Virus record (IMG/VR): IMGVR_UViG_3300008255_000003
Coordinates: 1-64,000 of that record
Direction: 5' to 3' (one strand)
Source of the DNA: a virus
Length of the DNA: 64,000 nt
Part shown: positions 1 to 64,000 of the stretch, in pieces
How the letters are laid out: each line of letters starts with the position of its first letter
Position numbering within the stretch: position 1 is the first letter of the stretch
The notes under the pieces: model-generated
Databases searched by the model: none
What the model saw: the letters and a program-made list of their open reading frames with translations, nothing else
What the model was told of the DNA's origin: nothing
Made by a program: the position numbers and the translations under genes

Positions 1-10
1 GAGGTGCATC

Positions 11-817
11 ATGGGCGTACTTAGTTTAATTGAGAGCTATATCACTGAGGATTATATTCGTGGATCTGAGCGCTTGCTTAGGCTCTTAAAAGAGCTTGGT
101 GCAAGTGGTGGCCAGCCATTCCCTATGGTCTTGCCGATATTTGAGGAGTATGTCGGTTATGCCGTGAGCGGCTATAAGGCTAACGCCCTGCCCATCTTAA
201 AGGCTGAACGTGAGTTTATGGTCATATCGTCAAACTACAGCATGCTTGGCAACACCAACCCTGGCTTTGAGAGTGGTGAGACTTATGACATCTTTAAGAG
301 TAATATGTGGTCGCCTTCCGAGGTGTCATTTGATGATCGTGAAGACCAGCGCAAGCTGGCTGCAATGGCGAGAAAGATCGGAGAGCGCACCAACTGGCAT
401 CCTCAAAATCTGAATCGACAGGTTAAAGAGTTGGTCGATTGGATCAATGAGTCTACCACTGAGGTCAATGGTGTAGCCAGGGCATTACTTGGCGTCAAGT
501 ATCCTAAAGATGCGAATGTTGTACTTAGGACTGAGTTGCTTGATCATCCCCATATCTTGGTGACGCGGGATGAGTACATGCGACAACATCAGATGTGGTT
601 GAAGCGTGTCTATGCCCTGCCCAGCAGAAGCGAGCAGGAGCGCGCTAAGACTACTGGTGTGGTTGCTCGCGAGTCTGATCTCAAGCCAGGTTTTGATGTA
701 TGGGGCGATGTTATCAATATGGTGAGCGGAAAGATGAGCGTTTACTCGCTCTTTCTTGGTGAGGCATTAAAACCAAGCACAGTGTTTGGTTTGATCGACC
801 CTAAGTTTCACGTCTAA
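11..817 (+). CDS. Hypothetical protein with ESY leader (putative virion-internal protein)
   Basis: GAGGTG RBS; starts MGVLSLIESYITE; (Y)IRGSERL segment resembles the 9801/10556/11247 family. Confidence 0.75.
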   Translation: MGVLSLIESYITEDYIRGSERLLRLLKELGASGGQPFPMVLPIFEEYVGYAVSGYKANALPILKAEREFMVISSNYSMLGNTNPGFESGETYDIFKSNMWSPSEVSFDDREDQRKLAAMARKIGERTNWHPQNLNRQVKELVDWINESTTEVNGVARALLGVKYPKDANVVLRTELLDHPHILVTRDEYMRQHQMWLKRVYALPSRSEQERAKTTGVVARESDLKPGFDVWGDVINMVSGKMSVYSLFLGEALKPSTVFGLIDPKFHV

Positions 818-831
818 TCTGGAGCCTCAAA

Positions 832-1200
832 ATGCTTAAGGGCTTATCGTTCCCAGTGAAGATGACTGCCAATGGCAGGCTTAAGACGACACAAGGCGCA
901 GATCGCATCGCGTCGTCTATGAGTCTTCTGTTCAGTCAGAATGGTGGTGACAGGCCCTATTCGCCAACCAATGGCGTCAACATCTTCAAGTATGTATTTG
1001 AAGATGTTGGACCTTTTGAGGCTGGCAATGTTAGGCGCGAGATCACCCTAGCGGTAGCGAGGCATGAGCCAAGGGCTACGCTAGTTAACGTTTTTACAGG
1101 TGTCAGGGTAGAGGATGGCGAAAGGGTGTTTGATGTCGTCCCAGTGTGGTCATTTGATGGTAAGATGTTCGCGGGATTATACAGTAGGAGCGCTAACTGA
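832..1200 (+). CDS. Baseplate wedge protein, gp25/GPW-like
   Basis: GLSFP...DRI..S..LL....GDRPY.P..G....Y.FE...I..A..RHEPR pattern, 122 aa, directly upstream of the baseplate J-like gene. Confidence 0.85.
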   Translation: MLKGLSFPVKMTANGRLKTTQGADRIASSMSLLFSQNGGDRPYSPTNGVNIFKYVFEDVGPFEAGNVRREITLAVARHEPRATLVNVFTGVRVEDGERVFDVVPVWSFDGKMFAGLYSRSAN

Positions 1201-3440
1201 TGACGACTAGACTCTTTGCGGGTAAGGATTATGACCAGCTTGTGAGCGCGCTTTTGGCGCGCTTAAGGCTTAGGTTTCCATCCTACGATCTTGATGCTGA
1301 CGATGAGCCCATGAGGCTGCTTATTGATGCCATGTCATTTGGTCTTGAGCAGTCAAACTTTTTCATGGATGCGTCTGGTGCCGAGCGCTTCTTAGACACT
1401 GCCCAGCGCCCGTCCAGTGTTGCTAGGATTGTGTCTGAGCTTGGTTACAATCCTCACGGTGCTACTGCGTGCTCTGGCACGTTATCAGTAGGGATCACCA
1501 CGGCCCTGCCCTACTCGATCACGCTTCCGAGCGGCCTAGAGTTCACGTCAGACCGTGGACTGCCTTACACGCTCACTGAGGCCGTCACATGGGTTGCTGG
1601 TGAGACTGGCTTTAAGTCTCTTTCGTTATCTCAATCAGCATTGAGGAGCAGGACTTTTACATCTGACGGCCTGAACCTTCAACGCCTATCACTTGGCGGA
1701 CTAAGTGAAGACGAGCGCATATCCTATCAATCATTGACAGTGACTGTTGATGGTCAGGTGTGGACTGAGCGCGACGCATTCCTCGATACTGACACCAATG
1801 TGTATCGCGTGGCCTACACTGCTCAGCCAGTCTACGTTGAGTTTGGTGACGGCGTGGTCGGGACTGTACCGCCCGAGAGTGCATCTATTCAGATCACTTT
1901 TGGAGTGACTCGTGGGGAGCTTGGCGAGCTTTCGACGCCAGGTAGGATCACTGGCCTGGCAACTCCCCTTGTAGTAGCAGGGAATCAGGTTGATCTTGTC
2001 ATTGATAGCTCTACTGGCGTCATGAGTGGAGGATCGGCACCTGAAGTCAAATCTAGGACGAAAGCCCTTGCCCCCGCCTTTAGGCATTCTGATGGCGCAG
2101 TTTGCACTGATGCCGACTTTGCGGCGGTTGCAGGCTCTTACAGTCATGGGCTTTATGGCACCGTGGCTTCGTCGAGAGCTGTGTTGGCCACTTCGATTGA
2201 GAACGATCCTAAGAGTGCGGTGCTCTTGAGCCAGATCGGCTTTACGCTTAGCGATGCGAGCACTGTGGTTGACAGTATCAAGTCTGACATCAGTGCATTG
2301 TCGCTGAGTCTTGGTGATGACATTGCAGACCTCGACGCCTTGCAGGTTAGTCTTGATGCTTTTGTGGGGTCGGCGCAGTCGCTCCAGACGAGTATCGAGT
2401 CTGTGCGCACAAGCACTTCGACAATGCAGACAGGCATCGGCACCATAGATCAGCGCGCTGCTGACATCCAGACAGCGGCAAGTCTTGCCCAGACAGATGT
2501 TGCATTGGCTATCGCATCTAAGAACAGCCTGCTGTCGTCGCTAGTGTCCATTGGTGGCGGCGCAGGTACGGATGAGCTTACCACCGTGACCTATGATGCT
2601 TTAACTGCGCTCATTGGAAGCATAAGCAGCCTGCTGGATTCTGTGAATGCTAAGCTTCAAGGTGGTGGAGTTATCCAGTCTGGAGCTTCTGATGTGAGAT
2701 CTCAGTTGAGTTCAATCAGAAACTCAATCTCACTAATCAGGACGGATCTTGATGGTATTGAGGACAATCAGGCTCAAGCCAGGCTGGATGTCGCGGCGCT
2801 TACGGCACTCTCCACCGTGTTGTCTGGTGAGGTTGCATCTAACGACGCGATCGCTCTTAGGCTAGAGTCTGAGTTTAATGATCCTTGGTCTACTGTGTCT
2901 TCCTATGCGCTTGAGCTTAGGAGTCACCTTGACAACGTGTTCACTGACGACTGTGGCCCCAACCTTGTCTCCGTCGTGATCCTAGCGTCTGATGAAGATG
3001 GTTATTATGTGGCTCCGTCCATAGGGTTGCAGCGCGCGCTTGAGGAGTATTTGAGCGAGCGTAAAGAACCTAGTGTGCGCGTTGCCGTTGTCGATGGCTC
3101 AAGCCTGCTCATTAGCCCTAGGATCACCGTGGCATTTAGGGTGGTTCAGGGTTATGACCCTGTTAAGGTGAAGAACCTAGCTCAAGCTGAGATCTTCTCA
3201 CTGCATCGAGGCAGGACCGCTGGCATAGGCCTAGCGCTTGACGAGTTGTATGACGCCGTAAGAGAAGTTGAGGGTCTTAGTCGTGCTAACATTGTGATTG
3301 ATGGCTTTGATGGTGCCACCTTTGCGCTCGCCAGCATAGACTCAGATGGTAATCTTCTGCTGGGTCGTAGTGAGGTCATCACTAGGCCCACCGTAATTTA
3401 TGTGCGTGTTTTGCCTGATGGCAGTCGAGAGGTGATCTGA
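1200..3440 (+). CDS. Baseplate wedge protein (baseplate J / T4 gp6-like) with long helical insertion
   Basis: KDYDQL, FLDTAQRPSSV..LGY, V.V.V.G..W, VEFGDGVVG.VPP, SGGS.PE, VCT..DF and C-terminal VSV.I...P...L...L.EYL.ERK motifs. Confidence 0.85.
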   Translation: MTTRLFAGKDYDQLVSALLARLRLRFPSYDLDADDEPMRLLIDAMSFGLEQSNFFMDASGAERFLDTAQRPSSVARIVSELGYNPHGATACSGTLSVGITTALPYSITLPSGLEFTSDRGLPYTLTEAVTWVAGETGFKSLSLSQSALRSRTFTSDGLNLQRLSLGGLSEDERISYQSLTVTVDGQVWTERDAFLDTDTNVYRVAYTAQPVYVEFGDGVVGTVPPESASIQITFGVTRGELGELSTPGRITGLATPLVVAGNQVDLVIDSSTGVMSGGSAPEVKSRTKALAPAFRHSDGAVCTDADFAAVAGSYSHGLYGTVASSRAVLATSIENDPKSAVLLSQIGFTLSDASTVVDSIKSDISALSLSLGDDIADLDALQVSLDAFVGSAQSLQTSIESVRTSTSTMQTGIGTIDQRAADIQTAASLAQTDVALAIASKNSLLSSLVSIGGGAGTDELTTVTYDALTALIGSISSLLDSVNAKLQGGGVIQSGASDVRSQLSSIRNSISLIRTDLDGIEDNQAQARLDVAALTALSTVLSGEVASNDAIALRLESEFNDPWSTVSSYALELRSHLDNVFTDDCGPNLVSVVILASDEDGYYVAPSIGLQRALEEYLSERKEPSVRVAVVDGSSLLISPRITVAFRVVQGYDPVKVKNLAQAEIFSLHRGRTAGIGLALDELYDAVREVEGLSRANIVIDGFDGATFALASIDSDGNLLLGRSEVITRPTVIYVRVLPDGSREVI

Positions 3441-4291
3441 TGGCGTCTACGAACAGAATGAGACATCCTTATCCAGACCAGTATGCGACTGATTGGTGGG
3501 CTGACTTTAGGTCATTCGCAAACAGCCTAGACGCCGCAGACTTCGAGTCTAGGGATGATCGCTTGCTCATGATGGTCGGTGGCGGCACGGTGACTGTCAG
3601 CGCGTCTGGCGAGGTTGTTTGGACTGAGGACATTATCCTTATCCACGGCGTGACTGGAGCGACATGCACCATCGCGGCAGGGAGCCTTACCTTGCCCAAT
3701 GGCGGCATTGCCCATGCAACCGTTGCACGCGGCTCCACTGAGTCATACGTTAGTGCTTTGACTGTCACTCAGTCACTCACCCCACAGGGTGCATCAGTTG
3801 TCCCTATTTTTGCCAGGAATGGCAATCAAGTGTGGATGCGACAGCGCGGTGTGATCTCGGTGGGATCTGCTCTTGAGCGCGGCTTTGTGCCAGGTCAAGA
3901 CAAGCTTATAAGGCGGCTGCCTCTTGTTGTGAATCGCACTGAGGGCATAGAAAGTGTTGTCCTTGGAAGGGTGACGCTCAATTCTGATGATTATGATTTA
4001 GCGGGTGCGTTGTCCTTGGGTTTTGACCTTGTGGTCGAGTCTCAAATCACCACCTTGGGGCAGACGGCCAACCTGTCATTTCACAATGTCACTGGAGCCC
4101 CGGTCTTAATCACGGACTTCACTCAATCGAGCCTAACGCCCACGATTAATACGGTGACGTTTGTGCCGCCACTGGGGACAAGTCAGACGTTTGAGTTAAG
4201 GGGCGGGCTTGATGCCCTAGGCGGACCATACCTGCCTACCGATCTATTGCAGGTCTGGCAGGCTTATATCAAGATCACTAACACCTACTGA
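3440..4291 (+). CDS. Hypothetical virion/baseplate-associated protein
   Basis: Translationally coupled (TGATG) within the baseplate operon; beta-rich composition. Confidence 0.6.
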   Translation: MASTNRMRHPYPDQYATDWWADFRSFANSLDAADFESRDDRLLMMVGGGTVTVSASGEVVWTEDIILIHGVTGATCTIAAGSLTLPNGGIAHATVARGSTESYVSALTVTQSLTPQGASVVPIFARNGNQVWMRQRGVISVGSALERGFVPGQDKLIRRLPLVVNRTEGIESVVLGRVTLNSDDYDLAGALSLGFDLVVESQITTLGQTANLSFHNVTGAPVLITDFTQSSLTPTINTVTFVPPLGTSQTFELRGGLDALGGPYLPTDLLQVWQAYIKITNTY

Positions 4292-4299
4292 GGCGCGCG

Positions 4300-4779
4300 A
4301 TGACCCTTCCATTTACTGTCGCCACTAATGTCTATCAGAACGTTGTAATCAGGCACATCTTGGAGGCCGGGTTTAACTTCGATGCTGAGCTGCCACCTGG
4401 CAATGGCGAGCGCCAGTCAGCTCTTAATAGTAGCGTGGTGATCTTCAACGGCGTGACCAAGGGCGGTCTTATGTCGTTTGGTGGTGACTACCGTAAGCTC
4501 AAGTGGTTGAGTTTAAGCTTTCAGGATGCAAGTTCATGGGAGTTTGGGGTGATGAGGTCTATCAGTGAAAGCATCACTGATGAGCTAAAGCTCTACGATT
4601 CAGTTACGCACGCATCAGATCCTAGCCCTATGGCCATATCGACACCTACAAGGGTAGCGCTGAGGATCACTGAGGGCTTTGATATTCATCCTGGCGACAA
4701 GGTGTTTTTCAGGACGGCAGGTGCTACCGCGCAGCTTTTCGCTGAGGTTCTAGCTTACCCAGTCTTAGACCCGAGTTGA
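4300..4779 (+). CDS. Hypothetical protein in baseplate operon
   Basis: Fills the gap between neighbours with 3-8 nt spacing. Confidence 0.6.
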   Translation: MTLPFTVATNVYQNVVIRHILEAGFNFDAELPPGNGERQSALNSSVVIFNGVTKGGLMSFGGDYRKLKWLSLSFQDASSWEFGVMRSISESITDELKLYDSVTHASDPSPMAISTPTRVALRITEGFDIHPGDKVFFRTAGATAQLFAEVLAYPVLDPS

Positions 4780-4782
4780 TCT

Positions 4783-6228
4783 ATGGACTATGGATTTGGA
4801 ACATCGCCTTTTGGGCTTAATCAGTTTGGCCGTGCAGACAGCGCGCAGGGGGCGGTCTGGTTTAGATCTATACCCCAGTCGGTGCGCCTTCAAGACGCTG
4901 AAGAGTCTGGCGATCTTGAGGCCCTTATTAGTCCGTTCATTGATGAGCTAAGACGCATTCACACCAACTCCGTCAGCGAGATGCTTGATGGTCTTAGCGC
5001 GGTTACGGCAAGGGCGTCTTCTGAGCATCGACTGACCCTTGCCGTGTCTTCGGTGGTGAACGACCCCGGCACTACGATCAAGCGGGTGATCCTCACTGAC
5101 ACGCCTGGCAACAAGGCTGCGTTGCTTGAGATGTGGCCAGCCTCAAAACCAACAACCTCGTTTGGTGTTATAGATGGCTGGAGGGCGCTGATAGACTCCT
5201 CACTCTATGTCATCACGAAGGTTAGGGCTGATGAGCTTTATTTTGAGGTTAGGACAACGCAAGACATCGCGTCTGAGATCACCGTGCAGCCTCCTGATCT
5301 TTTGAGTCTGTTAGGCGCAGCTAGGGGGATGATTGTTGACCGTCAAGACCCTGTGCCCTTCACAAGGCGAGCGCTCTACAGGCACACACTCATAAGAGAT
5401 CTGAAGGTGTGCGCTAGGCTATTCAGACTTATAGGTTTGCTTTATGGCCTTGTGTTTGAAGTGAGTGCGCTCTATTGCATCAGTCTCGACTGGTACAACG
5501 CAATCGTAGCATCAAGCCCAGCCAATGCTTTTGAGATACCCCAAGGCAGCGGCCACTATTACACCGACCTAGTGCCATACGGGATCTTCTTTGATGAGAT
5601 CCCAGCAGACGTTGTGCCGCTCGATACTTCTGAGGATGTTGATTTTAGCCTTGAGGTTACAGTAGCCACGAACACCACTGGGAACACATGGTGTTTGGAT
5701 GTTGCTGTGGCCGACAGGGGCAAGCTGCTCAATATCCTCAAGCTAGGCCACTGGTCATTCATAGACGCTGACGGTAACGCCTACTGGATAGAGTCTGTTG
5801 ACGCCTCGGTGGGCTTTCAGTTCTGCGTCTTATCGCTTGGTGCTCCGACGTTAGGGGTTGGCACGCTCCGACTTAAGGTTAGGGAGGTCTGCCCGCCTGG
5901 ATATAAGGCGGCAGCAGCCTATCGAATTGTTATCACGCCTGGTGAGGTTCTGACCGTAGCTGGCGCCGATCTGGCCAGGGTTTACAGTCGCGCCGAAGAG
6001 AAGATCAACTTCTACACCCCGACTCATATCAGGCTCTTATCTCTAGTGTTTACAGCTCGCCAGTCAAACACCATCAGTGCTATTGCGGGCGTGTCAGGTC
6101 AGGATACTATCAACGATGGGATCATTGTCCCTGTCTTTGAGACGGAGACGTTTGATGCAGTTGCGGCAGATGCCCAACCGTTGGATACTGGTGCATTCGT
6201 AGTCATTCTGACATCTACAATCACATAA
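4783..6228 (+). CDS. Baseplate wedge protein (P2 gpI / gp7-like, tentative)
   Basis: L.LLGA.RG...D...P..F.R; ..I..Y.PTHI.L near the C-terminus; position after the J-like gene. Confidence 0.55.
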   Translation: MDYGFGTSPFGLNQFGRADSAQGAVWFRSIPQSVRLQDAEESGDLEALISPFIDELRRIHTNSVSEMLDGLSAVTARASSEHRLTLAVSSVVNDPGTTIKRVILTDTPGNKAALLEMWPASKPTTSFGVIDGWRALIDSSLYVITKVRADELYFEVRTTQDIASEITVQPPDLLSLLGAARGMIVDRQDPVPFTRRALYRHTLIRDLKVCARLFRLIGLLYGLVFEVSALYCISLDWYNAIVASSPANAFEIPQGSGHYYTDLVPYGIFFDEIPADVVPLDTSEDVDFSLEVTVATNTTGNTWCLDVAVADRGKLLNILKLGHWSFIDADGNAYWIESVDASVGFQFCVLSLGAPTLGVGTLRLKVREVCPPGYKAAAAYRIVITPGEVLTVAGADLARVYSRAEEKINFYTPTHIRLLSLVFTARQSNTISAIAGVSGQDTINDGIIVPVFETETFDAVAADAQPLDTGAFVVILTSTIT

Positions 6229-6260
6229 CATGCAACCGTTGCATGGTTAGGAGATAGAAA

Positions 6261-6797
6261 ATGGCGTTTAGGGCTGTATTTACAGACAATGGCCGTGAGT
6301 TCATGGCGCGGTTTAATGCCCGTTATACTGAGTGGTATGATTGGGGCTATCGCATGTTCTATGACGCAAGGTGGGGCGAAGGTGGATATGAGACGGTCAG
6401 TGGCGTCTTGGTGCCCAAAGACCCGTCTGCATTTGCTTCAGCGAACAACCTCCAAGTTGTCTTAGACGCGCCGAGCTATCCAGACTTCAACGCCTACTCC
6501 ACACCACCTGGCACGATCTTGATCGATCAGCTCACGGAGATCTTTTACCTCGGCGGAGGCAACAGGACGATGCGGGTGCGCGGCCACTTGGATACTGGCG
6601 ACGAGAATGACGACGGCACTGGCAACAGCCCGCACTTCTTTGAGTGCGGCATCTTTGACAATGCTTATGACATCTTGCAGGTGCGCACTGAGACTGGCGT
6701 AACGGCTAACAACCTAATGTTTTACGGCACTTTTGATGAGGTCGTTAAGACAATCACAAGACAACATGACGTAGACTTTGATACTAACTTCAAGTGA
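6261..6797 (+). CDS. Tail-fibre collar / baseplate-like protein
   Basis: GGAG RBS; N-terminal A..TD.GRE and C-terminal ECGIFD...MFY.TF..V.K pattern; precedes the tail fibre. Confidence 0.45.
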   Translation: MAFRAVFTDNGREFMARFNARYTEWYDWGYRMFYDARWGEGGYETVSGVLVPKDPSAFASANNLQVVLDAPSYPDFNAYSTPPGTILIDQLTEIFYLGGGNRTMRVRGHLDTGDENDDGTGNSPHFFECGIFDNAYDILQVRTETGVTANNLMFYGTFDEVVKTITRQHDVDFDTNFK

Positions 6798-6805
6798 GGC
6801 CATAG

Positions 6806-9700
6806 ATGACAGTCTTAATCGACACAGCCATATCTAATGCAAAGGGCAAGGCGCGTTGGCTTGAGCCTTACACAAGCGAAGCTCTTAACCGTCAGATGTA
6901 TAACCAAGGTAACTGGGGTATCAGGGAGGGGTTTAACTTGGTGCCGACCTCTGGTTTGAATGTGAAGCTCCAGTATGACCCTTCTACATCAAGATCAGTT
7001 GCCAACGTCCCTGACAGACTCAAGCAGTTATGCTTTGCATTTGTTGAGGATGCCGAACCTACGTTCGACCTCACGGCTTATGCTGGGCAGCGAGTCTACA
7101 TCCTTCTCTACGTCAACTATACGATCGGTGCCGCGTCAGCGTATTCTTATCGCGTAGTCAATGCCGCTGAGCTTGTTAACTCGTGGGTCCAAAGCGCCAT
7201 TATGCTTGGTTCTGTTCGCGTTCCTGGCGTAGGTGCTATCGCTCAGAAAGACATCGATCTTGGGCAAACGCTTTACATCGGCGCGGGCTCAAACGGGTCT
7301 AAGGAATGGGTCAAGTGCAACACTAACCCAGAGTTTGATCGTGGCCTTGCTGGTTATGAGCTTACGGGTTCAAGTGTGGCTGGTGCCTTCGAGCTTCGTT
7401 CCTTGGTGAGTCCTGGCTATATCGGCGCTGACGCGCTAGGTCTTGGGGAGTCAACGGGGGCATCAACACTTGGGATGCGCAGCGGCATCAAAGTTGTCGT
7501 TCCAAGCTCCAAGGCTGGTGATAAGATCCTTGTAAGGTTCTGGGCTAAGTCTTCACTCGTCTCAGGGGCTCAGCTTAACCTTAAGATTGATGGTGGTGCG
7601 CTCTTTAACTCAGTGATGCTCGCTGCCGATCAGGCGTCATTTGATAGCTATGGCGTCTTAGTGACAGTGCCTGCCGATGCTAGATCTGTTGACGTCGATC
7701 TTGAGGTTGTGTTTCCTGCCGCAGGTAATACTGGCGCTTTTGTTGTGGATAGCTTTGAAGTCCTCAAGCTTAGGCGTTCTGTTCACGACGGTAACGCGCC
7801 TTTGCTTGTTGGTGCTCGCGAGTTCTCAGTTGGAGCCGCCACCAATAACAAACCGAGCATCATCAAGGCCAATGCTGGTAGCATGTCATTGAAGGCTGGC
7901 AACTCAAGCCTTGCACTTGAGCTTACTGAGACTGGCTACACTGAGCCGCCTAACGCACAAAGCGCGATGCGCCTTCTAGGCAGGGCTTACAATACGACTG
8001 AGGCTCTTAACAACGCATTCCCAGAGCATTGCTTCGGCGGGATTGTGACGCGAGCTAGCGCAACCACGGTAGACGTGTCTGGCGATTACATCAGGGCCGT
8101 CAACTCTGCATCTAAGCCTGATGAATCCATGTGGTTTGATGCGACTGGCGTTAATGGCTTGGCTGTACCCACGACTGGCGATGGTGTGTTGATCGTCTAT
8201 GAGCCTGAAGAGGCTGTTGAGGCTAACCGATACAAAGCCCTTGATCTTGGTGTGACCGCCTTCATCCTTGGTCGATATACGCTTCTCGCTTACGTCTACT
8301 ATGACCCTATCGCCACAGACATCACGCAGGTGATCGATCTGAGGTATAGCGCTGAGCGTGAGCATAGGAAAACTAGGCTGGTGGTGGGGTCTGCACCTGA
8401 CTCGTCAAGCAATATGTCATTAGCTGGTGCGCTCAAGCTGTGTGAGATTGCTTCAACTCGCAACTACGCTACGCAGTTTGAGATCATCATCAGGGGCGCG
8501 CTCACGCTCACTGAGCAGGTGGTTATCCCATCCAACGTCACCATCAGGGGTGAGACTACGGGCGCATCGAAGGCTATCGTTACGCTGCCGGATCTAAGCC
8601 CGGACCCTGTGTTTGATCTCAAGGATGCTGCTGGCGTTACGATTGAAGATGTCACCTTCCAGCCTGCTACGGCGACCGGGGTGTCTGTTATTGCGTTTGG
8701 AAGCTCCACAGGCTCACCATCGAACCTTATGATGCGCCGATGTAACTTTGAGGAGAACGGCTCTAACGCCTTTAGCTCAATCCTCAAGCTGGATGGTTCT
8801 ATCACTGATGGTTTATTTGGCGATCTTAGGCTCAATGGCTGTCACTTCCATCATCGTGACAAGGGTATCGTCTTTGGCAGTTCATTCACTGGCCCTAATA
8901 ACGTTGAGATCACCAACTGTCGATTCACTCCAGATCTTGAGGGCGCGCCCTGTGTCCCGCTTGAGATCAGGGCCAACCCTGGAACCAACTCACTCAAGGC
9001 AAACCGAGTACTCATTGAGGGTTGCCGTTTTGGCAGTTGTATCAGCGGGCTGGTGTTGGTTGGCCCAGTGGAGATTAGAGGGTGCGTCTTAAGCTGCCCC
9101 GTCTACTACACAACGGGCTCCATTCTGACACAGCGACTCACGATCACTGACACCGTGTTCGACTTCAACCACTTTACCACCGCGTTCCCGCTATATGCGA
9201 TCAGCATTGGCGGCACGTCTACGCTCAATCTTAAGATCAGCTCTGTTGAGATTAAGTGGACGGCTGTGTCGGTTAGGGGTACGTCCACACTCAGGGCTAT
9301 CAATATCAACATGGGATCGTCTGTACTAATGCGCGTGTCGATCAATGACACCGACATTGACTTCGATCCTGGCAACGTTGGATTAACGTCAACATCTGTT
9401 GGCATCTACATCAACAATGCGGCGGTCACTAGCTCGATCATCCTGTCAGGCTTGCGACTTAGGAGCTTCGAGTCTGCTGGTAATACGCTGACCACCGGCA
9501 TTGCGCTTGTGTCTGCCAGTAACGCGCTGATAAGCGGCCTTCACTGCTCCGGCTGCGCCAACCAGAAGGCTGTCACGTTTGACGCATCATCGGATGACAA
9601 CGTGCTCAATAGTGCTTTTGTGAGGCAGGCTGGAGCGGGCATTGGTTATACTAATGGCGGCGCAGGTAACGTCACAACTAACGTCAGCGTCTTCACTTAA
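6806..9700 (+). CDS. Tail fibre / tailspike with carbohydrate-binding-like module and C-terminal right-handed beta-helix
   Basis: NPEFD..L.GY...V.VRFWAKS jelly-roll-like segment; SNVTIRGE, VTIEDVTF, ITNCRF, IEGCRF, ITDTVF beta-helix rungs. Confidence 0.7.
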   Translation: MTVLIDTAISNAKGKARWLEPYTSEALNRQMYNQGNWGIREGFNLVPTSGLNVKLQYDPSTSRSVANVPDRLKQLCFAFVEDAEPTFDLTAYAGQRVYILLYVNYTIGAASAYSYRVVNAAELVNSWVQSAIMLGSVRVPGVGAIAQKDIDLGQTLYIGAGSNGSKEWVKCNTNPEFDRGLAGYELTGSSVAGAFELRSLVSPGYIGADALGLGESTGASTLGMRSGIKVVVPSSKAGDKILVRFWAKSSLVSGAQLNLKIDGGALFNSVMLAADQASFDSYGVLVTVPADARSVDVDLEVVFPAAGNTGAFVVDSFEVLKLRRSVHDGNAPLLVGAREFSVGAATNNKPSIIKANAGSMSLKAGNSSLALELTETGYTEPPNAQSAMRLLGRAYNTTEALNNAFPEHCFGGIVTRASATTVDVSGDYIRAVNSASKPDESMWFDATGVNGLAVPTTGDGVLIVYEPEEAVEANRYKALDLGVTAFILGRYTLLAYVYYDPIATDITQVIDLRYSAEREHRKTRLVVGSAPDSSSNMSLAGALKLCEIASTRNYATQFEIIIRGALTLTEQVVIPSNVTIRGETTGASKAIVTLPDLSPDPVFDLKDAAGVTIEDVTFQPATATGVSVIAFGSSTGSPSNLMMRRCNFEENGSNAFSSILKLDGSITDGLFGDLRLNGCHFHHRDKGIVFGSSFTGPNNVEITNCRFTPDLEGAPCVPLEIRANPGTNSLKANRVLIEGCRFGSCISGLVLVGPVEIRGCVLSCPVYYTTGSILTQRLTITDTVFDFNHFTTAFPLYAISIGGTSTLNLKISSVEIKWTAVSVRGTSTLRAININMGSSVLMRVSINDTDIDFDPGNVGLTSTSVGIYINNAAVTSSIILSGLRLRSFESAGNTLTTGIALVSASNALISGLHCSGCANQKAVTFDASSDDNVLNSAFVRQAGAGIGYTNGGAGNVTTNVSVFT

Positions 9701-9800
9701 GGTTGGCTTTGGTTCTTAAAAGATGGTGACTGCCGGGGTCGTTCTGATAGTTTAAGGGACATGCAACGGTTGCATGTCCCTTAAACTTATGAGGTGTAGG

Positions 9801-10538
9801 ATGGCTATTTTAGATCTGGCCGAAGCTTATGTTGAAAACTGGTCTGGCGTCACTAATGCCAAGCATTATCGAGGCGGATCTGAGCTTGAGCAAGCGGCTA
9901 AAGATGTCTGTGATTGGCTGCAAAGGATAGATGTTGAGGTGCTTTCTGGCTCCGATCTTCGTGACTACGCTGATGCCTTCCATAGGGTTAGCATATTCCT
10001 AAAGAGGGCAGTGGAATCCAAGAGGTCACTCGTGTTCGATCGCGTGTACCGCCTAGGCCAACTTAAGACCGCTCTTGAGGTTTACGCTACAACTTATGAG
10101 GGTGTTGACAGCCGTGACCAAAGGTCGGTTGAGAATCGTATAAAAACATTGGTGCTCAGGATTGATGAGATCCTATCCTGGGACATTAAGAAAGAGATGG
10201 ATCGTCAGGTGCATATAGTGTCCGAAGCCTCCAGGGGCTTTAGTGTCATGGCTGGCAATATCCTTGGCGGTAGGTTTTCAGCCGTGCCCAAGGATGGCAG
10301 GGACACATGCCTTAATGTCCTCAATGTGGTGACAACGATTAGCCTTGCATCTAAGGATCTTATCAGCGACATTCTGCCAGACCTTATCAGCAGTGTGACT
10401 AACGGCACTGTTAAGGCTGAGGAGTTGAAGGCGGCTGATCGCTGGCTCCAAACCTACAACCCTGGTAGGTCTATTGAGATTGAGACATCGAATGTTAAGT
10501 ATGAGATCAAGCGATTCATCTCATCATTTAGACCATAA
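9801..10538 (+). CDS. ESY-leader protein, helical family A
   Basis: Start moved to ATG 9801 (GAGGTG RBS; the ORF-track start lies inside the dyad); MAILDLAEAYVE. Confidence 0.75.
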   Translation: MAILDLAEAYVENWSGVTNAKHYRGGSELEQAAKDVCDWLQRIDVEVLSGSDLRDYADAFHRVSIFLKRAVESKRSLVFDRVYRLGQLKTALEVYATTYEGVDSRDQRSVENRIKTLVLRIDEILSWDIKKEMDRQVHIVSEASRGFSVMAGNILGGRFSAVPKDGRDTCLNVLNVVTTISLASKDLISDILPDLISSVTNGTVKAEELKAADRWLQTYNPGRSIEIETSNVKYEIKRFISSFRP

Positions 10539-10555
10539 TCAATAGGAGGTTTAGG

Positions 10556-11239
10556 ATGTCAATTTTAGCTCTGATCGAGTCTTACTTTGTGGAGAGTGTC
10601 ACGGTCGGTTCAAACTTGCGGGGCTCCAAAGAGCTTGAGCAAGCGCTTGAGGATTACCAGAGGGCCGTTGCCCCATATGGTAAGAGCAGGCGCACCGTCT
10701 ATATAAATAACCGTGGCCTTACCGACATCTCTAATACTATGGGCAGGCTGTCAGTGTTCTTTAGGCGGGTGATAGACTCTTACAAGTCTAGGACTGATAT
10801 GGAGTTGAAGACCTATGACCAGATCATGGCTTTTGTATACTCCGACGCCACAATCCAGGGCGCCAAGGTATCAGCGTCCACCATGTCAAAGTACAAGGCA
10901 TTCTTAGGTCAGCTTGAGCTGGAGGCTTACGGGCTGGACAAGACAGCTAAGAAGCTCGCCTTAGCAGTGTCTAAAGGTGGTGAAGTTGAAGCTCGTTCCA
11001 TTGATGGTGAGCCTGCTGCTATGGAGCGCCTGGTAGACTTGGTGATGCCGCCTAGCATCGGGCATGAGCTTGGTATTGATCTTCAGGATCTTTACATCTC
11101 GGCAAAGGATGGTAGTGCGCGTGACGTTATCTTCTCAGGGCTTAGAGATCTGGAGAGCGAAGCCTTTGGCTTCTCTAAGCTCATGTCTGACGTCAGGAAC
11201 GCAGGATCTTCACTTACCATCTATCGCGCACCGCTTTGA
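10556..11239 (+). CDS. ESY-leader protein, helical family A
   Basis: GGAGG RBS; MSILALIESYFVE; LRGSKELEQA matches YRGGSELEQA of the previous gene. Confidence 0.8.
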   Translation: MSILALIESYFVESVTVGSNLRGSKELEQALEDYQRAVAPYGKSRRTVYINNRGLTDISNTMGRLSVFFRRVIDSYKSRTDMELKTYDQIMAFVYSDATIQGAKVSASTMSKYKAFLGQLELEAYGLDKTAKKLALAVSKGGEVEARSIDGEPAAMERLVDLVMPPSIGHELGIDLQDLYISAKDGSARDVIFSGLRDLESEAFGFSKLMSDVRNAGSSLTIYRAPL

Positions 11240-11246
11240 GGTCAAT

Positions 11247-12020
11247 ATGTCTACGCTCAGCATAGTCGAGTCTTATGTTAATCAGTATGTTGTCACCGAG
11301 GGCGTTGGCGACAACATACGCAAGGTTCTGTCCACTTATAGGGGTGGTGCTGAGCTTATCAGGCTTAAGGGTGCTCTAGTCACCATGTTTGAGGCTGCTG
11401 AAAAGCGATCGCCTAGTGCGTGGCGAAGTAAGGCTTCGTTGGCCATAAGCGGCCAGGATGCTCGCGAGTTTGGTGATCTGGCGTACCAATACGCGATCAT
11501 CTTAGAACGCGTCATCCAGTACAAGCGCACCATCTATCAGGAGGAGCTTGCCACCCTTGAGGTAATAAAGAATGGCCTCGATAAGTACGGCTCCCTACCC
11601 CCTGCGCCTGGCAGCGTTGACTTCACCAAACACATCGCAAGGATGGCATCAAGGTGGGATCTCAATGCTGTTGCCGATCTAGCTGCTGACTGGATTGACA
11701 GTCTCTACCAGGGGGCGGGTGAGTTTAAGGCCATAGCTAAACAGACCTCACGAGGTGGGACGATTCAAGTATCCCTATCGAGTGACTTTCCGGCGCTGCT
11801 TGATGATATCAATTATGCCTTGATCTTGAGTATTTTACCTAGAGGTGCTGATAAGGCAGCTAGGGACGTGGCAGCACTCTACCGCAAGAAACTCAAGGCT
11901 ATGCCAGAAGATATTGAAAAGCTTGCCAAAATAGAAAATGACGCCACCCTTGGCATGGGTGAGAAGATGGGCAACTTTAAGCCTGAATCGCTGGGCTGGT
12001 TGATTAGCTGGACGCCTTGA
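11247..12020 (+). CDS. ESY-leader protein, helical family A
   Basis: GAGG RBS then ATG 11247; MSTLSIVESYV...VTE; YRGGAEL. Confidence 0.75.
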   Translation: MSTLSIVESYVNQYVVTEGVGDNIRKVLSTYRGGAELIRLKGALVTMFEAAEKRSPSAWRSKASLAISGQDAREFGDLAYQYAIILERVIQYKRTIYQEELATLEVIKNGLDKYGSLPPAPGSVDFTKHIARMASRWDLNAVADLAADWIDSLYQGAGEFKAIAKQTSRGGTIQVSLSSDFPALLDDINYALILSILPRGADKAARDVAALYRKKLKAMPEDIEKLAKIENDATLGMGEKMGNFKPESLGWLISWTP

Positions 12021-12040
12021 CGTTTTTTTAAAAATACCCC

Positions 12041-12069
12041 TTGCCAATAAGCTCATCGGCCTCTAATGT
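12041..12069 (+). promoter_or_regulatory. Sigma70-like promoter upstream of candidate ncRNA
   Basis: TTGCCA-N17-TAATGT. Confidence 0.5.
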
Positions 12070-12075
12070 CTTTTT

Positions 12076-12625
12076 CAGAGCCAAGGAGCATTGGCTTGGA
12101 CATCTGGAAGGTTTCAAGCACCATCATTCTTTGCGTGATGGTGTGAAAGTAGGCGTCCAAGCCATTAAGATGCTGCGGGTAAAAGTGAAGGCGTGTCACG
12201 GCATTATATGCCAATATAGCACGACTGGACCATTACCAAGCCTCTTTGACCGTGGTAGGGTGAAAACACCACCAGCCCAATCCCTTCCTTGGGCTGGTTA
12301 AGAATCAAGGGGTTTACCTTTATTGATTCTGAACAACGCTAAGCCTGGCGTTAGCAAAGTTCGCACCGTTACCACTTTAGCCACTGTTGCTAGGCTTTAA
12401 GGTCGCATGGCAGTCATAAGTGGAGTTATGGTGTGAAACCCCCCTCGCCTAACACCCGTAGTAAGACTCCTTACACGGCATGGGTGTTAGGCGAAAACAA
12501 CACAGCACTGATCACGCTGTGCAAATTCAGGATCGGTGGTTGAGTTAGGCAGTGAAGCCGGGTCCATAGAGCGTGACGTTACTCTATGCGTCTGGTGGAG
12601 TCCGATGATTCTCTTGGCCTGTCCT
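12076..12625 (+). ncRNA. Candidate large structured non-coding RNA (~550 nt)
   Basis: No convincing ORF or RBS. Perfect stems: 12092-12101/12155-12164, 12119-12126/12136-12143, 12271-12280/12289-12298, 12301-12308/12323-12330, 12445-12457/12482-12494, 12501-12506/12516-12521, 12565-12571/12582-12588. The 5' and 3' ends pair. Bounded by a promoter and a terminator. Confidence 0.55.
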
Positions 12626-12628
12626 TGT

Positions 12629-12669
12629 AAAAATGCCCTACTGGCTTAAACTGCCAGTAGGGCATTTTT
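12629..12669 (+). terminator. Intrinsic terminator (bidirectional geometry)
   Basis: 17-bp perfect arms AAAAATGCCCTACTGGC / GCCAGTAGGGCATTTTT. Confidence 0.85.
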
Positions 12670-12684
12670 GCATTTGGAGGTGTT

Positions 12685-13464
12685 ATGAGTTTAATCAGAG
12701 TGAGGTCTAGGGATCTTCAAAACCCAGCCTCAATGATCTTGGTGGCCTTGGATTCCGTTACTGGCGAGCCTTTAGAGGAGCTGGAGCCTATCAGGCTTCA
12801 ATACTACCCTGAGACAATAAACTACTCTCGCGGTCAGATCGGATGGCAAGAGCAGGCTATACCAGGCCTATCACACGGCATCTTTGGTTGGACGGGTAAC
12901 GGTAGCCCAACACTGTCTTTCGAGGTGGACTTCACGTCTGACCAAGACCCCGCATGGGCGGTTAAGTCACCCCTACAGTCGGGTAAGACGGCATCACATA
13001 GTCACGTCTTTAATGTGGATATTAACGCAGCAATGGCATGGTTCGTGGCCTGCACCAACCCACGTTACGATACAGACGCTAACGCTTCCAGTCCTGTAAA
13101 CCCGCCACCTATCATTCAGATCATTCCAGAGTACATCCCAAACGATACGAGGGCGCGAGACATAGCTGCTGCCTTTGGTGGTCGCGGTGATAGTGTGATC
13201 TTAGATAACGTCGCTGTCTTTGAAGGTGCTAATCCTACCAACTTCAGGGGTGTAACCTTATCCCATCAGACGCGCGACTTTTATGGTGTCCTTACGAGCC
13301 TCAGTGAGGTTTACGAGTCGTTCTTTGTGTCTGGAGCGCCAAGGACTGGCAAGGTGTCACTGACCTTTAGTGAGACTATTCAGTTAGGCGGTGTGATCCT
13401 TCCTCATAGCAGGACAGATAATGCTAAGCTTGCGGCGGCTTATCAAATACGGGCAAGGTCTTAA
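12685..13464 (+). CDS. Contractile tail tube-initiator / CIS tube-like protein
   Basis: LQYYPETI...W.E..IPG......WT.....TLSF...F and G.L.SL...Y..F...G.PR...V.L.F.E pattern; GGAGG RBS. Confidence 0.7.
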   Translation: MSLIRVRSRDLQNPASMILVALDSVTGEPLEELEPIRLQYYPETINYSRGQIGWQEQAIPGLSHGIFGWTGNGSPTLSFEVDFTSDQDPAWAVKSPLQSGKTASHSHVFNVDINAAMAWFVACTNPRYDTDANASSPVNPPPIIQIIPEYIPNDTRARDIAAAFGGRGDSVILDNVAVFEGANPTNFRGVTLSHQTRDFYGVLTSLSEVYESFFVSGAPRTGKVSLTFSETIQLGGVILPHSRTDNAKLAAAYQIRARS

Positions 13465-13578
13465 GTAGGTGTTGATCTGTCTGGAATCACAGTCTAATCT
13501 CTAATGGTGAGCTGGCTTGGTTCGAGGCCAGTCTGTATATCCTCATGCCGTCAACATCAACCATCCAAAGGTGATACC

Positions 13579-13869
13579 ATGTCTCTATTAAGAGAGTCCG
13601 CAGAGATCGCTGAGCAGATCGAAGAGTTCTTGGACCGTGTAACCGAGTCCGCGTTCCATGACGAAGAGGGCAAGTTCGCCCCGGCCACCGTCGCACGCGC
13701 CGTCCCAGGCTCGTTCTCGCGTGGTGGCTCTCAAGCCAAGACCGCCAAGAAGAATGGCAAAGTCGTTCAGCGCATCACGAGCGTCCCCTGTGGTCGCAAA
13801 GCGCGCAAGGCGGGCGGTGACGTTCGCTGCTATGACGGCGCCAAGAAGCGCCCCATCAAGCGCAAGTAG
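13579..13869 (+). CDS. Small protein with acidic N-terminus and very basic C-terminus (putative head/DNA-binding protein)
   Basis: AGGTG RBS then ATG 13579; GC-rich codon usage unlike neighbours; HDEEGKF motif; K/R-rich tail. Confidence 0.7.
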   Translation: MSLLRESAEIAEQIEEFLDRVTESAFHDEEGKFAPATVARAVPGSFSRGGSQAKTAKKNGKVVQRITSVPCGRKARKAGGDVRCYDGAKKRPIKRK

Positions 13870-13930
13870 TCGAACCCCTTAACCGTGGCGCACCAACGAT
13901 CCTGACTGATGATGGTCAGCGCACCACGGC

Positions 13931-13972
13931 TCAGACTACGAAAAACAGTCTCCTAGCGTTAAGCTAAGAGAC
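13931..13972 (+). terminator. Intrinsic terminator
   Basis: AAAAACAGTCTC / GAGACTGTTTTT arms plus T-run. Confidence 0.8.
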
Positions 13973-14070
13973 TGTTTTTTTATGAGCTTAATAGTACGAT
14001 GTTTTCGTAGCGAAACATGCAACCGTTGCACGTTTAAATAAGCAACCATCGCATCCATCATGGTTTCAAA

Positions 14071-14724
14071 ATGAAGCTTACAGAAGAGTCTATCAAGAGC
14101 ATCGCAGCCACCCTTAACGATCCCCTTGCATGGCGCGACCTTGGTTCTGACCTGCTCTACTTTCAATTCAATGCGACGAAAGCAGACAAGATGACCTTAA
14201 GGAAGATGCTCAAGAGTAAGCGCCTTAAGACTTGGGTTACTGGTGAGTTTGAAGATGTGATCGAAGACTTCGATCGCGTCTTCGGACCTGATGTTGACCG
14301 CTTTGTGCGCTCTTCATTCTCTAAGCTGCCGCCCGAGCTTAGGAGCTTACTTAGGGATCTTAAGCAAGCTAATGCGCCTGACTTTAGCTTCAGACTCACT
14401 GGAGTCGTAGACTGGCTTATTCAGTATGGTGATCTTGGTGAGCCCGAGTATCACTTTAAGAAGCTTGGCTTTAAGCCTGTCTACGGCGGGTATAACTTTT
14501 CAATCCTTGAGGCTATCGCATCATCGAGCGACCCCAACTCAACCAAGACGGACGCGATGCTAAAGTCTTATGATCTAACCTCACTGGGCTTCGTGGACGG
14601 TTGGCTTAGGGTTTTGGTGGTGGAGGCTATCTGGGATGAGATTCCCGAAGAGTACGTCGGTCGCCTTATGGAGTCGCGCGAGCCCACCATTGACTCTATC
14701 ATTGAGTCTTACTTCAGCGTCTAA
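14071..14724 (+). CDS. Hypothetical protein with ESY-like motif at the C-terminus
   Basis: Ends IDSIIESYFSV*; dyads on both sides. Confidence 0.7.
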   Translation: MKLTEESIKSIAATLNDPLAWRDLGSDLLYFQFNATKADKMTLRKMLKSKRLKTWVTGEFEDVIEDFDRVFGPDVDRFVRSSFSKLPPELRSLLRDLKQANAPDFSFRLTGVVDWLIQYGDLGEPEYHFKKLGFKPVYGGYNFSILEAIASSSDPNSTKTDAMLKSYDLTSLGFVDGWLRVLVVEAIWDEIPEEYVGRLMESREPTIDSIIESYFSV

Positions 14725-14755
14725 ACATGCAACGGTTGCGTGCCAAGGAAACACC

Positions 14756-15508
14756 ATGTCAAAGTTGGATCTTATAGAGTCATACATTCTCAACGAGTCC
14801 TTTGGGTCTAATGACATCAGCACCTTCGATCTTAATCGCAGGTTTGATGGTAGCGTGAGCTGGAAGGACGGCACCGCCATGATCAAGTCTTGGGCTAACG
14901 ACGTCTTTAATGACCTCGTGCCATTCGCCAAGCTCCATAATTCTTATGTGAGCGATGAGAATCAGGCGATGGTGACTCGTGACTTTGTGTATAGCGCGGG
15001 CTATGGTTCGGCACGCAGTGAGGTTGCGCCGTCGAGACTGATCGACCTTGGAGCTATCATGCAGGCTGTCAATGCTACTGTTGATAGTGCCTCACCTGAT
15101 GCTATGGATAACAAGCCTGTCCACCTACCATCAAGCCTCACGAGAACGAGCGGCGGATATGGCAAGATGAAGGCTAAGGATCAGCCCGATGCCTACCTTA
15201 AGCGCTTGATGTCTGCCAAGACGATGAAGTCAATGAGGTCTTTTGTCGCCAATCAGGGGGCAGCCATACGCTCGATGATGGTGCTCCACAAGGCCAATCC
15301 GGGCAGAATGGCTAACGATCCCTTCCCAGAAAGTAACGCTAAGACGGATCATCAGGCTACGATCGGTGTGATCAATCAGTACCTTGTTCCTGACGGCACA
15401 CTGAACAGCATGCTCTTCACTGTCAATCAGGCGATCTGGTCGGTGGTCATGGATGAAGTGATAAGCTCAATCAATGCGCTCTACTGGAGTTTGCAGCCAG
15501 AAGAGTGA
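14756..15508 (+). CDS. ESY-leader hypothetical protein
   Basis: AAGGA RBS then ATG 14756; MSKLDLIESYILNE. Confidence 0.75.
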   Translation: MSKLDLIESYILNESFGSNDISTFDLNRRFDGSVSWKDGTAMIKSWANDVFNDLVPFAKLHNSYVSDENQAMVTRDFVYSAGYGSARSEVAPSRLIDLGAIMQAVNATVDSASPDAMDNKPVHLPSSLTRTSGGYGKMKAKDQPDAYLKRLMSAKTMKSMRSFVANQGAAIRSMMVLHKANPGRMANDPFPESNAKTDHQATIGVINQYLVPDGTLNSMLFTVNQAIWSVVMDEVISSINALYWSLQPEE

Positions 15509-15566
15509 TGGTGCTTTAGTGTGACTTGGTGGTACGCTGGGACGTCTTAACCTGTGGAGCTTAAAC

Positions 15567-16160
15567 ATGATCGATCTTATCGAGACTTATATTATGGGCG
15601 TATCACCGAGCAATGTCGGGTCGCTGGTATCCCTTGGAGCCGAGCTTGTGATCACTTTGCAGCAGGGGGTTATTAATGCGACGCTGCTTAGTAGGTTCTC
15701 TAGTGAGTCTTCCGCGTACTCGCTAAGGATCTTGCGCTCGCTCGTCAAAGATATTGATGCGGTGAGGTCGCTAGGTATGTCTGAGCCCTGGATGTCTACC
15801 TCTAAGCGCGACGCAGAGCGCATCATCGCAGGGCTATCTGTTGGCGATAGTGGCTTTCGTGATGGCACTATGACCATTGCCGATCTCAACCCACAAGACC
15901 AGAAGCGGTTTAAGTCGCTGCTTGACCTGCTTAAAGACTGGCAGCTATGGATTAATCGCGCGATGTCTCAGCCACGCCTGAATACATCCAAGATGAATGT
16001 CCAAGAGCTGACCCAGGTGTTGCACAGTCAGTGCTCAGCGATCTTGTATCAGAGCGGCCCTATCGGTGGATCGTCAGTCAATCAGGCGATGTTCAACCCT
16101 GCGCGAGACGTGTCCAAGATCCTTCACTATCTGTCGTTAACTCCTGATGCGGGGATATAA
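15567..16160 (+). CDS. ESY-leader hypothetical protein
   Basis: GGAG RBS; MIDLIETYI. Confidence 0.7.
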   Translation: MIDLIETYIMGVSPSNVGSLVSLGAELVITLQQGVINATLLSRFSSESSAYSLRILRSLVKDIDAVRSLGMSEPWMSTSKRDAERIIAGLSVGDSGFRDGTMTIADLNPQDQKRFKSLLDLLKDWQLWINRAMSQPRLNTSKMNVQELTQVLHSQCSAILYQSGPIGGSSVNQAMFNPARDVSKILHYLSLTPDAGI

Positions 16161-16161
16161 G

Positions 16162-16563
16162 ATGATCGACCTTATTGAGTCTTACGCCAATAGTAAGGGT
16201 GGAATGCTGGATCTTATCACTCGACTCTTGGCATGGGATAACTTTGAGCGTGATGAGCCTAACGGCTTCTATGGCATGACCAGACTTCTTGAGGAGATCT
16301 TAGATAAGGTGCTCAAGATGGCATCGTCTATGGAAGAAGAGTTTGGTGATTACCTGCCTTACAAGAGCTTGGTGTCTACCGCTAAGCAGCTAAAGGAGAG
16401 GTCTGAGGGCGACGGCTTTATGAGCGACTTTGATGATGGTATCTCCCACATTGATCCATCTGAGTTTGCCGCTGCCTTTAATGCGTTGTCCAAGCTTAAG
16501 GATAAGGAAAATATCAGGGCAATGAATCTGCAAATGAAGGCGCTAAAGAACGCCTTGTCATAG
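16162..16563 (+). CDS. ESY-leader hypothetical protein
   Basis: ATG 16162; MIDLIESYA. Confidence 0.7.
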   Translation: MIDLIESYANSKGGMLDLITRLLAWDNFERDEPNGFYGMTRLLEEILDKVLKMASSMEEEFGDYLPYKSLVSTAKQLKERSEGDGFMSDFDDGISHIDPSEFAAAFNALSKLKDKENIRAMNLQMKALKNALS

Positions 16564-16569
16564 GAGGTC

Positions 16570-17115
16570 ATGGTGAGTATCAAGAGCTTGGTTGAGAGTT
16601 ATTTTGTGGAGTCTATCGGTGGTAACAGGAAGCCCCTCAAGAGGGTTCATGATGCCCTCGACAAGGCTACTGACAATCTAAAGTATAAGTCTGGTGTTCA
16701 GGCTTATGAGGATTGGAGGTTTGCCGTAGGTGACTTCATTAGGGAGTACAAGGCATTCATCAATAAGTACATCAAAGATCTTAGCGGCATCTTGTCAAAG
16801 GACACGCTGGGTCAGCTTAAGTCTGCCGTAAGTGTGTTCGGCCAAGATATAGAGTGGTCTGACTACGATGGAGCGCGTCTTACACCATCTCAGAAGGGTA
16901 AGCTTCCTGATGTTCGCGGCTTTCTTATGGACATTGCGAGGGGTGAGCGTGAGCTGCTGTCTGATTATGTCGATGAGGTTAAGGCGGCATATGAGGGTGG
17001 TGTTACCGTGAACCGTGGTGTCGATCTTGAGCTTCAAGATCAGTTCCAGCACTTATCTTCGACGGCTGGCAAGTTTATTGTAGAGGTGCGAGCGTTCCTT
17101 CGCAGCATTGAATAG
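16570..17115 (+). CDS. ESY-leader hypothetical protein
   Basis: AGGAGG RBS; MVSIKSLVESYFVE. Confidence 0.75.
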   Translation: MVSIKSLVESYFVESIGGNRKPLKRVHDALDKATDNLKYKSGVQAYEDWRFAVGDFIREYKAFINKYIKDLSGILSKDTLGQLKSAVSVFGQDIEWSDYDGARLTPSQKGKLPDVRGFLMDIARGERELLSDYVDEVKAAYEGGVTVNRGVDLELQDQFQHLSSTAGKFIVEVRAFLRSIE

Positions 17116-17137
17116 CCGCCCACCCTGCCTGATAAAG

Positions 17138-17170
17138 ACTAGCCTAGCTCATGCTTGGCTAGTTTTTTTT
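17138..17170 (+). terminator. Intrinsic terminator
   Basis: ACTAGCC/GGCTAGT stem followed by a T-run. Confidence 0.7.
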
Positions 17171-17238
17171 GTTGTTAATGCTAGCCTATGTTTGTAGTCA
17201 AACATGCAACGGTTGCATGTCCAGATTGGAGTTTTGCG

Positions 17239-18726
17239 ATGACTGTTCTAAATCTTGTCGAGTCATACATCTTAGGCGAAGCGGCGCGCTGGAAGCGAGA
17301 GGGTGTAAAGATAGAGAAGCCAGAAGAGACGGTGGAGTCTTATATCGGCAAGCCTGGCCACTACATCTCGTTCACTGGTCTGCCCAAACTTGGGATCAAT
17401 CCTCAGTCCAAGTTTAAGACACCATTGGCTATCTACACATATGCTCTTGATGACCCCTGGTTTGCCCGTACATGGGCGACACACAAAGAGACGGCCAAGG
17501 GGTTCCCCTTTAGGCCTGAACAGCCTTACATCCAAATCATGAAGCTCAAGAGCCTCAATGGCCTCGTGGTGTTCGATCGTTCGGGAGCAATCATTCATGG
17601 CGCCAATCTGATTGATGCTGCCCTCAAGGCTATCGAGGGTGATGATTGGGCTGATGCTGTGGCGCTCGCCAGGGATGAGTCTAAGAGGTGGATGTCAGAC
17701 TTCGGGTCTGAATCATTGAAGGTGCAGCGCGTCTGGGCTGTCACTAGGGCTAAGGCGATGATCGACACGCAAGGCGGAGGTAGTGAGATTGCCAGATGGG
17801 GTAAGATCCTCATGAGCCTTGGAATCATGGCTGTAGAGGATCGTGGTGCTGGCATGATTCACGAAAATGAACCACACCAGGCAGCTATCCTCTCAATGGC
17901 CGCAGTTGATCGCATCGCACAGGTCGAAAATCCGTTACCAGAAGCGATAAGCGTTAAGCCTGTTAGGGGCTCGGGCAAGTTCAAGCGAGAGTTCAAGCAG
18001 CACTATCAGGACTATATCGACATCATCAATAAGTTCAGGGCATTAGGCGACGTCACCAGTGTGACAAGCATCGACACCGCTCTTGAGTACATGCTTAGGG
18101 ATAAGCCGCTCTATATACGCCAGAAGGATCTTGAGAAGTGGGATGCGAGAGTCGTGGTGCTCAATGAGCTTTATGACTACATCACCAAGGATGAGATAAA
18201 TCGATCATTCTTTACGCCAAATGGTAAGGGTCGGGTGATGGGCAAGATCTCTTATGAGTTAAGGGGTTCTGTTGGTGAGCTTGCCATTGGAGGTATGTTG
18301 GTTTCAAGGGCCTTACAGGTAACTGTGCCGAGCCTATTCTTTGATAACACGGGTCTTTTCTCTAAGACTACTCAAGCCAGGCTCCCAAGTGTTGGTGTGA
18401 GCAATACGGTGAAGTTCAACATCCCAGAGATAGTCTTTAAGAATGAGGTGATCTCGAAAGCATCATTCCCAGACTTAAACTTGAGGACAGAGCCTGGACG
18501 CGGCTCCACCTCGTTAGCTCTTTTCAGTAATTGCAGACTGTCTTCAAATCAAGTCACACCAGATGATGTCAAAAGGTTTAACGATCTAATCAGTCGTGGT
18601 GCTATGAACAGTTCAGACGCTGATGATCTTAACTCTGCTGTGATGCGATGCTTTAACGGGCTCTTTAAACGTGAGAGTAGACCAGTGGTTACTATTGGCA
18701 AGTCGGTTAGGTTTGTGGAGTATTAG
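17239..18726 (+). CDS. ESY-leader family B protein, copy 1 (conserved enzyme-like N-domain)
   Basis: GGAG RBS; MTVLNLVESYILGEAARWKREG; SFT.LPKLGINP, TPL.IYTY, DRG.G.IH.NEPHQA. Confidence 0.85.
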   Translation: MTVLNLVESYILGEAARWKREGVKIEKPEETVESYIGKPGHYISFTGLPKLGINPQSKFKTPLAIYTYALDDPWFARTWATHKETAKGFPFRPEQPYIQIMKLKSLNGLVVFDRSGAIIHGANLIDAALKAIEGDDWADAVALARDESKRWMSDFGSESLKVQRVWAVTRAKAMIDTQGGGSEIARWGKILMSLGIMAVEDRGAGMIHENEPHQAAILSMAAVDRIAQVENPLPEAISVKPVRGSGKFKREFKQHYQDYIDIINKFRALGDVTSVTSIDTALEYMLRDKPLYIRQKDLEKWDARVVVLNELYDYITKDEINRSFFTPNGKGRVMGKISYELRGSVGELAIGGMLVSRALQVTVPSLFFDNTGLFSKTTQARLPSVGVSNTVKFNIPEIVFKNEVISKASFPDLNLRTEPGRGSTSLALFSNCRLSSNQVTPDDVKRFNDLISRGAMNSSDADDLNSAVMRCFNGLFKRESRPVVTIGKSVRFVEY

Positions 18727-18746
18727 ACGTGCAACCGTTGCACGCT

Positions 18747-18788
18747 CAAACAAGAGAGCCGCCCAGATATGGGCGGCTCTCTTGTTTG
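18747..18788. terminator. Bidirectional terminator between convergent genes
   Basis: 18-bp perfect arms CAAACAAGAGAGCCGCCC / GGGCGGCTCTCTTGTTTG. Confidence 0.8.
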
Positions 18789-18791
18789 GTG

Positions 18792-20438
18792 TTACAGATG
18801 GCTGTCGTCGTCTGACGCCCTCTTTTTCAACTCTCGAAGAGCGGCACGCTCAACAACCTTCTTACTAAGGGTGGGCCTAAGCCTTTTGACAGTATCATTG
18901 CTGCGACCAGATAGGTTTCTTATGAGCGCGTTGGTTCTTTCAATATCAACTCCATTGCCATCATCATCACCTTCATTGGCATTATAGGCGACACACCCCC
19001 TGGAGTCAGAATCTTCCACTTCGTCATCTTCAGTTACGATATAAAGCTCATTACGGTCGATTGAGGTTGGCTGGTCGAAGGTGATGTCATTCTTTAGTAG
19101 AACGAAGTCATCACCAAGGCTTGCTATGGCTTTGGTGATCATATCGACACCAGCAACGCCCGTCCTTTTGCTAGCATGGTCGATAATCTCACCCATAGTC
19201 ACCATGAGCTTGTCGGACACGCCATTACGCTTCGCCAGCGCCTCCAGATCGCGCGCAGTGGGCTTTGGCCATAGGATCACTTGGTCGATGCGTCCAGGCC
19301 TTCTGAGGGCTTTAGGTAGCTTCCTGATGTTATTGCAGTTTCCGATGAAGATACCATCACGGCTAGCCATCTCTAGCAGTAGGCTTATGGAGTCTGTTTG
19401 CTCCATCCGATCAAAGTCGTCAATAATGAGCGCGCGCCCATTGAAGATGAGTCGAGTGGTGTCACCATCATAGATTCCAGATGTGACAAGTGTTGCGCTC
19501 TTAATACCACGACTTCGGAGGTAGAGGCTGACGCCCTGCGTTTTACCAGACCCGGTATCACCCTGGATTATCACCTTAAAGCGCTTGTTACTGCCTATGC
19601 GCATATCCCAGTGGTTAAAGATCGGCTCAAAAGCTTCAAGCTCGATAACATCTTCTGGGAAGGTAGGTCTGATGAGTGTGAACGTGCTGCTCCTGTGGAT
19701 GGTGAAATGGTCAGGCATGAAGCTGTCGAAGATGTCCTCTGGGGATGTCTTATCTTCGCGCATACTTATCGCGGTGATGCCTTCGCTACTGAAGGTTAAG
19801 ATGTGCTTTTCGTTGCTTAGCACCTTTATGAGACTGGGGCCTTTCCTGCCCTTAAAGAGCTTCTCAAAGTTCCAGTGCTTGGGCCTTGGTTCGATGTGGT
19901 TGAGTTTGTAGTCGTCAGCCTGAATGGTGAATCCGCAAATCCTACCCCCAGACTCAAAGCCGGACGCGCTCCTAGAGATCCAATAGTGATTGATGTCATC
20001 GGTGGTCAAGCCATTCACGCTGAGCAACTCTCGAACAAATGAGCGCGCCGGGTTGTCGCTTTGGTCATCCTCGTCGATCTTAGATGGTGCGAGGATGCGT
20101 TCTAGCACGGCGGGGCCTTTTGGTAGGAGGTGGGCTGCGATCTTGATTGGATCGCGTGTTACAATAAGCGGTGCGATTGCGCTTGCGAAATCCAGCCCGC
20201 CAGCGATCACTCCGGCCACCTTCTCATGTTTGATGATAACCTTTGCGAACTTTACCCTGACGATCTCTGTTCGGTCGCTGAGGCTAAGCTTGGTGGCCTT
20301 CGGGCTACTTTTGCGCCTTGAGCGCCATAGCGACTTGGCGATGGTGATGGCTGCGATCGAAGCTACTGATACCGCTGCGACACCGAAAGATGCTTTTTTA
20401 AGATCTTGTAGTGTCAGGTCTTTCTTTGTGCTTTCCAT
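18792..20438 (-). CDS. AAA+ ATPase with long N-terminal extension
   Basis: Walker A GDTGSGKT, Walker B LIIDDFD, second region of homology ALRRPGRID; start 20438 with GGGAG RBS. Confidence 0.85.
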   Translation of the reverse strand: MESTKKDLTLQDLKKASFGVAAVSVASIAAITIAKSLWRSRRKSSPKATKLSLSDRTEIVRVKFAKVIIKHEKVAGVIAGGLDFASAIAPLIVTRDPIKIAAHLLPKGPAVLERILAPSKIDEDDQSDNPARSFVRELLSVNGLTTDDINHYWISRSASGFESGGRICGFTIQADDYKLNHIEPRPKHWNFEKLFKGRKGPSLIKVLSNEKHILTFSSEGITAISMREDKTSPEDIFDSFMPDHFTIHRSSTFTLIRPTFPEDVIELEAFEPIFNHWDMRIGSNKRFKVIIQGDTGSGKTQGVSLYLRSRGIKSATLVTSGIYDGDTTRLIFNGRALIIDDFDRMEQTDSISLLLEMASRDGIFIGNCNNIRKLPKALRRPGRIDQVILWPKPTARDLEALAKRNGVSDKLMVTMGEIIDHASKRTGVAGVDMITKAIASLGDDFVLLKNDITFDQPTSIDRNELYIVTEDDEVEDSDSRGCVAYNANEGDDDGNGVDIERTNALIRNLSGRSNDTVKRLRPTLSKKVVERAALRELKKRASDDDSHL

Positions 20439-20633
20439 GATTGACTCCCTAGTCATGGGGTTATTGAAGTTGTGATAGTGCATGTGCTTTAACTGAGCGG
20501 TCAATGCTTAATAATGAAGGGGCTTTTACTGTTCGTGGCAGGTGCTATGATTTCAACATGGGTGTTTGCCCGCACTATTTTTATGGGGGGATAAGGGCAC
20601 GGTTTTAAAATTCAAATCAATCTGAGGTTAATC

Positions 20634-21143
20634 ATGTCTACCTTGGCCCATCTCTTTTTCACCATTAAGGCAATAAGGGCGACGCCGACTTATGAACGTC
20701 TATCTTCTCTTTTAAGATCCCAACCTGGCGACATAAGGATGCCTTTACTGATGCTGATGATGAGCGGTCTTGGCGGCATATTTAAGTGGCCTCCAAAAGA
20801 CATGCAAGTCTATGAGACGCTCATTAAGGTGACAGGTATATCTGGGCCTGGTGGTGGGCTGGTGAGGATTTCAGTGGCCACCTTTGTGATCATCGGGTAT
20901 CTGCTGCCTTATAAAAACTTTAGAAGGGCCACATATATGTCAGCCCTTCTAAGCTGTCTGTTGATCTCGATAGCAACGTGGGACACTTCTCAAGGGTTTG
21001 CTTCTGGCGTTTGGGCTGGTGGTGCAATCATGTCGTGGAGGGCTATTTACGCCGAGGGGGCCGCTGATGCCTACAATTCAAATGATGTTATTTTCGATAA
21101 GGTGGTTGCCAATGCCCGTAATCGCGACATCGCCACCACCTGA
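20634..21143 (+). CDS. Multi-pass membrane protein (holin-like, tentative)
   Basis: About four hydrophobic segments in 169 aa; GAGG RBS. Confidence 0.5.
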   Translation: MSTLAHLFFTIKAIRATPTYERLSSLLRSQPGDIRMPLLMLMMSGLGGIFKWPPKDMQVYETLIKVTGISGPGGGLVRISVATFVIIGYLLPYKNFRRATYMSALLSCLLISIATWDTSQGFASGVWAGGAIMSWRAIYAEGAADAYNSNDVIFDKVVANARNRDIATT

Positions 21144-21618
21144 ATCATGGTTGGACTGGAGGCTTGGGGCTGGCCTTGTCGCCGGTGCGTTGGCTGCACT
21201 TGGTAAGGATCTTATTTTTGAGCAAGGCCGAAGGCTTAAGGCTAGATGGGCGCTTAAGGATGAGCAGGCTAAGACGGAGGTTGTTCGTCAACTAACGCGC
21301 GAAGAGAAGATGCAAGCTCAGATTGACGCACTTCTTGCTGAGAAGTCGAAGGTGTTGGATGAACGTAATGCCGAGCTTAAGGCTGAGAATGAAGCGCTTA
21401 AGGCTGATCTTGCTGAGAGTAGGCGTGAGACGCTTCAACTGGTAGTGGGAGGTGCTGAAGCTAGGGCTATGTTTAAGCGCGTGGCAAGTCGAGAGCTTCT
21501 CAAAACTTCACCTGGCATCCCAAGGAATAGGCTGGAGCATATTTCTGAGGTGGTGGATAGTGAAGAAGACGACGAGATTCTGTCTTTACTTACAGAAGAA
21601 ATAAGTGATCCTGATTAA
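21112..21618 (+). CDS. Single-TM coiled-coil protein (possible lysis accessory)
   Basis: AAGGTGG RBS then ATG 21112; N-terminal hydrophobic helix followed by heptad-rich segment. Confidence 0.5.
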   Translation: MPVIATSPPPESWLDWRLGAGLVAGALAALGKDLIFEQGRRLKARWALKDEQAKTEVVRQLTREEKMQAQIDALLAEKSKVLDERNAELKAENEALKADLAESRRETLQLVVGGAEARAMFKRVASRELLKTSPGIPRNRLEHISEVVDSEEDDEILSLLTEEISDPD

Positions 21619-21633
21619 TACCTGGGGTGATTG

Positions 21634-21677
21634 ACCAAAAGACCTACTTAGCGTTGATGCCAAGTAGGTCTTTTGGT
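21634..21677. terminator. Bidirectional terminator
   Basis: 16-bp arms ACCAAAAGACCTACTT / AAGTAGGTCTTTTGGT between convergent genes. Confidence 0.75.
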
Positions 21678-21702
21678 GTCAGTCACATTCAGGTCGCAGC
21701 AC

Positions 21703-21963
21703 CTACGCTGCGGCAATCTTGTATGTCTTGAGTAGAACGCGCATCATCGCTCCCAAGTACGTTGGGATGTTCTGGTGGCCTCGCTCAAGAATTGAGACGT
21801 ATTGCCGCGTTACGTTCAACTCCCTTGATAACTCGGCCTGGCTTATTTCTAAAGAGTGCCTGATGGATTTAAACTCTTCGCTACTCATATCACTGTGGTC
21901 AAACACCACTGGCGTATAAGTAGGGATTGAGGGGCGACCTCGCTTTCTTTTCTCTTCGCTCAT
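21703..21963 (-). CDS. XRE-family helix-turn-helix protein with N-terminal KRKRGRP
   Basis: FKSIRHSLEISQAELSRELNVTRQYVSILERG is a canonical HTH_3 pattern. Confidence 0.85.
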   Translation of the reverse strand: MSEEKRKRGRPSIPTYTPVVFDHSDMSSEEFKSIRHSLEISQAELSRELNVTRQYVSILERGHQNIPTYLGAMMRVLLKTYKIAAA

Positions 21964-21974
21964 ATTCTTGCCGT

Positions 21975-22265
21975 TCAGTTGAGGATCTGGATTCTGATGA
22001 TTGAGGCGATGAGCCCACAAGCATCTTCTACAACTTTGTCTCGTATTCTAAGATCTTTGCCGTCGATAGAGTTGAGTGTCTCTTGTGCAATGAGCGCCAC
22101 CCTTAAGCCATTTTCGTTACGCGCAATGACTTCGTTATCAAAGTTGGCGGTTAGTATGATTAGGGCTAGGTCTGGATCTTCTGCGATGGCCTCTAAGACA
22201 CTTCCGTAAAAGAGATTTGTATTGAGTCCAGCGCTTGCCCTTCGTTCGTCATGATAGGACTTCAA
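21975..22265 (-). CDS. Hypothetical protein
   Basis: Overlap-coupled with neighbours in a minus-strand run. Confidence 0.6.
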   Translation of the reverse strand: MKSYHDERRASAGLNTNLFYGSVLEAIAEDPDLALIILTANFDNEVIARNENGLRVALIAQETLNSIDGKDLRIRDKVVEDACGLIASIIRIQILN

Positions 22266-22705
22266 AAGGGTGCCAGCTCTTCTGGGTCATCAAAAATAAC
22301 ACAACCCAGTTCGGCCAACGCCTCTAAGATGTCATCATGGGCGGCAGTGGTGACGTAGACCGCATTAAGCGCGTTCGCCGCATCAACAGCATCACAACAA
22401 TCGCCGCTGCGATCTAGGATATTGATGCCATACTCCCATTTAGGAACCACAGCCCTAATGAGTTCTGCCAGATCGTTGTAACTATGGGCTAGCTGTCTAT
22501 CCTCTAGCTTAAGCGGTGCTACTGCCCATCGACTCCCATCAGTGAAGCCCCCTTTAACTACACAGTCACTATCACCCCATGCGCCCATTGATAACGCGCC
22601 ATAGATCATGATGCTCAGCTTTGCAGGCGGTGTGCTCATGTGGTCACTTTCTATGCAAATGTCATAAGCCCAGGGTTTTAAGTTTTCACTTATCAAAGCC
22701 TTCAT
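22262..22705 (-). CDS. Hypothetical protein
   Basis: ATGA overlaps at both ends. Confidence 0.65.
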   Translation of the reverse strand: MKALISENLKPWAYDICIESDHMSTPPAKLSIMIYGALSMGAWGDSDCVVKGGFTDGSRWAVAPLKLEDRQLAHSYNDLAELIRAVVPKWEYGINILDRSGDCCDAVDAANALNAVYVTTAAHDDILEALAELGCVIFDDPEELAPF

Positions 22706-22998
22706 GAATAGATCTCCTGAAAGGTTGCGCTCTCGATGAGCCCGGATTTACTGATTTTTATGACTGAGTGACCGTGAGCCTCACCATTCTTATAGATAGT
22801 GGCCTTAAGCTCAGTGGGTACGGTGATGTTGAGGTCTGAGAACGTTGTGATGTAAGCCGCCATAGTCTTAAGCCTTTCCATGACATCTTCTAGGCTTTTG
22901 AATTTTGCAGACATCATGTCAAACCCATCAACATCATTTATCTTGAATTGAAACTGCATAGACCAACCATTGTTAGGATTGTTTAACGCCACTGACAA
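22702..22998 (-). CDS. Hypothetical protein
   Basis: Coupled to the downstream gene; start uncertain. Confidence 0.55.
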   Translation of the reverse strand: MSVALNNPNNGWSMQFQFKINDVDGFDMMSAKFKSLEDVMERLKTMAAYITTFSDLNITVPTELKATIYKNGEAHGHSVIKISKSGLIESATFQEIYS

Positions 22999-23018
22999 TG
23001 GAGTAGCACGAGGCAGAT

Positions 23019-23603
23019 CTAAAACTCAAACGGTTTTGGAGCCCTCGATTTTAGCCGTCTTTTGTTCGATCTGTTCGATGATATGACACTGCTGATGCCT
23101 GGCTTCCCGCCACCAGTTGAGAGGTCTAGCGCAAGCATGAGGTCGAGATCGTCCTGCACTTGCGTTGATCGATATTCAACCGTTCCCATCTGCACAAGGA
23201 AGCCGTCGCTATCAATCCCATCACGCCTCTCAAGCCCAGACTGCACATCATAGACACCATTAAATATGTCTAGCGTCATGAGCTTGCTTGTCAGCTCGCA
23301 CGCCACATAGACGCGCATTGAGAATTTGACGTCAGCTTGACGCATGTAGCCAACGATCATTGGTGCCACAACCTCGCCGTGCCAGCCCTCATGATCATTG
23401 GCCTGAAGAAACAGCCCAACCGCGAGAAGCGATCGCCAGGCCATATCTTCGGCGGTCGCGGTCCCGATCTGCTCGTAAGTGATCGCTCTAATGACCTCGA
23501 CCGCTTTACGGGGGTCTTTGGCCGTTGCATCGAAGTCCTTATATCGCGGCAGGAGCCGCAATAGTTTTATATCGGCCCTATTAACCCATAGGATGTTTTT
23601 CAC
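23019..23603 (-). CDS. Hypothetical protein with basic C-terminal tail
   Basis: GGAGG RBS; 194 aa. Confidence 0.65.
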   Translation of the reverse strand: MKNILWVNRADIKLLRLLPRYKDFDATAKDPRKAVEVIRAITYEQIGTATAEDMAWRSLLAVGLFLQANDHEGWHGEVVAPMIVGYMRQADVKFSMRVYVACELTSKLMTLDIFNGVYDVQSGLERRDGIDSDGFLVQMGTVEYRSTQVQDDLDLMLALDLSTGGGKPGISSVISSNRSNKRRLKSRAPKPFEF

Positions 23604-23663
23604 TCCAGACCTCCAAAGTCAAACATGCAACCGTTGCATGTTTGAGACTCATTAGGCCACTGA

Positions 23664-24599
23664 ATGCTATTTTCTGTCAATAACCCATTGACAGAAAATA
23701 TCTCTATGCTCTATCACATAACTCACTCCCAAGACGATCAACTCGCTTGGTTTAAGGCCCATAGTCTGGGCGGCAGCTTCTATGCGGGCGTAAAATTCTT
23801 TCCCCAAGAATATGGCCTTCATCTTAACCTCTGGAGTTTTAATATGCGTTTTCCGTTTATCATCGCGCCCTCAAAGCCTGACATGATCGGCCCTGCGCCC
23901 CTCGTGATCGATGACAGCTCACCGATCATAGTCCAACAAGGCGAGCCCAGCTTCCTTATCTCACACCAGAAGATCAGGATGAGCAAGGCTGAGATTGACG
24001 CCCTTGCATGGGGCGGCAATCTTCAAGCGGTCAAGCCAAACTGCTCAGACCTTATGAGCCGTTTCGGTGACGAAGATCCTCGCGATTGTATGGTGCTCTT
24101 CTTCTCGATGTTTTGGGATCTTGCCTTCATGCACCTTGGCGTCTTGACTGAGGGTAGTTTTGACGGTTTTGGTCATAATAGCGTCCCTGACGGAAGGGGC
24201 GGGCTGAAGGTGGTGAAGACGGGCGCGCTTATCGTCTCAACCAAGGATAAGATTGACGCGTGGAAGCCTGACTTTGAGGCATGGGTGAGGTGCATGTCTG
24301 CCAACCTCAACCCACATATCACGGCTGCCATTCTCCCCTTCCTACTACAGAATGAGCATGAGCTTAAGCATATCGTGGCAGTCTATGACTACTTCGCGAA
24401 GAGTGATGGGATGGGTCGTCACCCAGAGGGGATGGTGGCCTTAGCTTCAATGGCCAAGGATAACTTTGACGCAGACCTAGATACGATCTTCGCCACAGAT
24501 GGTGAGGTTGAGCGACTCGTGTCTGAGATTGAGGTTGCGCCGTTCCCAGATCTGCCTAAGCTCACTAAGAAAGCTAAGTCGAGTCTAATACTGGCGTAA
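23664..24599 (+). CDS. Hypothetical protein
   Basis: 311-aa ORF; true start probably slightly downstream. Confidence 0.7.
   Translation: MLFSVNNPLTENISMLYHITHSQDDQLAWFKAHSLGGSFYAGVKFFPQEYGLHLNLWSFNMRFPFIIAPSKPDMIGPAPLVIDDSSPIIVQQGEPSFLISHQKIRMSKAEIDALAWGGNLQAVKPNCSDLMSRFGDEDPRDCMVLFFSMFWDLAFMHLGVLTEGSFDGFGHNSVPDGRGGLKVVKTGALIVSTKDKIDAWKPDFEAWVRCMSANLNPHITAAILPFLLQNEHELKHIVAVYDYFAKSDGMGRHPEGMVALASMAKDNFDADLDTIFATDGEVERLVSEIEVAPFPDLPKLTKKAKSSLILA
23668..23700. promoter_or_regulatory. 13-bp perfect inverted repeat containing back-to-back TTGACA
   Basis: TATTTTCTGTCAA-N7-TTGACAGAAAATA between divergent genes. Confidence 0.6.
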
Positions 24600-24601
24600 G
24601 G

Positions 24602-24826
24602 GTGGTTATGTATCGCTTCAAGATGAATGTTGAGAATATTGAGGATAGTGGCCTTGAGGTTGGCGAGTCTCTTGAGATCGAGTTGCCTGATGGTGATCCT
24701 GTCGAGGTTAAATTCCTTGGCCTAGAAGACGGCGATCATTACTGGGAGACGAATGATAAGAATTATGCGAGGATCGCTGCGTTCTTTGGGGTGTATGTCC
24801 CTAAGCATGGTGACTATCTAAACTGA
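24602..24826 (+). CDS. Small acidic hypothetical protein
   Basis: Fits operon spacing. Confidence 0.55.
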   Translation: MVMYRFKMNVENIEDSGLEVGESLEIELPDGDPVEVKFLGLEDGDHYWETNDKNYARIAAFFGVYVPKHGDYLN

Positions 24827-24838
24827 GGGCTTTTACTT

Positions 24839-24994
24839 ATGACCATCGAAGTCGTGATCGTTGTGGCATCAGCGTTCTTCTCTATCTTTCTTATCACTGG
24901 CATTGCGGCGTTACTTTTCGCTCATGGTATTGAGTCTGCCGTTAATGAGGATAGGTGGTCACTCATGAAGAATGATGACCCTTGGTTTAAGTAG
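24839..24994 (+). CDS. Small single-TM protein (51 aa, not in ORF track)
   Basis: MTIEVVIVVASAFFSIFLITGIAALLFAHG...; GAGG upstream. Confidence 0.5.
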   Translation: MTIEVVIVVASAFFSIFLITGIAALLFAHGIESAVNEDRWSLMKNDDPWFK

Positions 24995-25063
24995 TCACCT
25001 TGGTTTAATGTCTAACCCTGGCGTACAACGGTTGCATGTCAGGGTTTTCTTTTTGGAGTAGAT

Positions 25064-26041
25064 ATGACTGAGAGTCGTTCGTTCAACATTTGTGGCACGG
25101 ATGTCCACCTTCACTGCGCAGACTTTCGCACAAGCTTTGGCGAGGGCATTAAGGCTGACATGATCTTGGCCGATCCGCCTCATGAGGCGCTTGAGAGGCA
25201 TCGCGCTATCGGCACAACCACAAGGCTGACTGGTGAGTGGTTTGACATCCTATCAGACGATAAGATCGGAGAGTTCTTAGAGTTTATAGATGACCGTCTT
25301 GCTAAGAATGCTCACATCTACCTGTGGTCTAATGATGAGGCGGCTTACACCATCCATGCCGCCGCTATGGCATGTAGTGTGAAGTGGAAGTATTGGAACA
25401 CGCTCCAATGGGTAAAGCTCAACTCGGACGGTAGCGGTGATGTCTATGGCCGATCGGTATCAATGGGCATGGGCTACCATTACCGCCATGCTCGCGAGCA
25501 GGTTCTTTTCTTTGAGAAGGGCAAGAAGGCCTTAAGCTCACCGTCGGATCTCAATGTGTTTCATGAGCAGAAGACCACGCTTAAGAATCATGGCCACCCT
25601 ACGTCGAAACCAACCTATATGCAGTCGGTCTTGGTGTCACAGTCTGCGCCAGATGGTGTCATCATGGACCCCTACCTTGGCAGCGGCTCCTCAATGATGG
25701 CCTCAATCGGAATCGCCAAGACCTTTTATGGCTATGAAGTCAGTGAGGTCTACTTCAATGCCGCAGTTGCGCGCCTTGAGGCTCTTGAGGCTTGGTTTGA
25801 GGCTGTTGGCGTGCTCGATGCGAGCTTAACTCTTGAGGAGATGAGGGCGGCGCTTAAGAGTTTGGACATACCCCCGGAGCGCACTGTTAAAACCTTGAGT
25901 GCGTTTCGTGGTAGCGTGCTGAGCGCGCTAGAGCAGCTCAGCTCAACGCAATACAGTCTGGAGTTTAAAGACCTATTGGATAAACTAAAGTATGGTGATT
26001 TGGGGTCAAAGGACTTCGGTAAGCTCAAAGACAAAATATGA
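25064..26041 (+). CDS. DNA methyltransferase, N4-C/N6-A beta class
   Basis: Motif IV ILADPPH before HPTSKP and motif I DPYLGSGSS; GGAG RBS. Confidence 0.85.
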   Translation: MTESRSFNICGTDVHLHCADFRTSFGEGIKADMILADPPHEALERHRAIGTTTRLTGEWFDILSDDKIGEFLEFIDDRLAKNAHIYLWSNDEAAYTIHAAAMACSVKWKYWNTLQWVKLNSDGSGDVYGRSVSMGMGYHYRHAREQVLFFEKGKKALSSPSDLNVFHEQKTTLKNHGHPTSKPTYMQSVLVSQSAPDGVIMDPYLGSGSSMMASIGIAKTFYGYEVSEVYFNAAVARLEALEAWFEAVGVLDASLTLEEMRAALKSLDIPPERTVKTLSAFRGSVLSALEQLSSTQYSLEFKDLLDKLKYGDLGSKDFGKLKDKI

Positions 26042-26049
26042 GGTGACTT

Positions 26050-26343
26050 GTGGCGTCGTATAATAACCGAGCATATCATGCGCTAGGTGGTGTTTATGTC
26101 TCGTGGACATCCGAGGGCTCCCCAGATCTTACTGGTGCGAGCTATCCAGGCGCCATACCAGTCATTCAGCTCAGCGACTTCACCGCTTATAGCGTTATCG
26201 TTTCAGGTGGTGAAGATCCAAGGCCTGCGATACGCACGGCAAACACATCTAACAATGAAGTCGATCCTTCCACAATCTTTCAGGGTAACATGACCGATCA
26301 GGTGCCCGTTGTAGCTATGGGCTACCCATACACAGAGGTTTAA
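26050..26343 (+). CDS. Hypothetical protein
   Basis: GAGGTG RBS, GTG start. Confidence 0.55.
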   Translation: MASYNNRAYHALGGVYVSWTSEGSPDLTGASYPGAIPVIQLSDFTAYSVIVSGGEDPRPAIRTANTSNNEVDPSTIFQGNMTDQVPVVAMGYPYTEV

Positions 26344-26344
26344 C

Positions 26345-27220
26345 ATGACAGCGACAGTAGCAGACGTCACGCAGATCTTCCCTGCGACCTTCACAGCTAA
26401 GGGTCTTATCGCGGCCCTTTACACTCACTTCAACACCGTATCAACTCGCTTTAGTGTGGCTGCTAGTAACGGCGCATCTAATGACGAAGGCCTACTTTTG
26501 ACGTGTGACAAGGCTGGTGAACCTTGGAACATCGCCCTGCGTGATGGTGGGACGACCAACATGAGGGTCAGCATCGACGCTGAGGGTGATATGGATGACC
26601 CTGGCGGCACTGGTGTGCTGCCAACTGGCTATACGGACTGGTCGGGCACTGTCTTTGAGAACGTCTTTAGCCTAGCTGGTGGCGCTGTGGGTTGTAAGAC
26701 CTGGATTATGGAGATGCCTGATGCTTTCTTCGTGAGGTTGACTAACAGCGCTAACACCTTCGGGCTCCAGATAGGTCACTGGGGAAGGGTAGAAGCTCTT
26801 TGGGATGCTGAGGAGTTTGAGCAGCTTGGGCGTACTGGCCTTGGTCTACATGCTGGTCAGCCTGGAAGGGTTTCCACCTCTGCAACCTCTGGCTTCTTTA
26901 TCACCACCTTAAACTCACTTGCTCATGTCCGTACTGGTGAGTGGTCGTCAACCAAGCTTGGTCACGAAAACTTCACTGCCTCCCAAAATAATGAGCTTGA
27001 GAGGCCTTCACCAATATGCCTGACCACGGACAACGCGAATGGTTCAACTTATGATGACACAATGGGTTACATGAAATACTGTCGTAAGCGTAACCAGGCA
27101 TCAAGGGCTGTTAATACAAGGCTTGAGAGTACACCATCAGATCAAGCTTGGATTCATGACAATTACGTCGCAAGCACCACATCGTATGTTTATCCTTGGC
27201 GTAAAGGAGTTTCTCCGTGA
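26345..27220 (+). CDS. Hypothetical protein, virion-like composition
   Basis: G/T/S/N-rich; GAGG RBS. Confidence 0.6.
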   Translation: MTATVADVTQIFPATFTAKGLIAALYTHFNTVSTRFSVAASNGASNDEGLLLTCDKAGEPWNIALRDGGTTNMRVSIDAEGDMDDPGGTGVLPTGYTDWSGTVFENVFSLAGGAVGCKTWIMEMPDAFFVRLTNSANTFGLQIGHWGRVEALWDAEEFEQLGRTGLGLHAGQPGRVSTSATSGFFITTLNSLAHVRTGEWSSTKLGHENFTASQNNELERPSPICLTTDNANGSTYDDTMGYMKYCRKRNQASRAVNTRLESTPSDQAWIHDNYVASTTSYVYPWRKGVSP

Positions 27221-27699
27221 GTATCTTAAGGACAGGGATCTTTCTTATGGGCATGTTGCGGGCAGAAGGTCCGCTACCTCTACCAGAAGTCGAGCTGCCA
27301 CCAGTGCAAGAGTCTGGATGGTCTACAAGCTATGGTTTTGGTGAGAAGTGGTACGGCAATATGACAGCCTCGGGTGAGACGTTCCCCAGCGACGAGCAGA
27401 CGTGTGCAAGTAGGACTATCCCCTTGCACACAGTCGTCATCGTAGAACATCAGAAGACCGGGCGCCGCGTTTGGTGCAGGGTTAACGACCGTGGCCCTTA
27501 CGGAGCGCTAGACGCAGAGGGTAACTGGTTTGTGAAGCGTTCCCTTAGCGCTCCTGGCGAGTATAGGGGCGTGATGGATCTTGCGCGCGCGACCGTGGAG
27601 ACGCTTCATAACAAGGAAGGCCCGCAGGTTCAGGACATTCACATCAGGTACTTCCCAGTTTCATCTTGTGAGACTGATGGCGTTTTCACTTGGTTTTAA
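27217..27699 (+). CDS. rlpA: RlpA-like (double-psi beta-barrel) lytic transglycosylase
   Basis: G..TSYG...G..TASGE.F.....CASRT.P..T.V.V.....G..V..RVNDRGPY...MDL. Confidence 0.85.
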   Translation: MSILRTGIFLMGMLRAEGPLPLPEVELPPVQESGWSTSYGFGEKWYGNMTASGETFPSDEQTCASRTIPLHTVVIVEHQKTGRRVWCRVNDRGPYGALDAEGNWFVKRSLSAPGEYRGVMDLARATVETLHNKEGPQVQDIHIRYFPVSSCETDGVFTWF

Positions 27700-27784
27700 T
27701 TCTATTGACGGGCGGCATAACCGCCCGTTAGTCTTTTGATGGTCAGACACGCAACGGTTGCATGTTTGGTTTTGGAGATATTAA

Positions 27785-28009
27785 ATGATCATCCTTAGAA
27801 CGTTCATTCATTGTGACGTAAGAGGCTGCCTTAACTTTGCCGCAGTGGGCATTAATGATGAGTCTCAGTCCAGCCTTCAGGTCAATATGAGGATGAAGGG
27901 TTGGGTTGAGATTAAGCATCAATGCACCATCAGGCATATCTGCCCAAGTCACGATAATGATGATCCTGATGATCTTGTTTACGATGTTGGCGTTGGGGAG
28001 GCGGTATGA
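27785..28009 (+). CDS. Small Cys/His protein (possible Zn finger)
   Basis: CDVRGC...GW...HICPSH. Confidence 0.55.
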   Translation: MIILRTFIHCDVRGCLNFAAVGINDESQSSLQVNMRMKGWVEIKHQCTIRHICPSHDNDDPDDLVYDVGVGEAV

Positions 28010-28299
28010 AGGATGGTGTTTGGTTGGAGGTTTGTGGCTTCGCCCCTCGCAACGAGCGTTATGGGATGTCTCTTGGTGGACTTGTTATCGTCTATGTGGA
28101 GCGGCATGACTATGATGGGGCTTGGAGTTACGAGGTGGACTTCAAGACAAACATAGCGAGCAAGGGCGGCTTTGAGTTAAGATCTCAAGCTGAGCGTGAG
28201 GCCTTTAAGCTGGTTAAGGGTCTTGTGGATAAAACGGTTAATAACTTAAGCGCTTGGGCAGGTAGCCTTGGTGTAAATGAGGAGAACGAAGATGAGTGA
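28006..28299 (+). CDS. Hypothetical protein
   Basis: ATGA overlap; loosely similar to 48054-48329. Confidence 0.6.
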   Translation: MKDGVWLEVCGFAPRNERYGMSLGGLVIVYVERHDYDGAWSYEVDFKTNIASKGGFELRSQAEREAFKLVKGLVDKTVNNLSAWAGSLGVNEENEDE

Positions 28300-28546
28300 G
28301 ACAAGCGTTGGGAAAGGGTTCGGAGTCACGGTCGGCATCCTGATGGCGATCTTCACGGTCCTTGTTGTGTTCCCCATGCTCTTCTGTGGTGGATGTACTG
28401 TCTTTACGGCCATGCTTGGCGGCGCAGGGAGAGCTGTTGAGAAGACTAGAGCTTATGATGCTGGCACCGATCCCACCGTCACTAGCCCTACGAATGAGGC
28501 ACCTGCCAGTCAGGATGATGGTGGTGAGCCTCCTAAAGACATTTAG
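28277..28546 (+). CDS. Small membrane protein
   Basis: Long hydrophobic segment GVTVGILMAIFTVLVVFPMLFCGGCTVF. Confidence 0.6.
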   Translation: MRRTKMSETSVGKGFGVTVGILMAIFTVLVVFPMLFCGGCTVFTAMLGGAGRAVEKTRAYDAGTDPTVTSPTNEAPASQDDGGEPPKDI

Positions 28547-28627
28547 CCATAGGCTAGCGATTTATATTGTCGCCGTTCATGGTATGAGCGGCGACTTTGT
28601 TTCAACAACAAACCCGAGAGGTTCACG

Positions 28628-29596
28628 GTGAAGCTTCAATACAACATCAGGCAGAAAGATAGTCTTGAGGGGTTTTCTAGGTCTTTTCAGGATGATGCGG
28701 GGCTCATCAATCTTGATAGCTTCGTCAGTGATCTTATTGCTGACGGCTATGACTTGCACAATGTCTTCGTTGAGGGCATGGGGGTTGAGTCATTCATCAT
28801 CGAAGTCTGTATCTTGGTGCCTAATGAGCTGACTGAGAGCGGTCTGAGGAGTGGTATAAGGCTTTGTAGGGCTGTCGAGGTTGGTACGTTCGATGTTCAC
28901 TTCCAAGTCAACGATGGTGGTGAGATTGAGCACGAGGTCGAAGGTCTTAAGTGGTATAACGAGCACAGCGGCTATGATGGATGTGCCGCTCAGATCACCA
29001 TTAGTGAGAAGGTCTTTCGAGGTCGAGATGCAGCCGCCGCTATCCATAGCCTCATGAAAGATCCTGACATCAGTGTTGAGGACTTCTTGACTAGGCCTAT
29101 CAAGCTCTTAGAAAACGCTGAGATCTTGTGGCTTGATGTTGGCGTGGATAAGGATGACGTCTACTTTAAGTGCATCGAAGGCGGTAAGGTCATGCGCTTC
29201 TATAAGACATCTAACAACTCAAAGTCAGCCAAGGCCTTGGACCCTGAGCCGCCCCCAGTGGCTGGTAAGGTCGCAGCGGTCAAGCCACTGCTCAACTTCA
29301 CCGACTCTTACTTTAGCGATCCTTGGCTTCGCGATCTGTTTGTGGCGCGAGATAAGTACGGCACCGAGCTTTACGGTCAGTCGCTCATGACTGGTGACGG
29401 TCGCGACTCATTTAATGACGCACTCCAAGAGGCCATTGATCTGCCCGTCTATATCTCCAAGGCCAAGCTTGAGCGATCGTTCACCGCCGAACAGAAGCAG
29501 CAGCTTTTAGAGATCTTAGACTTCACGCGCAAGCTGCTACTCTTTGATGAGCAGACTTATGATGATTATGTAGAGAGCTATGGTGGCGATAGCTAG
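28628..29596 (+). CDS. Hypothetical protein with C-terminal MazG-like (NTP pyrophosphatase) domain, tentative
   Basis: KYGTELYG.SL...DGRDS..DALQEAIDL.VY. Confidence 0.5.
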   Translation: MKLQYNIRQKDSLEGFSRSFQDDAGLINLDSFVSDLIADGYDLHNVFVEGMGVESFIIEVCILVPNELTESGLRSGIRLCRAVEVGTFDVHFQVNDGGEIEHEVEGLKWYNEHSGYDGCAAQITISEKVFRGRDAAAAIHSLMKDPDISVEDFLTRPIKLLENAEILWLDVGVDKDDVYFKCIEGGKVMRFYKTSNNSKSAKALDPEPPPVAGKVAAVKPLLNFTDSYFSDPWLRDLFVARDKYGTELYGQSLMTGDGRDSFNDALQEAIDLPVYISKAKLERSFTAEQKQQLLEILDFTRKLLLFDEQTYDDYVESYGGDS

Positions 29597-29617
29597 GACA
29601 TGCAACCGTTGCACGTC

Positions 29618-29653
29618 AAAGAGCCCGCGATGACTTAACATCGCGGGCTCTTT
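29618..29653. terminator. Bidirectional terminator
   Basis: 15-bp arms AAAGAGCCCGCGATG / CATCGCGGGCTCTTT. Confidence 0.8.
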
Positions 29654-29678
29654 ATTTGCCTGGTCGTTACGGTCTGAC

Positions 29679-30326
29679 TTAGTAGTTGGAGGTCACGAGG
29701 TAGTAAGCGTCGTGCTTCTTGGCATCAAGGCTCTTACTCCCACTGAAGATAACCGCCCCCTTGTATTGCCCGGTGGCATTGTCACCAGCGTGCATGTAGA
29801 TCTCTGCGATTCCGTTCTGCTTAGCCCAAGTCATCATGTCACTGAGAAGGCTCTTCGTCAGGGGTGCGCTGAGGCGAGCTTTTGGTTTAAGGCCCTTGGT
29901 TCCAACCTCAACCTTGGTGTTGGAGTCTTCAAACTCAAGCATACCATCAGCGCTTGCCGTGATGGTGATGTTCTTGTCTTTGAGTGCCCTGATCGCGCCT
30001 GACAGGCTCCTGGCGCTTACTTTGCAGATTGGCTTGGTTTCCTTCGCCATCAGGTTAGACAGTAGATAGAGATGCTGGACGTACTTATCACCATCCATAG
30101 CCTCTTCAGACTCAAGCTCGCTAAGGTCTGTATCCGCCTTCACGCTAAAGCCTTTGGATGACCCACCTGATGCAGGTGACAGGTAGATGTAGAAGTCGCC
30201 ATCTTGGTCGATCGGGGCTGACACCATACGATAGCCGTCACTCGACACCATGACGTTGTTGTGAATGAGCCAGCGCGGCTTATCGCTTCGCCTGGCGATC
30301 TTGGCGAACATTTGCAGATTGGTCAT
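29679..30326 (-). CDS. Hypothetical protein (possible sliding-clamp-like fold)
   Basis: AAGGA RBS; SSDGYRM and LS.A...L pattern; paralogue remnant at 31102-31381. Confidence 0.6.
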   Translation of the reverse strand: MTNLQMFAKIARRSDKPRWLIHNNVMVSSDGYRMVSAPIDQDGDFYIYLSPASGGSSKGFSVKADTDLSELESEEAMDGDKYVQHLYLLSNLMAKETKPICKVSARSLSGAIRALKDKNITITASADGMLEFEDSNTKVEVGTKGLKPKARLSAPLTKSLLSDMMTWAKQNGIAEIYMHAGDNATGQYKGAVIFSGSKSLDAKKHDAYYLVTSNY

Positions 30327-30373
30327 ATTGATTCCTTGGTGGTGTGTTTGTTGGAAGGGTGCCTTATATTGAG

Positions 30374-31039
30374 TCACTTAACTGTAATGTAGCACTTTGC
30401 ACGCTCAGTTCGATATGTGACATTACGGCTTTCAATAAGAATCCTATCACCAGCAAAGATGATGCCGCCGCTTGACTCCCATTCTATCGTAGCATCTTTT
30501 GGCCGACCTCCTGTCATGGTGATTGATCTGAGGCCAAGCTCTAGCAGCTTGGGGTCTATGTTCATGAAGGTGCGCTTGACGATGATGGGGTTGCGGCTCC
30601 TGATAAAGTCGGTCTTAATGCCATCGCCGCGAAGCTCGATATTATGTGGCACAAAGTCAACTTGCACCATATTGAGATTGAGCTTTATGGCGGCGCGCAG
30701 CCAGTCGAGTATTGGCTTAACGGCATAGTGGTTAATGTGCATGAAAGACCCGCCATGCGCCATAGGTGCAATATCTTCAGGCCTAAGCAAAGGCCCTCGC
30801 CTAGCCTCAAGGTCAGACAGTGGCCTAGATGGGATCAATCCAATGTCGGTGTCAGACCTAACCTTAATAGGCTTCCAGCCTCCATTACGCAGTCTCTTCT
30901 CGGCGCAGATAAAGTGAGCATCATCGCCCTTGTCGTTAACGACTAGCACAATGCTATCACCAGTGGCGATAAGCTTGTCATCGCAGCGGTAAAGGGCACC
31001 ATTGGCGCCTATCTCTACAAGGCTTTTGATGAAGCTCAC
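30374..31039 (-). CDS. Hypothetical protein (possible sliding-clamp-like fold)
   Basis: GGAGG RBS, GTG 31039; IATGD.I.L...MNIDPKLL..L pattern. Confidence 0.55.
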   Translation of the reverse strand: MSFIKSLVEIGANGALYRCDDKLIATGDSIVLVVNDKGDDAHFICAEKRLRNGGWKPIKVRSDTDIGLIPSRPLSDLEARRGPLLRPEDIAPMAHGGSFMHINHYAVKPILDWLRAAIKLNLNMVQVDFVPHNIELRGDGIKTDFIRSRNPIIVKRTFMNIDPKLLELGLRSITMTGGRPKDATIEWESSGGIIFAGDRILIESRNVTYRTERAKCYITVK

Positions 31040-31056
31040 ATTAACCTCCAAAAAGA

Positions 31057-31082
31057 AAAGCCCACCTGACGAGGTGGGCTTT
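31057..31082 (-). terminator. Intrinsic terminator
   Basis: AAAGCCCACCT / AGGTGGGCTTT with A-run on the + strand. Confidence 0.65.
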
Positions 31083-31101
31083 GTGATGCCGTTAGAACGA
31101 C

Positions 31102-31381
31102 TCAAGCTTCGACGGGTAGTATAAAATATGCGCTGTGCTGGGCAATGTCTAGGATCTTACTTCCACAGAAGATCACGCGTTCCCTATATGGTCCAGGCGC
31201 AGGGGCTTTGTCCGTGTTCATGTAGAAGCTGGTCAGGTTGCTCTGCTTGGCCCAAGCCAACATATCCTTAAGATGGGCTTTATTCATAACCACACTGAGC
31301 CCAGTCTTTGGCTTAAACTCACCAGCCCCAGCACCCTTCCCCATTCCAGGCCACCTTGGCGAACGGTCTTAGATCGATCAT
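31102..31381 (-). pseudogene. Internally deleted, frameshifted paralogue of 29679-30326
   Basis: ATG 31381 (ATGA-coupled) gives MIDLRPFAKVA (cf. MTNLQMFAKIA) then stops. Another frame gives FKPKTGLSVVMNKAHLKDMLAWAKQ...VIFCGSK (cf. LKPKARLSAPLTKSLLSDMMTWAKQ...VIFSGSK). Confidence 0.65.
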
Positions 31382-31584
31382 ATCTCTACACCTATGAGTT
31401 TTGCCCATTCATTAAGGGCGTCAGTTGTTCTCTTAAGCTTGCCGTCTGGCGCGAGCCCGACGCAGCACACTTGACCCCAAAAACCAGCACCATTAGGCGC
31501 GGCTGACTCTAGGATCGACAAGCAACGCTCGCGGGCGCGCTGCTTGTCCTTGTCTTGCAAAGCCTTCCTTAGCTTGTCTTGCAT
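31378..31584 (-). CDS. Small hypothetical protein
   Basis: GGAG RBS. Confidence 0.55.
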   Translation of the reverse strand: MQDKLRKALQDKDKQRARERCLSILESAAPNGAGFWGQVCCVGLAPDGKLKRTTDALNEWAKLIGVEI

Positions 31585-31675
31585 ATCAACTCCAGGGGGC
31601 GCCCAACATGGGCTTGAGATCTATCTTTGCCAGCGAGCAAAGCTCATGTCAATGATTATTTTTAGTTAATTACTA

Positions 31676-31704
31676 TTGACATCAAATATGGGCTTAGCTA
31701 GTCT
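31676..31704 (+). promoter_or_regulatory. Sigma70-like promoter
   Basis: TTGACA-N17-TAGTCT in an AT-rich divergent gap. Confidence 0.65.
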
Positions 31705-31716
31705 CTTGGAGATGTT

Positions 31717-32190
31717 ATGAGAAGCATTAGAGGTAGGGCTAGAACGCTAGCGCATGATGCGCAGTTCTGGCTGACGGGCAAGAAGAGCGCAGAGGGCGCA
31801 GCTATGGCAGCCTACGCCATATCTGACGCCGACAACGCAGATCCAAAATGCGACGCTAAGATATTGGCGTCGCTGGTCACACTGCGCGCCGAGCTTGGCA
31901 AGCGCAGGAACAGTGATGCTTGCGACGCGCTATGCGCTCGCGCTTCGCGATTAATCGCCCAGTACATGGGCGCGTCTGGCATTGATAGCGCGGTCCATAT
32001 CAGGGCCTACGATCTAAAAGTCGGGATGTGTCTTGATGTGGGCGGCTCCGGCTATCCTTACTGGATAGCAGGCATAGAGAAGGGCCGTCAGAACGGCATT
32101 GACGTCCTATTCTTAACATTTACTGATCACTCTGGCGTTACATTGCAAGCCCACTGGTTTGCAACGCGTCATGAGTGTTACGAGCTATAA
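31717..32190 (+). CDS. Hypothetical protein
   Basis: GGAG RBS. Confidence 0.6.
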   Translation: MRSIRGRARTLAHDAQFWLTGKKSAEGAAMAAYAISDADNADPKCDAKILASLVTLRAELGKRRNSDACDALCARASRLIAQYMGASGIDSAVHIRAYDLKVGMCLDVGGSGYPYWIAGIEKGRQNGIDVLFLTFTDHSGVTLQAHWFATRHECYEL

Positions 32191-32238
32191 TAACGCAGCA
32201 GACATGCAACGGTTGCATGTCTGCGCTTGGAGGTTGTG

Positions 32239-33096
32239 ATGCGTGAGTATATAGAGCGAGTAATTTTCACGACGGCAGTTGAGGCGTATGACTATCCTGG
32301 CGTTGTGGTTGAGGAGCTTGAAGCGTTTGAGTGCGGCGGGCGCACTTGGCGCAAGGTCAAGATGGTCAATGAGCCCTATCGCATTGAGAATCAAATAATG
32401 CGTTACGCTAGTGGTCTTTGCGGGGCTTGGGATGAAGATCCGCGAGTAGCAGAAGAGAGGCATCGCGTAGTAGAGGAGAAGTGGCGCGCGCTTGTCGCTG
32501 AGCAGAAGGCTCAGATTGACGCCATAGATGTCGCTGATGACCTTGAACGCTATTTTAGGCGGAATGAACACTGTCTTGACTATAAGGCCAAGGCACATGC
32601 TCGCGAGCGCATTGATGCTCTCGCAAAGCGAGATGCGAAGGCTGAGGCTGAGGCCAAAGCAAAAGAGATCGCGGAAGCAACGCCCAAGCTTCCCAACATC
32701 ATATTCATCCCGATCTACCACAACATGCGGTTTTGTCGCTTTGAGATGTCTGTGGTTAAAGGCTTTGACTGGCAGAACAATGTCAAGGTGGATGGGGTGA
32801 GTTTGTCTGCGGCTAGCGTCATCGCTGGCGAGTACGTCAGGGCGATCCCCTGGTGGGGCGATATGCCGCCGCAGCGTCTCTTTAGGGATCATGCTCATGA
32901 CTTTCAATCATGGGAGCGTGTGACGTTTGAAGGCGAGGCGTACTACCGCGTAGGAAAGATGTTTACATACCCGCGCGAGTACATCGTTTATGACGCTGAC
33001 GGCAAAAAGGTCAGGCGATCAATGCGCCGACTAGATCTCTTTAGTCAGACAGCCCTTGAGTGGACCAAGATCTTTGACATCCCATCGCATCCTTAA
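32239..33096 (+). CDS. Hypothetical protein with central coiled coil
   Basis: GGAGG RBS after dyad. Confidence 0.7.
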   Translation: MREYIERVIFTTAVEAYDYPGVVVEELEAFECGGRTWRKVKMVNEPYRIENQIMRYASGLCGAWDEDPRVAEERHRVVEEKWRALVAEQKAQIDAIDVADDLERYFRRNEHCLDYKAKAHARERIDALAKRDAKAEAEAKAKEIAEATPKLPNIIFIPIYHNMRFCRFEMSVVKGFDWQNNVKVDGVSLSAASVIAGEYVRAIPWWGDMPPQRLFRDHAHDFQSWERVTFEGEAYYRVGKMFTYPREYIVYDADGKKVRRSMRRLDLFSQTALEWTKIFDIPSHP

Positions 33097-33142
33097 ACCC
33101 CTATAGCAAGGCCTGCAACCGTTGCAGGTCTTGGAGGTGTAT

Positions 33143-33541
33143 ATGACCAAGCCCAGGCACCTTAAGAAGCCGTGCGCCCAGTGCCCCTTCCGGGGGAATT
33201 GGCTGACGAAGGGATCAGCCATTGAGATCGTGACAGCCCTTCGCAATGACAAGCCGTTCTCGTGTCATAAGACGGTCAACTATGACCGCGAGCGCGACGG
33301 CATGACTGAGGCCTTCTGCGCAGGAGCCTTGGCTTCAATGCGAAAGTCTGGCGAGCTGTTTAATAACTTCGCCGTCCGCGTTCACGCGATGACCATGCGG
33401 GTCGATGGTTGGCCAGCTAACGTTGATGGTGAAGGCATCCCATCGCTCGATGAATGGATTGACCTCCATGATGACAATGGGCGGAGTCGATTCCCATCTG
33501 GTGAGGGGGTCGAGTTTGATGAGGAGTGTGATGATGAGTGA
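33143..33541 (+). CDS. Cys-rich protein (PCxxCP...F.CH...CAG)
   Basis: GGAGGTG RBS; metal-binding-like motif. Confidence 0.65.
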   Translation: MTKPRHLKKPCAQCPFRGNWLTKGSAIEIVTALRNDKPFSCHKTVNYDRERDGMTEAFCAGALASMRKSGELFNNFAVRVHAMTMRVDGWPANVDGEGIPSLDEWIDLHDDNGRSRFPSGEGVEFDEECDDE

Positions 33542-34349
33542 GTTTGAGATCTTCGCGCGCAAGTGGCAGCCTAATGAGGTGGTGTTGCCATGCCCGAGCG
33601 CACCAGCACTTAATGACATTCAGGCGGGGTGGCTCTGGCTGCTAGCGCTTGATATTGATCGAGTGCTTTGGGGTCGATGGGCATGGTGGCTTGAGCGTCT
33701 TGAGAAGCGCGACTTTGACACCATCAAGTCTTCTGACATCCCCAAGATCACATTCAACCTCTACCGAGGCCATGAGCCCCACCACAAGGCGCTCAAGATG
33801 CTCAACCTATGTGTTGATACCATTAAGCGCCGCGAAGGGCGCTACAGCGGCAATGGCGCGCTCATGGCGCTAATTGATTGGCTGTCTTGGTCTTTGGGTT
33901 TGCAGGATGAAGCTCCAGGCATAAAGGTTGAGACTCACCAAGAGCTTTATCAGACCTTCTGCCTTGATCTTATCATGGGCGCGCCTTGTGACTATTGGGG
34001 GATCTTACTCTCAGACCTCCAGCACGGCAAAGGCACCACATCGTTTTATCCGACGCCCTCCGAGGTTGTCACGTTATTGACTGACATCATATCTGAGCAG
34101 GATGGGCCTGCCATGAGGAGCGCTTACGATCCATGTCTGGGCACGGGCAGGGCTTTGCTTGAGGCGTCTAATCACTACCTGCTATTGAGCGGCCAAGATA
34201 TAGACAGCTCGGTGCTCAAGTGTGCAAAGCTCAACTTTGCGCTCTATGTCCCTTGGGCGATCGTTCCACCACCGACTGATGAAAAGGTTGTGACCGTTGA
34301 TTCATGTGCCGCAGATCTTGAGCTATTGGAGGGCCTGTTAGATGTCTGA
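33534..34349 (+). CDS. N6-methyltransferase-like protein with the SAM-binding half only
   Basis: FYPTP..VV, YDPCLGTGRALL, GQDID; no NPPF/DPPY motif before the stop. Confidence 0.7.
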   Translation: MSEFEIFARKWQPNEVVLPCPSAPALNDIQAGWLWLLALDIDRVLWGRWAWWLERLEKRDFDTIKSSDIPKITFNLYRGHEPHHKALKMLNLCVDTIKRREGRYSGNGALMALIDWLSWSLGLQDEAPGIKVETHQELYQTFCLDLIMGAPCDYWGILLSDLQHGKGTTSFYPTPSEVVTLLTDIISEQDGPAMRSAYDPCLGTGRALLEASNHYLLLSGQDIDSSVLKCAKLNFALYVPWAIVPPPTDEKVVTVDSCAADLELLEGLLDV

Positions 34350-34977
34350 GGTTGCAGTTGCGATGTCCAATGACAAGCTAAGGGCTAAGCTCTTAGATAA
34401 GGTTAACGACCACATCGAGATCTTAAAAGAGCGCGTGGATCTCGTTAAGACTGAGGAGAGCTTGATTGATTTGCTAGTGGCCGAGCTGACCAAGGCAGAG
34501 TATGAGCAGTGGGACTCAAGTGGTGAGCTGCCCTTGTTGATCTGTCTGTATATTGACGATAGCGATGTGGCTTATATTGAAAAGTCTCTAGTTAAAGCCA
34601 TAGACTTTGAGGAGAGGCGCAACGTCAGCTTAACCTTAATGATGGTCATCTCCTTTATAGCGGTGTGGCAAACAGATATGGTTCTGTCACTCTTGCTTGG
34701 TCCGTTCATCTTCGCGGCGTACTTCTTACCATTCCTCTATCAGGGCTATGGTGAGATTGACCGTAAGAGCCTAATCTCACTCCCAAACTTCGACAAGGCT
34801 GCGCAGTATTACTATGGTGCGAGGCAGGGCTTTAAGGATGAGCTTGATAGGGCTGAGGCGGATCGTAATGCCAATAAGATTGGGGCTGTAACCATATCCT
34901 CAGCAGGTGACGGAGGTGGTCAGTTAACGCAGGTGCAATCAGGTCAGCTTGAGGTCTTGAGTGACATAAAGTCTTAA
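34342..34977 (+). CDS. Membrane protein (two adjacent TM segments)
   Basis: Hydrophobic residues ~95-130. Confidence 0.6.
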   Translation: MSEVAVAMSNDKLRAKLLDKVNDHIEILKERVDLVKTEESLIDLLVAELTKAEYEQWDSSGELPLLICLYIDDSDVAYIEKSLVKAIDFEERRNVSLTLMMVISFIAVWQTDMVLSLLLGPFIFAAYFLPFLYQGYGEIDRKSLISLPNFDKAAQYYYGARQGFKDELDRAEADRNANKIGAVTISSAGDGGGQLTQVQSGQLEVLSDIKS

Positions 34978-35000
34978 GCTAACTTATTAGCAAGGATGTA

Positions 35001-35040
35001 AAAAAGAGGCCCCATGCAACCGTTGCATGGGGCTTTTCTT
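35001..35040. terminator. Terminator-like hairpin built on a dyad copy
   Basis: AAAAAGAGGCCCCATGCAAC-C-GTTGCATGGGGCTTTTCTT between convergent genes. Confidence 0.6.
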
Positions 35041-35041
35041 A

Positions 35042-35278
35042 TTAGCGATTTTTCTTACGAGCTTTCTTAGCTCTTACACCAGCGCGCCGCTTCGCTTTCT
35101 GGTTGAGGCTCATGCTGGAGCTGTACTTTCTCCGGCGCGACTTCCCGGTGCGTTTGGCGCCTCCACCACCCATGTCAGGCATCGGGAAGCCCCTTGATTC
35201 GGCATCCACAAGAAGGGGCAACATCATAGCTGACACTGCCATCATTCTCTGGTGGTGCTTGTCGTCGTTACGCTTCAT
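35042..35278 (-). CDS. Small basic hypothetical protein
   Basis: GGAG RBS; K/R-rich C-terminus. Confidence 0.55.
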   Translation of the reverse strand: MKRNDDKHHQRMMAVSAMMLPLLVDAESRGFPMPDMGGGGAKRTGKSRRRKYSSSMSLNQKAKRRAGVRAKKARKKNR

Positions 35279-35534
35279 CGTTCTCCTCCAGTGACGCGCT
35301 TACGGCGTATGCGTGCTCTATTGATAAATCGAGATCAAGGTAGGCGATGCTTGAGTAAGCTACGCGCTTACACCATCTCCAAACCTTGGCCTCGTCCTCT
35401 CCACTATCCAACTTGGCCTTAGCCATGACGATAACACTTGAGACGTCCTCTAGGGGAAGCTCAACGGTGCAATATTCATCACGCTCAATCCAAGTCAGAC
35501 GGTGGCGCTCATGCTCATATTTGAAGCTGATCAT
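35268..35534 (-). CDS. Hypothetical protein
   Basis: Coupled overlaps. Confidence 0.55.
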   Translation of the reverse strand: MISFKYEHERHRLTWIERDEYCTVELPLEDVSSVIVMAKAKLDSGEDEAKVWRWCKRVAYSSIAYLDLDLSIEHAYAVSASLEENDEA

Positions 35535-36013
35535 TTGCGATAGTTCTTTACGCCTTCGCTAGCCTCAAGGGCCTCGTGCGCCGCGATGGCTGTGGCGATG
35601 ATCTTTATGAGTTGCGCTTTGGGGTCTGGGCTCTCACCTAGTCGGCTAGAGTATTGAGTAAGGATCTCAGACCATTCACTTGAGGTGTGTGCCATGTCAT
35701 GCCTCAAGCCACCCCAGATCGTCTTCTGCTTAAGGCGTTCAGCCTCAACAGCCTCTAGCATGGCCTTTTGCTTGGAGTCTGCCTTGGGGTCCGAGAGTTC
35801 ACCGTGATGGTCTGCGGCGACCCTGTTGTGGCAATATTCAGTGTCACGACATCGCCATGACATGATGTGCTCCGTGGCATCTTCATTGTCGTACTTGATG
35901 ATGATCTCATGCCTGGCAGCAGTATCATCTTCAATGATGCGACTGCAAAGCTCGCAAAACTCAGAGTATTCTGGAGAGACATGGTGAAGGATCTCGCGTT
36001 TAGTGTAGCTCAT
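35531..36013 (-). CDS. Protein with degenerate MazG-like C-terminal domain
   Basis: ER.KQ...WG......W..IL.......LIKIIA.A.A pattern; acidic EExGE motif absent. Confidence 0.5.
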
Positions 36014-37746
36014 TCAAAGTTACCCGTAAGGTTGGATGGGATAAACTGCTCAAGAGCCTTCAAGCGTGATGGGTGCTTGAGTTTCTTGAGGGCCTTTGCT
36101 TCGATCTGCCGGATACGCTCCCGAGTAACGCTGAAGTCGTTTCCGACTTCTTCGAGAGTGTGATCGGTAGTATCACCTATGCCATAGCGAAGGCGCAACA
36201 CCCGTTCTTCACGAGCAGGAAGTGTGGATAAGATCTGCCTTGTAGCTTCGCTCAAGGTCTTACCTTCTATCGCTTCATGCTGGCCCTCATTGAGTACGTC
36301 CTCAATGGTGTCCTCAAGCGTGAAGTTGCCATCTCCTATTGTCTGGTTGAGGCTGACGGGTTCATAGGCAAGCTGGAGCATCTGACGCACCTTATCAACA
36401 TGGATTCCCATCTCGTCAGCGATCTCTTGCGGCTTAGGTGTTTCGCCTGACTTCTGAGCCATCGCCTTTTCAATGCGTTTGAGCTTATGGATGGTGTCGA
36501 TCATGTGGACAGGGATACGGATTGTTCGAGCCTGGTCTGCGATGGCCCTTGAAATGGCCTGCCTGATCCACCATGTGGCGTAGGTTGAAAACTTATAGCC
36601 GCGCTGATGCTCAAACTTATCAACTGCGCGCATAAGTCCGATGTTGCCCTCTTGGATCAGGTCCAGCAGTGGTATACCTCGGTGGTCATGCTTCTTGGCT
36701 ATGGATACGACCAGGCGAAGGTTTGATTGCACCATGACAGACTTGGCCCTCATCGCCAGATCTTCGCCTACTGATATGGCGGAGAATGCGATCTCAAGCA
36801 GGCTCATGGGTAACCCAAGCTCTCGCTCTATCGTATTCATCCTCTTAGTTGCCTGGATAAGATCGCCAAGGACAATGTGATGATTATGCTCGTTAACCTT
36901 GGTGCCATCGCAAGCCATTAAGGCGGCTTTCTTCATGCCCTTATTGAACATGGAGTTGATGAATTTGACCCTCTCCAAACTCACCATGAAGATGCCTTCC
37001 ATAGAACGGAGTTCAGCTTCAGCGAGTTTGGCCTCATTGTATTTTGACTTGAGGCCATTCGATATAAGGTCAACGTACTTCTTGGTGAAGTAAAACGAGC
37101 TAATGCCGTTGGTGATAACTTCGACCTCATCTGAGTTTAAGACTGGCGCGCCTATCCTTGAGGTGCTGCTTGTCCTTACTCGTTCAACGTCTTTAAGAAA
37201 CTCATTAAAGCGTTCGATGTTATCAAGCTCGAAAGCCTCCACCGCCTCGGGATCATTGAAGTCGATCTTCTCACCTGGCGCTGCTTGTAGCAGGTCGGAC
37301 GACTTAATCTTTCGCTTACTTAGAAGCGCTCCAATGAGTTGAAGCTCTTTAAGCCCATACTGTGTGCATAGGGTGGTGTTAAGGATGATGCTTTCACCGC
37401 TTGAGATTTGCTCGGAAGCTTCGATCTCTTCTGCCCTTGTGAGGAGCGGCACCCTGCCGATCATCCTTAGATAAGTCCTCACACTGTCACTGCCGGACAA
37501 GCTTCCATCATCAAGCTGACTGCGGCGTTCTGATGACATGATCTTTCGAGGTGTAGCTGCGGCCTGATCACCGATCACTACACCCATGCTGCTTAGGATG
37601 GTTTTAAACAGTATAATGGCTTGAGCGTGTGGATAGTCTGTAATGATGTTGTCCACATCGTGATGACTGATGAAGCCATCACGATAGCCCTTGTAGAATG
37701 TATGCTTAAGCCTTCCAAGCTTGAACCTATCCGTTGCGCCGCCCAT
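36010..37746 (-). CDS. rpoD: RNA polymerase sigma-70 factor, RpoD-like (group 1)
   Basis: Region 1.2 [17 protein letters not shown]; region 2 [11 protein letters not shown]...[35 protein letters not shown]; region 4 [22 protein letters not shown]; non-conserved region and region 1.1-like N-terminus present. Confidence 0.97.
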
Positions 37747-37771
37747 GTTTTATGCCTTCAGTGTTTTGGTG

Positions 37772-38065
37772 TCATCCTGTATTGACGTTCTTGATTACCT
37801 CAAGCGTCACTGTCAGTGATTCTGCACCATTTGCACTGCCTGCGTCGAAGTCAATTTCAAGCATCACTAATACGCGGCTAAAGACTTTGGGAATCCCATC
37901 ACCAGATCGAACCTCTACGGTATAAACAGGCCACACTGAGTTAAACCTCTTGGTGCTATCGGGATGATTGACGATAAAGAAGCTATAGGCTGCAAAGGCA
38001 TCCTCTGGGGTGTCGTGTGGTTCGGTGGTGTGTGCGGAATAGTCTGTTGATATGTACTTACACAT
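37772..38065 (-). CDS. Hypothetical protein
   Basis: Start moved to ATG 38065 (ORF-track start is inside a dyad). Confidence 0.5.
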   Translation of the reverse strand: MCKYISTDYSAHTTEPHDTPEDAFAAYSFFIVNHPDSTKRFNSVWPVYTVEVRSGDGIPKVFSRVLVMLEIDFDAGSANGAESLTVTLEVIKNVNTG

Positions 38066-38153
38066 TTCATGCCCCCTGGGAATGTGCGCTAAGTCAATTA
38101 TTAACCTGATGCCTGTTACTTCATAGTCCTTATGCGCGTGCAACGGTTGCACG

Positions 38154-38181
38154 TTGACCTATGACTTCTTTGAGGCAAAAT
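38154..38181 (+). promoter_or_regulatory. Possible sigma70-like promoter abutting a dyad
   Basis: TTGACC-N16-CAAAAT directly after dyad 38137-38153. Confidence 0.35.
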
Positions 38182-38219
38182 AGCCAAGTGCATTAAGTCA
38201 ATACACTGAGGGTATAATC

Positions 38220-39713
38220 ATGTCTAAGCTGAGCATTATTGAGAGCTACTTCCTGAGCGAAGCCAGGTGGAAAAAGGAAGGCGTCACCCTTGAGGATGAC
38301 TATGGAAAGATTGCAGCCCTTGCTGGTGAGGGTCATCACTATCTGAGCTTCACCGCCATTCCCAAGCTTGGGATTAACCCCCAGTCGAAATACAAGACCC
38401 CTTTAGGGATCTACACCTACGCTATGGCTGACGAGTGGTTCTGGAGGGCTTGGAATGAACACCAGTTCCCCTTCGTGGCAGACCAACCATTCGTTCAAGT
38501 CATGCGCGCGCGCAGTGAGTCTGGGCTTGTAGTCATCGAACGCGGCGGGGCACTATCTAAGGGCAAGTCTCTAATTCAGCGTGCCGTTAGTAAGTATGAG
38601 AAGATGATCGACACCGACGATGCTCACCGATATGCGAGCAAAGATGTTGAGCAGTATGACAGGCCTTGGATCAACTCTGTAAAGGGTGATGCCGCCCTAT
38701 TTAGGTGGTACTGGTCTTTCACGCGTTATCTTGCGATTGGTGATAAGGGTGGCAGTAATCGCCTTGCATGGATCTCACTATGGGGCAAGATCATGATGAA
38801 TGATGGTGTCATGATCATTGAGGACCGTGGTACGGGTACAATTCATCAGAATGAGCCTCACCAAGCTGTCGTCTTGTCGATGGCAGCGGTCGATCACGTC
38901 CTCCAAGCCCAGAACCCACTCAATGATGCTAAGGTTAAAGCACCTGTAAGGGGTGTTAAGCGCGAAGGTCGCAACTATAACAAGTTTAAGTCTGAAATCG
39001 CTGTTCACCTTGAGGCGTTCAGGCGTGGTGCTAGCGTCATCGACCAGATGGGTGTGGGCGAACGTCAGATTGATAGTATGCTCACTGAGGCTTACAGGAC
39101 GGCTAAGTTAACACCAGCAGGGCTCAAGAAAGCCTTTTATAAGGATGACGTCAGTGGCTTTGTGCCATCTGGGGTTTTTGAGTTTGAGCGTGAGGCAATG
39201 GGTAGTCTTGCAGATGGGCTTGAGCTTGGTGGTGATCTGGCTAAAACTTGGCTACTTGGTGAAGGTGCGATAGGTACTGAAAAGCGCCTGTCTCTTATAT
39301 TTTCACCAAAGGTCATCGTCGGTTATGACACTTTCGAGTTTAGATATTCCGACATATTCAAGCGCGGCGCCCCCATCCCACCAGATGTTAATTCATACTT
39401 TAGTGTTGAGGTGGGCAAGCTGCGCTTTAACTCTTCTAAGATCCACGTCGGGAACATCTACGGCATAGGTCTGACAAGTAACGTATCCAAGCTTAGCCTT
39501 GTGAATTGCGAGATTAGCATCACCAAAGAAGACCTTATGGAGCTTGGTGATTTTGATGCCGCTGAGGTTAAAGGCGCGATCTCCAATCCTAAGATCTTGG
39601 AAGCCGTCATGAAGGTTATTCTCGCAGGTCAATTCGTGCGGGCAGCAAGGCCAGACGGCCCTGCGTCTGGCTTGAACCTAAGTTTGGTTAACTGCAAGTT
39701 TGAGGTGGTGTGA
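38220..39713 (+). CDS. ESY-leader family B protein, copy 2
   Basis: MSKLSIIESYFLSEARWKKEG; same conserved blocks; ends NCKFEVV*. Confidence 0.88.
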   Translation: MSKLSIIESYFLSEARWKKEGVTLEDDYGKIAALAGEGHHYLSFTAIPKLGINPQSKYKTPLGIYTYAMADEWFWRAWNEHQFPFVADQPFVQVMRARSESGLVVIERGGALSKGKSLIQRAVSKYEKMIDTDDAHRYASKDVEQYDRPWINSVKGDAALFRWYWSFTRYLAIGDKGGSNRLAWISLWGKIMMNDGVMIIEDRGTGTIHQNEPHQAVVLSMAAVDHVLQAQNPLNDAKVKAPVRGVKREGRNYNKFKSEIAVHLEAFRRGASVIDQMGVGERQIDSMLTEAYRTAKLTPAGLKKAFYKDDVSGFVPSGVFEFEREAMGSLADGLELGGDLAKTWLLGEGAIGTEKRLSLIFSPKVIVGYDTFEFRYSDIFKRGAPIPPDVNSYFSVEVGKLRFNSSKIHVGNIYGIGLTSNVSKLSLVNCEISITKEDLMELGDFDAAEVKGAISNPKILEAVMKVILAGQFVRAARPDGPASGLNLSLVNCKFEVV

Positions 39714-41158
39714 TGTCTAAGTTAGATATGATCGAGAGCTACCTCCTCAGCGAGGCTCCACGCTGGAAGAAAGAAGGTGTAAGCCTTGAGAGTGACTACG
39801 CTAAGATCGCAGCTATGGCGGGCGACGGTCATCACTACTTAAGCTTCACCGCGATGCCCAAGCTTGGCATCAACCCGCAGTCCAAGCATGAGACGCCGCT
39901 CGGGATCTACACCTATGCAATGGCAGACCCTTGGTTTCAGAAGGTATGGGAGAATCAGCAGTTCCCCTTTGTTGCCGATCAGCCTTATGTTTAAGTCATG
40001 AAGGCTAAGAAAGAGTCAGACATCATCATCCTTGGTGAAAGCTCAATCATCCAAGGGGCGTCGCGCATTAGGACGCTTAACGATCAACACAAGCGCTACA
40101 TCGAGCAAGACTTTGTATTCGGTGAGGCCTTTAAAGAGTTCAAGTATAGGAGCTTACCTTGGGTTGATAGCGCCAGTGGTGGAGTGCGTGAGTTCAGGTG
40201 GTATTGGGCGTTCACCATGCAGCTATCTAAGATGATGAAGGCTGAGCGCCTGTCGTCTATCGCTTACTGGGGCAAGCGCATGATGGGCGATCGCATCATG
40301 ATCGTTGAAGATCGCGGTAGCGGCACCATCCATCATAATGAGCCCAACCAGGCCGTCATCTTGTCGATGGCGGCTGTTGATCATGTGATGCAAACGCAGA
40401 ACCCCCTCCGTGGTGCCAAGAGGCCATTCCCTGGCCACGGTACCCCCAAGTCAGGTCGAGCATTCCAGAGGGCCAAGTTACTCATCAGCGAGAAGATGCG
40501 AGTAATCAGGGACGCCGCGAAGGTGCTTAATGACCTCAAGAGCACCTTCGCACTCTCAGCTCAACTCTTTAAAGCTATGGATCTGGCTAAGAAGTCTGAC
40601 ACTGAGATCATCTCAAGCATCTCCACTGCGGCTGGGATTGATACTGAGAGTAAGACCTTTGGGGATATTGATGACCTTTATTTTACGCTGGGCAAACTTG
40701 TGGCGTTCTGGAATAGCAACACTGAGCTATCGGACATCTTCTTGCGCGGTAAGGATGCTCAGTACGTTGGTGGGTTTATTGATAATGTTGTCGATCTTGT
40801 CTTTATCGAGTTTGATGACATCACGCTGGAGCGAGTGAATATCTTTAACAGCCTTAATGACTTGGAAGGCCTGTCTGGTGTGATGCTTGGCTTTATGAAC
40901 ATGACCATTAGGGATTGCGTTATAGACTTGAATGCACTTCAAGACCTCGCTCTCACCGAGCCCACTAAGAGGCTTGTGTTTGATCGGTGTCGTTTCAAGC
41001 TCAAGGCTATCCCAAGTATTGCGGCTGGTACAACCCAACCCAACGAGAGTCAGTTGCGCGAGATCTCAAAGATCTTTGTTGGCGAAGTCAACGGCACCAA
41101 ATATCGAGATGGAATCAGGCCAGCATTCTTCAAGGATTGCACCTTCGACGTTACCTGA
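39713..41158 (+). pseudogene. ESY-leader family B, copy 3, interrupted by in-frame TAA
   Basis: ORFs 39710-39994 and 39998-41158 share a frame; TAA at 39992-39994 sits where paralogues have CAA/CAG Gln (QP.VQVM). Confidence 0.85.
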
Positions 41159-41177
41159 ACATGCAACCGTTGCACGT

Positions 41178-41846
41178 CTAGGCCTGTATCTCTTGCTCTG
41201 ACGCGATGAGCGCATCAAAGTCTTCAAGCTCAAGCGGCTTCTTGTATTCTATCTGCCCAAAGGCATCCTCAACGTCTTGGTGCGCCCTGGCTATCTCAAG
41301 CGTGATCCTTTCAAACTGATAAGACCTAACACCCATGACTCGCTCAAGGATGATACTGGTGAGCGATGCCAGACCTACTATGGATAGCGCCACTGCTAAT
41401 GGTCCAATGGAGTAACCAACAAAAGCCGTTAGGATCATCGCCATAGACATTAAGCACATCACACCGAGTAGCACTGAGGTTAAGCGCTTGAGGCGGTCAG
41501 ACTTATGTTGAGCCTCTTCTAGCCTTCTGGAGTTCTCTCTAAAGATGTCTAGCGATGCTTGTTTGGCGCGCGCCATTTCACGCTCAAGCGCGCGCCTCAC
41601 CTCTCTTTCAAGCTCAGCGCCTTTAGAGGTGTCTTTCATAATCCTACGCTCAACCAGATCTGGAGGTGGTGTAAATCTCTTGATCTCCATCATCTCAGAC
41701 TCTCGCCATCCAACACTTTTGCGCGCGACGGGTTTGATGCTTGCTGTGATCTTGAGATCGTTACCATCGAACTTTTTAAGCAGGATGTCATCGAGCGGCT
41801 CTCCGCGCTGATCGGCAAGAGCCTTGACTAGGTGCTTGAGTCTCAT
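41178..41846 (-). CDS. Membrane protein with coiled coil and two TM helices
   Basis: LTSVLLGVMCLMSMAMILTAFVGY / LAVALSIVGLASLTSII. Confidence 0.7.
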   Translation of the reverse strand: MRLKHLVKALADQRGEPLDDILLKKFDGNDLKITASIKPVARKSVGWRESEMMEIKRFTPPPDLVERRIMKDTSKGAELEREVRRALEREMARAKQASLDIFRENSRRLEEAQHKSDRLKRLTSVLLGVMCLMSMAMILTAFVGYSIGPLAVALSIVGLASLTSIILERVMGVRSYQFERITLEIARAHQDVEDAFGQIEYKKPLELEDFDALIASEQEIQA

Positions 41847-42781
41847 TTCAGCCTCACCAAGATGTCTGCCTGCGTTGTGATGACTTCTGATATGAATTTG
41901 GCGCTAAAATATTCTTGATAGCTTTGGCGATTTTGTTCAATGATTGCAGGTCCAACCAGCACATGATTCATGGCCTTCCTGATAGTGTCTTCGACGTCAC
42001 CAAGCGCAAGCTCTGTGATCATGCTAATCACAGATGGGCTTAGGAGTTCATGACTGTTGGCTTCGAGGTATTTTCTGGTTGCCTTGGATATGTTGTCTAG
42101 CTGCGCAAGGACCGTCATGTCAGACATGTTGAGTGGTATCTTCGAGGTGCGCACCACAAGGTCTGTACTGCCGCCAGACCTGTCATATAAATGCGCGCTT
42201 GCTTCGATCGACTCTTGGTCTGACAGCGCTTTGATTAGTGCAAGGCTGACGGTGGCGCCATGAAAGTCTTTGCAGTCTTTAACCCTGGCGAGATAGCCAG
42301 GCCTTAACACCCAAGTCAGATCGCCATCGATCATAAGCCTGGACAGTCGGATGTTCTGATTGAGCGCGACCTCTATGGTGATAAAGCCAAACCCAAAGAT
42401 CTTATCCAACTCAAAGAGGAGCGTCGCGGTGTCACCAGCATAGACCGTTGGCGGTATGTCGAAGCCTTCAGTGCTCATGATAAGGGTCATCTCATCCCTT
42501 ATCCTTATATGGTGCCTGGCTTTTTCGCTGGATAGTGATGACCCGTGATCATCGCGTTCATCTTTGAGCTTTACGACGTCACTCAATGGATCGGAGTGAA
42601 GCACATCAAAGCGATAGAGCGGCAGTTGAGCGCCCTTGAGGTGTCTTGAGCTGAGCGCCTCATGGTAGTCATCGAGGCTGTCTTGTACTTTGCAGATTGC
42701 CTTGTCTAGGTGCTTGTCGAATGCGGCTATACTCATGGTGTCATCATCTTGGTTGTTGGTTATAAGAAAGCGGCGGCTCAT
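41843..42781 (-). CDS. Hypothetical protein
   Basis: 312-aa ORF, coupled. Confidence 0.7.
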   Translation of the reverse strand: MSRRFLITNNQDDDTMSIAAFDKHLDKAICKVQDSLDDYHEALSSRHLKGAQLPLYRFDVLHSDPLSDVVKLKDERDDHGSSLSSEKARHHIRIRDEMTLIMSTEGFDIPPTVYAGDTATLLFELDKIFGFGFITIEVALNQNIRLSRLMIDGDLTWVLRPGYLARVKDCKDFHGATVSLALIKALSDQESIEASAHLYDRSGGSTDLVVRTSKIPLNMSDMTVLAQLDNISKATRKYLEANSHELLSPSVISMITELALGDVEDTIRKAMNHVLVGPAIIEQNRQSYQEYFSAKFISEVITTQADILVRLK

Positions 42782-42817
42782 TAGGCCGCCGACTCAACGC
42801 ACTATCACAGGCGCTTG

Positions 42818-43507
42818 TTACTTCATCCAGATGTCAGAAGCCTTAAGCGTCTCGACATACTCTCTTCGATAAGCCTTGGTGTTGAGCCCTTCAAAGCTTT
42901 GAAAGATCTCTTCACCGTTACTGTCAGTGAGTTTGAAGTAGGTCAGGCCAGCCGCTACTGCTAGCGCGATGTTGACCTTAGCCTCATCCCCAGCGATGAC
43001 CTTGAGAATCTCAATGTGGTCACTTCGCTTAGCTTCCTTGATCGTGAGGTTGAGCTTGTAGACCAGCCCCCCATTCTCAATCTTGCCGATGATCTTGCCA
43101 CCGTGTGTGAGGTTGATGTCTGTGAGGCGCGACTTAAGCTCTGCGGCGTGGTGTTCAGCGATTTCATCAAGGGTGAAGTTGGAGTAGCGTTTCTTGAGCC
43201 CCACGGACATCTTTACGGCCTGTTTAGAGATGCTTGGCCTCACATCATCCATTTCATCCATATAGTCCACCGAGTTGAGCAGTCGCCCCAGTGACGGTGC
43301 CGTCTCTTTGCACTCGTAGGAGGTGATGTTCATGTCCTCAATCTTCTTGAGGTTTTCGATGATGATCATCACCTTCTCTTCATTCTCATTAAGGCTGGGC
43401 TCATAGTTATAGATGGCGATGCTGGATAGCATCACAACAGCCACAGAGATAACTATCGCGATAAACACCTTGTTCTCTTTCATCCTCAACCTCTTATGAG
43501 TTTCCAA
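42818..43507 (-). CDS. Protein with N-terminal signal/anchor helix
   Basis: MKENKVFIAIVISVAVVMLSSIAIY. Confidence 0.65.
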   Translation of the reverse strand: METHKRLRMKENKVFIAIVISVAVVMLSSIAIYNYEPSLNENEEKVMIIIENLKKIEDMNITSYECKETAPSLGRLLNSVDYMDEMDDVRPSISKQAVKMSVGLKKRYSNFTLDEIAEHHAAELKSRLTDINLTHGGKIIGKIENGGLVYKLNLTIKEAKRSDHIEILKVIAGDEAKVNIALAVAAGLTYFKLTDSNGEEIFQSFEGLNTKAYRREYVETLKASDIWMK

Positions 43508-43539
43508 GTGAAAGGGCTACCACACAGTAGCCCTGATTC

Positions 43540-44390
43540 ATTGACGTTAAACTACTCGGCCCAAACCTGCAACGGTTGCATCCCTACTTCACAGCCTCAC
43601 GACATCCTAGACACTTTCCGAGCACAGCTTACGGCGGCACTCACTCACTAACCTCTAAATCCCTTATATCATCCCTTATTAAATCCAACCAAATCAACTC
43701 CAGAATCAACTTTTACCTCACACCATAACTTTCCCTACTCCATAGAATGCCACCCATCCGACATTCACACTTCAAACATCCCCAAGACCACATCAAATGA
43801 TCATCACTTTCAACCCCTATAAAAACACCCACTCTTCATAGACCCCCTCAACCAACCCCCCTTCATGGTGCATAACCACCCCATACATCCTATGGTGCAA
43901 TACATCGTATAGAACATCATCCCTTACCCATACTGACACCGTAGTGAGTTACGTCTGCACCATAACGAGTGACGATTACACCATAAGGCCTCTATGGTGC
44001 ATGATGACGGGAAAAGACATTTCGCTCCGCACCCCCACCCCCCTTTGAAAAAACTCAGGGGGGAGCTGCTCTGTTTTTTTTCCCAAGCACCATTGGGGGA
44101 TTTTTCAAAAGGGGCAGGGTGTGTCCCTATGGTGGAGGCATAGAGTCCTATGGTGGAGGCATAGAGTCCTATGGTGGAGGCATAGAGTCCTATGGTGGAG
44201 GCATAGAGTCCTATGGTGGCGGGAGGGGGTCGCGCGAGGGGAGTGACCTGTGGTGGTGGGGGTATGAGTGTACGGGGAGTGTGCGGGGGTCAATGTCAGA
44301 CGTGCAACCGTTGCATGTTGGAATGATGGGGGTCGGTGTTAGAATGGGGTTCGTGGCGAGATGTAAACAACGCACCATAGAGAGGTATGG
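43540..44390. other. Origin-like non-coding region at a transcription divergence point
   Basis: C/A-rich + strand to ~44045 switching to G/T-rich after ~44110; inverted repeat at the switch; 11 exact TATGGTG/CACCATA copies; dyads at 43566 and 44301. Confidence 0.55.
44126..44219 (+). repeat. 21-bp tandem repeat CCTATGGTGGAGGCATAGAGT x4.5
   Basis: Identical units at 44126, 44147, 44168, 44189 and a 10-bp partial at 44210; no spacers. Confidence 0.97.
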
Positions 44391-44391
44391 G

Positions 44392-45843
44392 ATGGGCAGT
44401 TTGGAGTTGGTCGAGCAGTATGTGATGGGAGAGGCGGCAAGGTGGAAAAAGGAGGGGGTTGGGCTTGTCTCACCGTATGAGGAGGTGAAGCAGTATATGA
44501 AGCCTGGTTACTTCCTGAGCTTCACTGCGCTGCCTAAGCTAGGCATGAATCCTAGATCGTCATACAAGACGCCTTTAGCGCTCTACACCTACTATATGGG
44601 GAGTGAGTATTTTAAGACCGCTTGGGAGAATCAGAAGTTCCCCTACCAGACGCAGCAGCCTTATGTCCAAATCATGAAGATTCGATCACCACCAAATATC
44701 GTGACGTTTGGAAACGGCAGGGTTGAGAATGATCATCTAATCGTGAAGGCTTTGGGGCGGTACAGGGAGAAGGCGCGTACAAGTCAGGTTCATGCCAATG
44801 CAATCGCATTGGCAAACCCGGACAGTGATCCCTGAATTGACTTATCTAGTGATGACGTCAGGCTGGTGCGTTATTACTGGGCGATAACAAAAGCGCTCGC
44901 GGCAGGCTCAATAGCACGCTGGGGTAAGCTGATGATGGATGATGGCATCATGGGCCTTAACGATATGGGGTCCGGCACCATCCATACGAACGAGCCTCAC
45001 CAAGCGGCGTTCTTTTCAATGCAAGCCGTGGATCATGTCACTCAACTTAACAATCCACTTGCAGGGGCGCTGCCTGACTTCAATGCCCAAGGTCTAGGGC
45101 CAGGGAGTTCTCAGAAATACTTTAAAGGTGTTCATAACAAGCTGAGGTTGTTAGTTAAGCTTGTCATTAAGCTTATGAATGAAATTGGCGTAAACCATAA
45201 GCTTAGTCAGAGTTTTATGGAGCTTGCTGGTGCTTCTGAGCTTAGTCTAGGTGACTTCGTAACTAAGGTTGCAGATCTCAATAACCCAAGCGGGTATAAT
45301 GAAGACTTTGAAGTAACGCTCGGTCTTTTTGACATCAAGGTGATTAAAGCTGCTGTTAAGGCGATCAAGCCGCACATCAATCAGATCGAGCCATTCCTTA
45401 AAGGTGCCAGGTTCACCACGAGCTGGCCTGGGAACAAGCTTAGCTTCCACGTTAATGACGTTAAGCTCTTGAGGTCTGACTACTTCAATATGCCAACGCG
45501 GCGAGAGTCAATTAATGACAATGTAGAGCTGTTTGTAAGGCAGATGAATCTGGTGGATAGTGTGATCACGCTAAACAGAATGCCCAACGCTCAAGACCTT
45601 GGGTTCATGTTTCCACCGTCATTTAGCTTTAGCAAGTGCATCATTAGGGCGACGATGGCGGAGTGGGATAAGATGCTCGGAACGGGCGGGGGTCAGATGA
45701 TTAAGGATGGCGTACCCCTTGCCAATCTGACACCTTTAACTAAGGCCATGTCTGAGCGACTAGACATGTCATTCTTAAACTCTAAGCGAATTGCGAAGCC
45801 AAATGACTTTCAGTTCTCCGACTGTAAGTTTGAGGTGATTTAA
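44392..45843 (+). pseudogene. ESY-leader family B, copy 4, interrupted by in-frame TGA
   Basis: MGSLELVEQYVMGEAARWKKEG from ATG 44392; TGA 44833-44835 at the Trp of PW(I/V)(N/D); the same frame continues to SDCKFEVI*. Confidence 0.85.
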
Positions 45844-45885
45844 TCATCACGCACGCAACGGTTGCATGTCATAAGGAATCCGACT

Positions 45886-46101
45886 ATGACTAAAAGTAAG
45901 AGAGAGATCTCGTCCAAAGATCCAAGGATAGAGATCGCGTGTGAGATTGAGAATATGGTGATGGTTGGTTTTTCCAGCGCCGAGTTGGCACCTAGTGATG
46001 AGCAGGGTTGGAATGTCGTAATGCTTATAGGTAGCGACGGCAAAAGATATAAAGTTACAGTCACAAGAGTTAACGAGAAGAGGGGTATGTCTGATGTCTA
46101 A
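45886..46101 (+). CDS. Small hypothetical protein
   Basis: AAGGA RBS, ATG 45886. Confidence 0.55.
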   Translation: MTKSKREISSKDPRIEIACEIENMVMVGFSSAELAPSDEQGWNVVMLIGSDGKRYKVTVTRVNEKRGMSDV

Positions 46102-47671
46102 GATTAAGGTGATAGAGCAGTACATGATCGGTGAGGCTGCTCGGTGGAAGAAAGAGGGTGCTGAGATCTTATCCCCCAAGGATGAGGTATCTTCATATAT
46201 AGGGGATGGTAAGGGCTATCACCTATTGAGCTTCACTGGTCTGCCCAAGCTCGGGATGAATCCCAAGTCGCACTACAACACCCCGCTCGGGATCTACACA
46301 TATTCTATGGTGGACCCTTGGTTTGAGAAGCAGTGGGAAGATCAGGACTTCCCCTTCGCGTCCGACCAGCCTTACATTCAGATCATGCGTCTAAGGTCTG
46401 AGCGCGGCCTTGTGGTGTTTAGCAACTCTGGCATCAGCATGGGGGGCTCGTTAATCAGCTCGCTCAATAAGAAGTATCAGAAGCTAATCACCCAGGGTGA
46501 TAATCGAGCGGTCGGTGCCCATAAGATGATGCTTCGTGGGAGTGAGTATTGGATTAATGAAGTAGCTGGAGGTGCTCGGGAAGTGCGCTGGTACTGGGCA
46601 TTCACTCAACATTACGCGAGCCTCATTGAGGGTGAGTCTGGCAAGCCTGTCAGGGATTGGAAGCACCCTGGTCATATTCATAACAACGCGGCGTCTATCG
46701 CGGTGTGGTCTAAGGTCATGGTTGATGATGGTATCGTCGCCTTCGATGATAGGGGGACAGGAACCATTCACCCTGACGAGCCGCATCAGGCAGTCGTGCT
46801 TACCATGAAGGCTGTGCAGCATGTCGCGCAGATCTTGAATCCTGTTGGCGGTGCAAGTCAGAAGCTCTTTAAGCGTGGCGTAAAGCGTCAGGGTAGGATG
46901 ATCAACATCTTCACCAAGTGGGCTGTTGAGACTCGCAAGGCGTTTGAGGAGGCCTACGATAGGGTTGAGAAACTGTCGAAGTATGATGAGATCTCAAACC
47001 TTGGGGCCATGTTGTTGATCAGGAATTTCCTTGAGAATAGTGATGAGGACAATATAAAGGGCGTCACCAACCAAGGTATGACAGACTTTGAGAGCAATAA
47101 AATGCAGATAATCAACGCCACCCTGGCCTTGCACGAGAGGGTTGAGCTGGCCTTGGACATGGCTGGTGATAATAGGCTGCTGCGCGCCATTCTCTATGGC
47201 GAGAGTGCGCAGAGGATAAGGGCAAGCCTTAATATGGTGATAGCCTCTACAATGCTTGATCTCACCATAGATGAGTTTGTGGTGCAGGGCTCTACCATGC
47301 TTGAATCGCCTAGCAATGTGAGCGCTGGGCTGGCTGACCAGTTTGGCATAAGCATCACGGCTAGCATCTGGAATCTTAGGTTTAAGAGGATGGAAGTTAA
47401 CGTAGAGTCTTTTGGTGCTTTAAAGGGTCTTTTGACGGGCATGTCAAAAGACATGAATCACTTTATCTTCGAGGGCTGCGACATCAAAGTGCCGAAGCTG
47501 GACTTCACGCTTGCGACTAATATTGAGCTTGGTGATGATGAGCTTGAGAACGAAGAGTTCTTCGCGGTGCTTTTTAAAGACTACTTCATTAAGGACATGC
47601 CTAGGATCTTGGGCATCAGCGGCAAACCACTGTCTGTTGAGGTTAAGGACTGTACTTTCGAGTTGGTCTGA
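46094..47671 (+). CDS. ESY-leader family B protein, copy 5
   Basis: MSKIKVIEQYMIGEAARWKKEG; conserved blocks; ends KDCTFELV*. Confidence 0.88.
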   Translation: MSKIKVIEQYMIGEAARWKKEGAEILSPKDEVSSYIGDGKGYHLLSFTGLPKLGMNPKSHYNTPLGIYTYSMVDPWFEKQWEDQDFPFASDQPYIQIMRLRSERGLVVFSNSGISMGGSLISSLNKKYQKLITQGDNRAVGAHKMMLRGSEYWINEVAGGAREVRWYWAFTQHYASLIEGESGKPVRDWKHPGHIHNNAASIAVWSKVMVDDGIVAFDDRGTGTIHPDEPHQAVVLTMKAVQHVAQILNPVGGASQKLFKRGVKRQGRMINIFTKWAVETRKAFEEAYDRVEKLSKYDEISNLGAMLLIRNFLENSDEDNIKGVTNQGMTDFESNKMQIINATLALHERVELALDMAGDNRLLRAILYGESAQRIRASLNMVIASTMLDLTIDEFVVQGSTMLESPSNVSAGLADQFGISITASIWNLRFKRMEVNVESFGALKGLLTGMSKDMNHFIFEGCDIKVPKLDFTLATNIELGDDELENEEFFAVLFKDYFIKDMPRILGISGKPLSVEVKDCTFELV

Positions 47672-47750
47672 TAAGATGCAACGGTTGCATGTTTGATATA
47701 GGTTGTGTTCTTATCAATGCGGGTCTGATGTTGTGTCAGACCCGTAAACT

Positions 47751-47933
47751 TTGGAGGTTAGTGATATGGAATGGAACGAGCGCGAGAATCTTGTTGCGGC
47801 TCTAACCAAGCAAGATAAGAAGGGCTTTATCACCATAGATGAGACGCTGCATGTTGGTGGTGGCTTCAATATGGGAAGCCTTGAGGAGGTCGAGGTTAAG
47901 ATCAGGACGCATATCGCAAAGAATAGGGCCTGA
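47751..47933 (+). CDS. Small hypothetical protein between two dyads
   Basis: GGAGG RBS; stop 2 nt before dyad 47936. Confidence 0.5.
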   Translation: MEVSDMEWNERENLVAALTKQDKKGFITIDETLHVGGGFNMGSLEEVEVKIRTHIAKNRA

Positions 47934-48053
47934 AACACGCAACCGTTGCATGTCTAAAATATGGCTTGCGCGGCTCATGCTTCTGGGTTTAGTCTTCTTG
48001 TGTTGCCGGGCGCGTTGTTAAACGTCCGGCTTGGACTTCAAGTGAGGTAGGTA

Positions 48054-48329
48054 ATGGATGGTCTTGACGCTATGGCGCGCGACGATGGTTCAATCATGCG
48101 CTGGATCGGCCCATTCTGGGTTGAGGTATCCTTTGGCTTTGAGGGTCTTGAGCGCTATTGGACTTTTAGAGTGTCATCGCGCAAGGGTGATTCTGACTAC
48201 ACCTGCCCTCATAGGTTTAAGACTAGGCGCCATGCGCTTGAGTCAGCGCAGGACTATGTGATGACGCTGGCGATCAGCGTGACACATGATCTCACTAAGT
48301 GGATGACAGAAACGCGTAACGCAAGATGA
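48054..48329 (+). CDS. Hypothetical protein
   Basis: GAGG RBS. Confidence 0.6.
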   Translation: MDGLDAMARDDGSIMRWIGPFWVEVSFGFEGLERYWTFRVSSRKGDSDYTCPHRFKTRRHALESAQDYVMTLAISVTHDLTKWMTETRNAR

Positions 48330-48619
48330 GAGGAGAGAACATGACTAGGGATAAGGTGCTGCTGTTCAAAGAGCGCATTCATAAGGATGTCGTTCTCACG
48401 GCCTGGGTTGACGGCGATGGTGCTTATACAGCGCAGCTTGCCGTTGGTAATGCCAGGATGCTTCATGCTCCATTGGTGTGTGGCAATGTTGACGTTAGGT
48501 CGGTCTTCCTCAACTGGTCTAGAGACATGCTAGGCTTCGCCTACGCGCTCCGAGATTCGATCTCAGATGAGATGGTCGATGAGGTTGTCAGTGCCGCAAC
48601 CAGCGAGCGGCTGCAATGA
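48326..48619 (+). CDS. ~100-aa paralogue 1 (DG.Y.A.L family)
   Basis: DGDGAYTAQL. Confidence 0.65.
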   Translation: MRGENMTRDKVLLFKERIHKDVVLTAWVDGDGAYTAQLAVGNARMLHAPLVCGNVDVRSVFLNWSRDMLGFAYALRDSISDEMVDEVVSAATSERLQ

Positions 48620-48662
48620 TCCTAATGCCCGCTTAACCAAACGATAAACAGAAGGTGCCTTT

Positions 48663-48974
48663 ATGAGTGACATGGAAAGCAAGAGTGTTGAGGTGGTTGT
48701 GATCGAGCGTCTTAAGCTTGGGGATGGCTTGGAGTTCATCCTTAAGTACGATGGCGACGGTGCTTACTACGCTTCATTAACCGGCCCAGAAGGCGCAGTG
48801 TCTGAAGCCCCGCCTATTACTGGCACGCCTGAATCAGTGGCGCTTCGTTCTGCTAAGACTTGGGCTTCATCGACCATCATGTTTGCGATGATGGTTGGCG
48901 GTAAACTCAGCACGGAGTCAATCCAGAGCGTCAGGATGCTTTGCTTTCACGCATCCTCACCAGAAGGAAGGTAG
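48663..48974 (+). CDS. ~100-aa paralogue 2
   Basis: DGDGAYYASL. Confidence 0.65.
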   Translation: MSDMESKSVEVVVIERLKLGDGLEFILKYDGDGAYYASLTGPEGAVSEAPPITGTPESVALRSAKTWASSTIMFAMMVGGKLSTESIQSVRMLCFHASSPEGR

Positions 48975-49277
48975 ATGCTAACTCTAGATCTCGTTAAATT
49001 CAAAGACATGGGCAACGGATTCAGGCTTCTTGTTTATAGACATAGCGATGGTGTCTATACGGCACAGCTAGTCATTGGCGAAGTTTGCATCAACTCACTC
49101 CCCACACCAGTCGTAGGGTTTGAGGATAAGATGTTGGCGTTCTTTGCAGAATGGGCGGCTGATACGATAAAACAGATCAGCCTGCTCTCAGACAAGGTGA
49201 CAAGCGAGGTTGTCCAGAAGGCGCGCGAAGCAGCTTTGGAGTGTGAGGCCGCCGTGAAGCCTTACACCTCGTTTTAA
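48975..49277 (+). CDS. ~100-aa paralogue 3
   Basis: HSDGVYTAQL. Confidence 0.65.
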   Translation: MLTLDLVKFKDMGNGFRLLVYRHSDGVYTAQLVIGEVCINSLPTPVVGFEDKMLAFFAEWAADTIKQISLLSDKVTSEVVQKAREAALECEAAVKPYTSF

Positions 49278-49341
49278 AACCCATCACAACCCAAACAGGG
49301 ATGCAACGGTTGCATCCCTGTTCATTCTTCAAGGTGAAGAT

Positions 49342-50265
49342 ATGACCGAAGTTATGCCAGTCCTGACGTTCGATGAGGTGAAAGAGACTTTAAGGCGCAT
49401 GGGGATCATCTTTCTAATCAATGAGGTCACGAAAGAGATCACGCTTGAGCTTACGGACACCAAGCTGTCATACGGATCTAATGGCGCCCTTGGTATAGAC
49501 TGCCCCTACTATGGCGCAGTTTATACCGTCGAACACAAGCCAGCCCTGGTATCTCAACTGCGTCGGGTTCAGCTCGTGCAGGAGGCGATAATTAACCGTG
49601 AGAATGTCAACTCCGACAGGATCAAGGAAGTCTTAGGGCACAGGGGCATCCACTTCGTCAAGGTGTTGGGCGGCTACGAGTCTGACGATCTTAAGATCGA
49701 CATGACGCGCTCGGTGCCTTTCGTGCAGATTGGTAATGACAGGCCGGAGGCGATCTTCACCGTGGATGTTTTCGAGCGAATGGTTGACGCTTGGCTTGCA
49801 GCTAAGGTGAGCAAGGTCGCTGACAGGCCGCTTAAGACCTACGATGAGGGTGAGATGATGGCCAGGATTCAAGCTCTCTTTGGGCCGCTTGTCGCGCAGT
49901 CTAAAGAGATGGGGTGCCCAGTGACGACGGCCCTTTATCTAAGTCAAGACACCTACTCCGTGTTCACCGATAGGGTTTCAGCCTTTGCCAAGTATCTAGG
50001 TGAAAGTAATGTCCTTAATATTGACCCTGGCAGTATCGAGGATTTCGCATCGGAGCACGTTCATATCATCATGGGGGCTGCCTTCATTGCTGGGCTGGAG
50101 CGGCTTTGTAGTATCGTCGGCGTCCAGCTTGATGATGAGTTCAAGTTGGACGCCTGCGAGGGTATGGAGCAGAACATTCTCGCGCTTTTCTCTGATGTCA
50201 TGGCTAAGAAGTGTCGCGATGCCGATGGGGCTGAGGGGGCTGATGCGCAGCTACCCCAAGCATAA
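49342..50265 (+). CDS. Hypothetical protein
   Basis: AGGTG RBS after dyad; 307 aa. Confidence 0.7.
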   Translation: MTEVMPVLTFDEVKETLRRMGIIFLINEVTKEITLELTDTKLSYGSNGALGIDCPYYGAVYTVEHKPALVSQLRRVQLVQEAIINRENVNSDRIKEVLGHRGIHFVKVLGGYESDDLKIDMTRSVPFVQIGNDRPEAIFTVDVFERMVDAWLAAKVSKVADRPLKTYDEGEMMARIQALFGPLVAQSKEMGCPVTTALYLSQDTYSVFTDRVSAFAKYLGESNVLNIDPGSIEDFASEHVHIIMGAAFIAGLERLCSIVGVQLDDEFKLDACEGMEQNILALFSDVMAKKCRDADGAEGADAQLPQA

Positions 50266-50355
50266 GCCTTTGACATCATGACGTTGGATGGCGGATAGCA
50301 CGTCATCGCTTGTTAAACAACCCGGCGTGTGCCGGATTTTCTTTGGAGGTGAGCT

Positions 50356-51006
50356 GTGAAGGGTAGACGCTTTGATCATTCTCTTGTGGATGATCTTATC
50401 AACGAAAGGGTCAGTCATGAGTATGTCATTGAGCATGGTGACAGGCTCTTCGTGGACTTTGAAGCCCTGGCCAGACTTGTAGGGCATTATGTTCCAGGCC
50501 TTGAGGTTGGCGAGGGCTTTATCCAGCGTCGGGAATGGAAGCGCGGCACTATCAGTGGTGATGAGGCTAAGGCGGTCATCTTCTACGATGCCTCTTACTT
50601 TGAAGACCTATCACCGTCTGCGCTTGAGTTCGGAATAGCTTACTGGGACTTTAAAGACGCCAACATGCTCTTCGGTCGCACCTGGCGTTGGGAGCCTCGT
50701 GACCCCATTGGTGCTCTCTTTAGGCGCTCGCATAGGATCTCTAAGAAGTGTGGATATGGCTCAATCCACTATGGGCGAAAAGGCATTGCGTCTTATCGGC
50801 CAGACTTCCCAAATAGTGAGATGGAAGGTCCGACCGATCGCAACCTCGATCACCTTGATAGCATCCTGCCTAGTGGCGCCGTCCACCTCATGAAGGCGCT
50901 CGGAAGGTTTAGGCCTAACGACTTATTTGTGAGCATCCTCAACGGAAGAAACCACCGTGCAGAAGATGATCTTTACATCTTTGAAAGCTGGGACTGGGAC
51001 AAATGA
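50356..51006 (+). CDS. Hypothetical protein
   Basis: GGAGGTG RBS, GTG start. Confidence 0.65.
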   Translation: MKGRRFDHSLVDDLINERVSHEYVIEHGDRLFVDFEALARLVGHYVPGLEVGEGFIQRREWKRGTISGDEAKAVIFYDASYFEDLSPSALEFGIAYWDFKDANMLFGRTWRWEPRDPIGALFRRSHRISKKCGYGSIHYGRKGIASYRPDFPNSEMEGPTDRNLDHLDSILPSGAVHLMKALGRFRPNDLFVSILNGRNHRAEDDLYIFESWDWDK

Positions 51007-51470
51007 GAGCACTTAGCTTAAAGAACCCTTGGGGTGAGATGATCGCAAAGAAGGGCAAGCGCATAGAGAACAGGACGTGGCCAGTGCCCGGCACCATTCT
51101 TATGCCTACTTGGATTGCCCTTCACTCGTCGAAGTCTCATAGCAGACGAGATGCCATTGAGCTTTACAAGGATGGTAAGACAAGCGGCATCACACACCCC
51201 TATCACGCGGGTCATATCTTCGCGGTTGCGCGCCTCATGTCGTGCAACCATATTGATGATGACATACTCAAGATCGGGGCTGCGCTCACACATCAGGAGT
51301 ATTGGACGCACGGGCCTTGGTGCTGGTATTTTAGCGAGGTGGTTGAGCTGCCAATGCCTATCGAAGTTAAGGGAGGTCTATCGCTTTGGCGTGTACCTGC
51401 AAGTGTAGGCTCCGAGATCACCGAGCAGATCGCAGAGCTTGGCCTTAATATCTTCAACTTTGCTGAATAG
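51003..51470 (+). CDS. ASCH domain protein
   Basis: MRALSLKNPWG.MI...GKRIENRTW...W.ALHSS...GGLSLW. Confidence 0.88.
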   Translation: MRALSLKNPWGEMIAKKGKRIENRTWPVPGTILMPTWIALHSSKSHSRRDAIELYKDGKTSGITHPYHAGHIFAVARLMSCNHIDDDILKIGAALTHQEYWTHGPWCWYFSEVVELPMPIEVKGGLSLWRVPASVGSEITEQIAELGLNIFNFAE

Positions 51471-51478
51471 GTGATGAC

Positions 51479-52315
51479 ATGGCTGATTATCAAATGCTGC
51501 TCTTGTATTACCATCACGATCTCATGTTCTTGGCCAGGGACACCGCGCGCTTCATGATGGCCAAGTGGCGCATAAGGGTCGATTTAGATCCCATTAATTC
51601 TGTGAATGGTATGTTCCAAGATCAGATGACAATGGTGTCTTTTGTGGCAGGCCTTCCGATGACGCCAAGGATGGAGCTTGAGCGCAAAGTCATTGGAGCC
51701 TTTAACAAGGTAGCCAAGCGGTTTGCCGTTCATGGCTGGTCCCCTGTCCTTAGAAACTTTCACAACTATGACGAAGCGCTTGAGGTGTTAAGGCGTTATA
51801 CCAAGGCCAGGTCATACGACATGCCCGAGCTTATGGAGACTCTTCTCACCTATCTTGAGATTGAGCGCGAGGCTATAGAGGCGCTTTGGGGTGATGGGTT
51901 AGAGATGCTCGCAGGTAGTATCCGCGAGGAGATTGATACACTAGGTGATCTTAAGAGTATCTGCATGGACGTTCTTGGTGGGCGAAGGTTTGCCAGCTTC
52001 AACCTGCTAGTCATAAATAACAAATGGCGCGGCGCAGTGGCTTTTCTGGCTGACTTGGTGGCTGTCATTGATCATGAGGCTGGTGAGGAGTATCTATCTG
52101 CTGACGACGCCATGAAGTGCTTGCAATATTGCGCGCTGATGGCCGCCGCGCTTGGTGGGCCTCGTGATGTGCTGGAGCTTGCCAAGGCGATGATTACTGA
52201 TGGATCTGTGGACTGGCCTTTTGTACCACCAAGTAATATGCGTGACTGTCAGTTTGCGGGTGTGAATAAGTTCATTGAGCTTTATGTGAATCGAGCTGGT
52301 GATACTTATTACTAG
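51479..52315 (+). CDS. Hypothetical helical protein
   Basis: AGGTG RBS; 278 aa. Confidence 0.7.
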   Translation: MADYQMLLLYYHHDLMFLARDTARFMMAKWRIRVDLDPINSVNGMFQDQMTMVSFVAGLPMTPRMELERKVIGAFNKVAKRFAVHGWSPVLRNFHNYDEALEVLRRYTKARSYDMPELMETLLTYLEIEREAIEALWGDGLEMLAGSIREEIDTLGDLKSICMDVLGGRRFASFNLLVINNKWRGAVAFLADLVAVIDHEAGEEYLSADDAMKCLQYCALMAAALGGPRDVLELAKAMITDGSVDWPFVPPSNMRDCQFAGVNKFIELYVNRAGDTYY

Positions 52316-52321
52316 GAGGCC

Positions 52322-52513
52322 ATACAGATAGGTGACGATCATCCATATCGACTTGGCGAAGCTTCAAGTGAAGCTATGGCAATCAGGGAGATCCTTAAGG
52401 CATTGCGAGATGCCGTTCTTGATGATGTGGATCGTATGCTATGCCTGATGCCCGACCTCGCCGATCCACCCCGAAGGACGATTCAGATCCTAAAGGCTAA
52501 GCGTCCAAAATAG
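52322..52513 (+). pseudogene. 63-codon ORF with AGGAGG RBS but ATA at the expected start
   Basis: AGGAGG-CC-ATA has the same geometry as AGGAGG-TC-ATG at 16570; frame open to TAG 52511-52513. Confidence 0.35.
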
Positions 52514-52652
52514 TGCCCCAAGAGTCGCAAAAACAGCCCTCATGCAACAGTTGCATTGGGGCTGTTTTTTGTGCTTTCCTGCACCATAATTAGCCCCTAA
52601 CATACAACATCCAGTGCCCACCAAACCCCAGAAACACTATATGGAGTGTGAC

Positions 52653-55367
52653 ATGAGTTCTCTTGATAATAAGTGCGGTTGGCGTCAAGTCTCTCACCAT
52701 GAAGACCCCTACGCTGACATTACTTTTGAGACTTCTGACGTGACGATTAAGGGCGGTAAGGACAAGCCTGACTTCGTGCAAAAGGGTGTGTCGTTCCCAT
52801 CCTTCTACAGCGAGACGTCGCGTAAGGTCGTGGCCAATAAATACTTCTACGGCACCAGGGGTTCTAGGGAGCGCGAGCACTCGATGGCTCATATCGTCGA
52901 TCGTGTGTCTGCCAAGCTTGCAACCTGGGGTGAGGAGCAGGGCTACTTCCCTGACGGTGATAGGCAGCGCGAAGAGTTCTTTAATACGCTTCGTTTCACA
53001 CTTATCAATCAGTACGCCGCCTTTAACTCACCAGTGTGGTTTAACCTGGGCACTCCAGAGCCGCAGCAAGCAAGCGCGTGTTTCATCAACTCGGTCGAGG
53101 ACTCGATTCAGTCGATCATCAACCTTGGCGCTACTGAGATGATGGTGTTTAAGGGCGGATCAGGGGCCGGTGTGAACGTCTCAAGGCTGCGCGGCAAGCA
53201 AGAGCCCCTTAAGGGTGGGGGCGTCTCTAGCGGTCCACTGAGCTTCATGAGGGCCTGGGATGAGGCGGCAGGATCAATCAAGTCAGGCGGCAAAACAAGG
53301 CGTGCGGCTAAGATGGTGGTGATGGACGTTGATCACCCTGACATTATGGAGTTCATCGCCTGTAAGGGTATTGAAGAGAAAAAGGCCCAAGCCCTTATCG
53401 CTGCTGGTTTCGATGGGAGCTTTGATGCTGAGAATGGCGCGTATGCAACCGTTGCATTCCAGAATGCCAATCACTCGGTGTGCATGTCTGATGAGTTCAT
53501 GGACGCAGTGGTCAACGATGATCACTTCAGGCTCGAATGGCGTACAGATCCTAGCAAGGCTGAGGTGGTCAAGGCTCGCAACATCATGTCTGCCGCATGT
53601 CAATCATGCTGGGAGTCGGGCGACCCTGGCGTCCAGTTTGGTGACACCATCAATAAGTGGCATACCTGCCCCAACGATGGCCGTATCGTGGCATCTAACC
53701 CATGCTCCGAGTATTTCCACCTCAATGACACGTCGTGCAACCTGGCCTCACTTAATCTTATGAGGTTCGTGATATTTGAGAACGGTCGCGCAGTGGGCTT
53801 TGATTTTGCTGCGTTTTACAATGCTAGCTATCTCATGGCCCTCGCCTTGGACATCATCATCGACAAGGCCCATTATCCAACTGAGCAGTTGGCAATCGAG
53901 ACTAAGAAGTCTCGCACCATAGGTTTAGGCTTTGCAAACCTTGGTGCTGTAATCATGGCTCTCGGCCTGCCTTATGGTTCTAAAGAGGCGTGCAGGCTCG
54001 CAGCCACGATCACCCATGTGATGAATGCAGCGGCCTACATTAGAAGTGCTAATACCTGCTTAGACCTTGAGCTTGCGCCATTCGAGCGACTTGATCGCAA
54101 CCGTGAGGCTATGTCTAACGTTCTTGGGATGCACGCTGAGGCATTTTTAACGCTTAGGGATGAGACGGATGACAAGCGTTTTGGCTTGGACTCCAATGTT
54201 ATCGACATGAGCTTGAGGGCTTTGTCGAACCTGTCAAGAAATGTGCGTAAGGGTGCCAATCTGCGCAACGCTCAAGCAACTGTTCTTGCCCCGACTGGCA
54301 CCATCTCATTCATGATGGGGTGCGACACTACTGGCGTTGAGCCTGTCCTTGGCCTTGTGAGCTACAAGCAGTTGGTTGGTGGAGGCTTCCTTAAGCTGAC
54401 ACTCGACTGCACCAGATCTGCGCTGCTCAACCTCGGCTACTCGCCCAGCGAGACTGAAGAGGCCCTTTGTCACATCGAAGACCACGACAGCCTTGATGGC
54501 TTTAAGCTCAAGCGTTCAACTGATGCTGAGGTGTTCAAGACATCATTCTCAACATCCCCAGAATATACTCTCGACTGGAAGGCTCATGTTGACATGATGG
54601 CAGCCTGTCAGCCTGCGCTTAGTGGTGCAATATCAAAGACGGTTAACATCAATGAAGATGCTACGCCGAAGGATATTGAGGACATCACCTTCTATTCTTG
54701 GCGCGCTGGGCTCAAGTCGGTGGCGATCTACCGTAACAACTGCAAGCAGTCACAGCCTCTCACGCTCAAGTCTAGTGGTGATAAGAATGTCGAAGATCCG
54801 ATCGAGTCCTTAAGGGAGCATGGTGTCTTAGTGCATGGCGAGCGCAGGAGGCTTGAGAAGACGCGCAAGAGCAGGACGCATACCTTCTCGATCGGCGGTC
54901 AGAAGGGCTACATCATCATTGGTGAGTATGAGGACGGCTCGCCTGGTGAGATCTTTATCAACTTTGCCAAGATGGGGTCTACAGCGCGCGGCTTTGTTGA
55001 CTCGTTCGCCATAGGTCTAAGCCTTGGCCTTCAATATGGGGTGCCGCTTGAGGTGTTCCATAACAAGTATCGCCACATGAGCTTTTCACCATCAGGCTTC
55101 ACGGACAACCCAGAGATCCGCAAGGCCAGCTCCATCCCCGATTACGTCTTGCGCTGGGTTGCGCAAGAGTATTTCAATGATGGTGCAGAAGAGCGTGACG
55201 AGGCCCAAGATGATCAGGTGGTGTCTGACATTGCCAAGATCAGGTCCAAGTCAAAGCTCAAGACAAGCGCCACTGGGGATCTGTGTTCTGTCTGTGGGGG
55301 TCAGTTAGTCCAGGCTGGAACGTGTCACACTTGCACTGAATGCGGCTCTTCTACGGGCTGCGGCTAG
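52653..55367 (+). CDS. nrdJ: Class II (adenosylcobalamin-dependent) ribonucleotide reductase with C-terminal TSCPD-like domain and Zn ribbon
   Basis: QASACFI, GGKTRRAAKM, ASNPCSEY, SCNLASLNL, LAPTGTIS..MGCDTTGVEP, ISKTVN; terminal CSVC...CTECG..GCG; start 52653 (GGAG RBS). Confidence 0.95.
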   Translation: MSSLDNKCGWRQVSHHEDPYADITFETSDVTIKGGKDKPDFVQKGVSFPSFYSETSRKVVANKYFYGTRGSREREHSMAHIVDRVSAKLATWGEEQGYFPDGDRQREEFFNTLRFTLINQYAAFNSPVWFNLGTPEPQQASACFINSVEDSIQSIINLGATEMMVFKGGSGAGVNVSRLRGKQEPLKGGGVSSGPLSFMRAWDEAAGSIKSGGKTRRAAKMVVMDVDHPDIMEFIACKGIEEKKAQALIAAGFDGSFDAENGAYATVAFQNANHSVCMSDEFMDAVVNDDHFRLEWRTDPSKAEVVKARNIMSAACQSCWESGDPGVQFGDTINKWHTCPNDGRIVASNPCSEYFHLNDTSCNLASLNLMRFVIFENGRAVGFDFAAFYNASYLMALALDIIIDKAHYPTEQLAIETKKSRTIGLGFANLGAVIMALGLPYGSKEACRLAATITHVMNAAAYIRSANTCLDLELAPFERLDRNREAMSNVLGMHAEAFLTLRDETDDKRFGLDSNVIDMSLRALSNLSRNVRKGANLRNAQATVLAPTGTISFMMGCDTTGVEPVLGLVSYKQLVGGGFLKLTLDCTRSALLNLGYSPSETEEALCHIEDHDSLDGFKLKRSTDAEVFKTSFSTSPEYTLDWKAHVDMMAACQPALSGAISKTVNINEDATPKDIEDITFYSWRAGLKSVAIYRNNCKQSQPLTLKSSGDKNVEDPIESLREHGVLVHGERRRLEKTRKSRTHTFSIGGQKGYIIIGEYEDGSPGEIFINFAKMGSTARGFVDSFAIGLSLGLQYGVPLEVFHNKYRHMSFSPSGFTDNPEIRKASSIPDYVLRWVAQEYFNDGAEERDEAQDDQVVSDIAKIRSKSKLKTSATGDLCSVCGGQLVQAGTCHTCTECGSSTGCG

Positions 55368-55384
55368 TCCTTAAGGCTCGCATG

Positions 55385-55420
55385 AAAAAAGGCTGCGCAT
55401 CAAAGCGCAGTCTTTTTTTG
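55385..55420 (+). terminator. Intrinsic terminator after nrdJ
   Basis: GGCTGCGC / GCGCAGTC stem plus T-run. Confidence 0.75.
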
Positions 55421-55430
55421 TTAATGCCTA

Positions 55431-55458
55431 TTGACATCATTTTCTAACTTTGCATAAT
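55431..55458 (+). promoter_or_regulatory. Sigma70-like promoter
   Basis: TTGACA-N16-CATAAT. Confidence 0.65.
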
Positions 55459-55502
55459 GCCTGTATGCCATGCGCGTTGCCTGGCAACTTTGGAGAAAAC
55501 AC

Positions 55503-55791
55503 ATAAGCTATAATCCCAAGCTTATTGAGCATCTTAAGGCCGGGAAGGTCTTCGACAGCGGACCTGATAAGGCCCGCTGTCGAAGACGAGTACGCTTGGA
55601 GCGTCAAAGCGCGCTGGGAGCTGCCAGCGCTCCAATATGGGGCAAGCGATGACGTCGACGAGGCAGTCAGCGCGGCGCTCCAGGCGTATAAGTGGATCGT
55701 TGAGGATCTTCTCAACCTTCTGATTCCCAACCCGGTCAATTCAGATATTGACGAGTCGGATCTCGTCTGGCCAGGATTCCCACGCAGGTAA
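55503..55791 (+). pseudogene. Probable decayed small gene (ATA start, frameshift)
   Basis: GGAG-N7-ATA opens (M)SYNPKLIEHLKAGKVF; the protein-like continuation DEYAWSVKARW...EAVSAALQAY is in another frame. Confidence 0.35.
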
Positions 55792-55960
55792 TGACCTAAA
55801 ACATGCAACGGTTGCATGTCTGACTTTGGAAGTTCTATGTGGCTTGATGTCATGATCGGCAATCTCTTGAACGAGCTTGCGTGTTGTTTGTCTTCGTGCA
55901 GACTGCTTGTGCTCGTGCTCTTGATCCTGGCCATTGAGCCAACGTCAAACAAGGTGGATA

Positions 55961-56566
55961 ATGAGCGTGAATGACTTGTACGGCACAATAAGGGCGCTGC
56001 CGCCTATCATGCGGCGGCATGGGGTCTATGTGGCTATATCTAACCACATGATCAATCATCCAGGGAGTCGAGAGCAGGTTTTAGCTGAGGTGGTGCCATA
56101 CGCGCGAGATCTTCTTAAGGATGATTACAGCCCAGCGCTTATCCATAGCGGTATGCCTTGCTATGACATAGATCTCCTTAAGCTGGGTATTGGCAACGTG
56201 TATAGCGAAGCAGATCAAGACGCTGATACGGATGATCCACAGCAAAGACTTGAGCACCTTAAGACGTTGGTGATCTTAAGGGACTCGTATGAGCTGACAC
56301 CAAGGGCTTTAAGGGGGATGGGGTTTGGGAAACACCTTAAGGCTTTAATGCTACCAGAGGGCGCAGATAAGCTTCATTATATGGAGAACATTCCCAGCAG
56401 GAATTTTAGTATCATGAATTGCAATGATTATTATCCTGCTGATGATGTGACGTTATTGGATAGCTTAATGCGTGAGAAGTACGGCTTCACAGATGAACAC
56501 AAAGAATACCTCCGCGAGTATGGTGAGAGGCTTGGCCTTAAACGTAACGAAGACTGGTTTGTGTAA
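55961..56566 (+). CDS. Hypothetical protein, paralogue of the next gene
   Basis: AAGGTGG RBS; LYG.IRAL...VY...V.PY..D....GIGNV. Confidence 0.7.
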   Translation: MSVNDLYGTIRALPPIMRRHGVYVAISNHMINHPGSREQVLAEVVPYARDLLKDDYSPALIHSGMPCYDIDLLKLGIGNVYSEADQDADTDDPQQRLEHLKTLVILRDSYELTPRALRGMGFGKHLKALMLPEGADKLHYMENIPSRNFSIMNCNDYYPADDVTLLDSLMREKYGFTDEHKEYLREYGERLGLKRNEDWFV

Positions 56567-57618
56567 TGAATAACCTTGATGTCCTATATGGAGAGCTAAG
56601 GGCTTTGAAGGGGTCGGGTAGCATGACTAGAAGCAAGGTCTACAAGATGCTATCCAAAGCCCTCCAGAGTCATCTTAGTGAGGATGAGTTTGAGGCGAAG
56701 GTGTTGCCTTATGTGCTAGATATGGTCAAGGGTGTCGATGACCCAACGCTCTTCATTGCTGGTGATAATTATCACTCCGAGCTGCTTGATAGGGTTGGGA
56801 TTGGGAATGTGATGGTGAGGGGGTTTGAGGGCGTCAACACTACTGGTCATGTGAGGCATGTTTTTCAAGGCATAGACTCACACGCCTTAGATCGGAGGGA
56901 GAGGTTCTTTCGTCAAGATTACGAGTATCGCATGCGTCTCCCATACACCTTCTGGGCTGAAGCTAATAAGTTGGATCACTTCGATGGGCCTGGAGCGCAG
57001 CCGATCAAGATGTCGGAGGGTGGCAGGGTAAGAGTCCTTCACGTCAATGACTTCGACCTCAGAGTCACCGTTGAGGCATCTACCTGCGATAGGGTTAGGT
57101 ACATTCATGCAAATTCTCTTGCTTTGAGTTGTGCTGATTTTAGCCCACTGCCGGGCCTTAAGTTCTTGAGTGTTGATGGCTCTTTTGACGTTGAGGTGGT
57201 TGGGCCTAAACATACTTGGGAATCGTCGGGATACCCTGGGAATAATTGGCAACCTAGAATGGTGCCCTTCTATCCAGTCACTATGGATATTGAGGTGTTG
57301 GAGATACCAACGCCTGATGACTTCTTGAGGCTACTTAGGAGGGGCATTCGTTTCCCTGATCTTAAGTTTATCTGCTTCACTAGGACGGATCATATCTGGG
57401 AGTCAGCTTTTAATGAAAGCATGGCCGTTGTCACCAAGAGCACTAAGGCTAAGCCCATACTTAGAAAATATGATACAGGGCGAAGATCTTGGGATGAGGA
57501 TCTAGAGGAGTATGGGAATGCTGTGGTGAAAATCCTTGAGATGGATGATGTTGATCTCGACCAACTCCTAACCACTGCTGACATGATCGTTCCTCACTAC
57601 CTGACGTATCTTAGATGA
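56566..57618 (+). CDS. Hypothetical protein with possible LRR-like C-terminal part
   Basis: Shares the N-domain with the previous gene; LPGLKFLSV, FPDLKFICF segments. Confidence 0.7.
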   Translation: MNNLDVLYGELRALKGSGSMTRSKVYKMLSKALQSHLSEDEFEAKVLPYVLDMVKGVDDPTLFIAGDNYHSELLDRVGIGNVMVRGFEGVNTTGHVRHVFQGIDSHALDRRERFFRQDYEYRMRLPYTFWAEANKLDHFDGPGAQPIKMSEGGRVRVLHVNDFDLRVTVEASTCDRVRYIHANSLALSCADFSPLPGLKFLSVDGSFDVEVVGPKHTWESSGYPGNNWQPRMVPFYPVTMDIEVLEIPTPDDFLRLLRRGIRFPDLKFICFTRTDHIWESAFNESMAVVTKSTKAKPILRKYDTGRRSWDEDLEEYGNAVVKILEMDDVDLDQLLTTADMIVPHYLTYLR

Positions 57619-58184
57619 AGAAAATAGACATGCTCAATGCTGGCGTAGAGCTTCTTGAGAGGTTCTGCGCCGCCAATGACATCCCTGCACCTATCCTTAT
57701 CACTGACCGTGAGGACTGGCCGTTTAGCGTGTGTGCTTTTTATCGGAGCGGCCACATCTTCATTAACCTTAAGAAGTGTTCAGGCATAGGCCGTGGAGGG
57801 CCTGCGTGGAGCTATCCTGGCCATTTGGTGGATAGGACGCCTTACGGTGTGCTCCAGCATGAGCTTGGCCACTACGTTGACGTGAGGCTGTCTGAGGTTA
57901 AAGCTCCATACTACGGGTCGCACAGCTTGAAGGTCATGGTGGAGTCTGGGGAGCCTGGCGTGACGACCTATACTCACAATCATGGCGAGTGGTGGGCGGA
58001 GGCCTTCCGGGTCTTTGTCACCAACCCTGATCTGCTTAATCGACTCAGACCTAGAACCTTTGATCTTATCCATGCTAGGCTTAAGCCAGTAGAGCTTAGA
58101 TCTTGGAGAGAAGTCCTTGAGGACGCCCCTGAGCGCACCATGAGCCTGTGCGAGTCCAGGGTTATTGAAGCGGCTCAAGCGTGA
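57615..58184 (+). CDS. Zincin-like metallopeptidase
   Basis: HELGH plus downstream EWWAEAFR. Confidence 0.7.
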   Translation: MKKIDMLNAGVELLERFCAANDIPAPILITDREDWPFSVCAFYRSGHIFINLKKCSGIGRGGPAWSYPGHLVDRTPYGVLQHELGHYVDVRLSEVKAPYYGSHSLKVMVESGEPGVTTYTHNHGEWWAEAFRVFVTNPDLLNRLRPRTFDLIHARLKPVELRSWREVLEDAPERTMSLCESRVIEAAQA

Positions 58185-58474
58185 GGATTGAAGTGTCAAA
58201 GTTTATACCTGTCATTGAATGGAAGACTCGCGAGGTGTGCATCCACGACGACATGATCGTCAACTGCACCACAGATCGTGACATCCCAATGATCAACATC
58301 GCGCAGGTAGGATCGCTAAAGCCAGACCTTCACCGATGGGCTTGTAAGCGAGACAGTGTGAGGTTAGAGCTTGCCAAGCATGGTGTGACCAATCTGAGCG
58401 GCATGACCGAGCTTAACGAGAAGCTGATGCGCCGCATTGCATGGAAGGATATGCAAGATTATATCGACCATTGA
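58181..58474 (+). CDS. Hypothetical protein
   Basis: GTGA overlap. Confidence 0.55.
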   Translation: MRIEVSKFIPVIEWKTREVCIHDDMIVNCTTDRDIPMINIAQVGSLKPDLHRWACKRDSVRLELAKHGVTNLSGMTELNEKLMRRIAWKDMQDYIDH

Positions 58475-58550
58475 CGCCTCACGCGCCAATGGTCGAGTGT
58501 TTTGGTTGTGAGACATGCAACGGTTGCGTGTCTCTATTTTGGAGAACATT

Positions 58551-59408
58551 ATGCACATTGAAGTTGACGTTATTGACGTTGGACGACTTGCGCCCGCCAA
58601 GTTTCATACTTTGAAGCAGTGGGTTGTTATCACGACTGAGCCCGCCGCTGGTAAAACGTCATTACTCAAGATGATGGCGTTTGGCCTATATGATTCAGTG
58701 ACGCAGCCTTCAAAGGCGCTTGATGGCTGCGTCACTGAGGTGTCTTGGACGCCTGAATCTTTGATGGCTCAGCGCTACAACGTCAGTCGTGGTCGAAGCT
58801 CGGCTAGATACTATGGCCTGACTGATGGTGATGTGCGCATCGGCATTGGATCATATAGGGCTTTGGATCGTGGTAGCGCTTTGCTATCGAACCTGCCCTT
58901 TAGGTTGGGGGTAAGTCACCTCGTAGACGAAGGCACCAGGGCTGCTGATGATTACGCTAGTTTGATGTTTAGGGCGCTCTGGCTTCAGCGCTTTTCTGAG
59001 CTTGAGACTGGGGTTAAATCTGACGTCTTGAGCCTGATGTTTGAGATGGTGTTTGGTCTTGCTGATATAGGTTGGGATCTTGGCGGGTTAGATGTCAACT
59101 CCCAAGGCATTACCTTGGGCGGCATAAGTAAGCGTTCTCACTCTACTTCTGAGTCGTCAATCCTGATGATCCTCGGGATGCTGGCCTTTACCGCTATTGA
59201 CAAGAAAGCTTGTGACGTTAGTGGTGTTGTTCTTATTGACGATGCGTTTAAGGACTTTACACCAACTCAGTCGATGGCACTGGTGAGCTGCCTGGGTAAA
59301 ATGTTCCCTGGGTTGACTTTCATCGCGACGGCAATACGCGACACCGACCTTCAGGCTGCTCTTGGTGAGTCTGGCGTTTGTGACTTGGTTTACTTGGAGT
59401 CGTTATGA
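58551..59408 (+). CDS. Degenerate ABC-type (AAA_21-like) ATPase
   Basis: PAAGKTSLLK, SHSTSE at the signature position, VVLIDDA, L...FPGLTFIATA; GGAG RBS, ATG 58551. Confidence 0.6.
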   Translation: MHIEVDVIDVGRLAPAKFHTLKQWVVITTEPAAGKTSLLKMMAFGLYDSVTQPSKALDGCVTEVSWTPESLMAQRYNVSRGRSSARYYGLTDGDVRIGIGSYRALDRGSALLSNLPFRLGVSHLVDEGTRAADDYASLMFRALWLQRFSELETGVKSDVLSLMFEMVFGLADIGWDLGGLDVNSQGITLGGISKRSHSTSESSILMILGMLAFTAIDKKACDVSGVVLIDDAFKDFTPTQSMALVSCLGKMFPGLTFIATAIRDTDLQAALGESGVCDLVYLESL

Positions 59409-60046
59409 GCAAGAATCGAAGGCTTCCACGCATACGGTTTTCGGACACGCACCCCAAGAAACAGGCCGAATATCTCTTGGCTCATGACAGGTATTATGAC
59501 GCCATCAAGGCCTGTTATGGCATTAAGGGTGAAGCAGAGCGATCTTTGATGATGCGCACCATTGCTAAGAAGCGCGATGAGGTGGAAAGCTTCTTACTCA
59601 ACGGGCGCTCAATGCCAGCCTTCGGTGGAACGGAGAAGCAGAACGCATGGTGCGAGAACATATTTTTAGACACCTTGCTTTGGCTTAGGGCTTGGCGTCA
59701 CTGGGCCTTAAACGCAGACATCAGGCACGGGCGCGTTAGCTCTGACTTTAGGCGTCAAAACATGCTGGAGTTGGCTGACATTTTCGAGCTTGAGAACGCC
59801 TTGGCTTGGATTGAGGTGGTTGACGTCCTTATCCCCATGACGGTGCATGGCCCTTACACCTTCAAAGAGCATCCAGACCGTTCAGACGTTCCTGGCGAGA
59901 TCGACGTTAGCCTTTATGCCCACCATGAAGAGCTGGCCTTTGAGAGCATCTCTGGATTCTTGAAGGCTCGTGAGAGTGTCTTTCTGTATGGTCATCCATA
60001 CGGCTTTAAAAAATATTACTTAATAAGTATTGACATTAAAGCTTGA
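59405..60046 (+). CDS. Hypothetical protein
   Basis: ATGA overlap; contains a GTEKQNAW motif. Confidence 0.65.
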   Translation: MSKNRRLPRIRFSDTHPKKQAEYLLAHDRYYDAIKACYGIKGEAERSLMMRTIAKKRDEVESFLLNGRSMPAFGGTEKQNAWCENIFLDTLLWLRAWRHWALNADIRHGRVSSDFRRQNMLELADIFELENALAWIEVVDVLIPMTVHGPYTFKEHPDRSDVPGEIDVSLYAHHEELAFESISGFLKARESVFLYGHPYGFKKYYLISIDIKA

Positions 60047-60057
60047 GCGATCATAAT
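60030..60057 (+). promoter_or_regulatory. Sigma70-like promoter with a dyad at the expected start site
   Basis: TTGACA-N16-CATAAT, dyad at 60064-60080. Confidence 0.65.
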
Positions 60058-60100
60058 GCAACCCATGCAACGGTTGCATCCATAACTGATAAGGGGCTTT

Positions 60101-60343
60101 ATGAAGATCGCAACATGGAACGCTCATGCTTACGAGTTCCGCGCGCTTGACGCGCTAGGTTTGCCCTACAAGAGGGTCGGATACGCTGGTCTTTGCGTCA
60201 GCGATCACGCGATCGCTGGCATATACGGGGCGACGCCAGATATGCTCTGGGCGGACTCCAAGGATGAATATGAAAGATTGATGAAAGGTTTGACAAGGCT
60301 CAAAAATAACCTAGCCCGCGTAGACCGCTCGGAGCAGGCTTAA
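60101..60343 (+). CDS. Small hypothetical protein
   Basis: AGGGG RBS. Confidence 0.6.
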   Translation: MKIATWNAHAYEFRALDALGLPYKRVGYAGLCVSDHAIAGIYGATPDMLWADSKDEYERLMKGLTRLKNNLARVDRSEQA

Positions 60344-60399
60344 TCTCAATTACATAAAGAGCCCAGCCTAATGTAGGGCGGGGCTAATTTGGAGGCTCT

Positions 60400-60966
60400 A
60401 TGACAACGCAAGTTATGTTCGACGCAATGGCGGAATATGAGGATTATGAGACGCTTAACGAGGCTGGTCAGTTTGGGATCAGCGTGGAGCTTGGATGTCT
60501 CGAAGGCCTGATGGCCTTCGAGCTTCTGCGCAAGCTCTATCATCATGGGGCGACTGTCTTTGATCGTCTAGCGCTCGCGGCGATCCACACTGACCGCTTC
60601 ACCGATCGCGGCAATGCGGCGATCATTGAGGACTATTTTGCTTGGCTCAACACTGAGTGGCAGGAGGTCTGCGAGGAGAGTGGCTTTGCCTACGCCCCAG
60701 TGTGGCCAGAATATGATGGAAAAACCTTAAGTCATGTGACGGGCTCGGGGCAGACAACGTTCGAGCTTCTTCTGCATGAGGGCAGGGGCTCAACACTAAC
60801 AGTCACTAGGCTTGAGGACTTCGACATCGAAGACACGCGCGGCGAGTTGATCAGGAGTGTCATTAGGATGTTCGAGGGCTCGCGCTACGCGGCAATGCAG
60901 GTTATCGCAAGCCTAAGTTCGGATGAGTCGCGCGAGATACTCGCGCAGTACATCGCGACGGCCTAG
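60400..60966 (+). CDS. Acidic hypothetical protein
   Basis: GGAGG RBS. Confidence 0.65.
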   Translation: MTTQVMFDAMAEYEDYETLNEAGQFGISVELGCLEGLMAFELLRKLYHHGATVFDRLALAAIHTDRFTDRGNAAIIEDYFAWLNTEWQEVCEESGFAYAPVWPEYDGKTLSHVTGSGQTTFELLLHEGRGSTLTVTRLEDFDIEDTRGELIRSVIRMFEGSRYAAMQVIASLSSDESREILAQYIATA

Positions 60967-60991
60967 CATCACAAGCCTCCTATGATACAGT

Positions 60992-61028
60992 AAGCCAGAC
61001 ATGCAACGGTTGCGTGTCTGGCTTTTTT
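60992..61028 (+). terminator. Terminator-like hairpin built on a dyad copy
   Basis: AAGCCAGACATGCAAC-G-GTTGCGTGTCTGGCTT followed by a T-run. Confidence 0.6.
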
Positions 61029-61042
61029 TATGGAGGTAGCAA

Positions 61043-62161
61043 GTGGACGATATTCGAGAGCTTACGTCTTACAATAAAGCGCGCTGGAGCAAGGTGCAGA
61101 CGCAGCAGATTCAAGCGGCTGTTGGCGCCGAACCTGATGGCGTATGGGGCCCTCAGACCATCAGCAAAGTGATGATTTGGCAGAAGTCCAATAAGCTTGT
61201 GGCTGATGGAAAGGTTGGGCCTGCAACTTACGCCAAGATCCTGTCAGTGACTAGCAGCCCCAAGGACAAGATCGTCATCCAGTTCAGCGATGATGCCCTA
61301 GCGCAGATCATGGGGCCTACGATTCAGACTGAGGCTGGCTACACGGGCAACCCTTATACGGCATCTAACCTTGATGCTGAGTTCAAGGGTTGGTTTGATC
61401 ATCCCAGGAGGCACCCCGTCACTAATGAGCGCTTAAACCCTGCTGAGCGAGCAGCGGTGAGGCGTGATAGGACGCTTAACCCATCTGACGGCAAAGGTGG
61501 ATACAAGTACACCGCCTTTTGGGCAAGCATGTATGCTAACGATGGTATGATCCGAAGCGACTCAGATCCTGGCACTCATATCGGGCGATCGGAGGGGATG
61601 ATCCAGTTCGCCCAGTCGCCAGGCAGCCTTGGTGCATACAATGAGGCTGCGCAGAAACTCAACCCTGATGAGTTTGCTCGGATCATGGGGCCTTGTTGGC
61701 GTGAGCTTGTGAAGGTCACTACGGCGCCATCTGGAAAGCCTAAGCTGGTTAAGTCGCTCAGTAATGGTCTTCGCAATGGCAAGGTCCACCCTGTTGACGG
61801 TCATGATCTTTGGGAAGGGCCTTGGAATGAGCGTTATGACGAGCTTGGTGACACTGAGTTCGGAAAGCAAGCGCAGCGCCTAGGCGCTAAAGATGGATAC
61901 CTTCTGCCAGCCTTGTCAATCTGCCGTGGTTACGGGTGGTCGAGTGAGGTTGAGATCTCGGTGGTGTTCGATATGTGTGTCCAGTTTGGTCCCGGTAGTG
62001 ACAGCAGGGGTGCCAGGAAGTACCTCAAGCAAGCCAAGGCTAAATATGGTGAGGATGCTGGTATCATCCAGTGCTTGAACATCCTTAGCAGCGGTCATAG
62101 GGATAGGCGACTTAAGGTAGCTTCGCTCGCAAGGGCCAATGTCTTCTATGAATGGCAATAA
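61043..62161 (+). CDS. Endolysin-like protein: N-terminal peptidoglycan-binding domain plus lysozyme-like catalytic domain
   Basis: IQAAVG..PDGVWGPQT...WQ....LVADGKVGPAT; TEAG, SEGMIQFAQ..GSLG, FDMCVQFG. Confidence 0.75.
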   Translation: MDDIRELTSYNKARWSKVQTQQIQAAVGAEPDGVWGPQTISKVMIWQKSNKLVADGKVGPATYAKILSVTSSPKDKIVIQFSDDALAQIMGPTIQTEAGYTGNPYTASNLDAEFKGWFDHPRRHPVTNERLNPAERAAVRRDRTLNPSDGKGGYKYTAFWASMYANDGMIRSDSDPGTHIGRSEGMIQFAQSPGSLGAYNEAAQKLNPDEFARIMGPCWRELVKVTTAPSGKPKLVKSLSNGLRNGKVHPVDGHDLWEGPWNERYDELGDTEFGKQAQRLGAKDGYLLPALSICRGYGWSSEVEISVVFDMCVQFGPGSDSRGARKYLKQAKAKYGEDAGIIQCLNILSSGHRDRRLKVASLARANVFYEWQ

Positions 62162-62182
62162 CCAACACTCAAAGGCAATTCC

Positions 62183-63787
62183 ATGACCCTGCTTTTACAT
62201 AAGGCTCTCTTTGGCGTTGCCGCTGGTGGCGCCCCAGAGCCACCAGGCCCATCAGTGCCAGCCATTGTGTCTGCACCAAACTGGCTGGCCTTCTACAATG
62301 CTGAATGGGAGTCTGCACCACCAGAGTCGTTAGTGTCGGTGGCCCAAAATGAAGGCATCCTCGATAATGAGAAGATGTCAGTGATGACTGACTGGAGTGG
62401 CAACGGGCACCATGCAAGTCGTCAAAACTTTGAGGGTGTGAGGTGGCAATCGTCTGGCTATAACGCCAAGCCAACATTCAGGCTTCACACAAGCACAGCT
62501 AGTAATGCTGGCTATACAGTGCCAACAGCGCCAGCATTCAATCCTACTGGGATCTCCACGGTTGTCATTGCTGCTTGGGACAGGGCGTCTACTGGCAATA
62601 ACAATTATATCTACGTCTACAAGAGAGATCTCAGCTCATTTGGAGTTGGGATAAGAAGGGGCGCTACGGACCGCACGCAGATCTACAGCGACACATTTAG
62701 CACCAGCGTGCTAGATGAGCCTTGGGCCTTTAGCAATGCTGAAGCCAGGATGCGACTAATCTTCGTAGAGGTTGACAGGACAGCCGCCACCGAGGTGATC
62801 AGGTATTGGTCCAACGGCATCCCTTCAGGTCAGTTCAGCGCACCAAGGCCTAGTGGTACATTCTCGCACGCGCAGCTCTTTGCGTTACCTGGGGGATCTA
62901 CGCCTTTATATGGTGACGACGTGGGCTTCATAGGGGTGATAGACTCAGCCCTTGATCAATCTCAGCGCGATGTGATCTCGTCATACTTCACCGCGACTTA
63001 TGGTGAAGTGGCTTGGCGTGACAACTGGAGTATCACTGAGGCGCCTAGCAGCACTGAGCTTTATCATATCGGTTGGGAGTCCAACCCGCTTCTTGCACCT
63101 GCCGCATATAGATCAAGGGCTCAAAACTCCGCGATCCTCAACTTGGCCACCATGCCTAGGTTGACGGGCTGGATCGGCGGCAATCACTTGGATCAACCCA
63201 TTTCATCCAAACGAGCCCAATATCAGTCGGCGGCAATCAACTCTAAGCCTGGTGCTGTTTTTGATAGGATTGACGATGCTTACGCATCTCTTAGTGTCAT
63301 GACGCTAGGTGTGAATCAAGGCATTGTCAGTGTAGCCAAGCCTGTCAACACCACAGTCCAGATCTTGCTTGAGCATGGTCCTAACTCGTCTGCCACTGAC
63401 GGCTCAAGGCTTGTGGCTGTTGAGCCTGCCCGTGTTGAGTTTGTCTATGCCAATAAGGATACAACCCCCGGTGGTGAAGTTAGGCTTAGGAGTACATGGG
63501 CTGACGGCACCGTGAAGCTCGTTTCCATGCAAAGTCATCCGACACCTGCCAATGCAGTGTTTAATATCGATCTAGTAAGTAGCGTTACATCATCAAGCAA
63601 CACGGCCACGCTTACAGGCTCGACGACTGATGCTCTCTTTGTAGGATCTCGCTTGGCTGGTGCAACCGCTCCGTTTGGTGGACCATTAGGGATATTGTGG
63701 ATTGCTAATAATCCACCGAGGGCTGAGGTGCGAGTTGTGGAGTTCTGGGCGCAAGATCAATATGAGTTAAACCTTCAACCTTTCTAA
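62183..63787 (+). CDS. Virion protein with two LamG/concanavalin-like domains
   Basis: W.AFY.A...DWSGNG.HA...N.KP.F repeated as LY..G...Q.....N.KPG..FD..DD. Confidence 0.6.
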   Translation: MTLLLHKALFGVAAGGAPEPPGPSVPAIVSAPNWLAFYNAEWESAPPESLVSVAQNEGILDNEKMSVMTDWSGNGHHASRQNFEGVRWQSSGYNAKPTFRLHTSTASNAGYTVPTAPAFNPTGISTVVIAAWDRASTGNNNYIYVYKRDLSSFGVGIRRGATDRTQIYSDTFSTSVLDEPWAFSNAEARMRLIFVEVDRTAATEVIRYWSNGIPSGQFSAPRPSGTFSHAQLFALPGGSTPLYGDDVGFIGVIDSALDQSQRDVISSYFTATYGEVAWRDNWSITEAPSSTELYHIGWESNPLLAPAAYRSRAQNSAILNLATMPRLTGWIGGNHLDQPISSKRAQYQSAAINSKPGAVFDRIDDAYASLSVMTLGVNQGIVSVAKPVNTTVQILLEHGPNSSATDGSRLVAVEPARVEFVYANKDTTPGGEVRLRSTWADGTVKLVSMQSHPTPANAVFNIDLVSSVTSSSNTATLTGSTTDALFVGSRLAGATAPFGGPLGILWIANNPPRAEVRVVEFWAQDQYELNLQPF

Positions 63788-63796
63788 GGTGAGAAA

Positions 63797-64000
63797 ATGA
63801 GTGATCAAATCTTCTTCTGCGTAAAGGGCGGTCAGCGTGACTATGCTCACCATGCCGTCAATCAAGCTGTTCACTCTGGCGCGCTGACTGCGACCGCCCA
63901 TTGCGGCGCACTCGCTGACGGTCCTGTAACTCACTGGTATGGTGGAGCTATTGCGACGAAGCGCTTTCTGCCGTTCGCTGAGCTAATCATGACCGCGATG
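63797..64000 (+). CDS. Partial ORF running off the window
   Basis: AGGTGAG RBS; 68 open codons MSDQIFFCVKGG... Confidence 0.6.
   Translation, partial: MSDQIFFCVKGGQRDYAHHAVNQAVHSGALTATAHCGALADGPVTHWYGGAIATKRFLPFAELIMTAM

Follow-up and report, generated by a model that had tools for sequence, protein, structure and literature searches.

KorB of plasmid RK2 binds the OB operators, 13-bp palindromes (TTTAGC-S-GCTAAA) present in a dozen dispersed copies, many of them far from promoters. KorB dimerises, combines a helix-turn-helix domain of ParB type with the N-terminal CTPase domain of ParB, and acts together with KorA and IncC (structure 1r71). ParB/Spo0J and Noc recognise 16-bp palindromes with an even centre, parS and NBS, with about 70 Noc sites over a chromosome. 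Short high-copy palindromes located right after genes are also known as REP/BIME elements, for which roles in mRNA stability, termination and supercoiling have been proposed; the REP hairpins are imperfect, bear a GTAG or CGTC tag and are associated with a Y1 transposase (RAYT). In phages, the cluster A stoperators (L5 gp71) are multiple sites for one repressor at gene junctions across a genome; they are asymmetric, 13 bp long, oriented with transcription and bound by the monomeric repressor of a temperate phage. Cluster O mycobacteriophages carry more than 30 invariant 17-bp inverted repeats, TGTTCGG-N3-CCGAACA, in short intergenic gaps and inside genes, without clear orientation and mostly off promoters; a dimeric DNA-binding protein was suggested and the function left open (PMC4351075).

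The stretch analysed here (the window) comprises bases 1-64,000 of the 129,896-bp genome record of an uncultured phage. It contains 26 exact copies of the dyad core GCAACSGTTGC (dinucleotide-preserving shuffles: 0.06 on average, never more than 1) and two copies with one mismatch, at 25025 (ACAACGGTTGC) and 52544 (GCAACAGTTGC). This agrees with the original prediction of at least 28 copies, whose exact cores lie where it had placed them. The full genome has 47 exact cores (reversed control: 0), and the total is about 50 near-identical palindromic sites. Their consensus extends beyond 17 bp, A(G/A)ACATGCAAC-S-GTTGCATGT(C/T)T, and the flanks vary mainly by transitions (CAT/CGT/CAC), as had also been claimed. 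The copies in the window, none of which is assigned to a strand, are:

3713-3729: dyad within gene 3440-4291, frame 0, encoding ATVA
6229-6245: intergenic dyad, between the stop of 4783-6228 and the ribosome-binding site (RBS) of 6261-6797
9760-9776: intergenic dyad, part of a site-specific palindrome with 19-bp arms
14016-14032: intergenic dyad ahead of 14071-14724
14726-14742: dyad directly past the stop of 14071-14724; the gene after it probably uses a downstream ATG as its start
17203-17219: dyad flanked by a separate terminator (~17168) and the RBS of 17239-18726
18728-18744: dyad at a convergent junction, with a separate bidirectional terminator (18753-18782) after it
23624-23640: dyad at a divergent junction, upstream of an operon on the minus strand (23603-21703) whose last gene is the HTH_3 gene
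25022-25038: one-mismatch copy ACAACGGTTGC, upstream of the DNA methylase gene 25064-26041
27748-27764: dyad flanked by a separate terminator (~27734) and the RBS of 27785-28009
29599-29615: dyad at a convergent junction, with a separate terminator (~29652) after it
32203-32219: intergenic dyad with 13-bp arms
33112-33128: intergenic dyad, RBS immediately after
35013-35029: dyad at a convergent junction, tip of a bidirectional intrinsic terminator
38137-38153: dyad at the divergent junction of the sigma-factor operon and 38220-39713
41160-41176: dyad at the convergent junction of 39998-41158 and 41178-41846
43566-43582: dyad within the non-coding stretch 43508-44391
44301-44317: dyad within the same non-coding stretch, 43508-44391
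45852-45868: intergenic dyad past 44866-45843
47675-47691: dyad directly past the stop of 46094-47671
47936-47952: intergenic dyad ahead of 48054-48329
49300-49316: intergenic dyad with 14-bp arms
52541-52557: one-mismatch copy GCAACAGTTGC, centre A, at a bidirectional-terminator tip ahead of the reductase gene
53442-53458: dyad within the B12-dependent ribonucleotide reductase gene
55802-55818: intergenic dyad in a stop-dyad-RBS layout
58514-58530: intergenic dyad ahead of 58551-59408
60064-60080: intergenic dyad between 59405-60046 and 60101-60343
61000-61016: intergenic dyad, terminator-like hairpin followed by a T run

The usual order at a dyad is stop codon, dyad, Shine-Dalgarno sequence and start codon. 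About 80% of the 47 sites are intergenic, and 34 of the 95 intergenic gaps of at least 30 nt contain a dyad, irrespective of gene orientation. At least eight of the 47, three of them within the window, lie inside conserved genes in differing reading frames (0 and 2 in this genome; 0, 1 and 2 among relatives), so the gene boundaries that they were proposed to punctuate are not their sole location. Several dyads have a separate strong terminator next to them, so that dyad and terminator are not simply one and the same; strong terminators also commonly lack a dyad.

Like the Cluster O repeats, the dyads are inverted repeats in many copies throughout the genome, intergenic as well as intragenic; sequence, host group and phage type are nevertheless unrelated, the Cluster O motif has a 3-bp A/T spacer, and the Cluster O report mentions neither even spacing nor a conserved binder gene nor variants across a family (PMC4351075). 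With the cluster A stoperators they share the distribution of sites at gene junctions across a phage genome, but they are two-fold symmetric and free of orientation.

High copy number, a mainly intergenic location and a variant specific to each genome would be expected of a selfish REP-like or MITE-like mini-palindrome spread through the genome, as would the linkage of centre and flank in the relative G1, where a CGG flank accompanies 9 of 9 sites with a TG/CA centre vs 1 of 13 with a CG centre. However, the copy in the reductase gene overlies the conserved motif AY(A/T)TV(A/S)xQN and arose inside it without any indel or gap; intragenic sites lie far from intergenic ones, filling the gaps between them (P=0.002); dyad positions are conserved across lineages with different motifs; and a Y1/RAYT transposase is absent. 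These points largely refute a mobile element. The dyads also differ from REP/BIME elements in having no GTAG or CGTC tag and no base-pair covariation, and we consider this origin extremely improbable.

Related arrays, built of variants of GCAA-N-(S/CG)-N-TTGC, were found in distant relatives and in cultured phages. Among the relatives, the site is CTGCAAT-YR-ATTGCAG in G1 (22 copies), GCGCAAT-YR-ATTGCGC in G3 (8 copies) and GCGCAAG-CG-CTTGCGC in G5 (12 copies). The cultured siphoviruses L338C, RHph_I4, DLP5, RcZahn, HJ05 and LV6 carry 52, 59, 35, 10, 19 and 19 copies (controls: 3, 5, 0, 0, 0 and 2), and the cultured phage RHph_Y1_11 carries 18 (control: 1). Half-site spacers of 1 and 2 nt are mixed in L338C and RHph_I4, the L338C spacer being variable and non-palindromic, and RHph_Y1_11 has mixed half-sites.

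The variants of G1, G3, G5 and DLP5 fit the operator pattern of the LacI family, TGNAANCGNTTNCA with a central CG, and GCGCAAGCGCTTGCGC of G5 resembles the E. coli PurR box. The sites might accordingly be operators of a host regulator, for example of the LacI/PurR family, titrated or recruited by replicating phage DNA. We regard this as very unlikely: the dyad of this phage has odd spacing, the centre is CG in 0 of 27 DLP5 sites, the L338C spacer is free, the motif and a phage protein change together from one phage to another (see below), and a decoy needs no even spacing. Moreover, the 17-mer never occurs in more than one copy in any GTDB species genome, metagenome contig or other viral contig; among these, a host-regulator site of similar density, which the original prediction had considered, was not found.

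The sites are evenly spaced. The coefficient of variation (CV) of the gaps in this genome is 0.587, compared to about 0.9 by chance (P=0/20,000, uniform placement), and the evenness persists when placement is limited to intergenic gaps (P=0.0006). The same holds for G1 (CV 0.527, P about 0.001) and for the cultured phages L338C (0.608, P=1.5e-4) and DLP5 (0.491, P=5e-5); in HJ05 and RcZahn even spacing was tested and was not significant. Even spacing at 2-6 kb resembles that of Okazaki fragments, and perfect strand symmetry gives an identical hairpin on both strands, which would both be explained by a hairpin in single-stranded DNA, such as a fixed lagging-strand priming or primosome-assembly signal; the phages do encode DnaB, a DnaG-like primase and an SSB-like protein. 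Yet base-pair covariation is absent beyond the 5-bp core, the leftover stem of 4-5 bp is weak, and neither the variable, non-palindromic spacer of L338C nor the mixed half-sites of RHph_Y1_11 suit a hairpin, making such a signal highly improbable.

The palindromy is that of two independent half-sites. At the variable motif positions 6-10, arm pairing within the same site and across sites was 0.85/0.86, 0.66/0.61 and 0.89/0.84, and the base-pair compensation between arms that we looked for at these positions is absent in this genome. These data bear on the possibility that the dyads are RNA hairpins in polycistronic mRNA, serving as 3' stabilisers, processing sites or terminator tips and conserved because an RNA-binding protein or RNase recognises them. 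Most copies indeed lie inside transcription units, in the interval from a stop codon to the following Shine-Dalgarno sequence; site-specific complementary extensions are present at about 6-10 of the 47, and some of these, with a T run, are convincing terminators, indicating that some selection for folding exists; and positions 12-14 pair above the cross-site expectation (0.40 vs 0.26). On the mRNA strand, however, unpaired A:C/C:A variants exceed G:U wobbles (11 vs 7), extended hairpins occur at 0 of 22 sites in G1, and in every lineage the centre too is palindromic (CSG, TCGA, GCGC), which a loop need not be, the spacer of L338C being the variable case noted above. The copies in several frames of conserved genes, the evenness of spacing independent of where intergenic gaps lie and the separate terminators beside several dyads are likewise unexpected of an RNA element. 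Half-sites that vary independently, without base-pair compensation, are more in keeping with double-stranded DNA recognised by a protein of two-fold symmetry than with an RNA hairpin, which we consider unlikely.

The candidate for this protein, W329, is encoded elsewhere in the genome:

98523-99512 of the genome, outside the window: W329 gene, 329 aa, family phrog_17202

A homologue is conserved in this phage, G1, G3, G4 and G5 and is also common to L338C, RHph_I4, DLP5, RcZahn, HJ05 and LV6. The phrog_17202 family is matched by 66 of 67 family members, and 4,742 cluster representatives match at E<=0.001. A dyad of the phage's own lineage lies directly upstream of the W329 gene in this phage, G1 and G3 and in the cultured L338C, DLP5, RcZahn, HJ05 and RHph_I4; none was found ahead of it in G4 and G5. 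No GCAA-type array is present in Vibrio phage Ares1 or in the partial genome G4, though both have a homologue.

In sequence comparisons, two W329 residues track the variable half-site base. Residue 171 is Ser in phages with GCAA[C] half-sites (this phage, L338C, RHph_I4, HJ05) and Thr in those with GCAA[T] half-sites (G1, G3, DLP5, RcZahn, LV6), and at residue 198 C-type sites go with Arg and T-type sites with Val, apart from LV6, which has Thr; this covariation amounts to only about two independent contrasts per class. In the model described below, both residues would lie on the predicted dimer axis, beside the expected place of the central base pairs.

Searches for sequence similarity of W329 to ParB or KorB, and for solved structures resembling it in sequence, found none. 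A structure model built from 67 sequences (pLDDT 80.9) gave Foldseek E-values of about 1, but after re-alignment of the Foldseek candidates, ParB/Spo0J/Noc/KorB DNA-binding domains took 12 of the 13 top places, the best being 6t1f (Z 9.3, rmsd 2.6 Å, 110 residues), with the KorB-operator complex at Z 7.1. Raf1 ranked sixth (Z 7.8; all Raf1 matches 6.2-7.8), and other unrelated structures reached at most 4.8. An unbiased search of 48,161 chains had Spo0J on top (Z 8.3), followed by ParB-parS (7.9) and KorB-operator (7.6), where a Z of 8-9 between helical models can reflect a common arrangement. The helical core is thus predicted to be closest in fold to the ParB/KorB/Noc helix-turn-helix domains, as a middling match. 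W329 is also predicted to form a homodimer: residues 69-329 scored 0.73 (best control 0.00), with at least 94% of contacts agreeing between runs and a partner pLDDT of at least 80, in a procedure in whose calibration the mark was reached by 20 of 30 proteins with structures solved as one-chain pairs and by 1 of 23 with structures solved as single chains.

Another phage protein could be the binder, namely an 86-aa HTH_3 protein (window 21703-21963, minus strand) acting as a global transcriptional regulator. It is the only Pfam-recognisable small helix-turn-helix protein in this genome (HTH_3, E=8e-7), its operon begins right at the dyad at 23627, and Xre-type dimers bind palindromes of about this size. 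Against it, G1, G3, G4 and G5 contain no homologue (phmmer --max, E<=10), even though G1, G3 and G5 have an array of the same kind, and most dyads lie away from promoter-like sites, sigma-70-type promoter matches showing no enrichment (19 vs 19.3 expected). We therefore judge this protein quite unlikely to be the binder.

A W329-type ParB-like protein, in comparison, probably binds the dyads. The claim that they are sites for one dimeric DNA-binding protein, genome-wide, is supported, the tests run between it and its rivals all having agreed. We give about even chances to the reading as a whole, in which the dyads are double-stranded DNA sites of high affinity for a two-fold homodimer, most likely W329, each monomer reading one half-site, (C)ATGCAAC, and the array would work on the whole DNA molecule, not per gene. 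Selection would maintain one site per 2-3 kb, placed in intergenic gaps where this is cheap and in coding sequence where no gaps are available. Being transcribed, the sites would also fold in mRNA, and the 6-10 or so built into terminator hairpins may represent a secondary use. The mixed 1-nt and 2-nt spacers of L338C and RHph_I4 and the mixed half-sites of RHph_Y1_11 sit awkwardly with a rigid dimer.

As in the OB sites of KorB, a protein whose DNA-binding domain ranks with the closest structural matches to W329 (Z 7.1-7.6), the dyads are dispersed perfect palindromes around a single central S base pair. The even-centred variants of G1, G3, G5 and DLP5 instead match the 16-bp sites of Noc and ParB/Spo0J, the best fold matches (Z 8.3-9.3). 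W329 resembles these proteins in fold only, to a middling degree and without sequence similarity, and belongs to a phage, apparently a lytic one. It has no ParB-type N-terminal CTPase domain, which also sets it apart from KorB; in this phage a basic tail rich in lysine, alanine and proline takes its place, and W329 thus probably forms no sliding clamp. The phages further differ from the KorB system in having 20-60 evenly spaced sites and the gene in a recombination cassette.

In this cassette, the W329 gene comes after those for RecA/UvsX, a junction resolvase, a Cas4-like exonuclease and RuvC, an order that recurs in L338C, DLP5 and RcZahn; RuvC lies immediately 5' of W329 in RHph_I4, RHph_Y1_11 and LV6, and Ares1 has RecA, three unnamed genes and W329. 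From this gene neighbourhood alone we infer that the array may serve recombination-dependent replication or DNA-end processing and not promoter control; the position of the candidate gene points to recombination or replication instead of the transcription roadblock, condensation or packaging originally envisaged. As related arrays and the conserved protein occur in very different phages, several of them culturable, this unexplained feature of phages has become accessible to laboratory tests.

The exact core of the dyad, GCAACSGTTGC, occurs 26 times in the window by exact pattern match, against a mean of 0.06 and a maximum of 1 core in dinucleotide-preserving shuffles of the same sequence. With two further copies that are one base off (25025 and 52544), this bears out the original prediction of at least 28 copies. 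Extended to the whole phage genome (G0), a check that the prediction had proposed, the count is 47 exact cores, with 0 for the reversed control. The consensus from the aligned G0 copies is 23 bp long and two-fold symmetric, A(G/A)ACATGCAAC-S-GTTGCATGT(C/T)T. The five positions next to the centre on each side (1-5) do not vary, and conservation weakens outwards; at the centre itself, 47 of 48 copies have C or G, and both orientations occur. No further intergenic motif was found in G0 apart from the ribosome-binding site TTTGGAG. The original prediction had also considered that the motif could be a host regulator site, present in the host at similar density. Searches of other viral contigs, metagenome contigs and GTDB genomes returned only single, chance-level matches to the 17-mer, which goes against such a site in the GTDB genomes.

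The record of G0 is 129,896 bp long and has a terminal repeat of 123 bp. The phage is a T4-like myovirus, though a very distant one, and encodes a gp23-type capsid protein, a baseplate wedge, a tail tube, UvsX, DnaB, a DnaG-like primase, a B12-dependent ribonucleotide reductase and an RpoD-like sigma factor. A megablast search with the window had no hit among cultured phages, and the capsid protein is <30% identical to that of any cultured phage; the closest capsid relatives found are 65% and 38% identical. The sigma factor, in a phage of T4-like build, is full-length (regions 1.2, 2, 3 and 4; window 36010-37746, minus strand) and is not shared with four distant uncultured relatives (G1, G3, G4, G5); an atlas search with it for a clue to the host returned none. 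Pfam and PHROGs recognised neither a DNA polymerase nor a sliding clamp nor a type II topoisomerase among roughly 160 G0 proteins scanned, a set that omitted three genes spanning locus boundaries; DnaB, its loader, a primase, helicases and a recombinase are present. The window also encodes a 2H-phosphoesterase / 2'-5' RNA ligase-like protein of >300 residues (LigT family, E=6e-16), which hints at RNA repair or processing, and contains a stretch of ~600 bp without a convincing gene (12041-12669), with a strong bidirectional terminator at its end (12632/12666). Contigs from a cold-spring run carry G0 nearly letter for letter, and it occurs at low depth in aquifer and hot-spring runs. The cold-spring and several aquifer contigs show 3 differences from G0 in 20 kb; as no dyad is affected, they are uninformative on dyad function. 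No RNA run was listed among those that carry the phage.

About 37-39 of the 47 dyads are intergenic, although G0 is ~92% coding. The commonest order is stop codon, dyad, Shine-Dalgarno sequence and start codon, with the dyad centre usually 9-11 nt past the stop and 22-35 nt ahead of the start. Of the 95 G0 intergenic gaps that measure at least 30 nt, 34 bear a dyad; co-directional junctions have one in 21 of 62 and 2 of 8 cases, convergent junctions in 6 of 12 and divergent junctions in 4 of 12. Sigma-70-type promoter matches are not enriched (19 found, 19.3 expected). At least eight G0 dyads lie within genes, in two different reading frames. One of these, in the gene of the ribonucleotide reductase, coincides with the conserved motif AY(A/T)TV(A/S)xQN, and since the alignment to a solved homologue is gapless, it arose by substitution and not by insertion. 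Apart from the junction of W329, the candidate binder discussed below, three junctions keep their dyad position between G0 and G1, too few for statistics.

The copies are spread evenly. The coefficient of variation (CV) of the gaps between them in G0 is 0.587, compared to ~0.97 for uniform random placement (0 of 20,000 trials as low) and 0.88 for random choice among the real intergenic gaps (P=0.0006). Intragenic dyads lie 2,414 bp from the nearest intergenic dyad, against 1,361 bp for random coding positions (P=0.002). The array of G1 is evenly spaced as well (CV 0.527, P about 0.001), as are those of two cultured phages with W329 homologues, L338C (CV 0.608, P=1.5e-4) and DLP5 (CV 0.491, P=5e-5); in two others with fewer sites, HJ05 and RcZahn, evenness was not significant.

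Transcribed palindromes may fold into hairpins, and the dyads could simply be intrinsic (Rho-independent) terminators. Extended, site-specific palindromes occur at about 6-10 G0 copies, and those at 35016, 64452, 70053 and 61003 make good bidirectional terminators. However, most dyads lack a T run, so that the combination of a G+C-rich hairpin and a T run is found at a minority of sites, and 46 of 62 terminator-like hairpin calls (strands counted separately) have no dyad, nor do many strong terminators; the dyads are therefore not simply a set of terminators. A separate terminator adjoins the dyads at 17206, 18731, 27751, 29602, 92689 and 110041, and G1 has no extended copies at all. Moreover, pairing between the arms at variable positions equals the cross-site expectation: complementarity within the same site and between arms from different sites was 0.85/0.86, 0.66/0.61, 0.89/0.84, 0.66/0.59 and 0.45/0.37 for positions 6-10, which reveals no compensatory stem variation and, for most copies, contradicts selection to fold as a hairpin. 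Of the transitions confined to one arm, 11 produce A:C mismatches in the mRNA and 7 produce G:U wobbles. In relatives the dyad centre is itself palindromic (TCGA, GCGC), which argues against a hairpin, since a loop would have no need of symmetry. From the missing arm covariation, the excess of A:C over G:U, the palindromic centres, the few extensions and the separate terminators, we conclude that selection acts primarily on a two-fold symmetric sequence in double-stranded form, hairpin tips being a secondary use of it.

Searches with a capsid-protein profile led to a group of related viral contigs, a clade with 35-39% identity. Even with iterated profile searches only about 40 genes are common to G0 and these relatives, three of which carry arrays of their own:

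Dyad arrays in uncultured relatives of G0 (genome, length, array)
G1, 133.7 kb, 22 copies of CTGCAAT-YR-ATTGCAG
G3, 129.6 kb, 8 copies of GCGCAAT-YR-ATTGCGC
G5, 199.6 kb, 12 copies of GCGCAAG-CG-CTTGCGC

No array was found in G4, a partial genome of 62% G+C. Across the lineages the palindrome is 15-23 bp long with an odd or even centre, and about half of the copies in the array-bearing relatives are intragenic. Two local patterns were seen in these genomes. In G1, a CGG flank is present on one side at 9 of 9 sites with a TG or CA centre and at 1 of 13 sites with a CG centre, which may reflect either a compensating contact or common ancestry of the copies. G5 has a second dyad, GGAAAACTCTAWGAGTTTTCC, with 10 copies within 17 kb (genome 59984-76342), three of which adjoin or enclose a GCAAG-type dyad or a degenerate version of one; these copies resemble a set of local operators separate from the main array.

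Among published systems, the nearest is the array of 17-bp dyads in Cluster O mycobacteriophages, whose function was left open (PMC4351075). The likeness lies in dozens of invariant inverted repeats in intergenic and coding DNA that are not tied to promoters, but it is a likeness of kind only, as the dyad sequences are unrelated. L5-type stoperators are asymmetric and oriented with transcription, whereas the G0 dyad is two-fold symmetric and has G as centre base on the coding strand at only 17 of 26 co-directional junctions; we therefore reject this comparison. A REP/RAYT system is equally rejected: the Y1 (RAYT) transposase PF01797 is absent at E<=1 from G0, G1, G3 and G5, and the consensus lacks the GTAG/CGTC tag of REPs. 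A LacI-type regulator encoded by the phage (PF00356) is absent at E<=1 from G0, G1 and G3.

A binder of the array might be sought among small helix-turn-helix proteins, of which Pfam finds only one in G0 (21703-21963); it has no counterpart in the relatives and is an unlikely binder. Three conserved proteins were also set aside, one of 151 residues (65566-66021) that is holin-like, one of 240 residues (99602-100324) that is probably the small terminase subunit, and one of 320 residues (89677-90639). The last has a Cys-rich zinc-ribbon motif, a long Pro/Gln/Tyr-rich linker and the C-terminal sequence DDEDIPF. Such an ending is the hallmark tail of bacterial SSB, and for this reason the protein is probably of the phage gp32/SSB type, mimicking the host SSB tip.

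The conserved protein left after these exclusions is W329 (329 residues, genome 98523-99512), which is present in G0, G1, G3, G4 and G5. Its gene comes after those of UvsX, a junction resolvase, a Cas4-like exonuclease and a RuvC-like resolvase, and in G0, G1 and G3 a dyad of the respective lineage separates the RuvC stop from the ribosome-binding site of W329. A word-indexed homologue search with W329 was without a match, as was tblastn against cultured phages with the G0 protein; homologues were reached only by profile search and with a family member as query. The profile search gave 4,742 cluster representatives. Of 67 sampled family members, 66 matched phrog_17202, which has no functional annotation, and 6 weakly matched DUF3102.

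A model of W329 built from the 67-sequence alignment reached a pLDDT of 80.9. In structure comparisons with Foldseek candidates, the DNA-binding domains of ParB, Spo0J, Noc and KorB came out on top (Z 9.3, 9.3, 9.2, 8.6 ... 7.1), with Raf1 at 6.2-7.8 and other unrelated structures at 4.8 or less; an unbiased pass over 48,161 chains yielded Spo0J (8.3), ParB-parS (7.9), Raf1 (7.7) and KorB-operator (7.6). The best ParB, Spo0J, Noc and KorB matches have Z 8.3-9.3 at an rmsd of 2.5-3.1 Å over 107-115 residues, a range that a common helical arrangement can also give. Since Z-scores of this size are intermediate for a helical domain, the E-values given by Foldseek lie around 1 and the sequence profile has no match among solved structures, we consider a ParB-type DNA-binding fold for the modelled core likely, not established. 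Residues 69-329, which follow a disordered Lys/Ala/Pro-rich N-terminal tail in G0, are predicted to form a homodimer (score 0.73, best of three controls 0.00; in the calibration of the method 20 of 30 true homodimers reached the mark, as did 1 of 23 monomers), with a contact agreement between runs of at least 94% and a pLDDT of 80. In form, the dyads and the predicted binding of W329 resemble KorB/OB, Noc/NBS and ParB/parS. We do not file them under these systems because the defining CTPase domain is not present: six-frame searches for ParB_N (PF02195, CTP-binding) gave no match at E<=1 in G0, G1 and G3, while controls matched in 11 of 14 genomes.

With a family member as query, tblastn found W329 homologues in 45 cultured phages, among them gp074 of L338C, gp066 of DLP5, gp66 of RcZahn and gp88 of HJ05. 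The homologue is preceded by RecA/UvsX, resolvase, exonuclease and RuvC in L338C, DLP5 and RcZahn; in RHph_I4, RHph_Y1_11 and LV6 it comes directly after RuvC, and in Ares1 after RecA and three unnamed genes. Most of these phages are rich in GCAA-N3-4-TTGC relative to the reversed control (L338C 52/3, DLP5 35/0, RcZahn 10/0, HJ05 19/0, RHph_I4 59/5, RHph_Y1_11 18/1, LV6 19/2); the Vibrio phage Ares1 (4/4) showed no array in a de novo palindrome scan either. A dyad copy lies just 5' of the homologue in L338C, DLP5, RcZahn, HJ05 and RHph_I4. The accessible published accounts of DLP3/DLP5 and of L338C relatives do not mention such repeats.

Four of the phages have half-sites of C-type (GCAAC) and five of T-type (GCAAT), and in an alignment of 13 homologues two positions follow this difference. 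At the position of G0 Ser171, 4 of 4 C-type phages have Ser and 5 of 5 T-type phages have Thr; at that of Arg198, 4 of 4 C-type phages have Arg and 4 of 5 T-type phages have Val. The homologues are mutually 18-40% identical, except for L338C-RHph_I4 (88%) and Ares1-LV6 (51%), and G0 W329 is no nearer to the remaining proteins of C-type phages than to those of T-type phages. In the model, both residues fall within the predicted dimer interface (170-171, 197-200), where contacts to the base pairs beside the dyad centre would be expected. Due to the few independent contrasts, this covariation is only suggestive of a link between W329 and the dyad type. Counting against W329 as the binder, Ares1 and G4 encode the protein without a recognisable array, one- and two-base spacers are mixed in L338C and RHph_I4, and half-sites are mixed in RHph_Y1_11. 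The latter, a Rhizobium phage (MN988558.1), has mostly GCAAC-AA-ATTGC, i.e. one C-type and one T-type half-site, and its protein has Ser at 171 and Ile at 198, which makes it an informative odd case for any specificity model. In DLP5 (NC_042082.1), the GCAAT-NN-ATTGC centres are 18 CA, 8 TG, 1 TA and 0 CG in 27 copies with readable flanks, unlike G1, where CG dominates; this looks like a consistent loss or avoidance of the central CpG.

The function of the dyads we infer from gene neighbourhood and spacing only. One reading, which we put forward as a long shot, is that the array and a ParB-like W329 might form a protein-based, orientation-independent counterpart of Chi. W329 dimers parked every 2-3 kb would halt the phage Cas4-like exonuclease, or host RecBCD, at a broken end and the halted end would be handed to UvsX, so that any break could become a recombination-dependent replication fork within a few kilobases. 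Such a Chi-like role would account for the fixed place of the W329 gene after UvsX, resolvase, exonuclease and RuvC in myoviruses and siphoviruses, as well as for the even spacing, the two-fold symmetry and the sites written into coding DNA.

Genome-wide dyad arrays had already been noticed in a few phages, the Cluster O mycobacteriophages, without a known binder or function. Arrays of the type GCAA-N-centre-N-TTGC are now tied to one widespread family, phrog_17202, with thousands of cluster representatives. Since array and protein also occur together in phages that can be cultured, with Rhizobium, Stenotrophomonas, Rhodobacter, Aeromonas and Vibrio as hosts, ordinary experiments can address the matter. 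If W329 binds the dyads, this mode of phage genome organisation, which we did not find described in the searchable literature, would consist of a ParB-like DNA-binding module that works without the CTP switch, acts on 20-60 evenly spaced sites and is tied to the recombination machinery of lytic phages.

Follow-up and report, generated by a model that had tools for sequence, protein, structure and literature searches.

The stretch of DNA analysed here (hereafter, the window) comprises positions 1 to 64,000 of an IMG/VR phage record of 129,896 bp that carries direct terminal repeats. The phage is very novel, with no Pfam or PHROG family for most of its large ORFs, and about 94% of its genome is coding. 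From position 1 to 18.7 kb, all genes lie on the plus strand. Two ORFs near the start of this region match baseplate-wedge PHROGs (832-1200, E 1.6e-14; 1200-3440, E 1.4e-32), and a longer one (6806-9700) encodes a fibre- or spike-like protein of 964 aa with a beta-helix domain. The latter is followed by three tandem genes (p1 to p3), by a gap that is the longest stretch without an ORF in the genome, and by a conserved gene whose product resembles baseplate tube initiators of the Afp7, Pvc and T4 class (Table 1).

The product of this conserved gene has eight homologues, the closest of which (P0002, 63% identity) is encoded on a 17.4-kb Logan contig. Its AF2 model is modest (pLDDT 59, pTM 0.56); when this model was used in Foldseek searches, the best matches were all tube-initiator-type baseplate chains of contractile injection systems or phages, led by 6j0n_b (E 1.8e-8) and including chains from AFP, cyanophage A-1(L) and T4 (5iv5). 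Judged by its gene content, the gap neighbourhood is a predicted contractile-tail baseplate module, and the original prediction, which had proposed a large structured RNA within the virion gene region, was correct about the setting: the baseplate-wedge PHROG matches, the beta-helix gene and the tube-initiator-like gene all lie around the gap. We take the phage to be myovirus-like, with the gap sitting in its baseplate/tail operon.

The proteins encoded by p1, p2 and p3 are distant tandem paralogues, with pairwise blastp E values of about 1e-7 over the N-terminal 80-125 residues. The naive ORF of p3 (11064-12020) overlaps the preceding gene by 175 nt; we place the true start at 11247, because the shared N-terminal leader described below begins there and a GAGG lies upstream. 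No Pfam, PHROG or PADLOC family, PDB sequence match or usable ESM Atlas hit was found for the cassette proteins. In searches with p3 and the cassette proteins, a word-based comparison with 5.8 billion proteins returned the phage's own copy only, and an exhaustive HMMER search of 1.84 billion representatives returned that copy and one weak hit. A profile of the three paralogues matched the three themselves and nothing else.

Two relatives that encode homologues of the tube-initiator-like protein contain neither the gap nor the paralogues; in both, the homologue comes immediately after the structural gene that precedes it. In one (L003), a 178-aa gene and a 992-aa gene precede a 271-aa homologue, and the 992-aa protein is itself homologous to the beta-helix protein of the window (E 6e-59, 27% identity); in the other (L004), a 183-aa gene directly precedes a 286-aa homologue. 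Since both relatives lack the segment, we consider 9701-12684 a lineage-specific insertion. It is edged by a hairpin on the left (9749-9787) and by the terminator on the right (12626-12672). The beta-helix gene comes before the tube-initiator gene in the window (6806-9700) and in L003 (2960-5938) and is not so placed in L004 (5392-6807); its variable presence at the junction suggests that this is a hot spot of gain and loss in the group.

T4-type phages have hyperplastic regions with mobile cassettes bracketed by stem-loops (PeSL), in which copies of a promoter plus stem-loop are repeated. The segment described here resembles these cassettes in that orphan genes are placed within a conserved structural module, are missing from relatives and have a strong stem-loop at each edge. 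It differs from them in that the bracketing hairpins are unrelated in sequence, and only the left one carries the palindrome found throughout the phage.

Table 1. Features at and around the ORF-free gap (positions in the window; P, pairing probability).
Feature	Position	Strand	Basis or remark
Lineage-specific insertion (accessory cassette) of three paralogous orphan genes and an ORF-free tail	9701-12684	+	Missing from L003 and L004
Left-edge hairpin of the cassette (18-19 bp), formed around the palindrome TGCAAC-S-GTTGCA	9749-9787	n/a	-27.4 kcal/mol, z -8.2
Paralogue p1, 245 aa, orphan	9801-10538	+	blastp
Paralogue p2, 227 aa, orphan	10556-11239	+	GGAGG 5' of ATG
Paralogue p3, 257 aa, orphan	11247-12020	+	Start by shared leader, GAGG upstream
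ORF-free gap, 664 nt	12021-12684	+	Six-frame stops, codon usage, gap ranking
Promoter-like site, 8/12 consensus positions	12041-12070	+	Chance level
5' arm of the terminal closing helix	12076-12085	+	Context-dependent
Hairpin domain A, 73 nt	12092-12164	+	Contains a perfect 8-bp stem (12119-12143) and the first 11-mer copy
Hairpin H2, perfect 10-bp stem, 8-nt pyrimidine-rich loop	12271-12298	n/a	Fold statistics
Hairpin H3, perfect 8-bp stem	12301-12330	n/a	Context-dependent, P 0.12-0.82
Hairpin domain B, 78 nt	12360-12437	+	Basal helix contains the second 11-mer copy and requires G.U pairs
Hairpin H4, perfect stem of 13 bp (15 bp when extended) that encloses a stem of 5 bp	12445-12494	n/a	Fold statistics
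Mutually exclusive helix pair	12500-12522, or 12506-12513 with 12531-12538	+	Pairing probabilities
3' arm of the terminal closing helix	12613-12621	+	Context-dependent
Intrinsic terminator	12626-12672	n/a	Loop of 7 nt on a GC-rich stem, followed by T5
Conserved gene after the gap, product similar to baseplate tube initiators of the Afp7, Pvc and T4 class	12685-13464	+	Homologues, AF2, Foldseek

The gap is non-coding and contains four significant hairpin domains

All six reading frames of the gap are closed, each by 7-16 stops in a mixture of TAA, TAG and TGA, and the codon-usage log-odds peak at -0.05 to -0.28, compared with 0.19 ± 0.08 for in-frame genes. An 86-codon TTG frame at 12041-12301 likewise scores as non-coding by its codon usage. 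Recoding of stop codons is ruled out, as every frame holds all three kinds of stop and no alternative code would open the gap. The 664-nt stretch is non-coding, in agreement with the initial view that it holds no credible ORF.

Two possible origins of the gap by duplication were rejected. A pseudogene, namely a decayed fourth paralogue, finds no support in a tblastn search of the gap with the paralogues (best E 0.06), in a tblastx comparison of the gap with the remaining genome and with the relatives (E at least 0.18) or in the codon log-odds, which are non-coding in all frames; very old decay of a paralogue into the gap is conceivable. A tandem duplication of about 295 nt within the gap, suggested by two collinear direct repeats, has a score (69) that was reached by 54 of 417 native adjacent window pairs. 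A possible small coding feature was noted inside hairpin domain A, where a perfect AAGGAG and a 7-nt spacer precede a 16-codon micro-ORF that starts from TTG and encodes a hydrophobic peptide (12083-12146). Its TGA stop falls within the first copy of the 11-mer, and the arrangement could be due to chance.

Single hairpins were compared with 200 dinucleotide shuffles, and pairing probabilities were calculated in four contexts, comprising the segments 12075-12621, 12021-12684 and 11900-12800 and a construct in which the gap is joined to the whole p3 mRNA. Four hairpin domains (A, B, H2 and H4) are each significant against shuffles and form with P of at least 0.94 in all four contexts. Three of the four are strand-symmetric, the minus strand folding as well as the plus strand. 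Domain A reaches -35.5 kcal/mol on the plus strand (z -5.6) and -30.7 kcal/mol on the minus strand (z -5.3), with P of at least 0.95 in all contexts; H2 has z values of -5.2 and -4.5, respectively (P at least 0.96); and H4, at -29.5 kcal/mol, has z values of -6.4 and -5.3 (P 0.95). Domain B is the sole domain specific to the plus strand, where it folds at -29.4 kcal/mol with z -3.2 (1/200 shuffles; P 0.94 in all contexts), as against -20.3 kcal/mol with z -1.0 (29/200 shuffles) on the minus strand. A further hairpin at 12565-12588 equals its shuffles (z 0.0).

The perfect stems of 8, 10, 8, 13 and 17 bp that had originally been reported were recovered at their positions, and the 11-mer direct repeat at 12138 and 12428 is present and exact. 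In each of the two long domains, A and B, a helix has the 11-mer as its 3' strand. The hairpins of the gap have no sequence in common among them, and the loops of the predicted folds include no GNRA or UNCG tetraloops.

Folding against shuffled controls was a check named in the original prediction, and the core of the gap beats its shuffles (z -6.83 on the plus strand with 100 shuffles, z -5.81 on the minus strand). For comparison, 14 native 547-nt windows from the same genome have a mean z of -0.99 ± 1.45 and a minimum of -5.1. When the raw MFE of the core is set against native windows, z is only -1.9, or -2.65 after adjustment for GC content, and 3 of 118 windows are equally well folded. Neither GU content and fraction nor unpaired-A enrichment, which serve as indicators of strand and RNA, differs between the gap and native windows.

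Two other places in the genome were noted in this comparison. The native window at about 50,000-50,547, with z -5.1 against its own shuffles, may hold a further structured element. The ORF-poor segment 72,601-73,082, which lies outside the window, contains the most stable 150-nt minus-strand window (-73.4 kcal/mol) and may be a structured element as well.

With five perfect-stem hairpins in 664 nt, the gap has the maximum among segments of this length in the genome, where the mean is 0.7. Its density of 7.5 hairpins per kb exceeds the 4.6 per kb of other intergenic DNA by a factor of only 1.6, and coding DNA has 0.78 per kb; the other long gaps of the phage (at least 180 nt) contain 0-1 hairpins each. 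The modest excess over other intergenic DNA is consistent with the view that the gap is non-functional debris in a hyperplastic spot, left by lost cassette genes or as recombination scars, in which only the last terminator matters. Intergenic hairpins are normal in this phage and those of the gap lack mutual sequence similarity; moreover, the gap comes after three diverged paralogues in tandem, is close to them in size (664 nt versus genes of 684-774 nt) and belongs to an insertion that is missing from relatives. We nevertheless regard this origin as doubtful, since the searches above give no sign that the gap was once coding, a genome this densely coding would rarely carry 660 nt of junk, and no hairpin of the gap bears the intergenic palindrome of the phage, which would be expected in remnants of native spacers.

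Proposed transcript ends and comparison with large structured RNAs

The proposed RNA had been given its own promoter, TTGCCA-N17-TAATGT. A promoter above chance expectation, as looked for in an independent sRNA or ncRNA gene, was not found here: 117 plus-strand sites in the genome match the consensus equally well or better (0.9 per kb), three matches of 8/12 quality lie inside the gap itself, and a consensus promoter scan did not call the site at 12041-12070.

The 3' end of the proposal fared better. The 17-bp perfect stem at the end of the stretch, followed by a T-run, is a canonical and very strong terminator, with two arms of 20 nt each (12626-12645 and 12653-12672) that are 95% complementary and fold at -38 kcal/mol (z -9.6). 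Its stem-loop, its U-run and its location 3' of a gene on the same strand are those of a Rho-independent terminator, and an A5 run opposite the T5 tail makes it bidirectional in form. A consensus scan missed this terminator, probably because an A/T extension absorbs the T-run, and listed no terminator-like sites on the plus strand between 12020 and 12620. The GGAGG and the ATG start of the baseplate gene lie 4-13 nt 3' of the terminator. A weak promoter-like sequence at chance level (TTGTAA-N16-TAAACT, 8/12) lies within the terminator hairpin; if used, it would start transcription in the 3' arm and so escape termination just 5' of the baseplate gene.

Stable RNAs typically have their 5' and 3' ends paired with each other, and the terminal closing helix is the main argument for a discrete, closed molecule. 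The complementary segments on which the original fold was built are all present, yet the pairings drawn from them proved largely fragile. The terminal helix has a P of 0.99 only if the RNA is cut exactly at 12075 and 12621, with 0.46, 0.00 and 0.00 in the three longer contexts. One of the two proposed pseudoknots (12341/12392) forms with P 0.00-0.03, as does the long-range pairing 12226/12561, and the other (12507/12531) is no pseudoknot but a nested helix that forms as an alternative to hairpin 12500-12522. What proves robust is a row of local hairpins, independent of one another, that ends in the terminator and has no multi-stem junctions. Since the closing helix is not robust, such a beads-on-a-string arrangement fits better than an ornate fold.

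Comparison with Rfam gave no match at the gathering threshold in the whole window and, at E values up to 10 in 11900-12800, only junk matches of miRNA and sRNA families to the terminator hairpin. The 64-kb window has neither a tRNA nor a tmRNA, and no match to Rfam intron families, in line with the reported lack of tmRNA and intron signatures. No reverse transcriptase (RVT_1) was found in the whole phage genome, so the gap does not qualify as the RNA of a retron, a DGR or a group II intron.

ROOL RNAs have a conserved complex architecture, with multistem junctions and pseudoknots backed by covariation (PMC5737381). The gap shares with ROOL (about 581 nt) and GOLLD its size (~550 nt here), its location in a phage, its non-coding nature and its many stems. 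It is unlike them in several respects: it matches neither covariance model even at E values up to 10, it has no robust helix closing a junction, and the proposed pseudoknots fail. Moreover, ROOL and GOLLD are frequently close to tRNAs, whereas the window has none and only the phage context is shared, and they are widespread families, whereas the gap is a singleton. We therefore reject membership in ROOL or GOLLD, given the missing covariance-model match, the unsupported junction and pseudoknot architecture and the absence of tRNAs nearby.

Searches for related sequences were made at several levels. The gap has no blastn match among INPHARED phages, gives only chance matches of 17-28 nt in the whole records of two relatives (G001 and G002) and has no look-alike in the other windows of the scan. 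Pattern scans of IMG/VR returned 11 matches to a double 10-mer pattern, all confined to the motif, and none to the H4 stem, while a GTDB scan with the H2 stem returned 27 matches to the hairpin alone. Single-protein scans of IMG/VR with both flanking genes and a profile scan of GTDB genomes gave nothing. An identical copy of the region, with zero differences, is present in a cold-spring metagenome (X2); it provides independent evidence that the sequence is real and is silent on covariation and selection. Among the four DNA runs compared, X2 is identical and the other three contain only fragments of the flanking genes, so that variation within the gap is nil. An RNA run from the same sample as X2 (X15) contains next to none of the stretch, and the runs listed with the stretch are all non-RNA.

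These results bear on the proposal of a discrete, independently transcribed and structured ncRNA of about 545-600 nt that would extend from the promoter-like site to the terminator end at 12672 and act in trans. Several observations are in keeping with it: the z of the core lies outside the range of the 14 native windows; the 5' end predicted from the -10 element pairs with the segment just before the terminator when the RNA is cut there; domain B is specific to the plus strand through its G.U pairs; and an exact 11-mer recurs in helices of both long domains, with no match to a known family. They are opposed by the chance level of the promoter, by the loss of the closing helix in longer contexts, by the proposed pseudoknots and long-range pair, which have a P near 0 or amount to an alternative helix, by the native-like GU and unpaired-A values and the lack of GNRA or UNCG tetraloops, and by the fact that no homologues turned up in the collections searched. 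On balance, we consider such an RNA unlikely. If it exists, it would join the very few large structured RNAs of phages (GOLLD, ROOL) as an orphan and would tie such an RNA to a mobile cassette of genes within a tail module. Its boldest form, a ~550-nt plus-strand RNA with paired ends that represents a new class, moves as a module with the three orphan paralogues and acts in trans on the host or on assembly, is in our judgement quite improbable.

The original idea of a new large phage RNA has thus survived in part. Its non-coding nature, its significant hairpins, its strong terminator and the lack of an Rfam family all stand; the promoter does not exceed chance, neither the closing helix nor the pseudoknots prove robust, and three of the four domains are strand-symmetric. 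None of the outcomes that the prediction had itself named as speaking against it was obtained outright. The gap is a real, somewhat unusual, orphan feature.

A structured 3' tail as the favoured reading

We favour, with a probability of roughly two in five, the reading that the gap is the untranslated, structured 3' tail of the three-gene accessory cassette, present on the plus strand and stabilising and insulating in cis. We infer its transcription, its strand and any function from sequence and setting. The gap would be transcribed on the plus strand together with p3, as no terminator separates the p3 stop from the gap and all neighbours between 1 and 18.7 kb have the same orientation, and the transcript would end at the intrinsic terminator. 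The RNA is predicted to fold as four independent, very stable local hairpin domains and not as one closed, ornate architecture. Such a tail may protect the cassette transcript against 3' exonucleases and may act as an insulator between the cassette and the conserved baseplate gene, whose start lies 13 nt past the terminator. Processing could, in addition, release a stable 3'-derived RNA of roughly 550-650 nt.

A tail on the plus strand is supported by the plus-only significance of domain B and by the core z, which is slightly lower on the plus strand than on the minus strand. It is further supported by the distribution of hairpins in the phage, where hairpins between a stop codon and the next RBS are the rule, as reflected in the densities of intergenic and coding DNA given above. 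What speaks against this reading is that a 3' UTR of 650 nt with four hairpins far exceeds the needs of 3' protection. As the other long gaps of the phage hold at most one hairpin, the present one is unusual and may have a more specific role.

Two kinds of known RNA element provide a frame for the 3'-tail reading. RNAs derived from 3' UTRs, such as the enterobacterial CpxQ and SroC, share the intrinsic terminator of the upstream mRNA and are typically 50-300 nt long. Like these, the gap lies directly past a stop codon, in the same orientation and with no intervening terminator, and ends in a canonical terminator; unlike these, it is much longer (650 nt) and has four large hairpin domains. Polycistronic phage mRNAs, on the other hand, contain intercistronic hairpins or RNase III processing sites, for example the R sites of T7. 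The gap hairpins resemble them in being stable and in lying between co-directional genes, as do about 40 hairpins with a conserved core in this phage. They differ in that they lack the conserved core, occur four in a row and are not each adjacent to a gene.

As the minus strand folds equally well in three of the four domains, these could also be palindromes that act at the DNA level, either as binding sites for phage proteins or as a locus of recombination or secondary replication. In favour of such an element, the stems of H2, H4 and domain A form Watson-Crick palindromes, perfect or nearly so, that are equal in stability on both strands. The gap also contains TATGGTG (12427-12433) and CATAGAG (12565-12571), which are the halves of a 21-bp iteron-like repeat found in the putative origin region at 44.1 kb (44125-44219). 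These heptamers are 130 nt apart, and chance alone would place each of them in the gap about 0.08 times; the resemblance was noted post hoc and is probably fortuitous. Beyond the one pair of 11-mers, the gap has no repeated binding-site motif; there is no turn of the GC skew here, and domain B needs its G.U pairs. A DNA-level element is accordingly very unlikely in our estimate.

A palindrome and an N-terminal leader found throughout the phage

Two sequence features of the phage, both statistically clear, extend well beyond the cassette and could reveal how a 130-kb phage organises its gene expression and the loading of its virion. The first, TGCAAC-S-GTTGCA, is a palindrome of 13 bp that frequently lengthens to ACATGCAAC-S-GTTGCATGT and of which there are 40 copies in 130 kb (examples in the window lie at 6231, 9762, 14018, 17205, 18730, 23626, 32205, 35015, 49302 and 60066). 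The gap itself contains none. Most copies lie where only a few bases separate a stop codon from the next RBS. The outer extensions of the stem differ in length (6 to 23 bp), and T-runs come after some of the copies. That the core is conserved while the arms vary suggests a signal specific in sequence, for example one for protein binding or processing, or the core of a terminator. A pattern scan of IMG/VR with the palindrome returned 13 single-copy matches, no contig with multiple copies and no kin of the phage.

The second feature is an N-terminal leader, M-x-x-L-x-L-[IVA]-E-[SA]-Y, that is common to at least eight ORFs, with starts at 11, 9801, 10556, 11247, 14756, 15567, 17239, 38220 and 46094. 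Its carriers include the three cassette paralogues as well as members of a paralogue array at 38-47 kb. It may resemble the capsid-targeting or propeptide leaders of T4-type phages, which are cleaved after Glu.

Follow-up and report, generated by a model that had tools for sequence, protein, structure and literature searches.

Five paralogous phage genes with an ART-like N-terminal domain, as predicted by modelling, and divergent C-terminal regions

In a tailed phage of the myovirus type with a genome of 129,896 bp (about 130 kb), five genes located within the analysed window (64,000 nucleotides, positions 1 to 64,000 of IMG/VR record IMGVR_UViG_3300008255_000003) share an N-terminal domain which, according to structural modelling, is most likely folded like ADP-ribosylating enzymes (ADP-ribosyltransferases, ARTs). 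The five genes are probably a lineage-specific expansion of one phage family. ADP-ribosylating enzymes are central in phage-host conflict, with T4 Alt and Mod, AcrIF11, DarT and the ARTs of polyvalent proteins as examples. As a whole, the findings are best explained by an expanded phage effector family combining an ART-fold domain with a variable targeting module, an interpretation to which we give an even chance. From the models, the predicted architecture comprises a short conserved N-terminal helix, an ART-fold domain of about 220 residues interrupted by a helical insert of about 80 residues, a variable helical linker and LRR-like repeats.

Five paralogs and their relatives

A sequence-only reading of the window had placed five related genes at 17239, 38220, 39713, 44392 and 46094. 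When the complete genome (129,896 bp) was searched with copy 2 as query, exactly these five places matched, at E-values of 0, 2e-95, 1.3e-75, 1.8e-66 and 7e-58 and with identities, in the same order, of 100, 54, 38, 45 and 44%. A sixth copy was not found in the whole 129,896-bp sequence with a profile of 103 relatives and all filters off.

17239–18726, plus strand: copy 1, intact, 495 aa; ART-like N-domain at about 17239–17937
38220–39713, plus strand: copy 2, intact, 497 aa; N-domain at about 38220–38921; the copy used for modelling
39713–41158, plus strand: copy 3, 481 codons, interrupted by an in-frame TAA
44392–45843, plus strand: copy 4, 483 codons, interrupted by an in-frame TGA
46094–47671, plus strand: copy 5, intact, 525 aa; N-domain at about 46094–46846

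The start of copy 1 at 17239 agrees with the N-termini of its paralogs and has a GGAG 9 nt upstream, and the ATG of copy 3 overlaps the stop codon of copy 2 by one base. In a five-way alignment, 57 of the 60 invariant columns fall within residues 1–244 of copy 1, the only ones beyond residue 244 being L286, C432 and F492; hence, the earlier description of a conserved N-domain with a divergent remainder is correct, the conserved part amounting to about 235 N-terminal residues. The motifs quoted in support of it, RWK(K/R)EG, SFT..PKLG.NP.S...TPL.(I/L)YTY, FP(F/Y)...QP(Y/F).Q.M and W.K......D.G.G.IH..EP.QA, are all present in this alignment. Phylogenetically, the five copies form one clade (support 100/97) whose sister is a second expanded clade (P0010–P0016), and tandem pairs are seen in the relatives L018 and L021 too.

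With 1513 cluster representatives at E ≤ 1e-10 and 2443 at E ≤ 1e-3, this is a widespread phage protein family that is still without a name. The N-domain has no sequence match in Pfam, PHROG, NCBIfam or PDB, a profile search of the PDB sequences giving 0 matches at E ≤ 10. The family is almost restricted to phages, as only two loci were found in cellular genomes by a pattern-limited scan of 185,579 species with one genome each. Besides, the domain is found in giant proteins of 1.4–4.7 kaa together with SLT, NUDIX, PBECR5 RNase and LigT (relatives P0024, P0028 and P0036 carry SLT, NUDIX, PBECR5 or LigT domains), and relatives have other repeat modules at their C-terminal end, namely HEAT, pentapeptide, LRV and beta-helix.

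Predicted fold and candidate active site

The AF2 model of the copy 2 N-domain (pLDDT 90.1, pTM 0.80) has strands at residues 40–45, 64–68, 91–97, 103–106, 199–203, 214–218 and 224–231 and shows the split beta-sheet core, with two units of three strands each, that marks ARTs. All four structure searches used this one predicted model, and their scores are modest and under the levels deemed safe by the tools: in the PDB, Foldseek ranked chain B of 9k3a, gp27 of the cyanophage A4 pre-ejectosome, on top (E 3.1e-3, prob 0.99), followed by AcrIF11 (6kyf) and then PARP catalytic domains; a second look with VIA-align gave ART-superfamily structures in 50 of the 50 rows listed; in the wide, unbiased VIA-align search, 15 of the 50 listed rows span the whole domain, all of them known ART-superfamily members except one uncharacterised NMR structure; and in BFVD, Foldseek found nine matches at E < 1e-3, the named ones being a PolyVal ADP-ribosyltransferase (6e-5), ART-PolyVal-like proteins (2.2e-4 and 8.8e-4), a large-polyvalent-protein-associated-domain protein and a 'membrane protein', with a further ART-PolyVal-like protein at 1.4e-3. 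Matches over the whole length of the fold include A4 gp27, phage ART-PolyVal, RES/ParT toxins, PARPs and AcrIF11. The neighbours in a protein-language-model search include an ART-PolyVal cluster (family in 21% of members) at 0.90 and an AcrIF11 cluster at 0.89. The ART-like domain suspected from the letters is upheld at the level of the fold.

A sequence-level link to any ART family is absent. It was not found by hmmsearch with all filters off; the PF18760 HMM gave no match genome-wide at E ≤ 10 (family cut-off 31.2 bits; positive control RPP1 vRNAP, 41 bits); and hhalign of the 103-sequence profile gave probabilities of <1% against A4 gp27 and 0.4% against the RPP1 ART domain.

Residue numbers in the following are those of copy 2, conservation was counted in 103 relatives and the catalytic mapping was done by eye. 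Nearly or fully invariant are K49 (102/103), G51 (103/103), N53 (100/103), T60 (102/103), P61 (103/103), Y65 and Y67 (101/103 each), D202 (103/103), H209 (99/103), E212 (101/103), Q215 (103/103) and N232 (96/103), a pattern such as active sites typically show, judged from sequence. In place of the canonical strand-1 His (or Arg), aligned by eye to the His of LYHGT, all five copies have Ser43, the relatives showing S in 67, T in 20, H in 13, Q in 2 and N in 1 of the 103 sequences; the His that ends strand 1 in the H-Y-[EDQ] branch is consequently missing from the five copies. The strand-2 Tyr of the G-x-Y motif is found as G63-I64-Y65 on predicted strand 64–68, and candidates for the strand-5 acid are E212, two residues before strand 214–218, and D202, which ends strand 199–203. 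By eye, Y-L-S-F-T...G-I-Y-T-Y aligns with LYHGT...GTYFS...TDGD of A4 gp27, and the strands picked out in the sequence-only reading (SFT, G.Y and the acidic EP.Q) agree with this by-eye mapping onto LYHGT/GTYFS/D-G-D. The matched region of A4 gp27 itself reaches the ART-PolyVal HMM at a sub-threshold E of 0.0035. For polyvalent-protein ARTs, Iyer et al. (2017, PMC5512222) give H in strand 1, Y in strand 2 and D in strand 5.

Among known systems, ART-PolyVal (PF18760; Tox-ART-HYD2 clade), described in PMC5512222 as the ART domain of polyvalent proteins of phages and conjugative elements, resembles the present family in the predicted-structure matches (Foldseek E 6e-5 to 1.4e-3), in the occurrence of some relatives of our domain within giant multidomain proteins with SLT, PBECR5, NUDIX and LigT, and in the near confinement of our family to phages. 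In contrast to ART-PolyVal, there is neither an HMM match nor a profile-profile signal, the strand-1 His is replaced by Ser or Thr in 87 of the 103 members, the acid is apparently the E of E-P-x-Q instead of D, a helical insert of about 80 residues and a long conserved K-x-G-x-N-P...T-P loop are present, and the five copies stand alone at about 500 aa and are not polyvalent giants. A4 (A-4L) gp27 (9k3a chain B, residues about 1121–1612) retains LYHGT/GTYFS including the His that the five copies lack; unlike them, it is a packaged podovirus protein of 1717 aa, and sequence similarity between the two is not detectable. AcrIF11, an anti-CRISPR mono-ART (6kyf; PF26151), has only 137 aa, lacks the helical insert as well as a C-terminal module and gives weak scores. 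The family is probably a new, non-canonical clade of the ART superfamily that has expanded within this phage lineage.

Broken copies, genomic setting and other explanations

Two of the copies are interrupted by stop codons, both of which the sequence-only reading had overlooked.

39992–39994, plus strand: in-frame TAA in copy 3, replacing the conserved Q of QPY.Q.M; one transition from CAA
44833–44835, plus strand: in-frame TGA in copy 4, replacing a conserved W; TGG is one transition away

The TAA truncates the ART-like domain past predicted strand 3, and the TGA falls within the helical insert of the N-domain. The former is covered by contigs from metagenome runs X1 and X2 with 0 other letters, and the latter is likewise unchanged in the covering contigs of both runs. 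Copies 3 and 4 may have been inactivated recently, by one nonsense transition each. As they are broken in two samples, not every copy is needed, and the 'arsenal' of effectors proposed before amounts to three intact genes and two interrupted ones.

17144–17162, plus strand: terminator-like hairpin with T-run, lying between the final gene of the tail module and copy 1
17205–17217, no strand: palindrome TGCAACSGTTGCA, directly upstream of copy 1

The palindrome recurs at 18730, 38139, 41162, 44303, 45855 (11-nt core) and 47677, so that every paralog unit is bracketed. Copy 1 directly follows the tail/baseplate module, while the four other copies lie outside the structural module. The phage also encodes a prohead protease of the T4 gp21 type (Peptidase_S77), and 5/5 copies and 74/101 relatives have an [LI]xE motif at the N-terminus, versus 17/125 background ORFs. 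We take this hxE motif to resemble gp21 cleavage sites. In several respects the situation is reminiscent of T4 Alt, which is head-packaged and processed by the prohead protease, and of ModA and ModB: a myovirus with such a protease, several ART-like paralogs in one genome, one copy adjoining baseplate/tail genes, and the hxE motif. However, the T4 enzymes belong to another ART clade (R-S-E), and the five copies show neither R-S-E by eye nor a sequence match to them. The label 'injected' given to the proteins draws on the relatives in giant polyvalent proteins, on a packaged ejection protein as best structural match and on the place of copy 1 behind the tail module; by analogy and context, injection or packaging with the DNA is possible, albeit less certain than the enzymatic reading. 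Iyer et al. (2017, PMC5512222) predict that polyvalent proteins are packaged and injected.

The same setting would suit non-catalytic virion, internal or ejection proteins that use an ART-like fold as scaffold in a structural or DNA-handling role. In line with this, A4 gp27 as the top structural match is packaged and ejected, and the relevant parts of PMC12002296 describe it solely as a structural component of the pre-ejectosome, with no enzyme role assigned there by the authors; the canonical strand-1 His is missing, and the place of copy 1, the enriched [LI]xE motif and the prohead protease fit as well. Yet, a scaffold would not usually keep ten polar residues invariant or nearly so over about 100 diverse relatives, four of the five copies are outside the structural module and two are dispensable, which makes a purely structural function unlikely. 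Alternatively, the resemblance to ARTs could be spurious or a product of convergence, in which case the N-domain would be some other type of enzyme or binding domain, as might be argued from structural scores that all stay under the safe level and from the missing profile-level signal. This we consider quite unlikely, given that four structure searches (with one predicted model) and the language-model sequence search agree on the ART superfamily, that no other superfamily spans the domain, and that His reappears at the predicted place on strand 1 in 13 of the 103 relatives. In our view, it is decidedly unlikely that the domain consumes NAD+ as a hydrolase or phosphorylase in the manner of the RES, MbcT and NatT toxins; such an enzyme would modify no macromolecule and might serve host shut-off, superinfection exclusion or counter-defence via altered NAD+-derived signals.

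C-terminal regions and proposed function

Four of the five proteins share a C-terminal tip, as had been claimed and as their ends NCKFEVV, DCTFDVT, DCKFEVI and DCTFELV confirm; copy 1 ends differently, its C-terminal region having one internal h.h..C unit (with the invariant C432) and no shared tip.

39678–39710, plus strand: tip of copy 2, LSLVNCKFEVV; earlier unit at residues 425–434
41123–41155, plus strand: tip of copy 3; two units precede it, at residues 397 and 421 (24 apart)
45808–45840, plus strand: tip of copy 4; two units precede it, at residues 385 and 411 (26 apart)
47636–47668, plus strand: tip of copy 5; earlier unit at residue 457

The tip closes a series of h.h..C.h.h repeats, with two to three units per protein at a spacing of 24–26 residues. 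All cysteines of copies 2–5 lie within such units, and of the two in copy 1, C432 is within a unit and C471 outside. From their sequence, these units look like LRR-like, Cys-containing repeats; true leucine-rich repeats are LxxLxLxx(N/C)xL units of 20–30 residues that follow one another in tandem and build a solenoid. A Pfam LRR match was not obtained for the C-terminal region, its model is of low confidence (pLDDT 57.6), and the nearest structures to the Atlas model are F-box/LRR and TLR LRR proteins at TM 0.29–0.44, which are leads only. A role of the variable C-terminal half as target-recognition or binding module is plausible. MuF-toxin and polymorphic toxin proteins combine a conserved N-terminal with a variable C-terminal part, and the present layout with its strongly divergent C-terminal regions resembles them, but the reverse logic, in which the N-domain delivers or anchors and the C-terminal half is the warhead, is very unlikely, as the C-terminal regions match no enzyme family and carry repeats of the sort that binding modules typically have, relatives show HEAT, pentapeptide and LRV repeats in that place, and the enzyme fold and active-site-like conservation belong to the N-domain.

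For the ART-fold effector, we infer NAD+ use, catalytic residues, targeting by the C-terminal region, timing and delivery. The N-domain would bind NAD+ in a pocket lined by nearly invariant residues, comprising S/T/H43 of strand 1, the K-x-G-x-N-P loop from K49, T60-P, Y65/Y67 of strand 2, and D202, H209 and E212-P-x-Q215 before strand 5. ADP-ribose would then be transferred to a host macromolecule picked by the variable C-terminal module, so that different copies would strike different host targets, in host takeover or counter-defence; the proteins might be delivered with the DNA, head-packaged like T4 Alt or polyvalent proteins. If active, such enzymes would broaden the range of catalysis known from the ART superfamily, the canonical strand-1 His being missing, and provide a handle on a large, modular, fast-turnover block of phage 'dark matter' that joins an enzyme to an exchangeable binding module. 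A bolder and rather improbable extension would see here a major phage effector class that has gone unrecognised, an [S/T/H]-Y-E ART clade of at least 1,500 clusters with swappable repeat modules (LRR-like in the five copies; in relatives HEAT, pentapeptide or beta-helix), forming a polymorphic arsenal for counter-defence, perhaps in part virion-delivered, against defence or housekeeping targets. Lineages that expand and prune the family would then account for a set of five in which two genes are freshly broken.

As a minor point, the ending of the tip is absent from every other frame of at least 50 aa in the genome; its repeat nature had been missed in the initial inspection, and the tip motif is not unique within the proteins that bear it.

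Setting of the five paralogs

The window covers the opening 64 kb of a 129,896-bp virus record, which bears 123-bp direct terminal repeats and encodes a T4-type contractile-tail phage, with genes for a portal, a Peptidase_S77 (T4 gp21-type) prohead protease, a major head protein, tail sheath, tube and baseplate proteins. The late module begins near 100 kb, reaches the record end and carries on into window positions 1 to about 17,100, and further window genes encode an RpoD-like sigma factor, DNA methyltransferases, a class II ribonucleotide reductase and an endolysin-like product. A DNA-level search of phage records found none similar to this genome.

Searching the whole genome with copy 2 returned exactly five places (E-values of 0, 2e-95, 1.3e-75, 1.8e-66 and 7e-58), bearing out the five plus-strand copies starting at 17239, 38220, 39713, 44392 and 46094 (copies 1 to 5); the other four are 54, 38, 45 and 44% identical to copy 2. 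With every filter disabled, the family profile of 103 sequences gave no sixth copy in any frame of at least 50 aa. All motifs quoted in the sequence-only reading are present in the five-way alignment, and its conserved N-domain with a divergent remainder was recovered as well, 57 of the 60 invariant columns falling in residues 1–244, with L286, C432 and F492 as the sole exceptions. Likewise, the C-terminal ending ascribed to four copies belongs to copies 2–5 (NCKFEVV, DCTFDVT, DCKFEVI and DCTFELV); copy 1 differs, and none of the genome's other frames has this ending.

Features of the window:
17144–17162: terminator-like hairpin between tail/baseplate module and copy 1
36010–37746, minus strand: RpoD-like sigma factor, 578 aa, regions 1.2, 2, 3 and 4, divergent from copy 2
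39992–39994: in-frame TAA in copy 3, replacing the Q that QPY.Q.M has in each of the others
44126–44219 (also 43946–43986): perfect 21-bp tandem repeat, 4.5 copies, directly upstream of copy 4's palindrome
44833–44835: in-frame TGA in copy 4; the other copies have a conserved W
52614–55367, plus strand: class II (B12-type) ribonucleotide reductase, 917 aa, C-terminal TSCPD domain
Palindrome, examples: 3715, 6231, 9762, 14018, 17205, 18730, 23626, 29601, 32205, 38139, 41162, 44303, 47677, 49302, 60066

Copy 1 is the first gene past the tail/baseplate module and shares its strand; copies 2–5 sit amid genes of mixed orientation, adjoining the sigma-factor gene. All paralog units are flanked by the palindrome (A)CATGCAACSGTTGCATGT, whose 11-nt core GCAACNGTTGC occurs 48 times in the 129,896 bp, nearly always between genes and often either 10–20 nt 5' of GGAG plus a start codon or directly 3' of a stop. 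Possible roles are those of a promoter or operator specific to the phage, a terminator hairpin or a site of RNA processing. The 21-bp tandem repeat lies within a gene-poor stretch of about 880 bp, and elevated contig depth at this repeat in two metagenome runs, X1 (aquifer, 2017) and X2 (cold spring, 2019), suggests repeat collapse or variable copy number.

The in-frame stops of copies 3 and 4 are each a single transition away from a sense codon (CAA and TGG, respectively), and both truncate the conserved domain. Since no tRNA gene is present and all three stops are widely used (TGA 63, TAA 52 and TAG 29 in 144 ORFs of at least 80 aa), the genome is not recoded. Contigs from X1 and X2 cover both stop sites with no alternative letter and differ from the window by one base, outside these sites, over 9.5 kb; the record may itself derive from either run, and the two are therefore not fully independent. 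Two recent, fixed nonsense mutations are the simplest reading. Hence, of the effector arsenal of five copies originally proposed, three stand intact, whereas copies 3 and 4 are broken.

The N-domain family and its fold

The five proteins gave no match in Pfam, PHROGs or NCBIfam and none to PDB sequences at E ≤ 10, even as a profile. Among 1.84 billion cluster representatives, the five-copy profile matched 2443 (E ≤ 1e-3), of which 1513 reached E ≤ 1e-10 and 22 reached E ≤ 1e-30; pieces of the window itself are among these 22. A pattern-limited prokaryote scan (185,579 species, one genome each) yielded only two short MAG contigs, so the family looks essentially viral. The window's copies group as a single clade with support of 100/97, and its sister is another expanded clade (P0010–P0016).

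Only the N-terminal region of about 235 residues is common to the relatives. Invariant or almost so among 103 of them (copy 2 numbering, counts in brackets) are the loop residues K49 (102), G51 (103), N53 (100) and P54 (102), followed by T60 (102), P61 (103), G63 (102), Y65 (101) and Y67 (101), the tryptophans W165 (101) and W188 (102), and D202 (103), H209 (99), E212 (101), P213 (97), Q215 (103) and N232 (96).

A confident AlphaFold2 model of copy 2 residues 1–270 from the 103-sequence alignment (mean pLDDT 90.1, pTM 0.80) has strands at 40–45, 64–68, 91–97, 103–106, 112–114, 199–203, 214–218 and 224–231 and a helical insert at 116–194. Foldseek against the PDB found nothing at E ≤ 1e-3; the top match was chain B of 9k3a, the pre-ejectosome of cyanophage A4 (E 3.1e-3, probability 0.99), with AcrIF11 (6kyf) and numerous PARP catalytic domains coming next (E about 0.3–2). 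Nine BFVD matches had E < 1e-3, those with names being a PolyVal ADP-ribosyltransferase (ART; 6e-5), two ART-PolyVal-like proteins (2.2e-4 and 8.8e-4), a protein with a large-polyvalent-protein-associated domain and another labelled just "membrane protein"; at 1.4e-3 came one more ART-PolyVal-like match. Language-model neighbours of the sequence, taken as leads only, included a viral cluster with ART-PolyVal in 21% of members (0.90) and an AcrIF11 cluster (0.89).

Chain B corresponds to gp27 of phage A4 (KF356198), going by its 1717-aa size and Cys1715 in the portion of the structure paper available (PMC12002296). The matched part of gp27 reads LYHGT and GTYFS, then, about 130 residues on, VDALTDGD; its first part is sub-threshold on the ART-PolyVal HMM (PF18760; E 0.0035, 13.1 bits). 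In polyvalent-protein ARTs, strands 1, 2 and 5 carry H, Y and D, respectively, according to Iyer et al. (PMC5512222). Lined up by eye, not by superposition, Y-L-S-F-T of strand 1 equals gp27 LYHGT and G-I-Y-T-Y of strand 2 equals GTYFS, placing Ser43 at the His and Y65 at the Tyr position. This register is supported by the minority of relatives that keep the canonical His at position 43 (S 67, T 20, H 13, Q 2, N 1 in 103). By eye, the candidate acid is E212 (in N-E-P-x-Q, directly before strand 214–218) or D202 (end of strand 199–203).

Membership in PF18760 was rejected: its HMM matched nowhere in the genome at E ≤ 10 (positive control RPP1, 41 bits), hhalign to gp27 and ART-PolyVal gave probabilities of 0.2% and 0.4%, and hmmsearch with filters off produced no link to either. 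Because sequence and profile tests show no such link, the family lies outside PF18760 and is at best a separate, non-canonical ART-superfamily clade. Thus, the ART-like domain suspected earlier finds its match at the level of fold, but not of sequence or profile. A spurious fold match would accord with these negatives, yet four structure searches, all with one model, and the language-model search point to the same superfamily; judging from the model, the N-domain quite probably has an ART fold.

In a side observation, gp27 (Anabaena phage A-4L, L010, 20116–25269, minus strand) is a packaged ejection protein with an H-Y-type ART-like domain, which goes unmentioned in the available portion of its structure paper (PMC12002296).

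The C-terminal half

Rather than being a unique tag, the shared tip forms the final unit of a recurring h.h..C.h.h motif resembling the LxLxxCxI core of leucine-rich repeats (LRRs). Each protein has 2–3 units, internal ones being 24–26 residues apart, and in copies 2–5 all cysteines (2–3 per protein) fall within them; in copy 1, C432 is inside a unit and C471 outside. The model of this region, from an anchored alignment of 26 sequences, is poor (mean pLDDT 57.6; 61–86 over the last 100 residues or so), with a long helical linker followed by beta-hairpins at the units and short helices between, and its fold search gave only generic helical matches. Nearest to a low-confidence Atlas model were F-box/LRR, TLR-LRR and LRR-domain proteins (TM 0.29–0.44). 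Read alongside the motif and the distance between its units, this hints at a short LRR-like module for binding at the C-terminal end.

C-terminal regions of the relatives are highly varied, some with HEAT, pentapeptide, LRV or beta-helix repeats, and some relatives are giant proteins joining the domain to other effector domains:
P0024, 2058 aa: PBECR5, SLT, NUDIX
P0028, 4678 aa: PBECR5
P0036, 2407 aa: LigT-type 2'-5' RNA ligase domain

Such architecture is that of polyvalent proteins, predicted to be packaged and injected, in the portion available of Iyer et al. (2017; PMC5512222).

Delivery, function and related loci

All five copies begin with M-x-x-[LI]-x-[LIVM]-[IV]-E-[SQ]-Y, and [LI]xE occurs in the first 14 residues of 74 of 101 relatives versus 17 of 125 ORFs of this genome. 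T4 gp21 cuts after the Glu of (L/I)xE, the route by which T4 Alt and internal proteins undergo targeting and trimming, and a gp21-family protease is encoded by the phage. The N-terminal [LI]xE would fit a capsid-targeting or cleavage signal, or may represent no more than the fold's opening helix; delivery of the proteins from the virion is possible but less likely than not.

The reading as a whole, for and against which the evidence is about evenly balanced, is that of an NAD+-using ART-superfamily effector in three intact and two broken copies, in which the N-domain would be the effector part and the variable C-terminal module would steer each copy to a different host target. Catalytic activity of the N-domain with NAD+ is tentative, a little short of an even chance. 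Foremost among the rivals is a non-catalytic structural or ejection role, as described for gp27, the top PDB match. Another rival is an NAD+-degrading role like that of RES/MbcT toxins. A reversed polymorphic-toxin logic could also accommodate a conserved N-domain with varied C-terminal regions, in which the LRR-like units suggest binding.

Several ARTs per phage genome are already known, Bacillus phage G carrying no fewer than 10 and 30% of myoviruses having ARTs according to the portion available of Iyer et al. (2022; PMC9503650), and the idea of ARTs packaged in the head is established. The seemingly new element is this particular family, large, nearly phage-confined and without a library model, with Ser/Thr apparently replacing the ART His or Arg (by eye) and with a conserved loop and helical insert of its own as well as exchangeable repeat modules at the C-terminus. 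Full-text searching with four family motifs, its scope excluding subscription journals and supplementary alignments, returned no relevant paper; supplementary or FTP material of Iyer et al. (2017, 2022) may list the family.

Tandem pairs of family genes also occur in two metagenomic relatives (L018 and L021). On a 200-kb viral contig (L009, 617–9242), five ORFs of 455–477 aa lie on one strand; the family profile matches the last only (7875–9242), and the remaining ones possibly form an additional array of more diverged paralogs. In one of seven related loci scanned (L008, 832–4219 and 7860–9212), phage NAD+ salvage genes encoding a nicotinamide phosphoribosyltransferase and an NMNAT/Nudix fusion have a member of the family 3.6 kb downstream.
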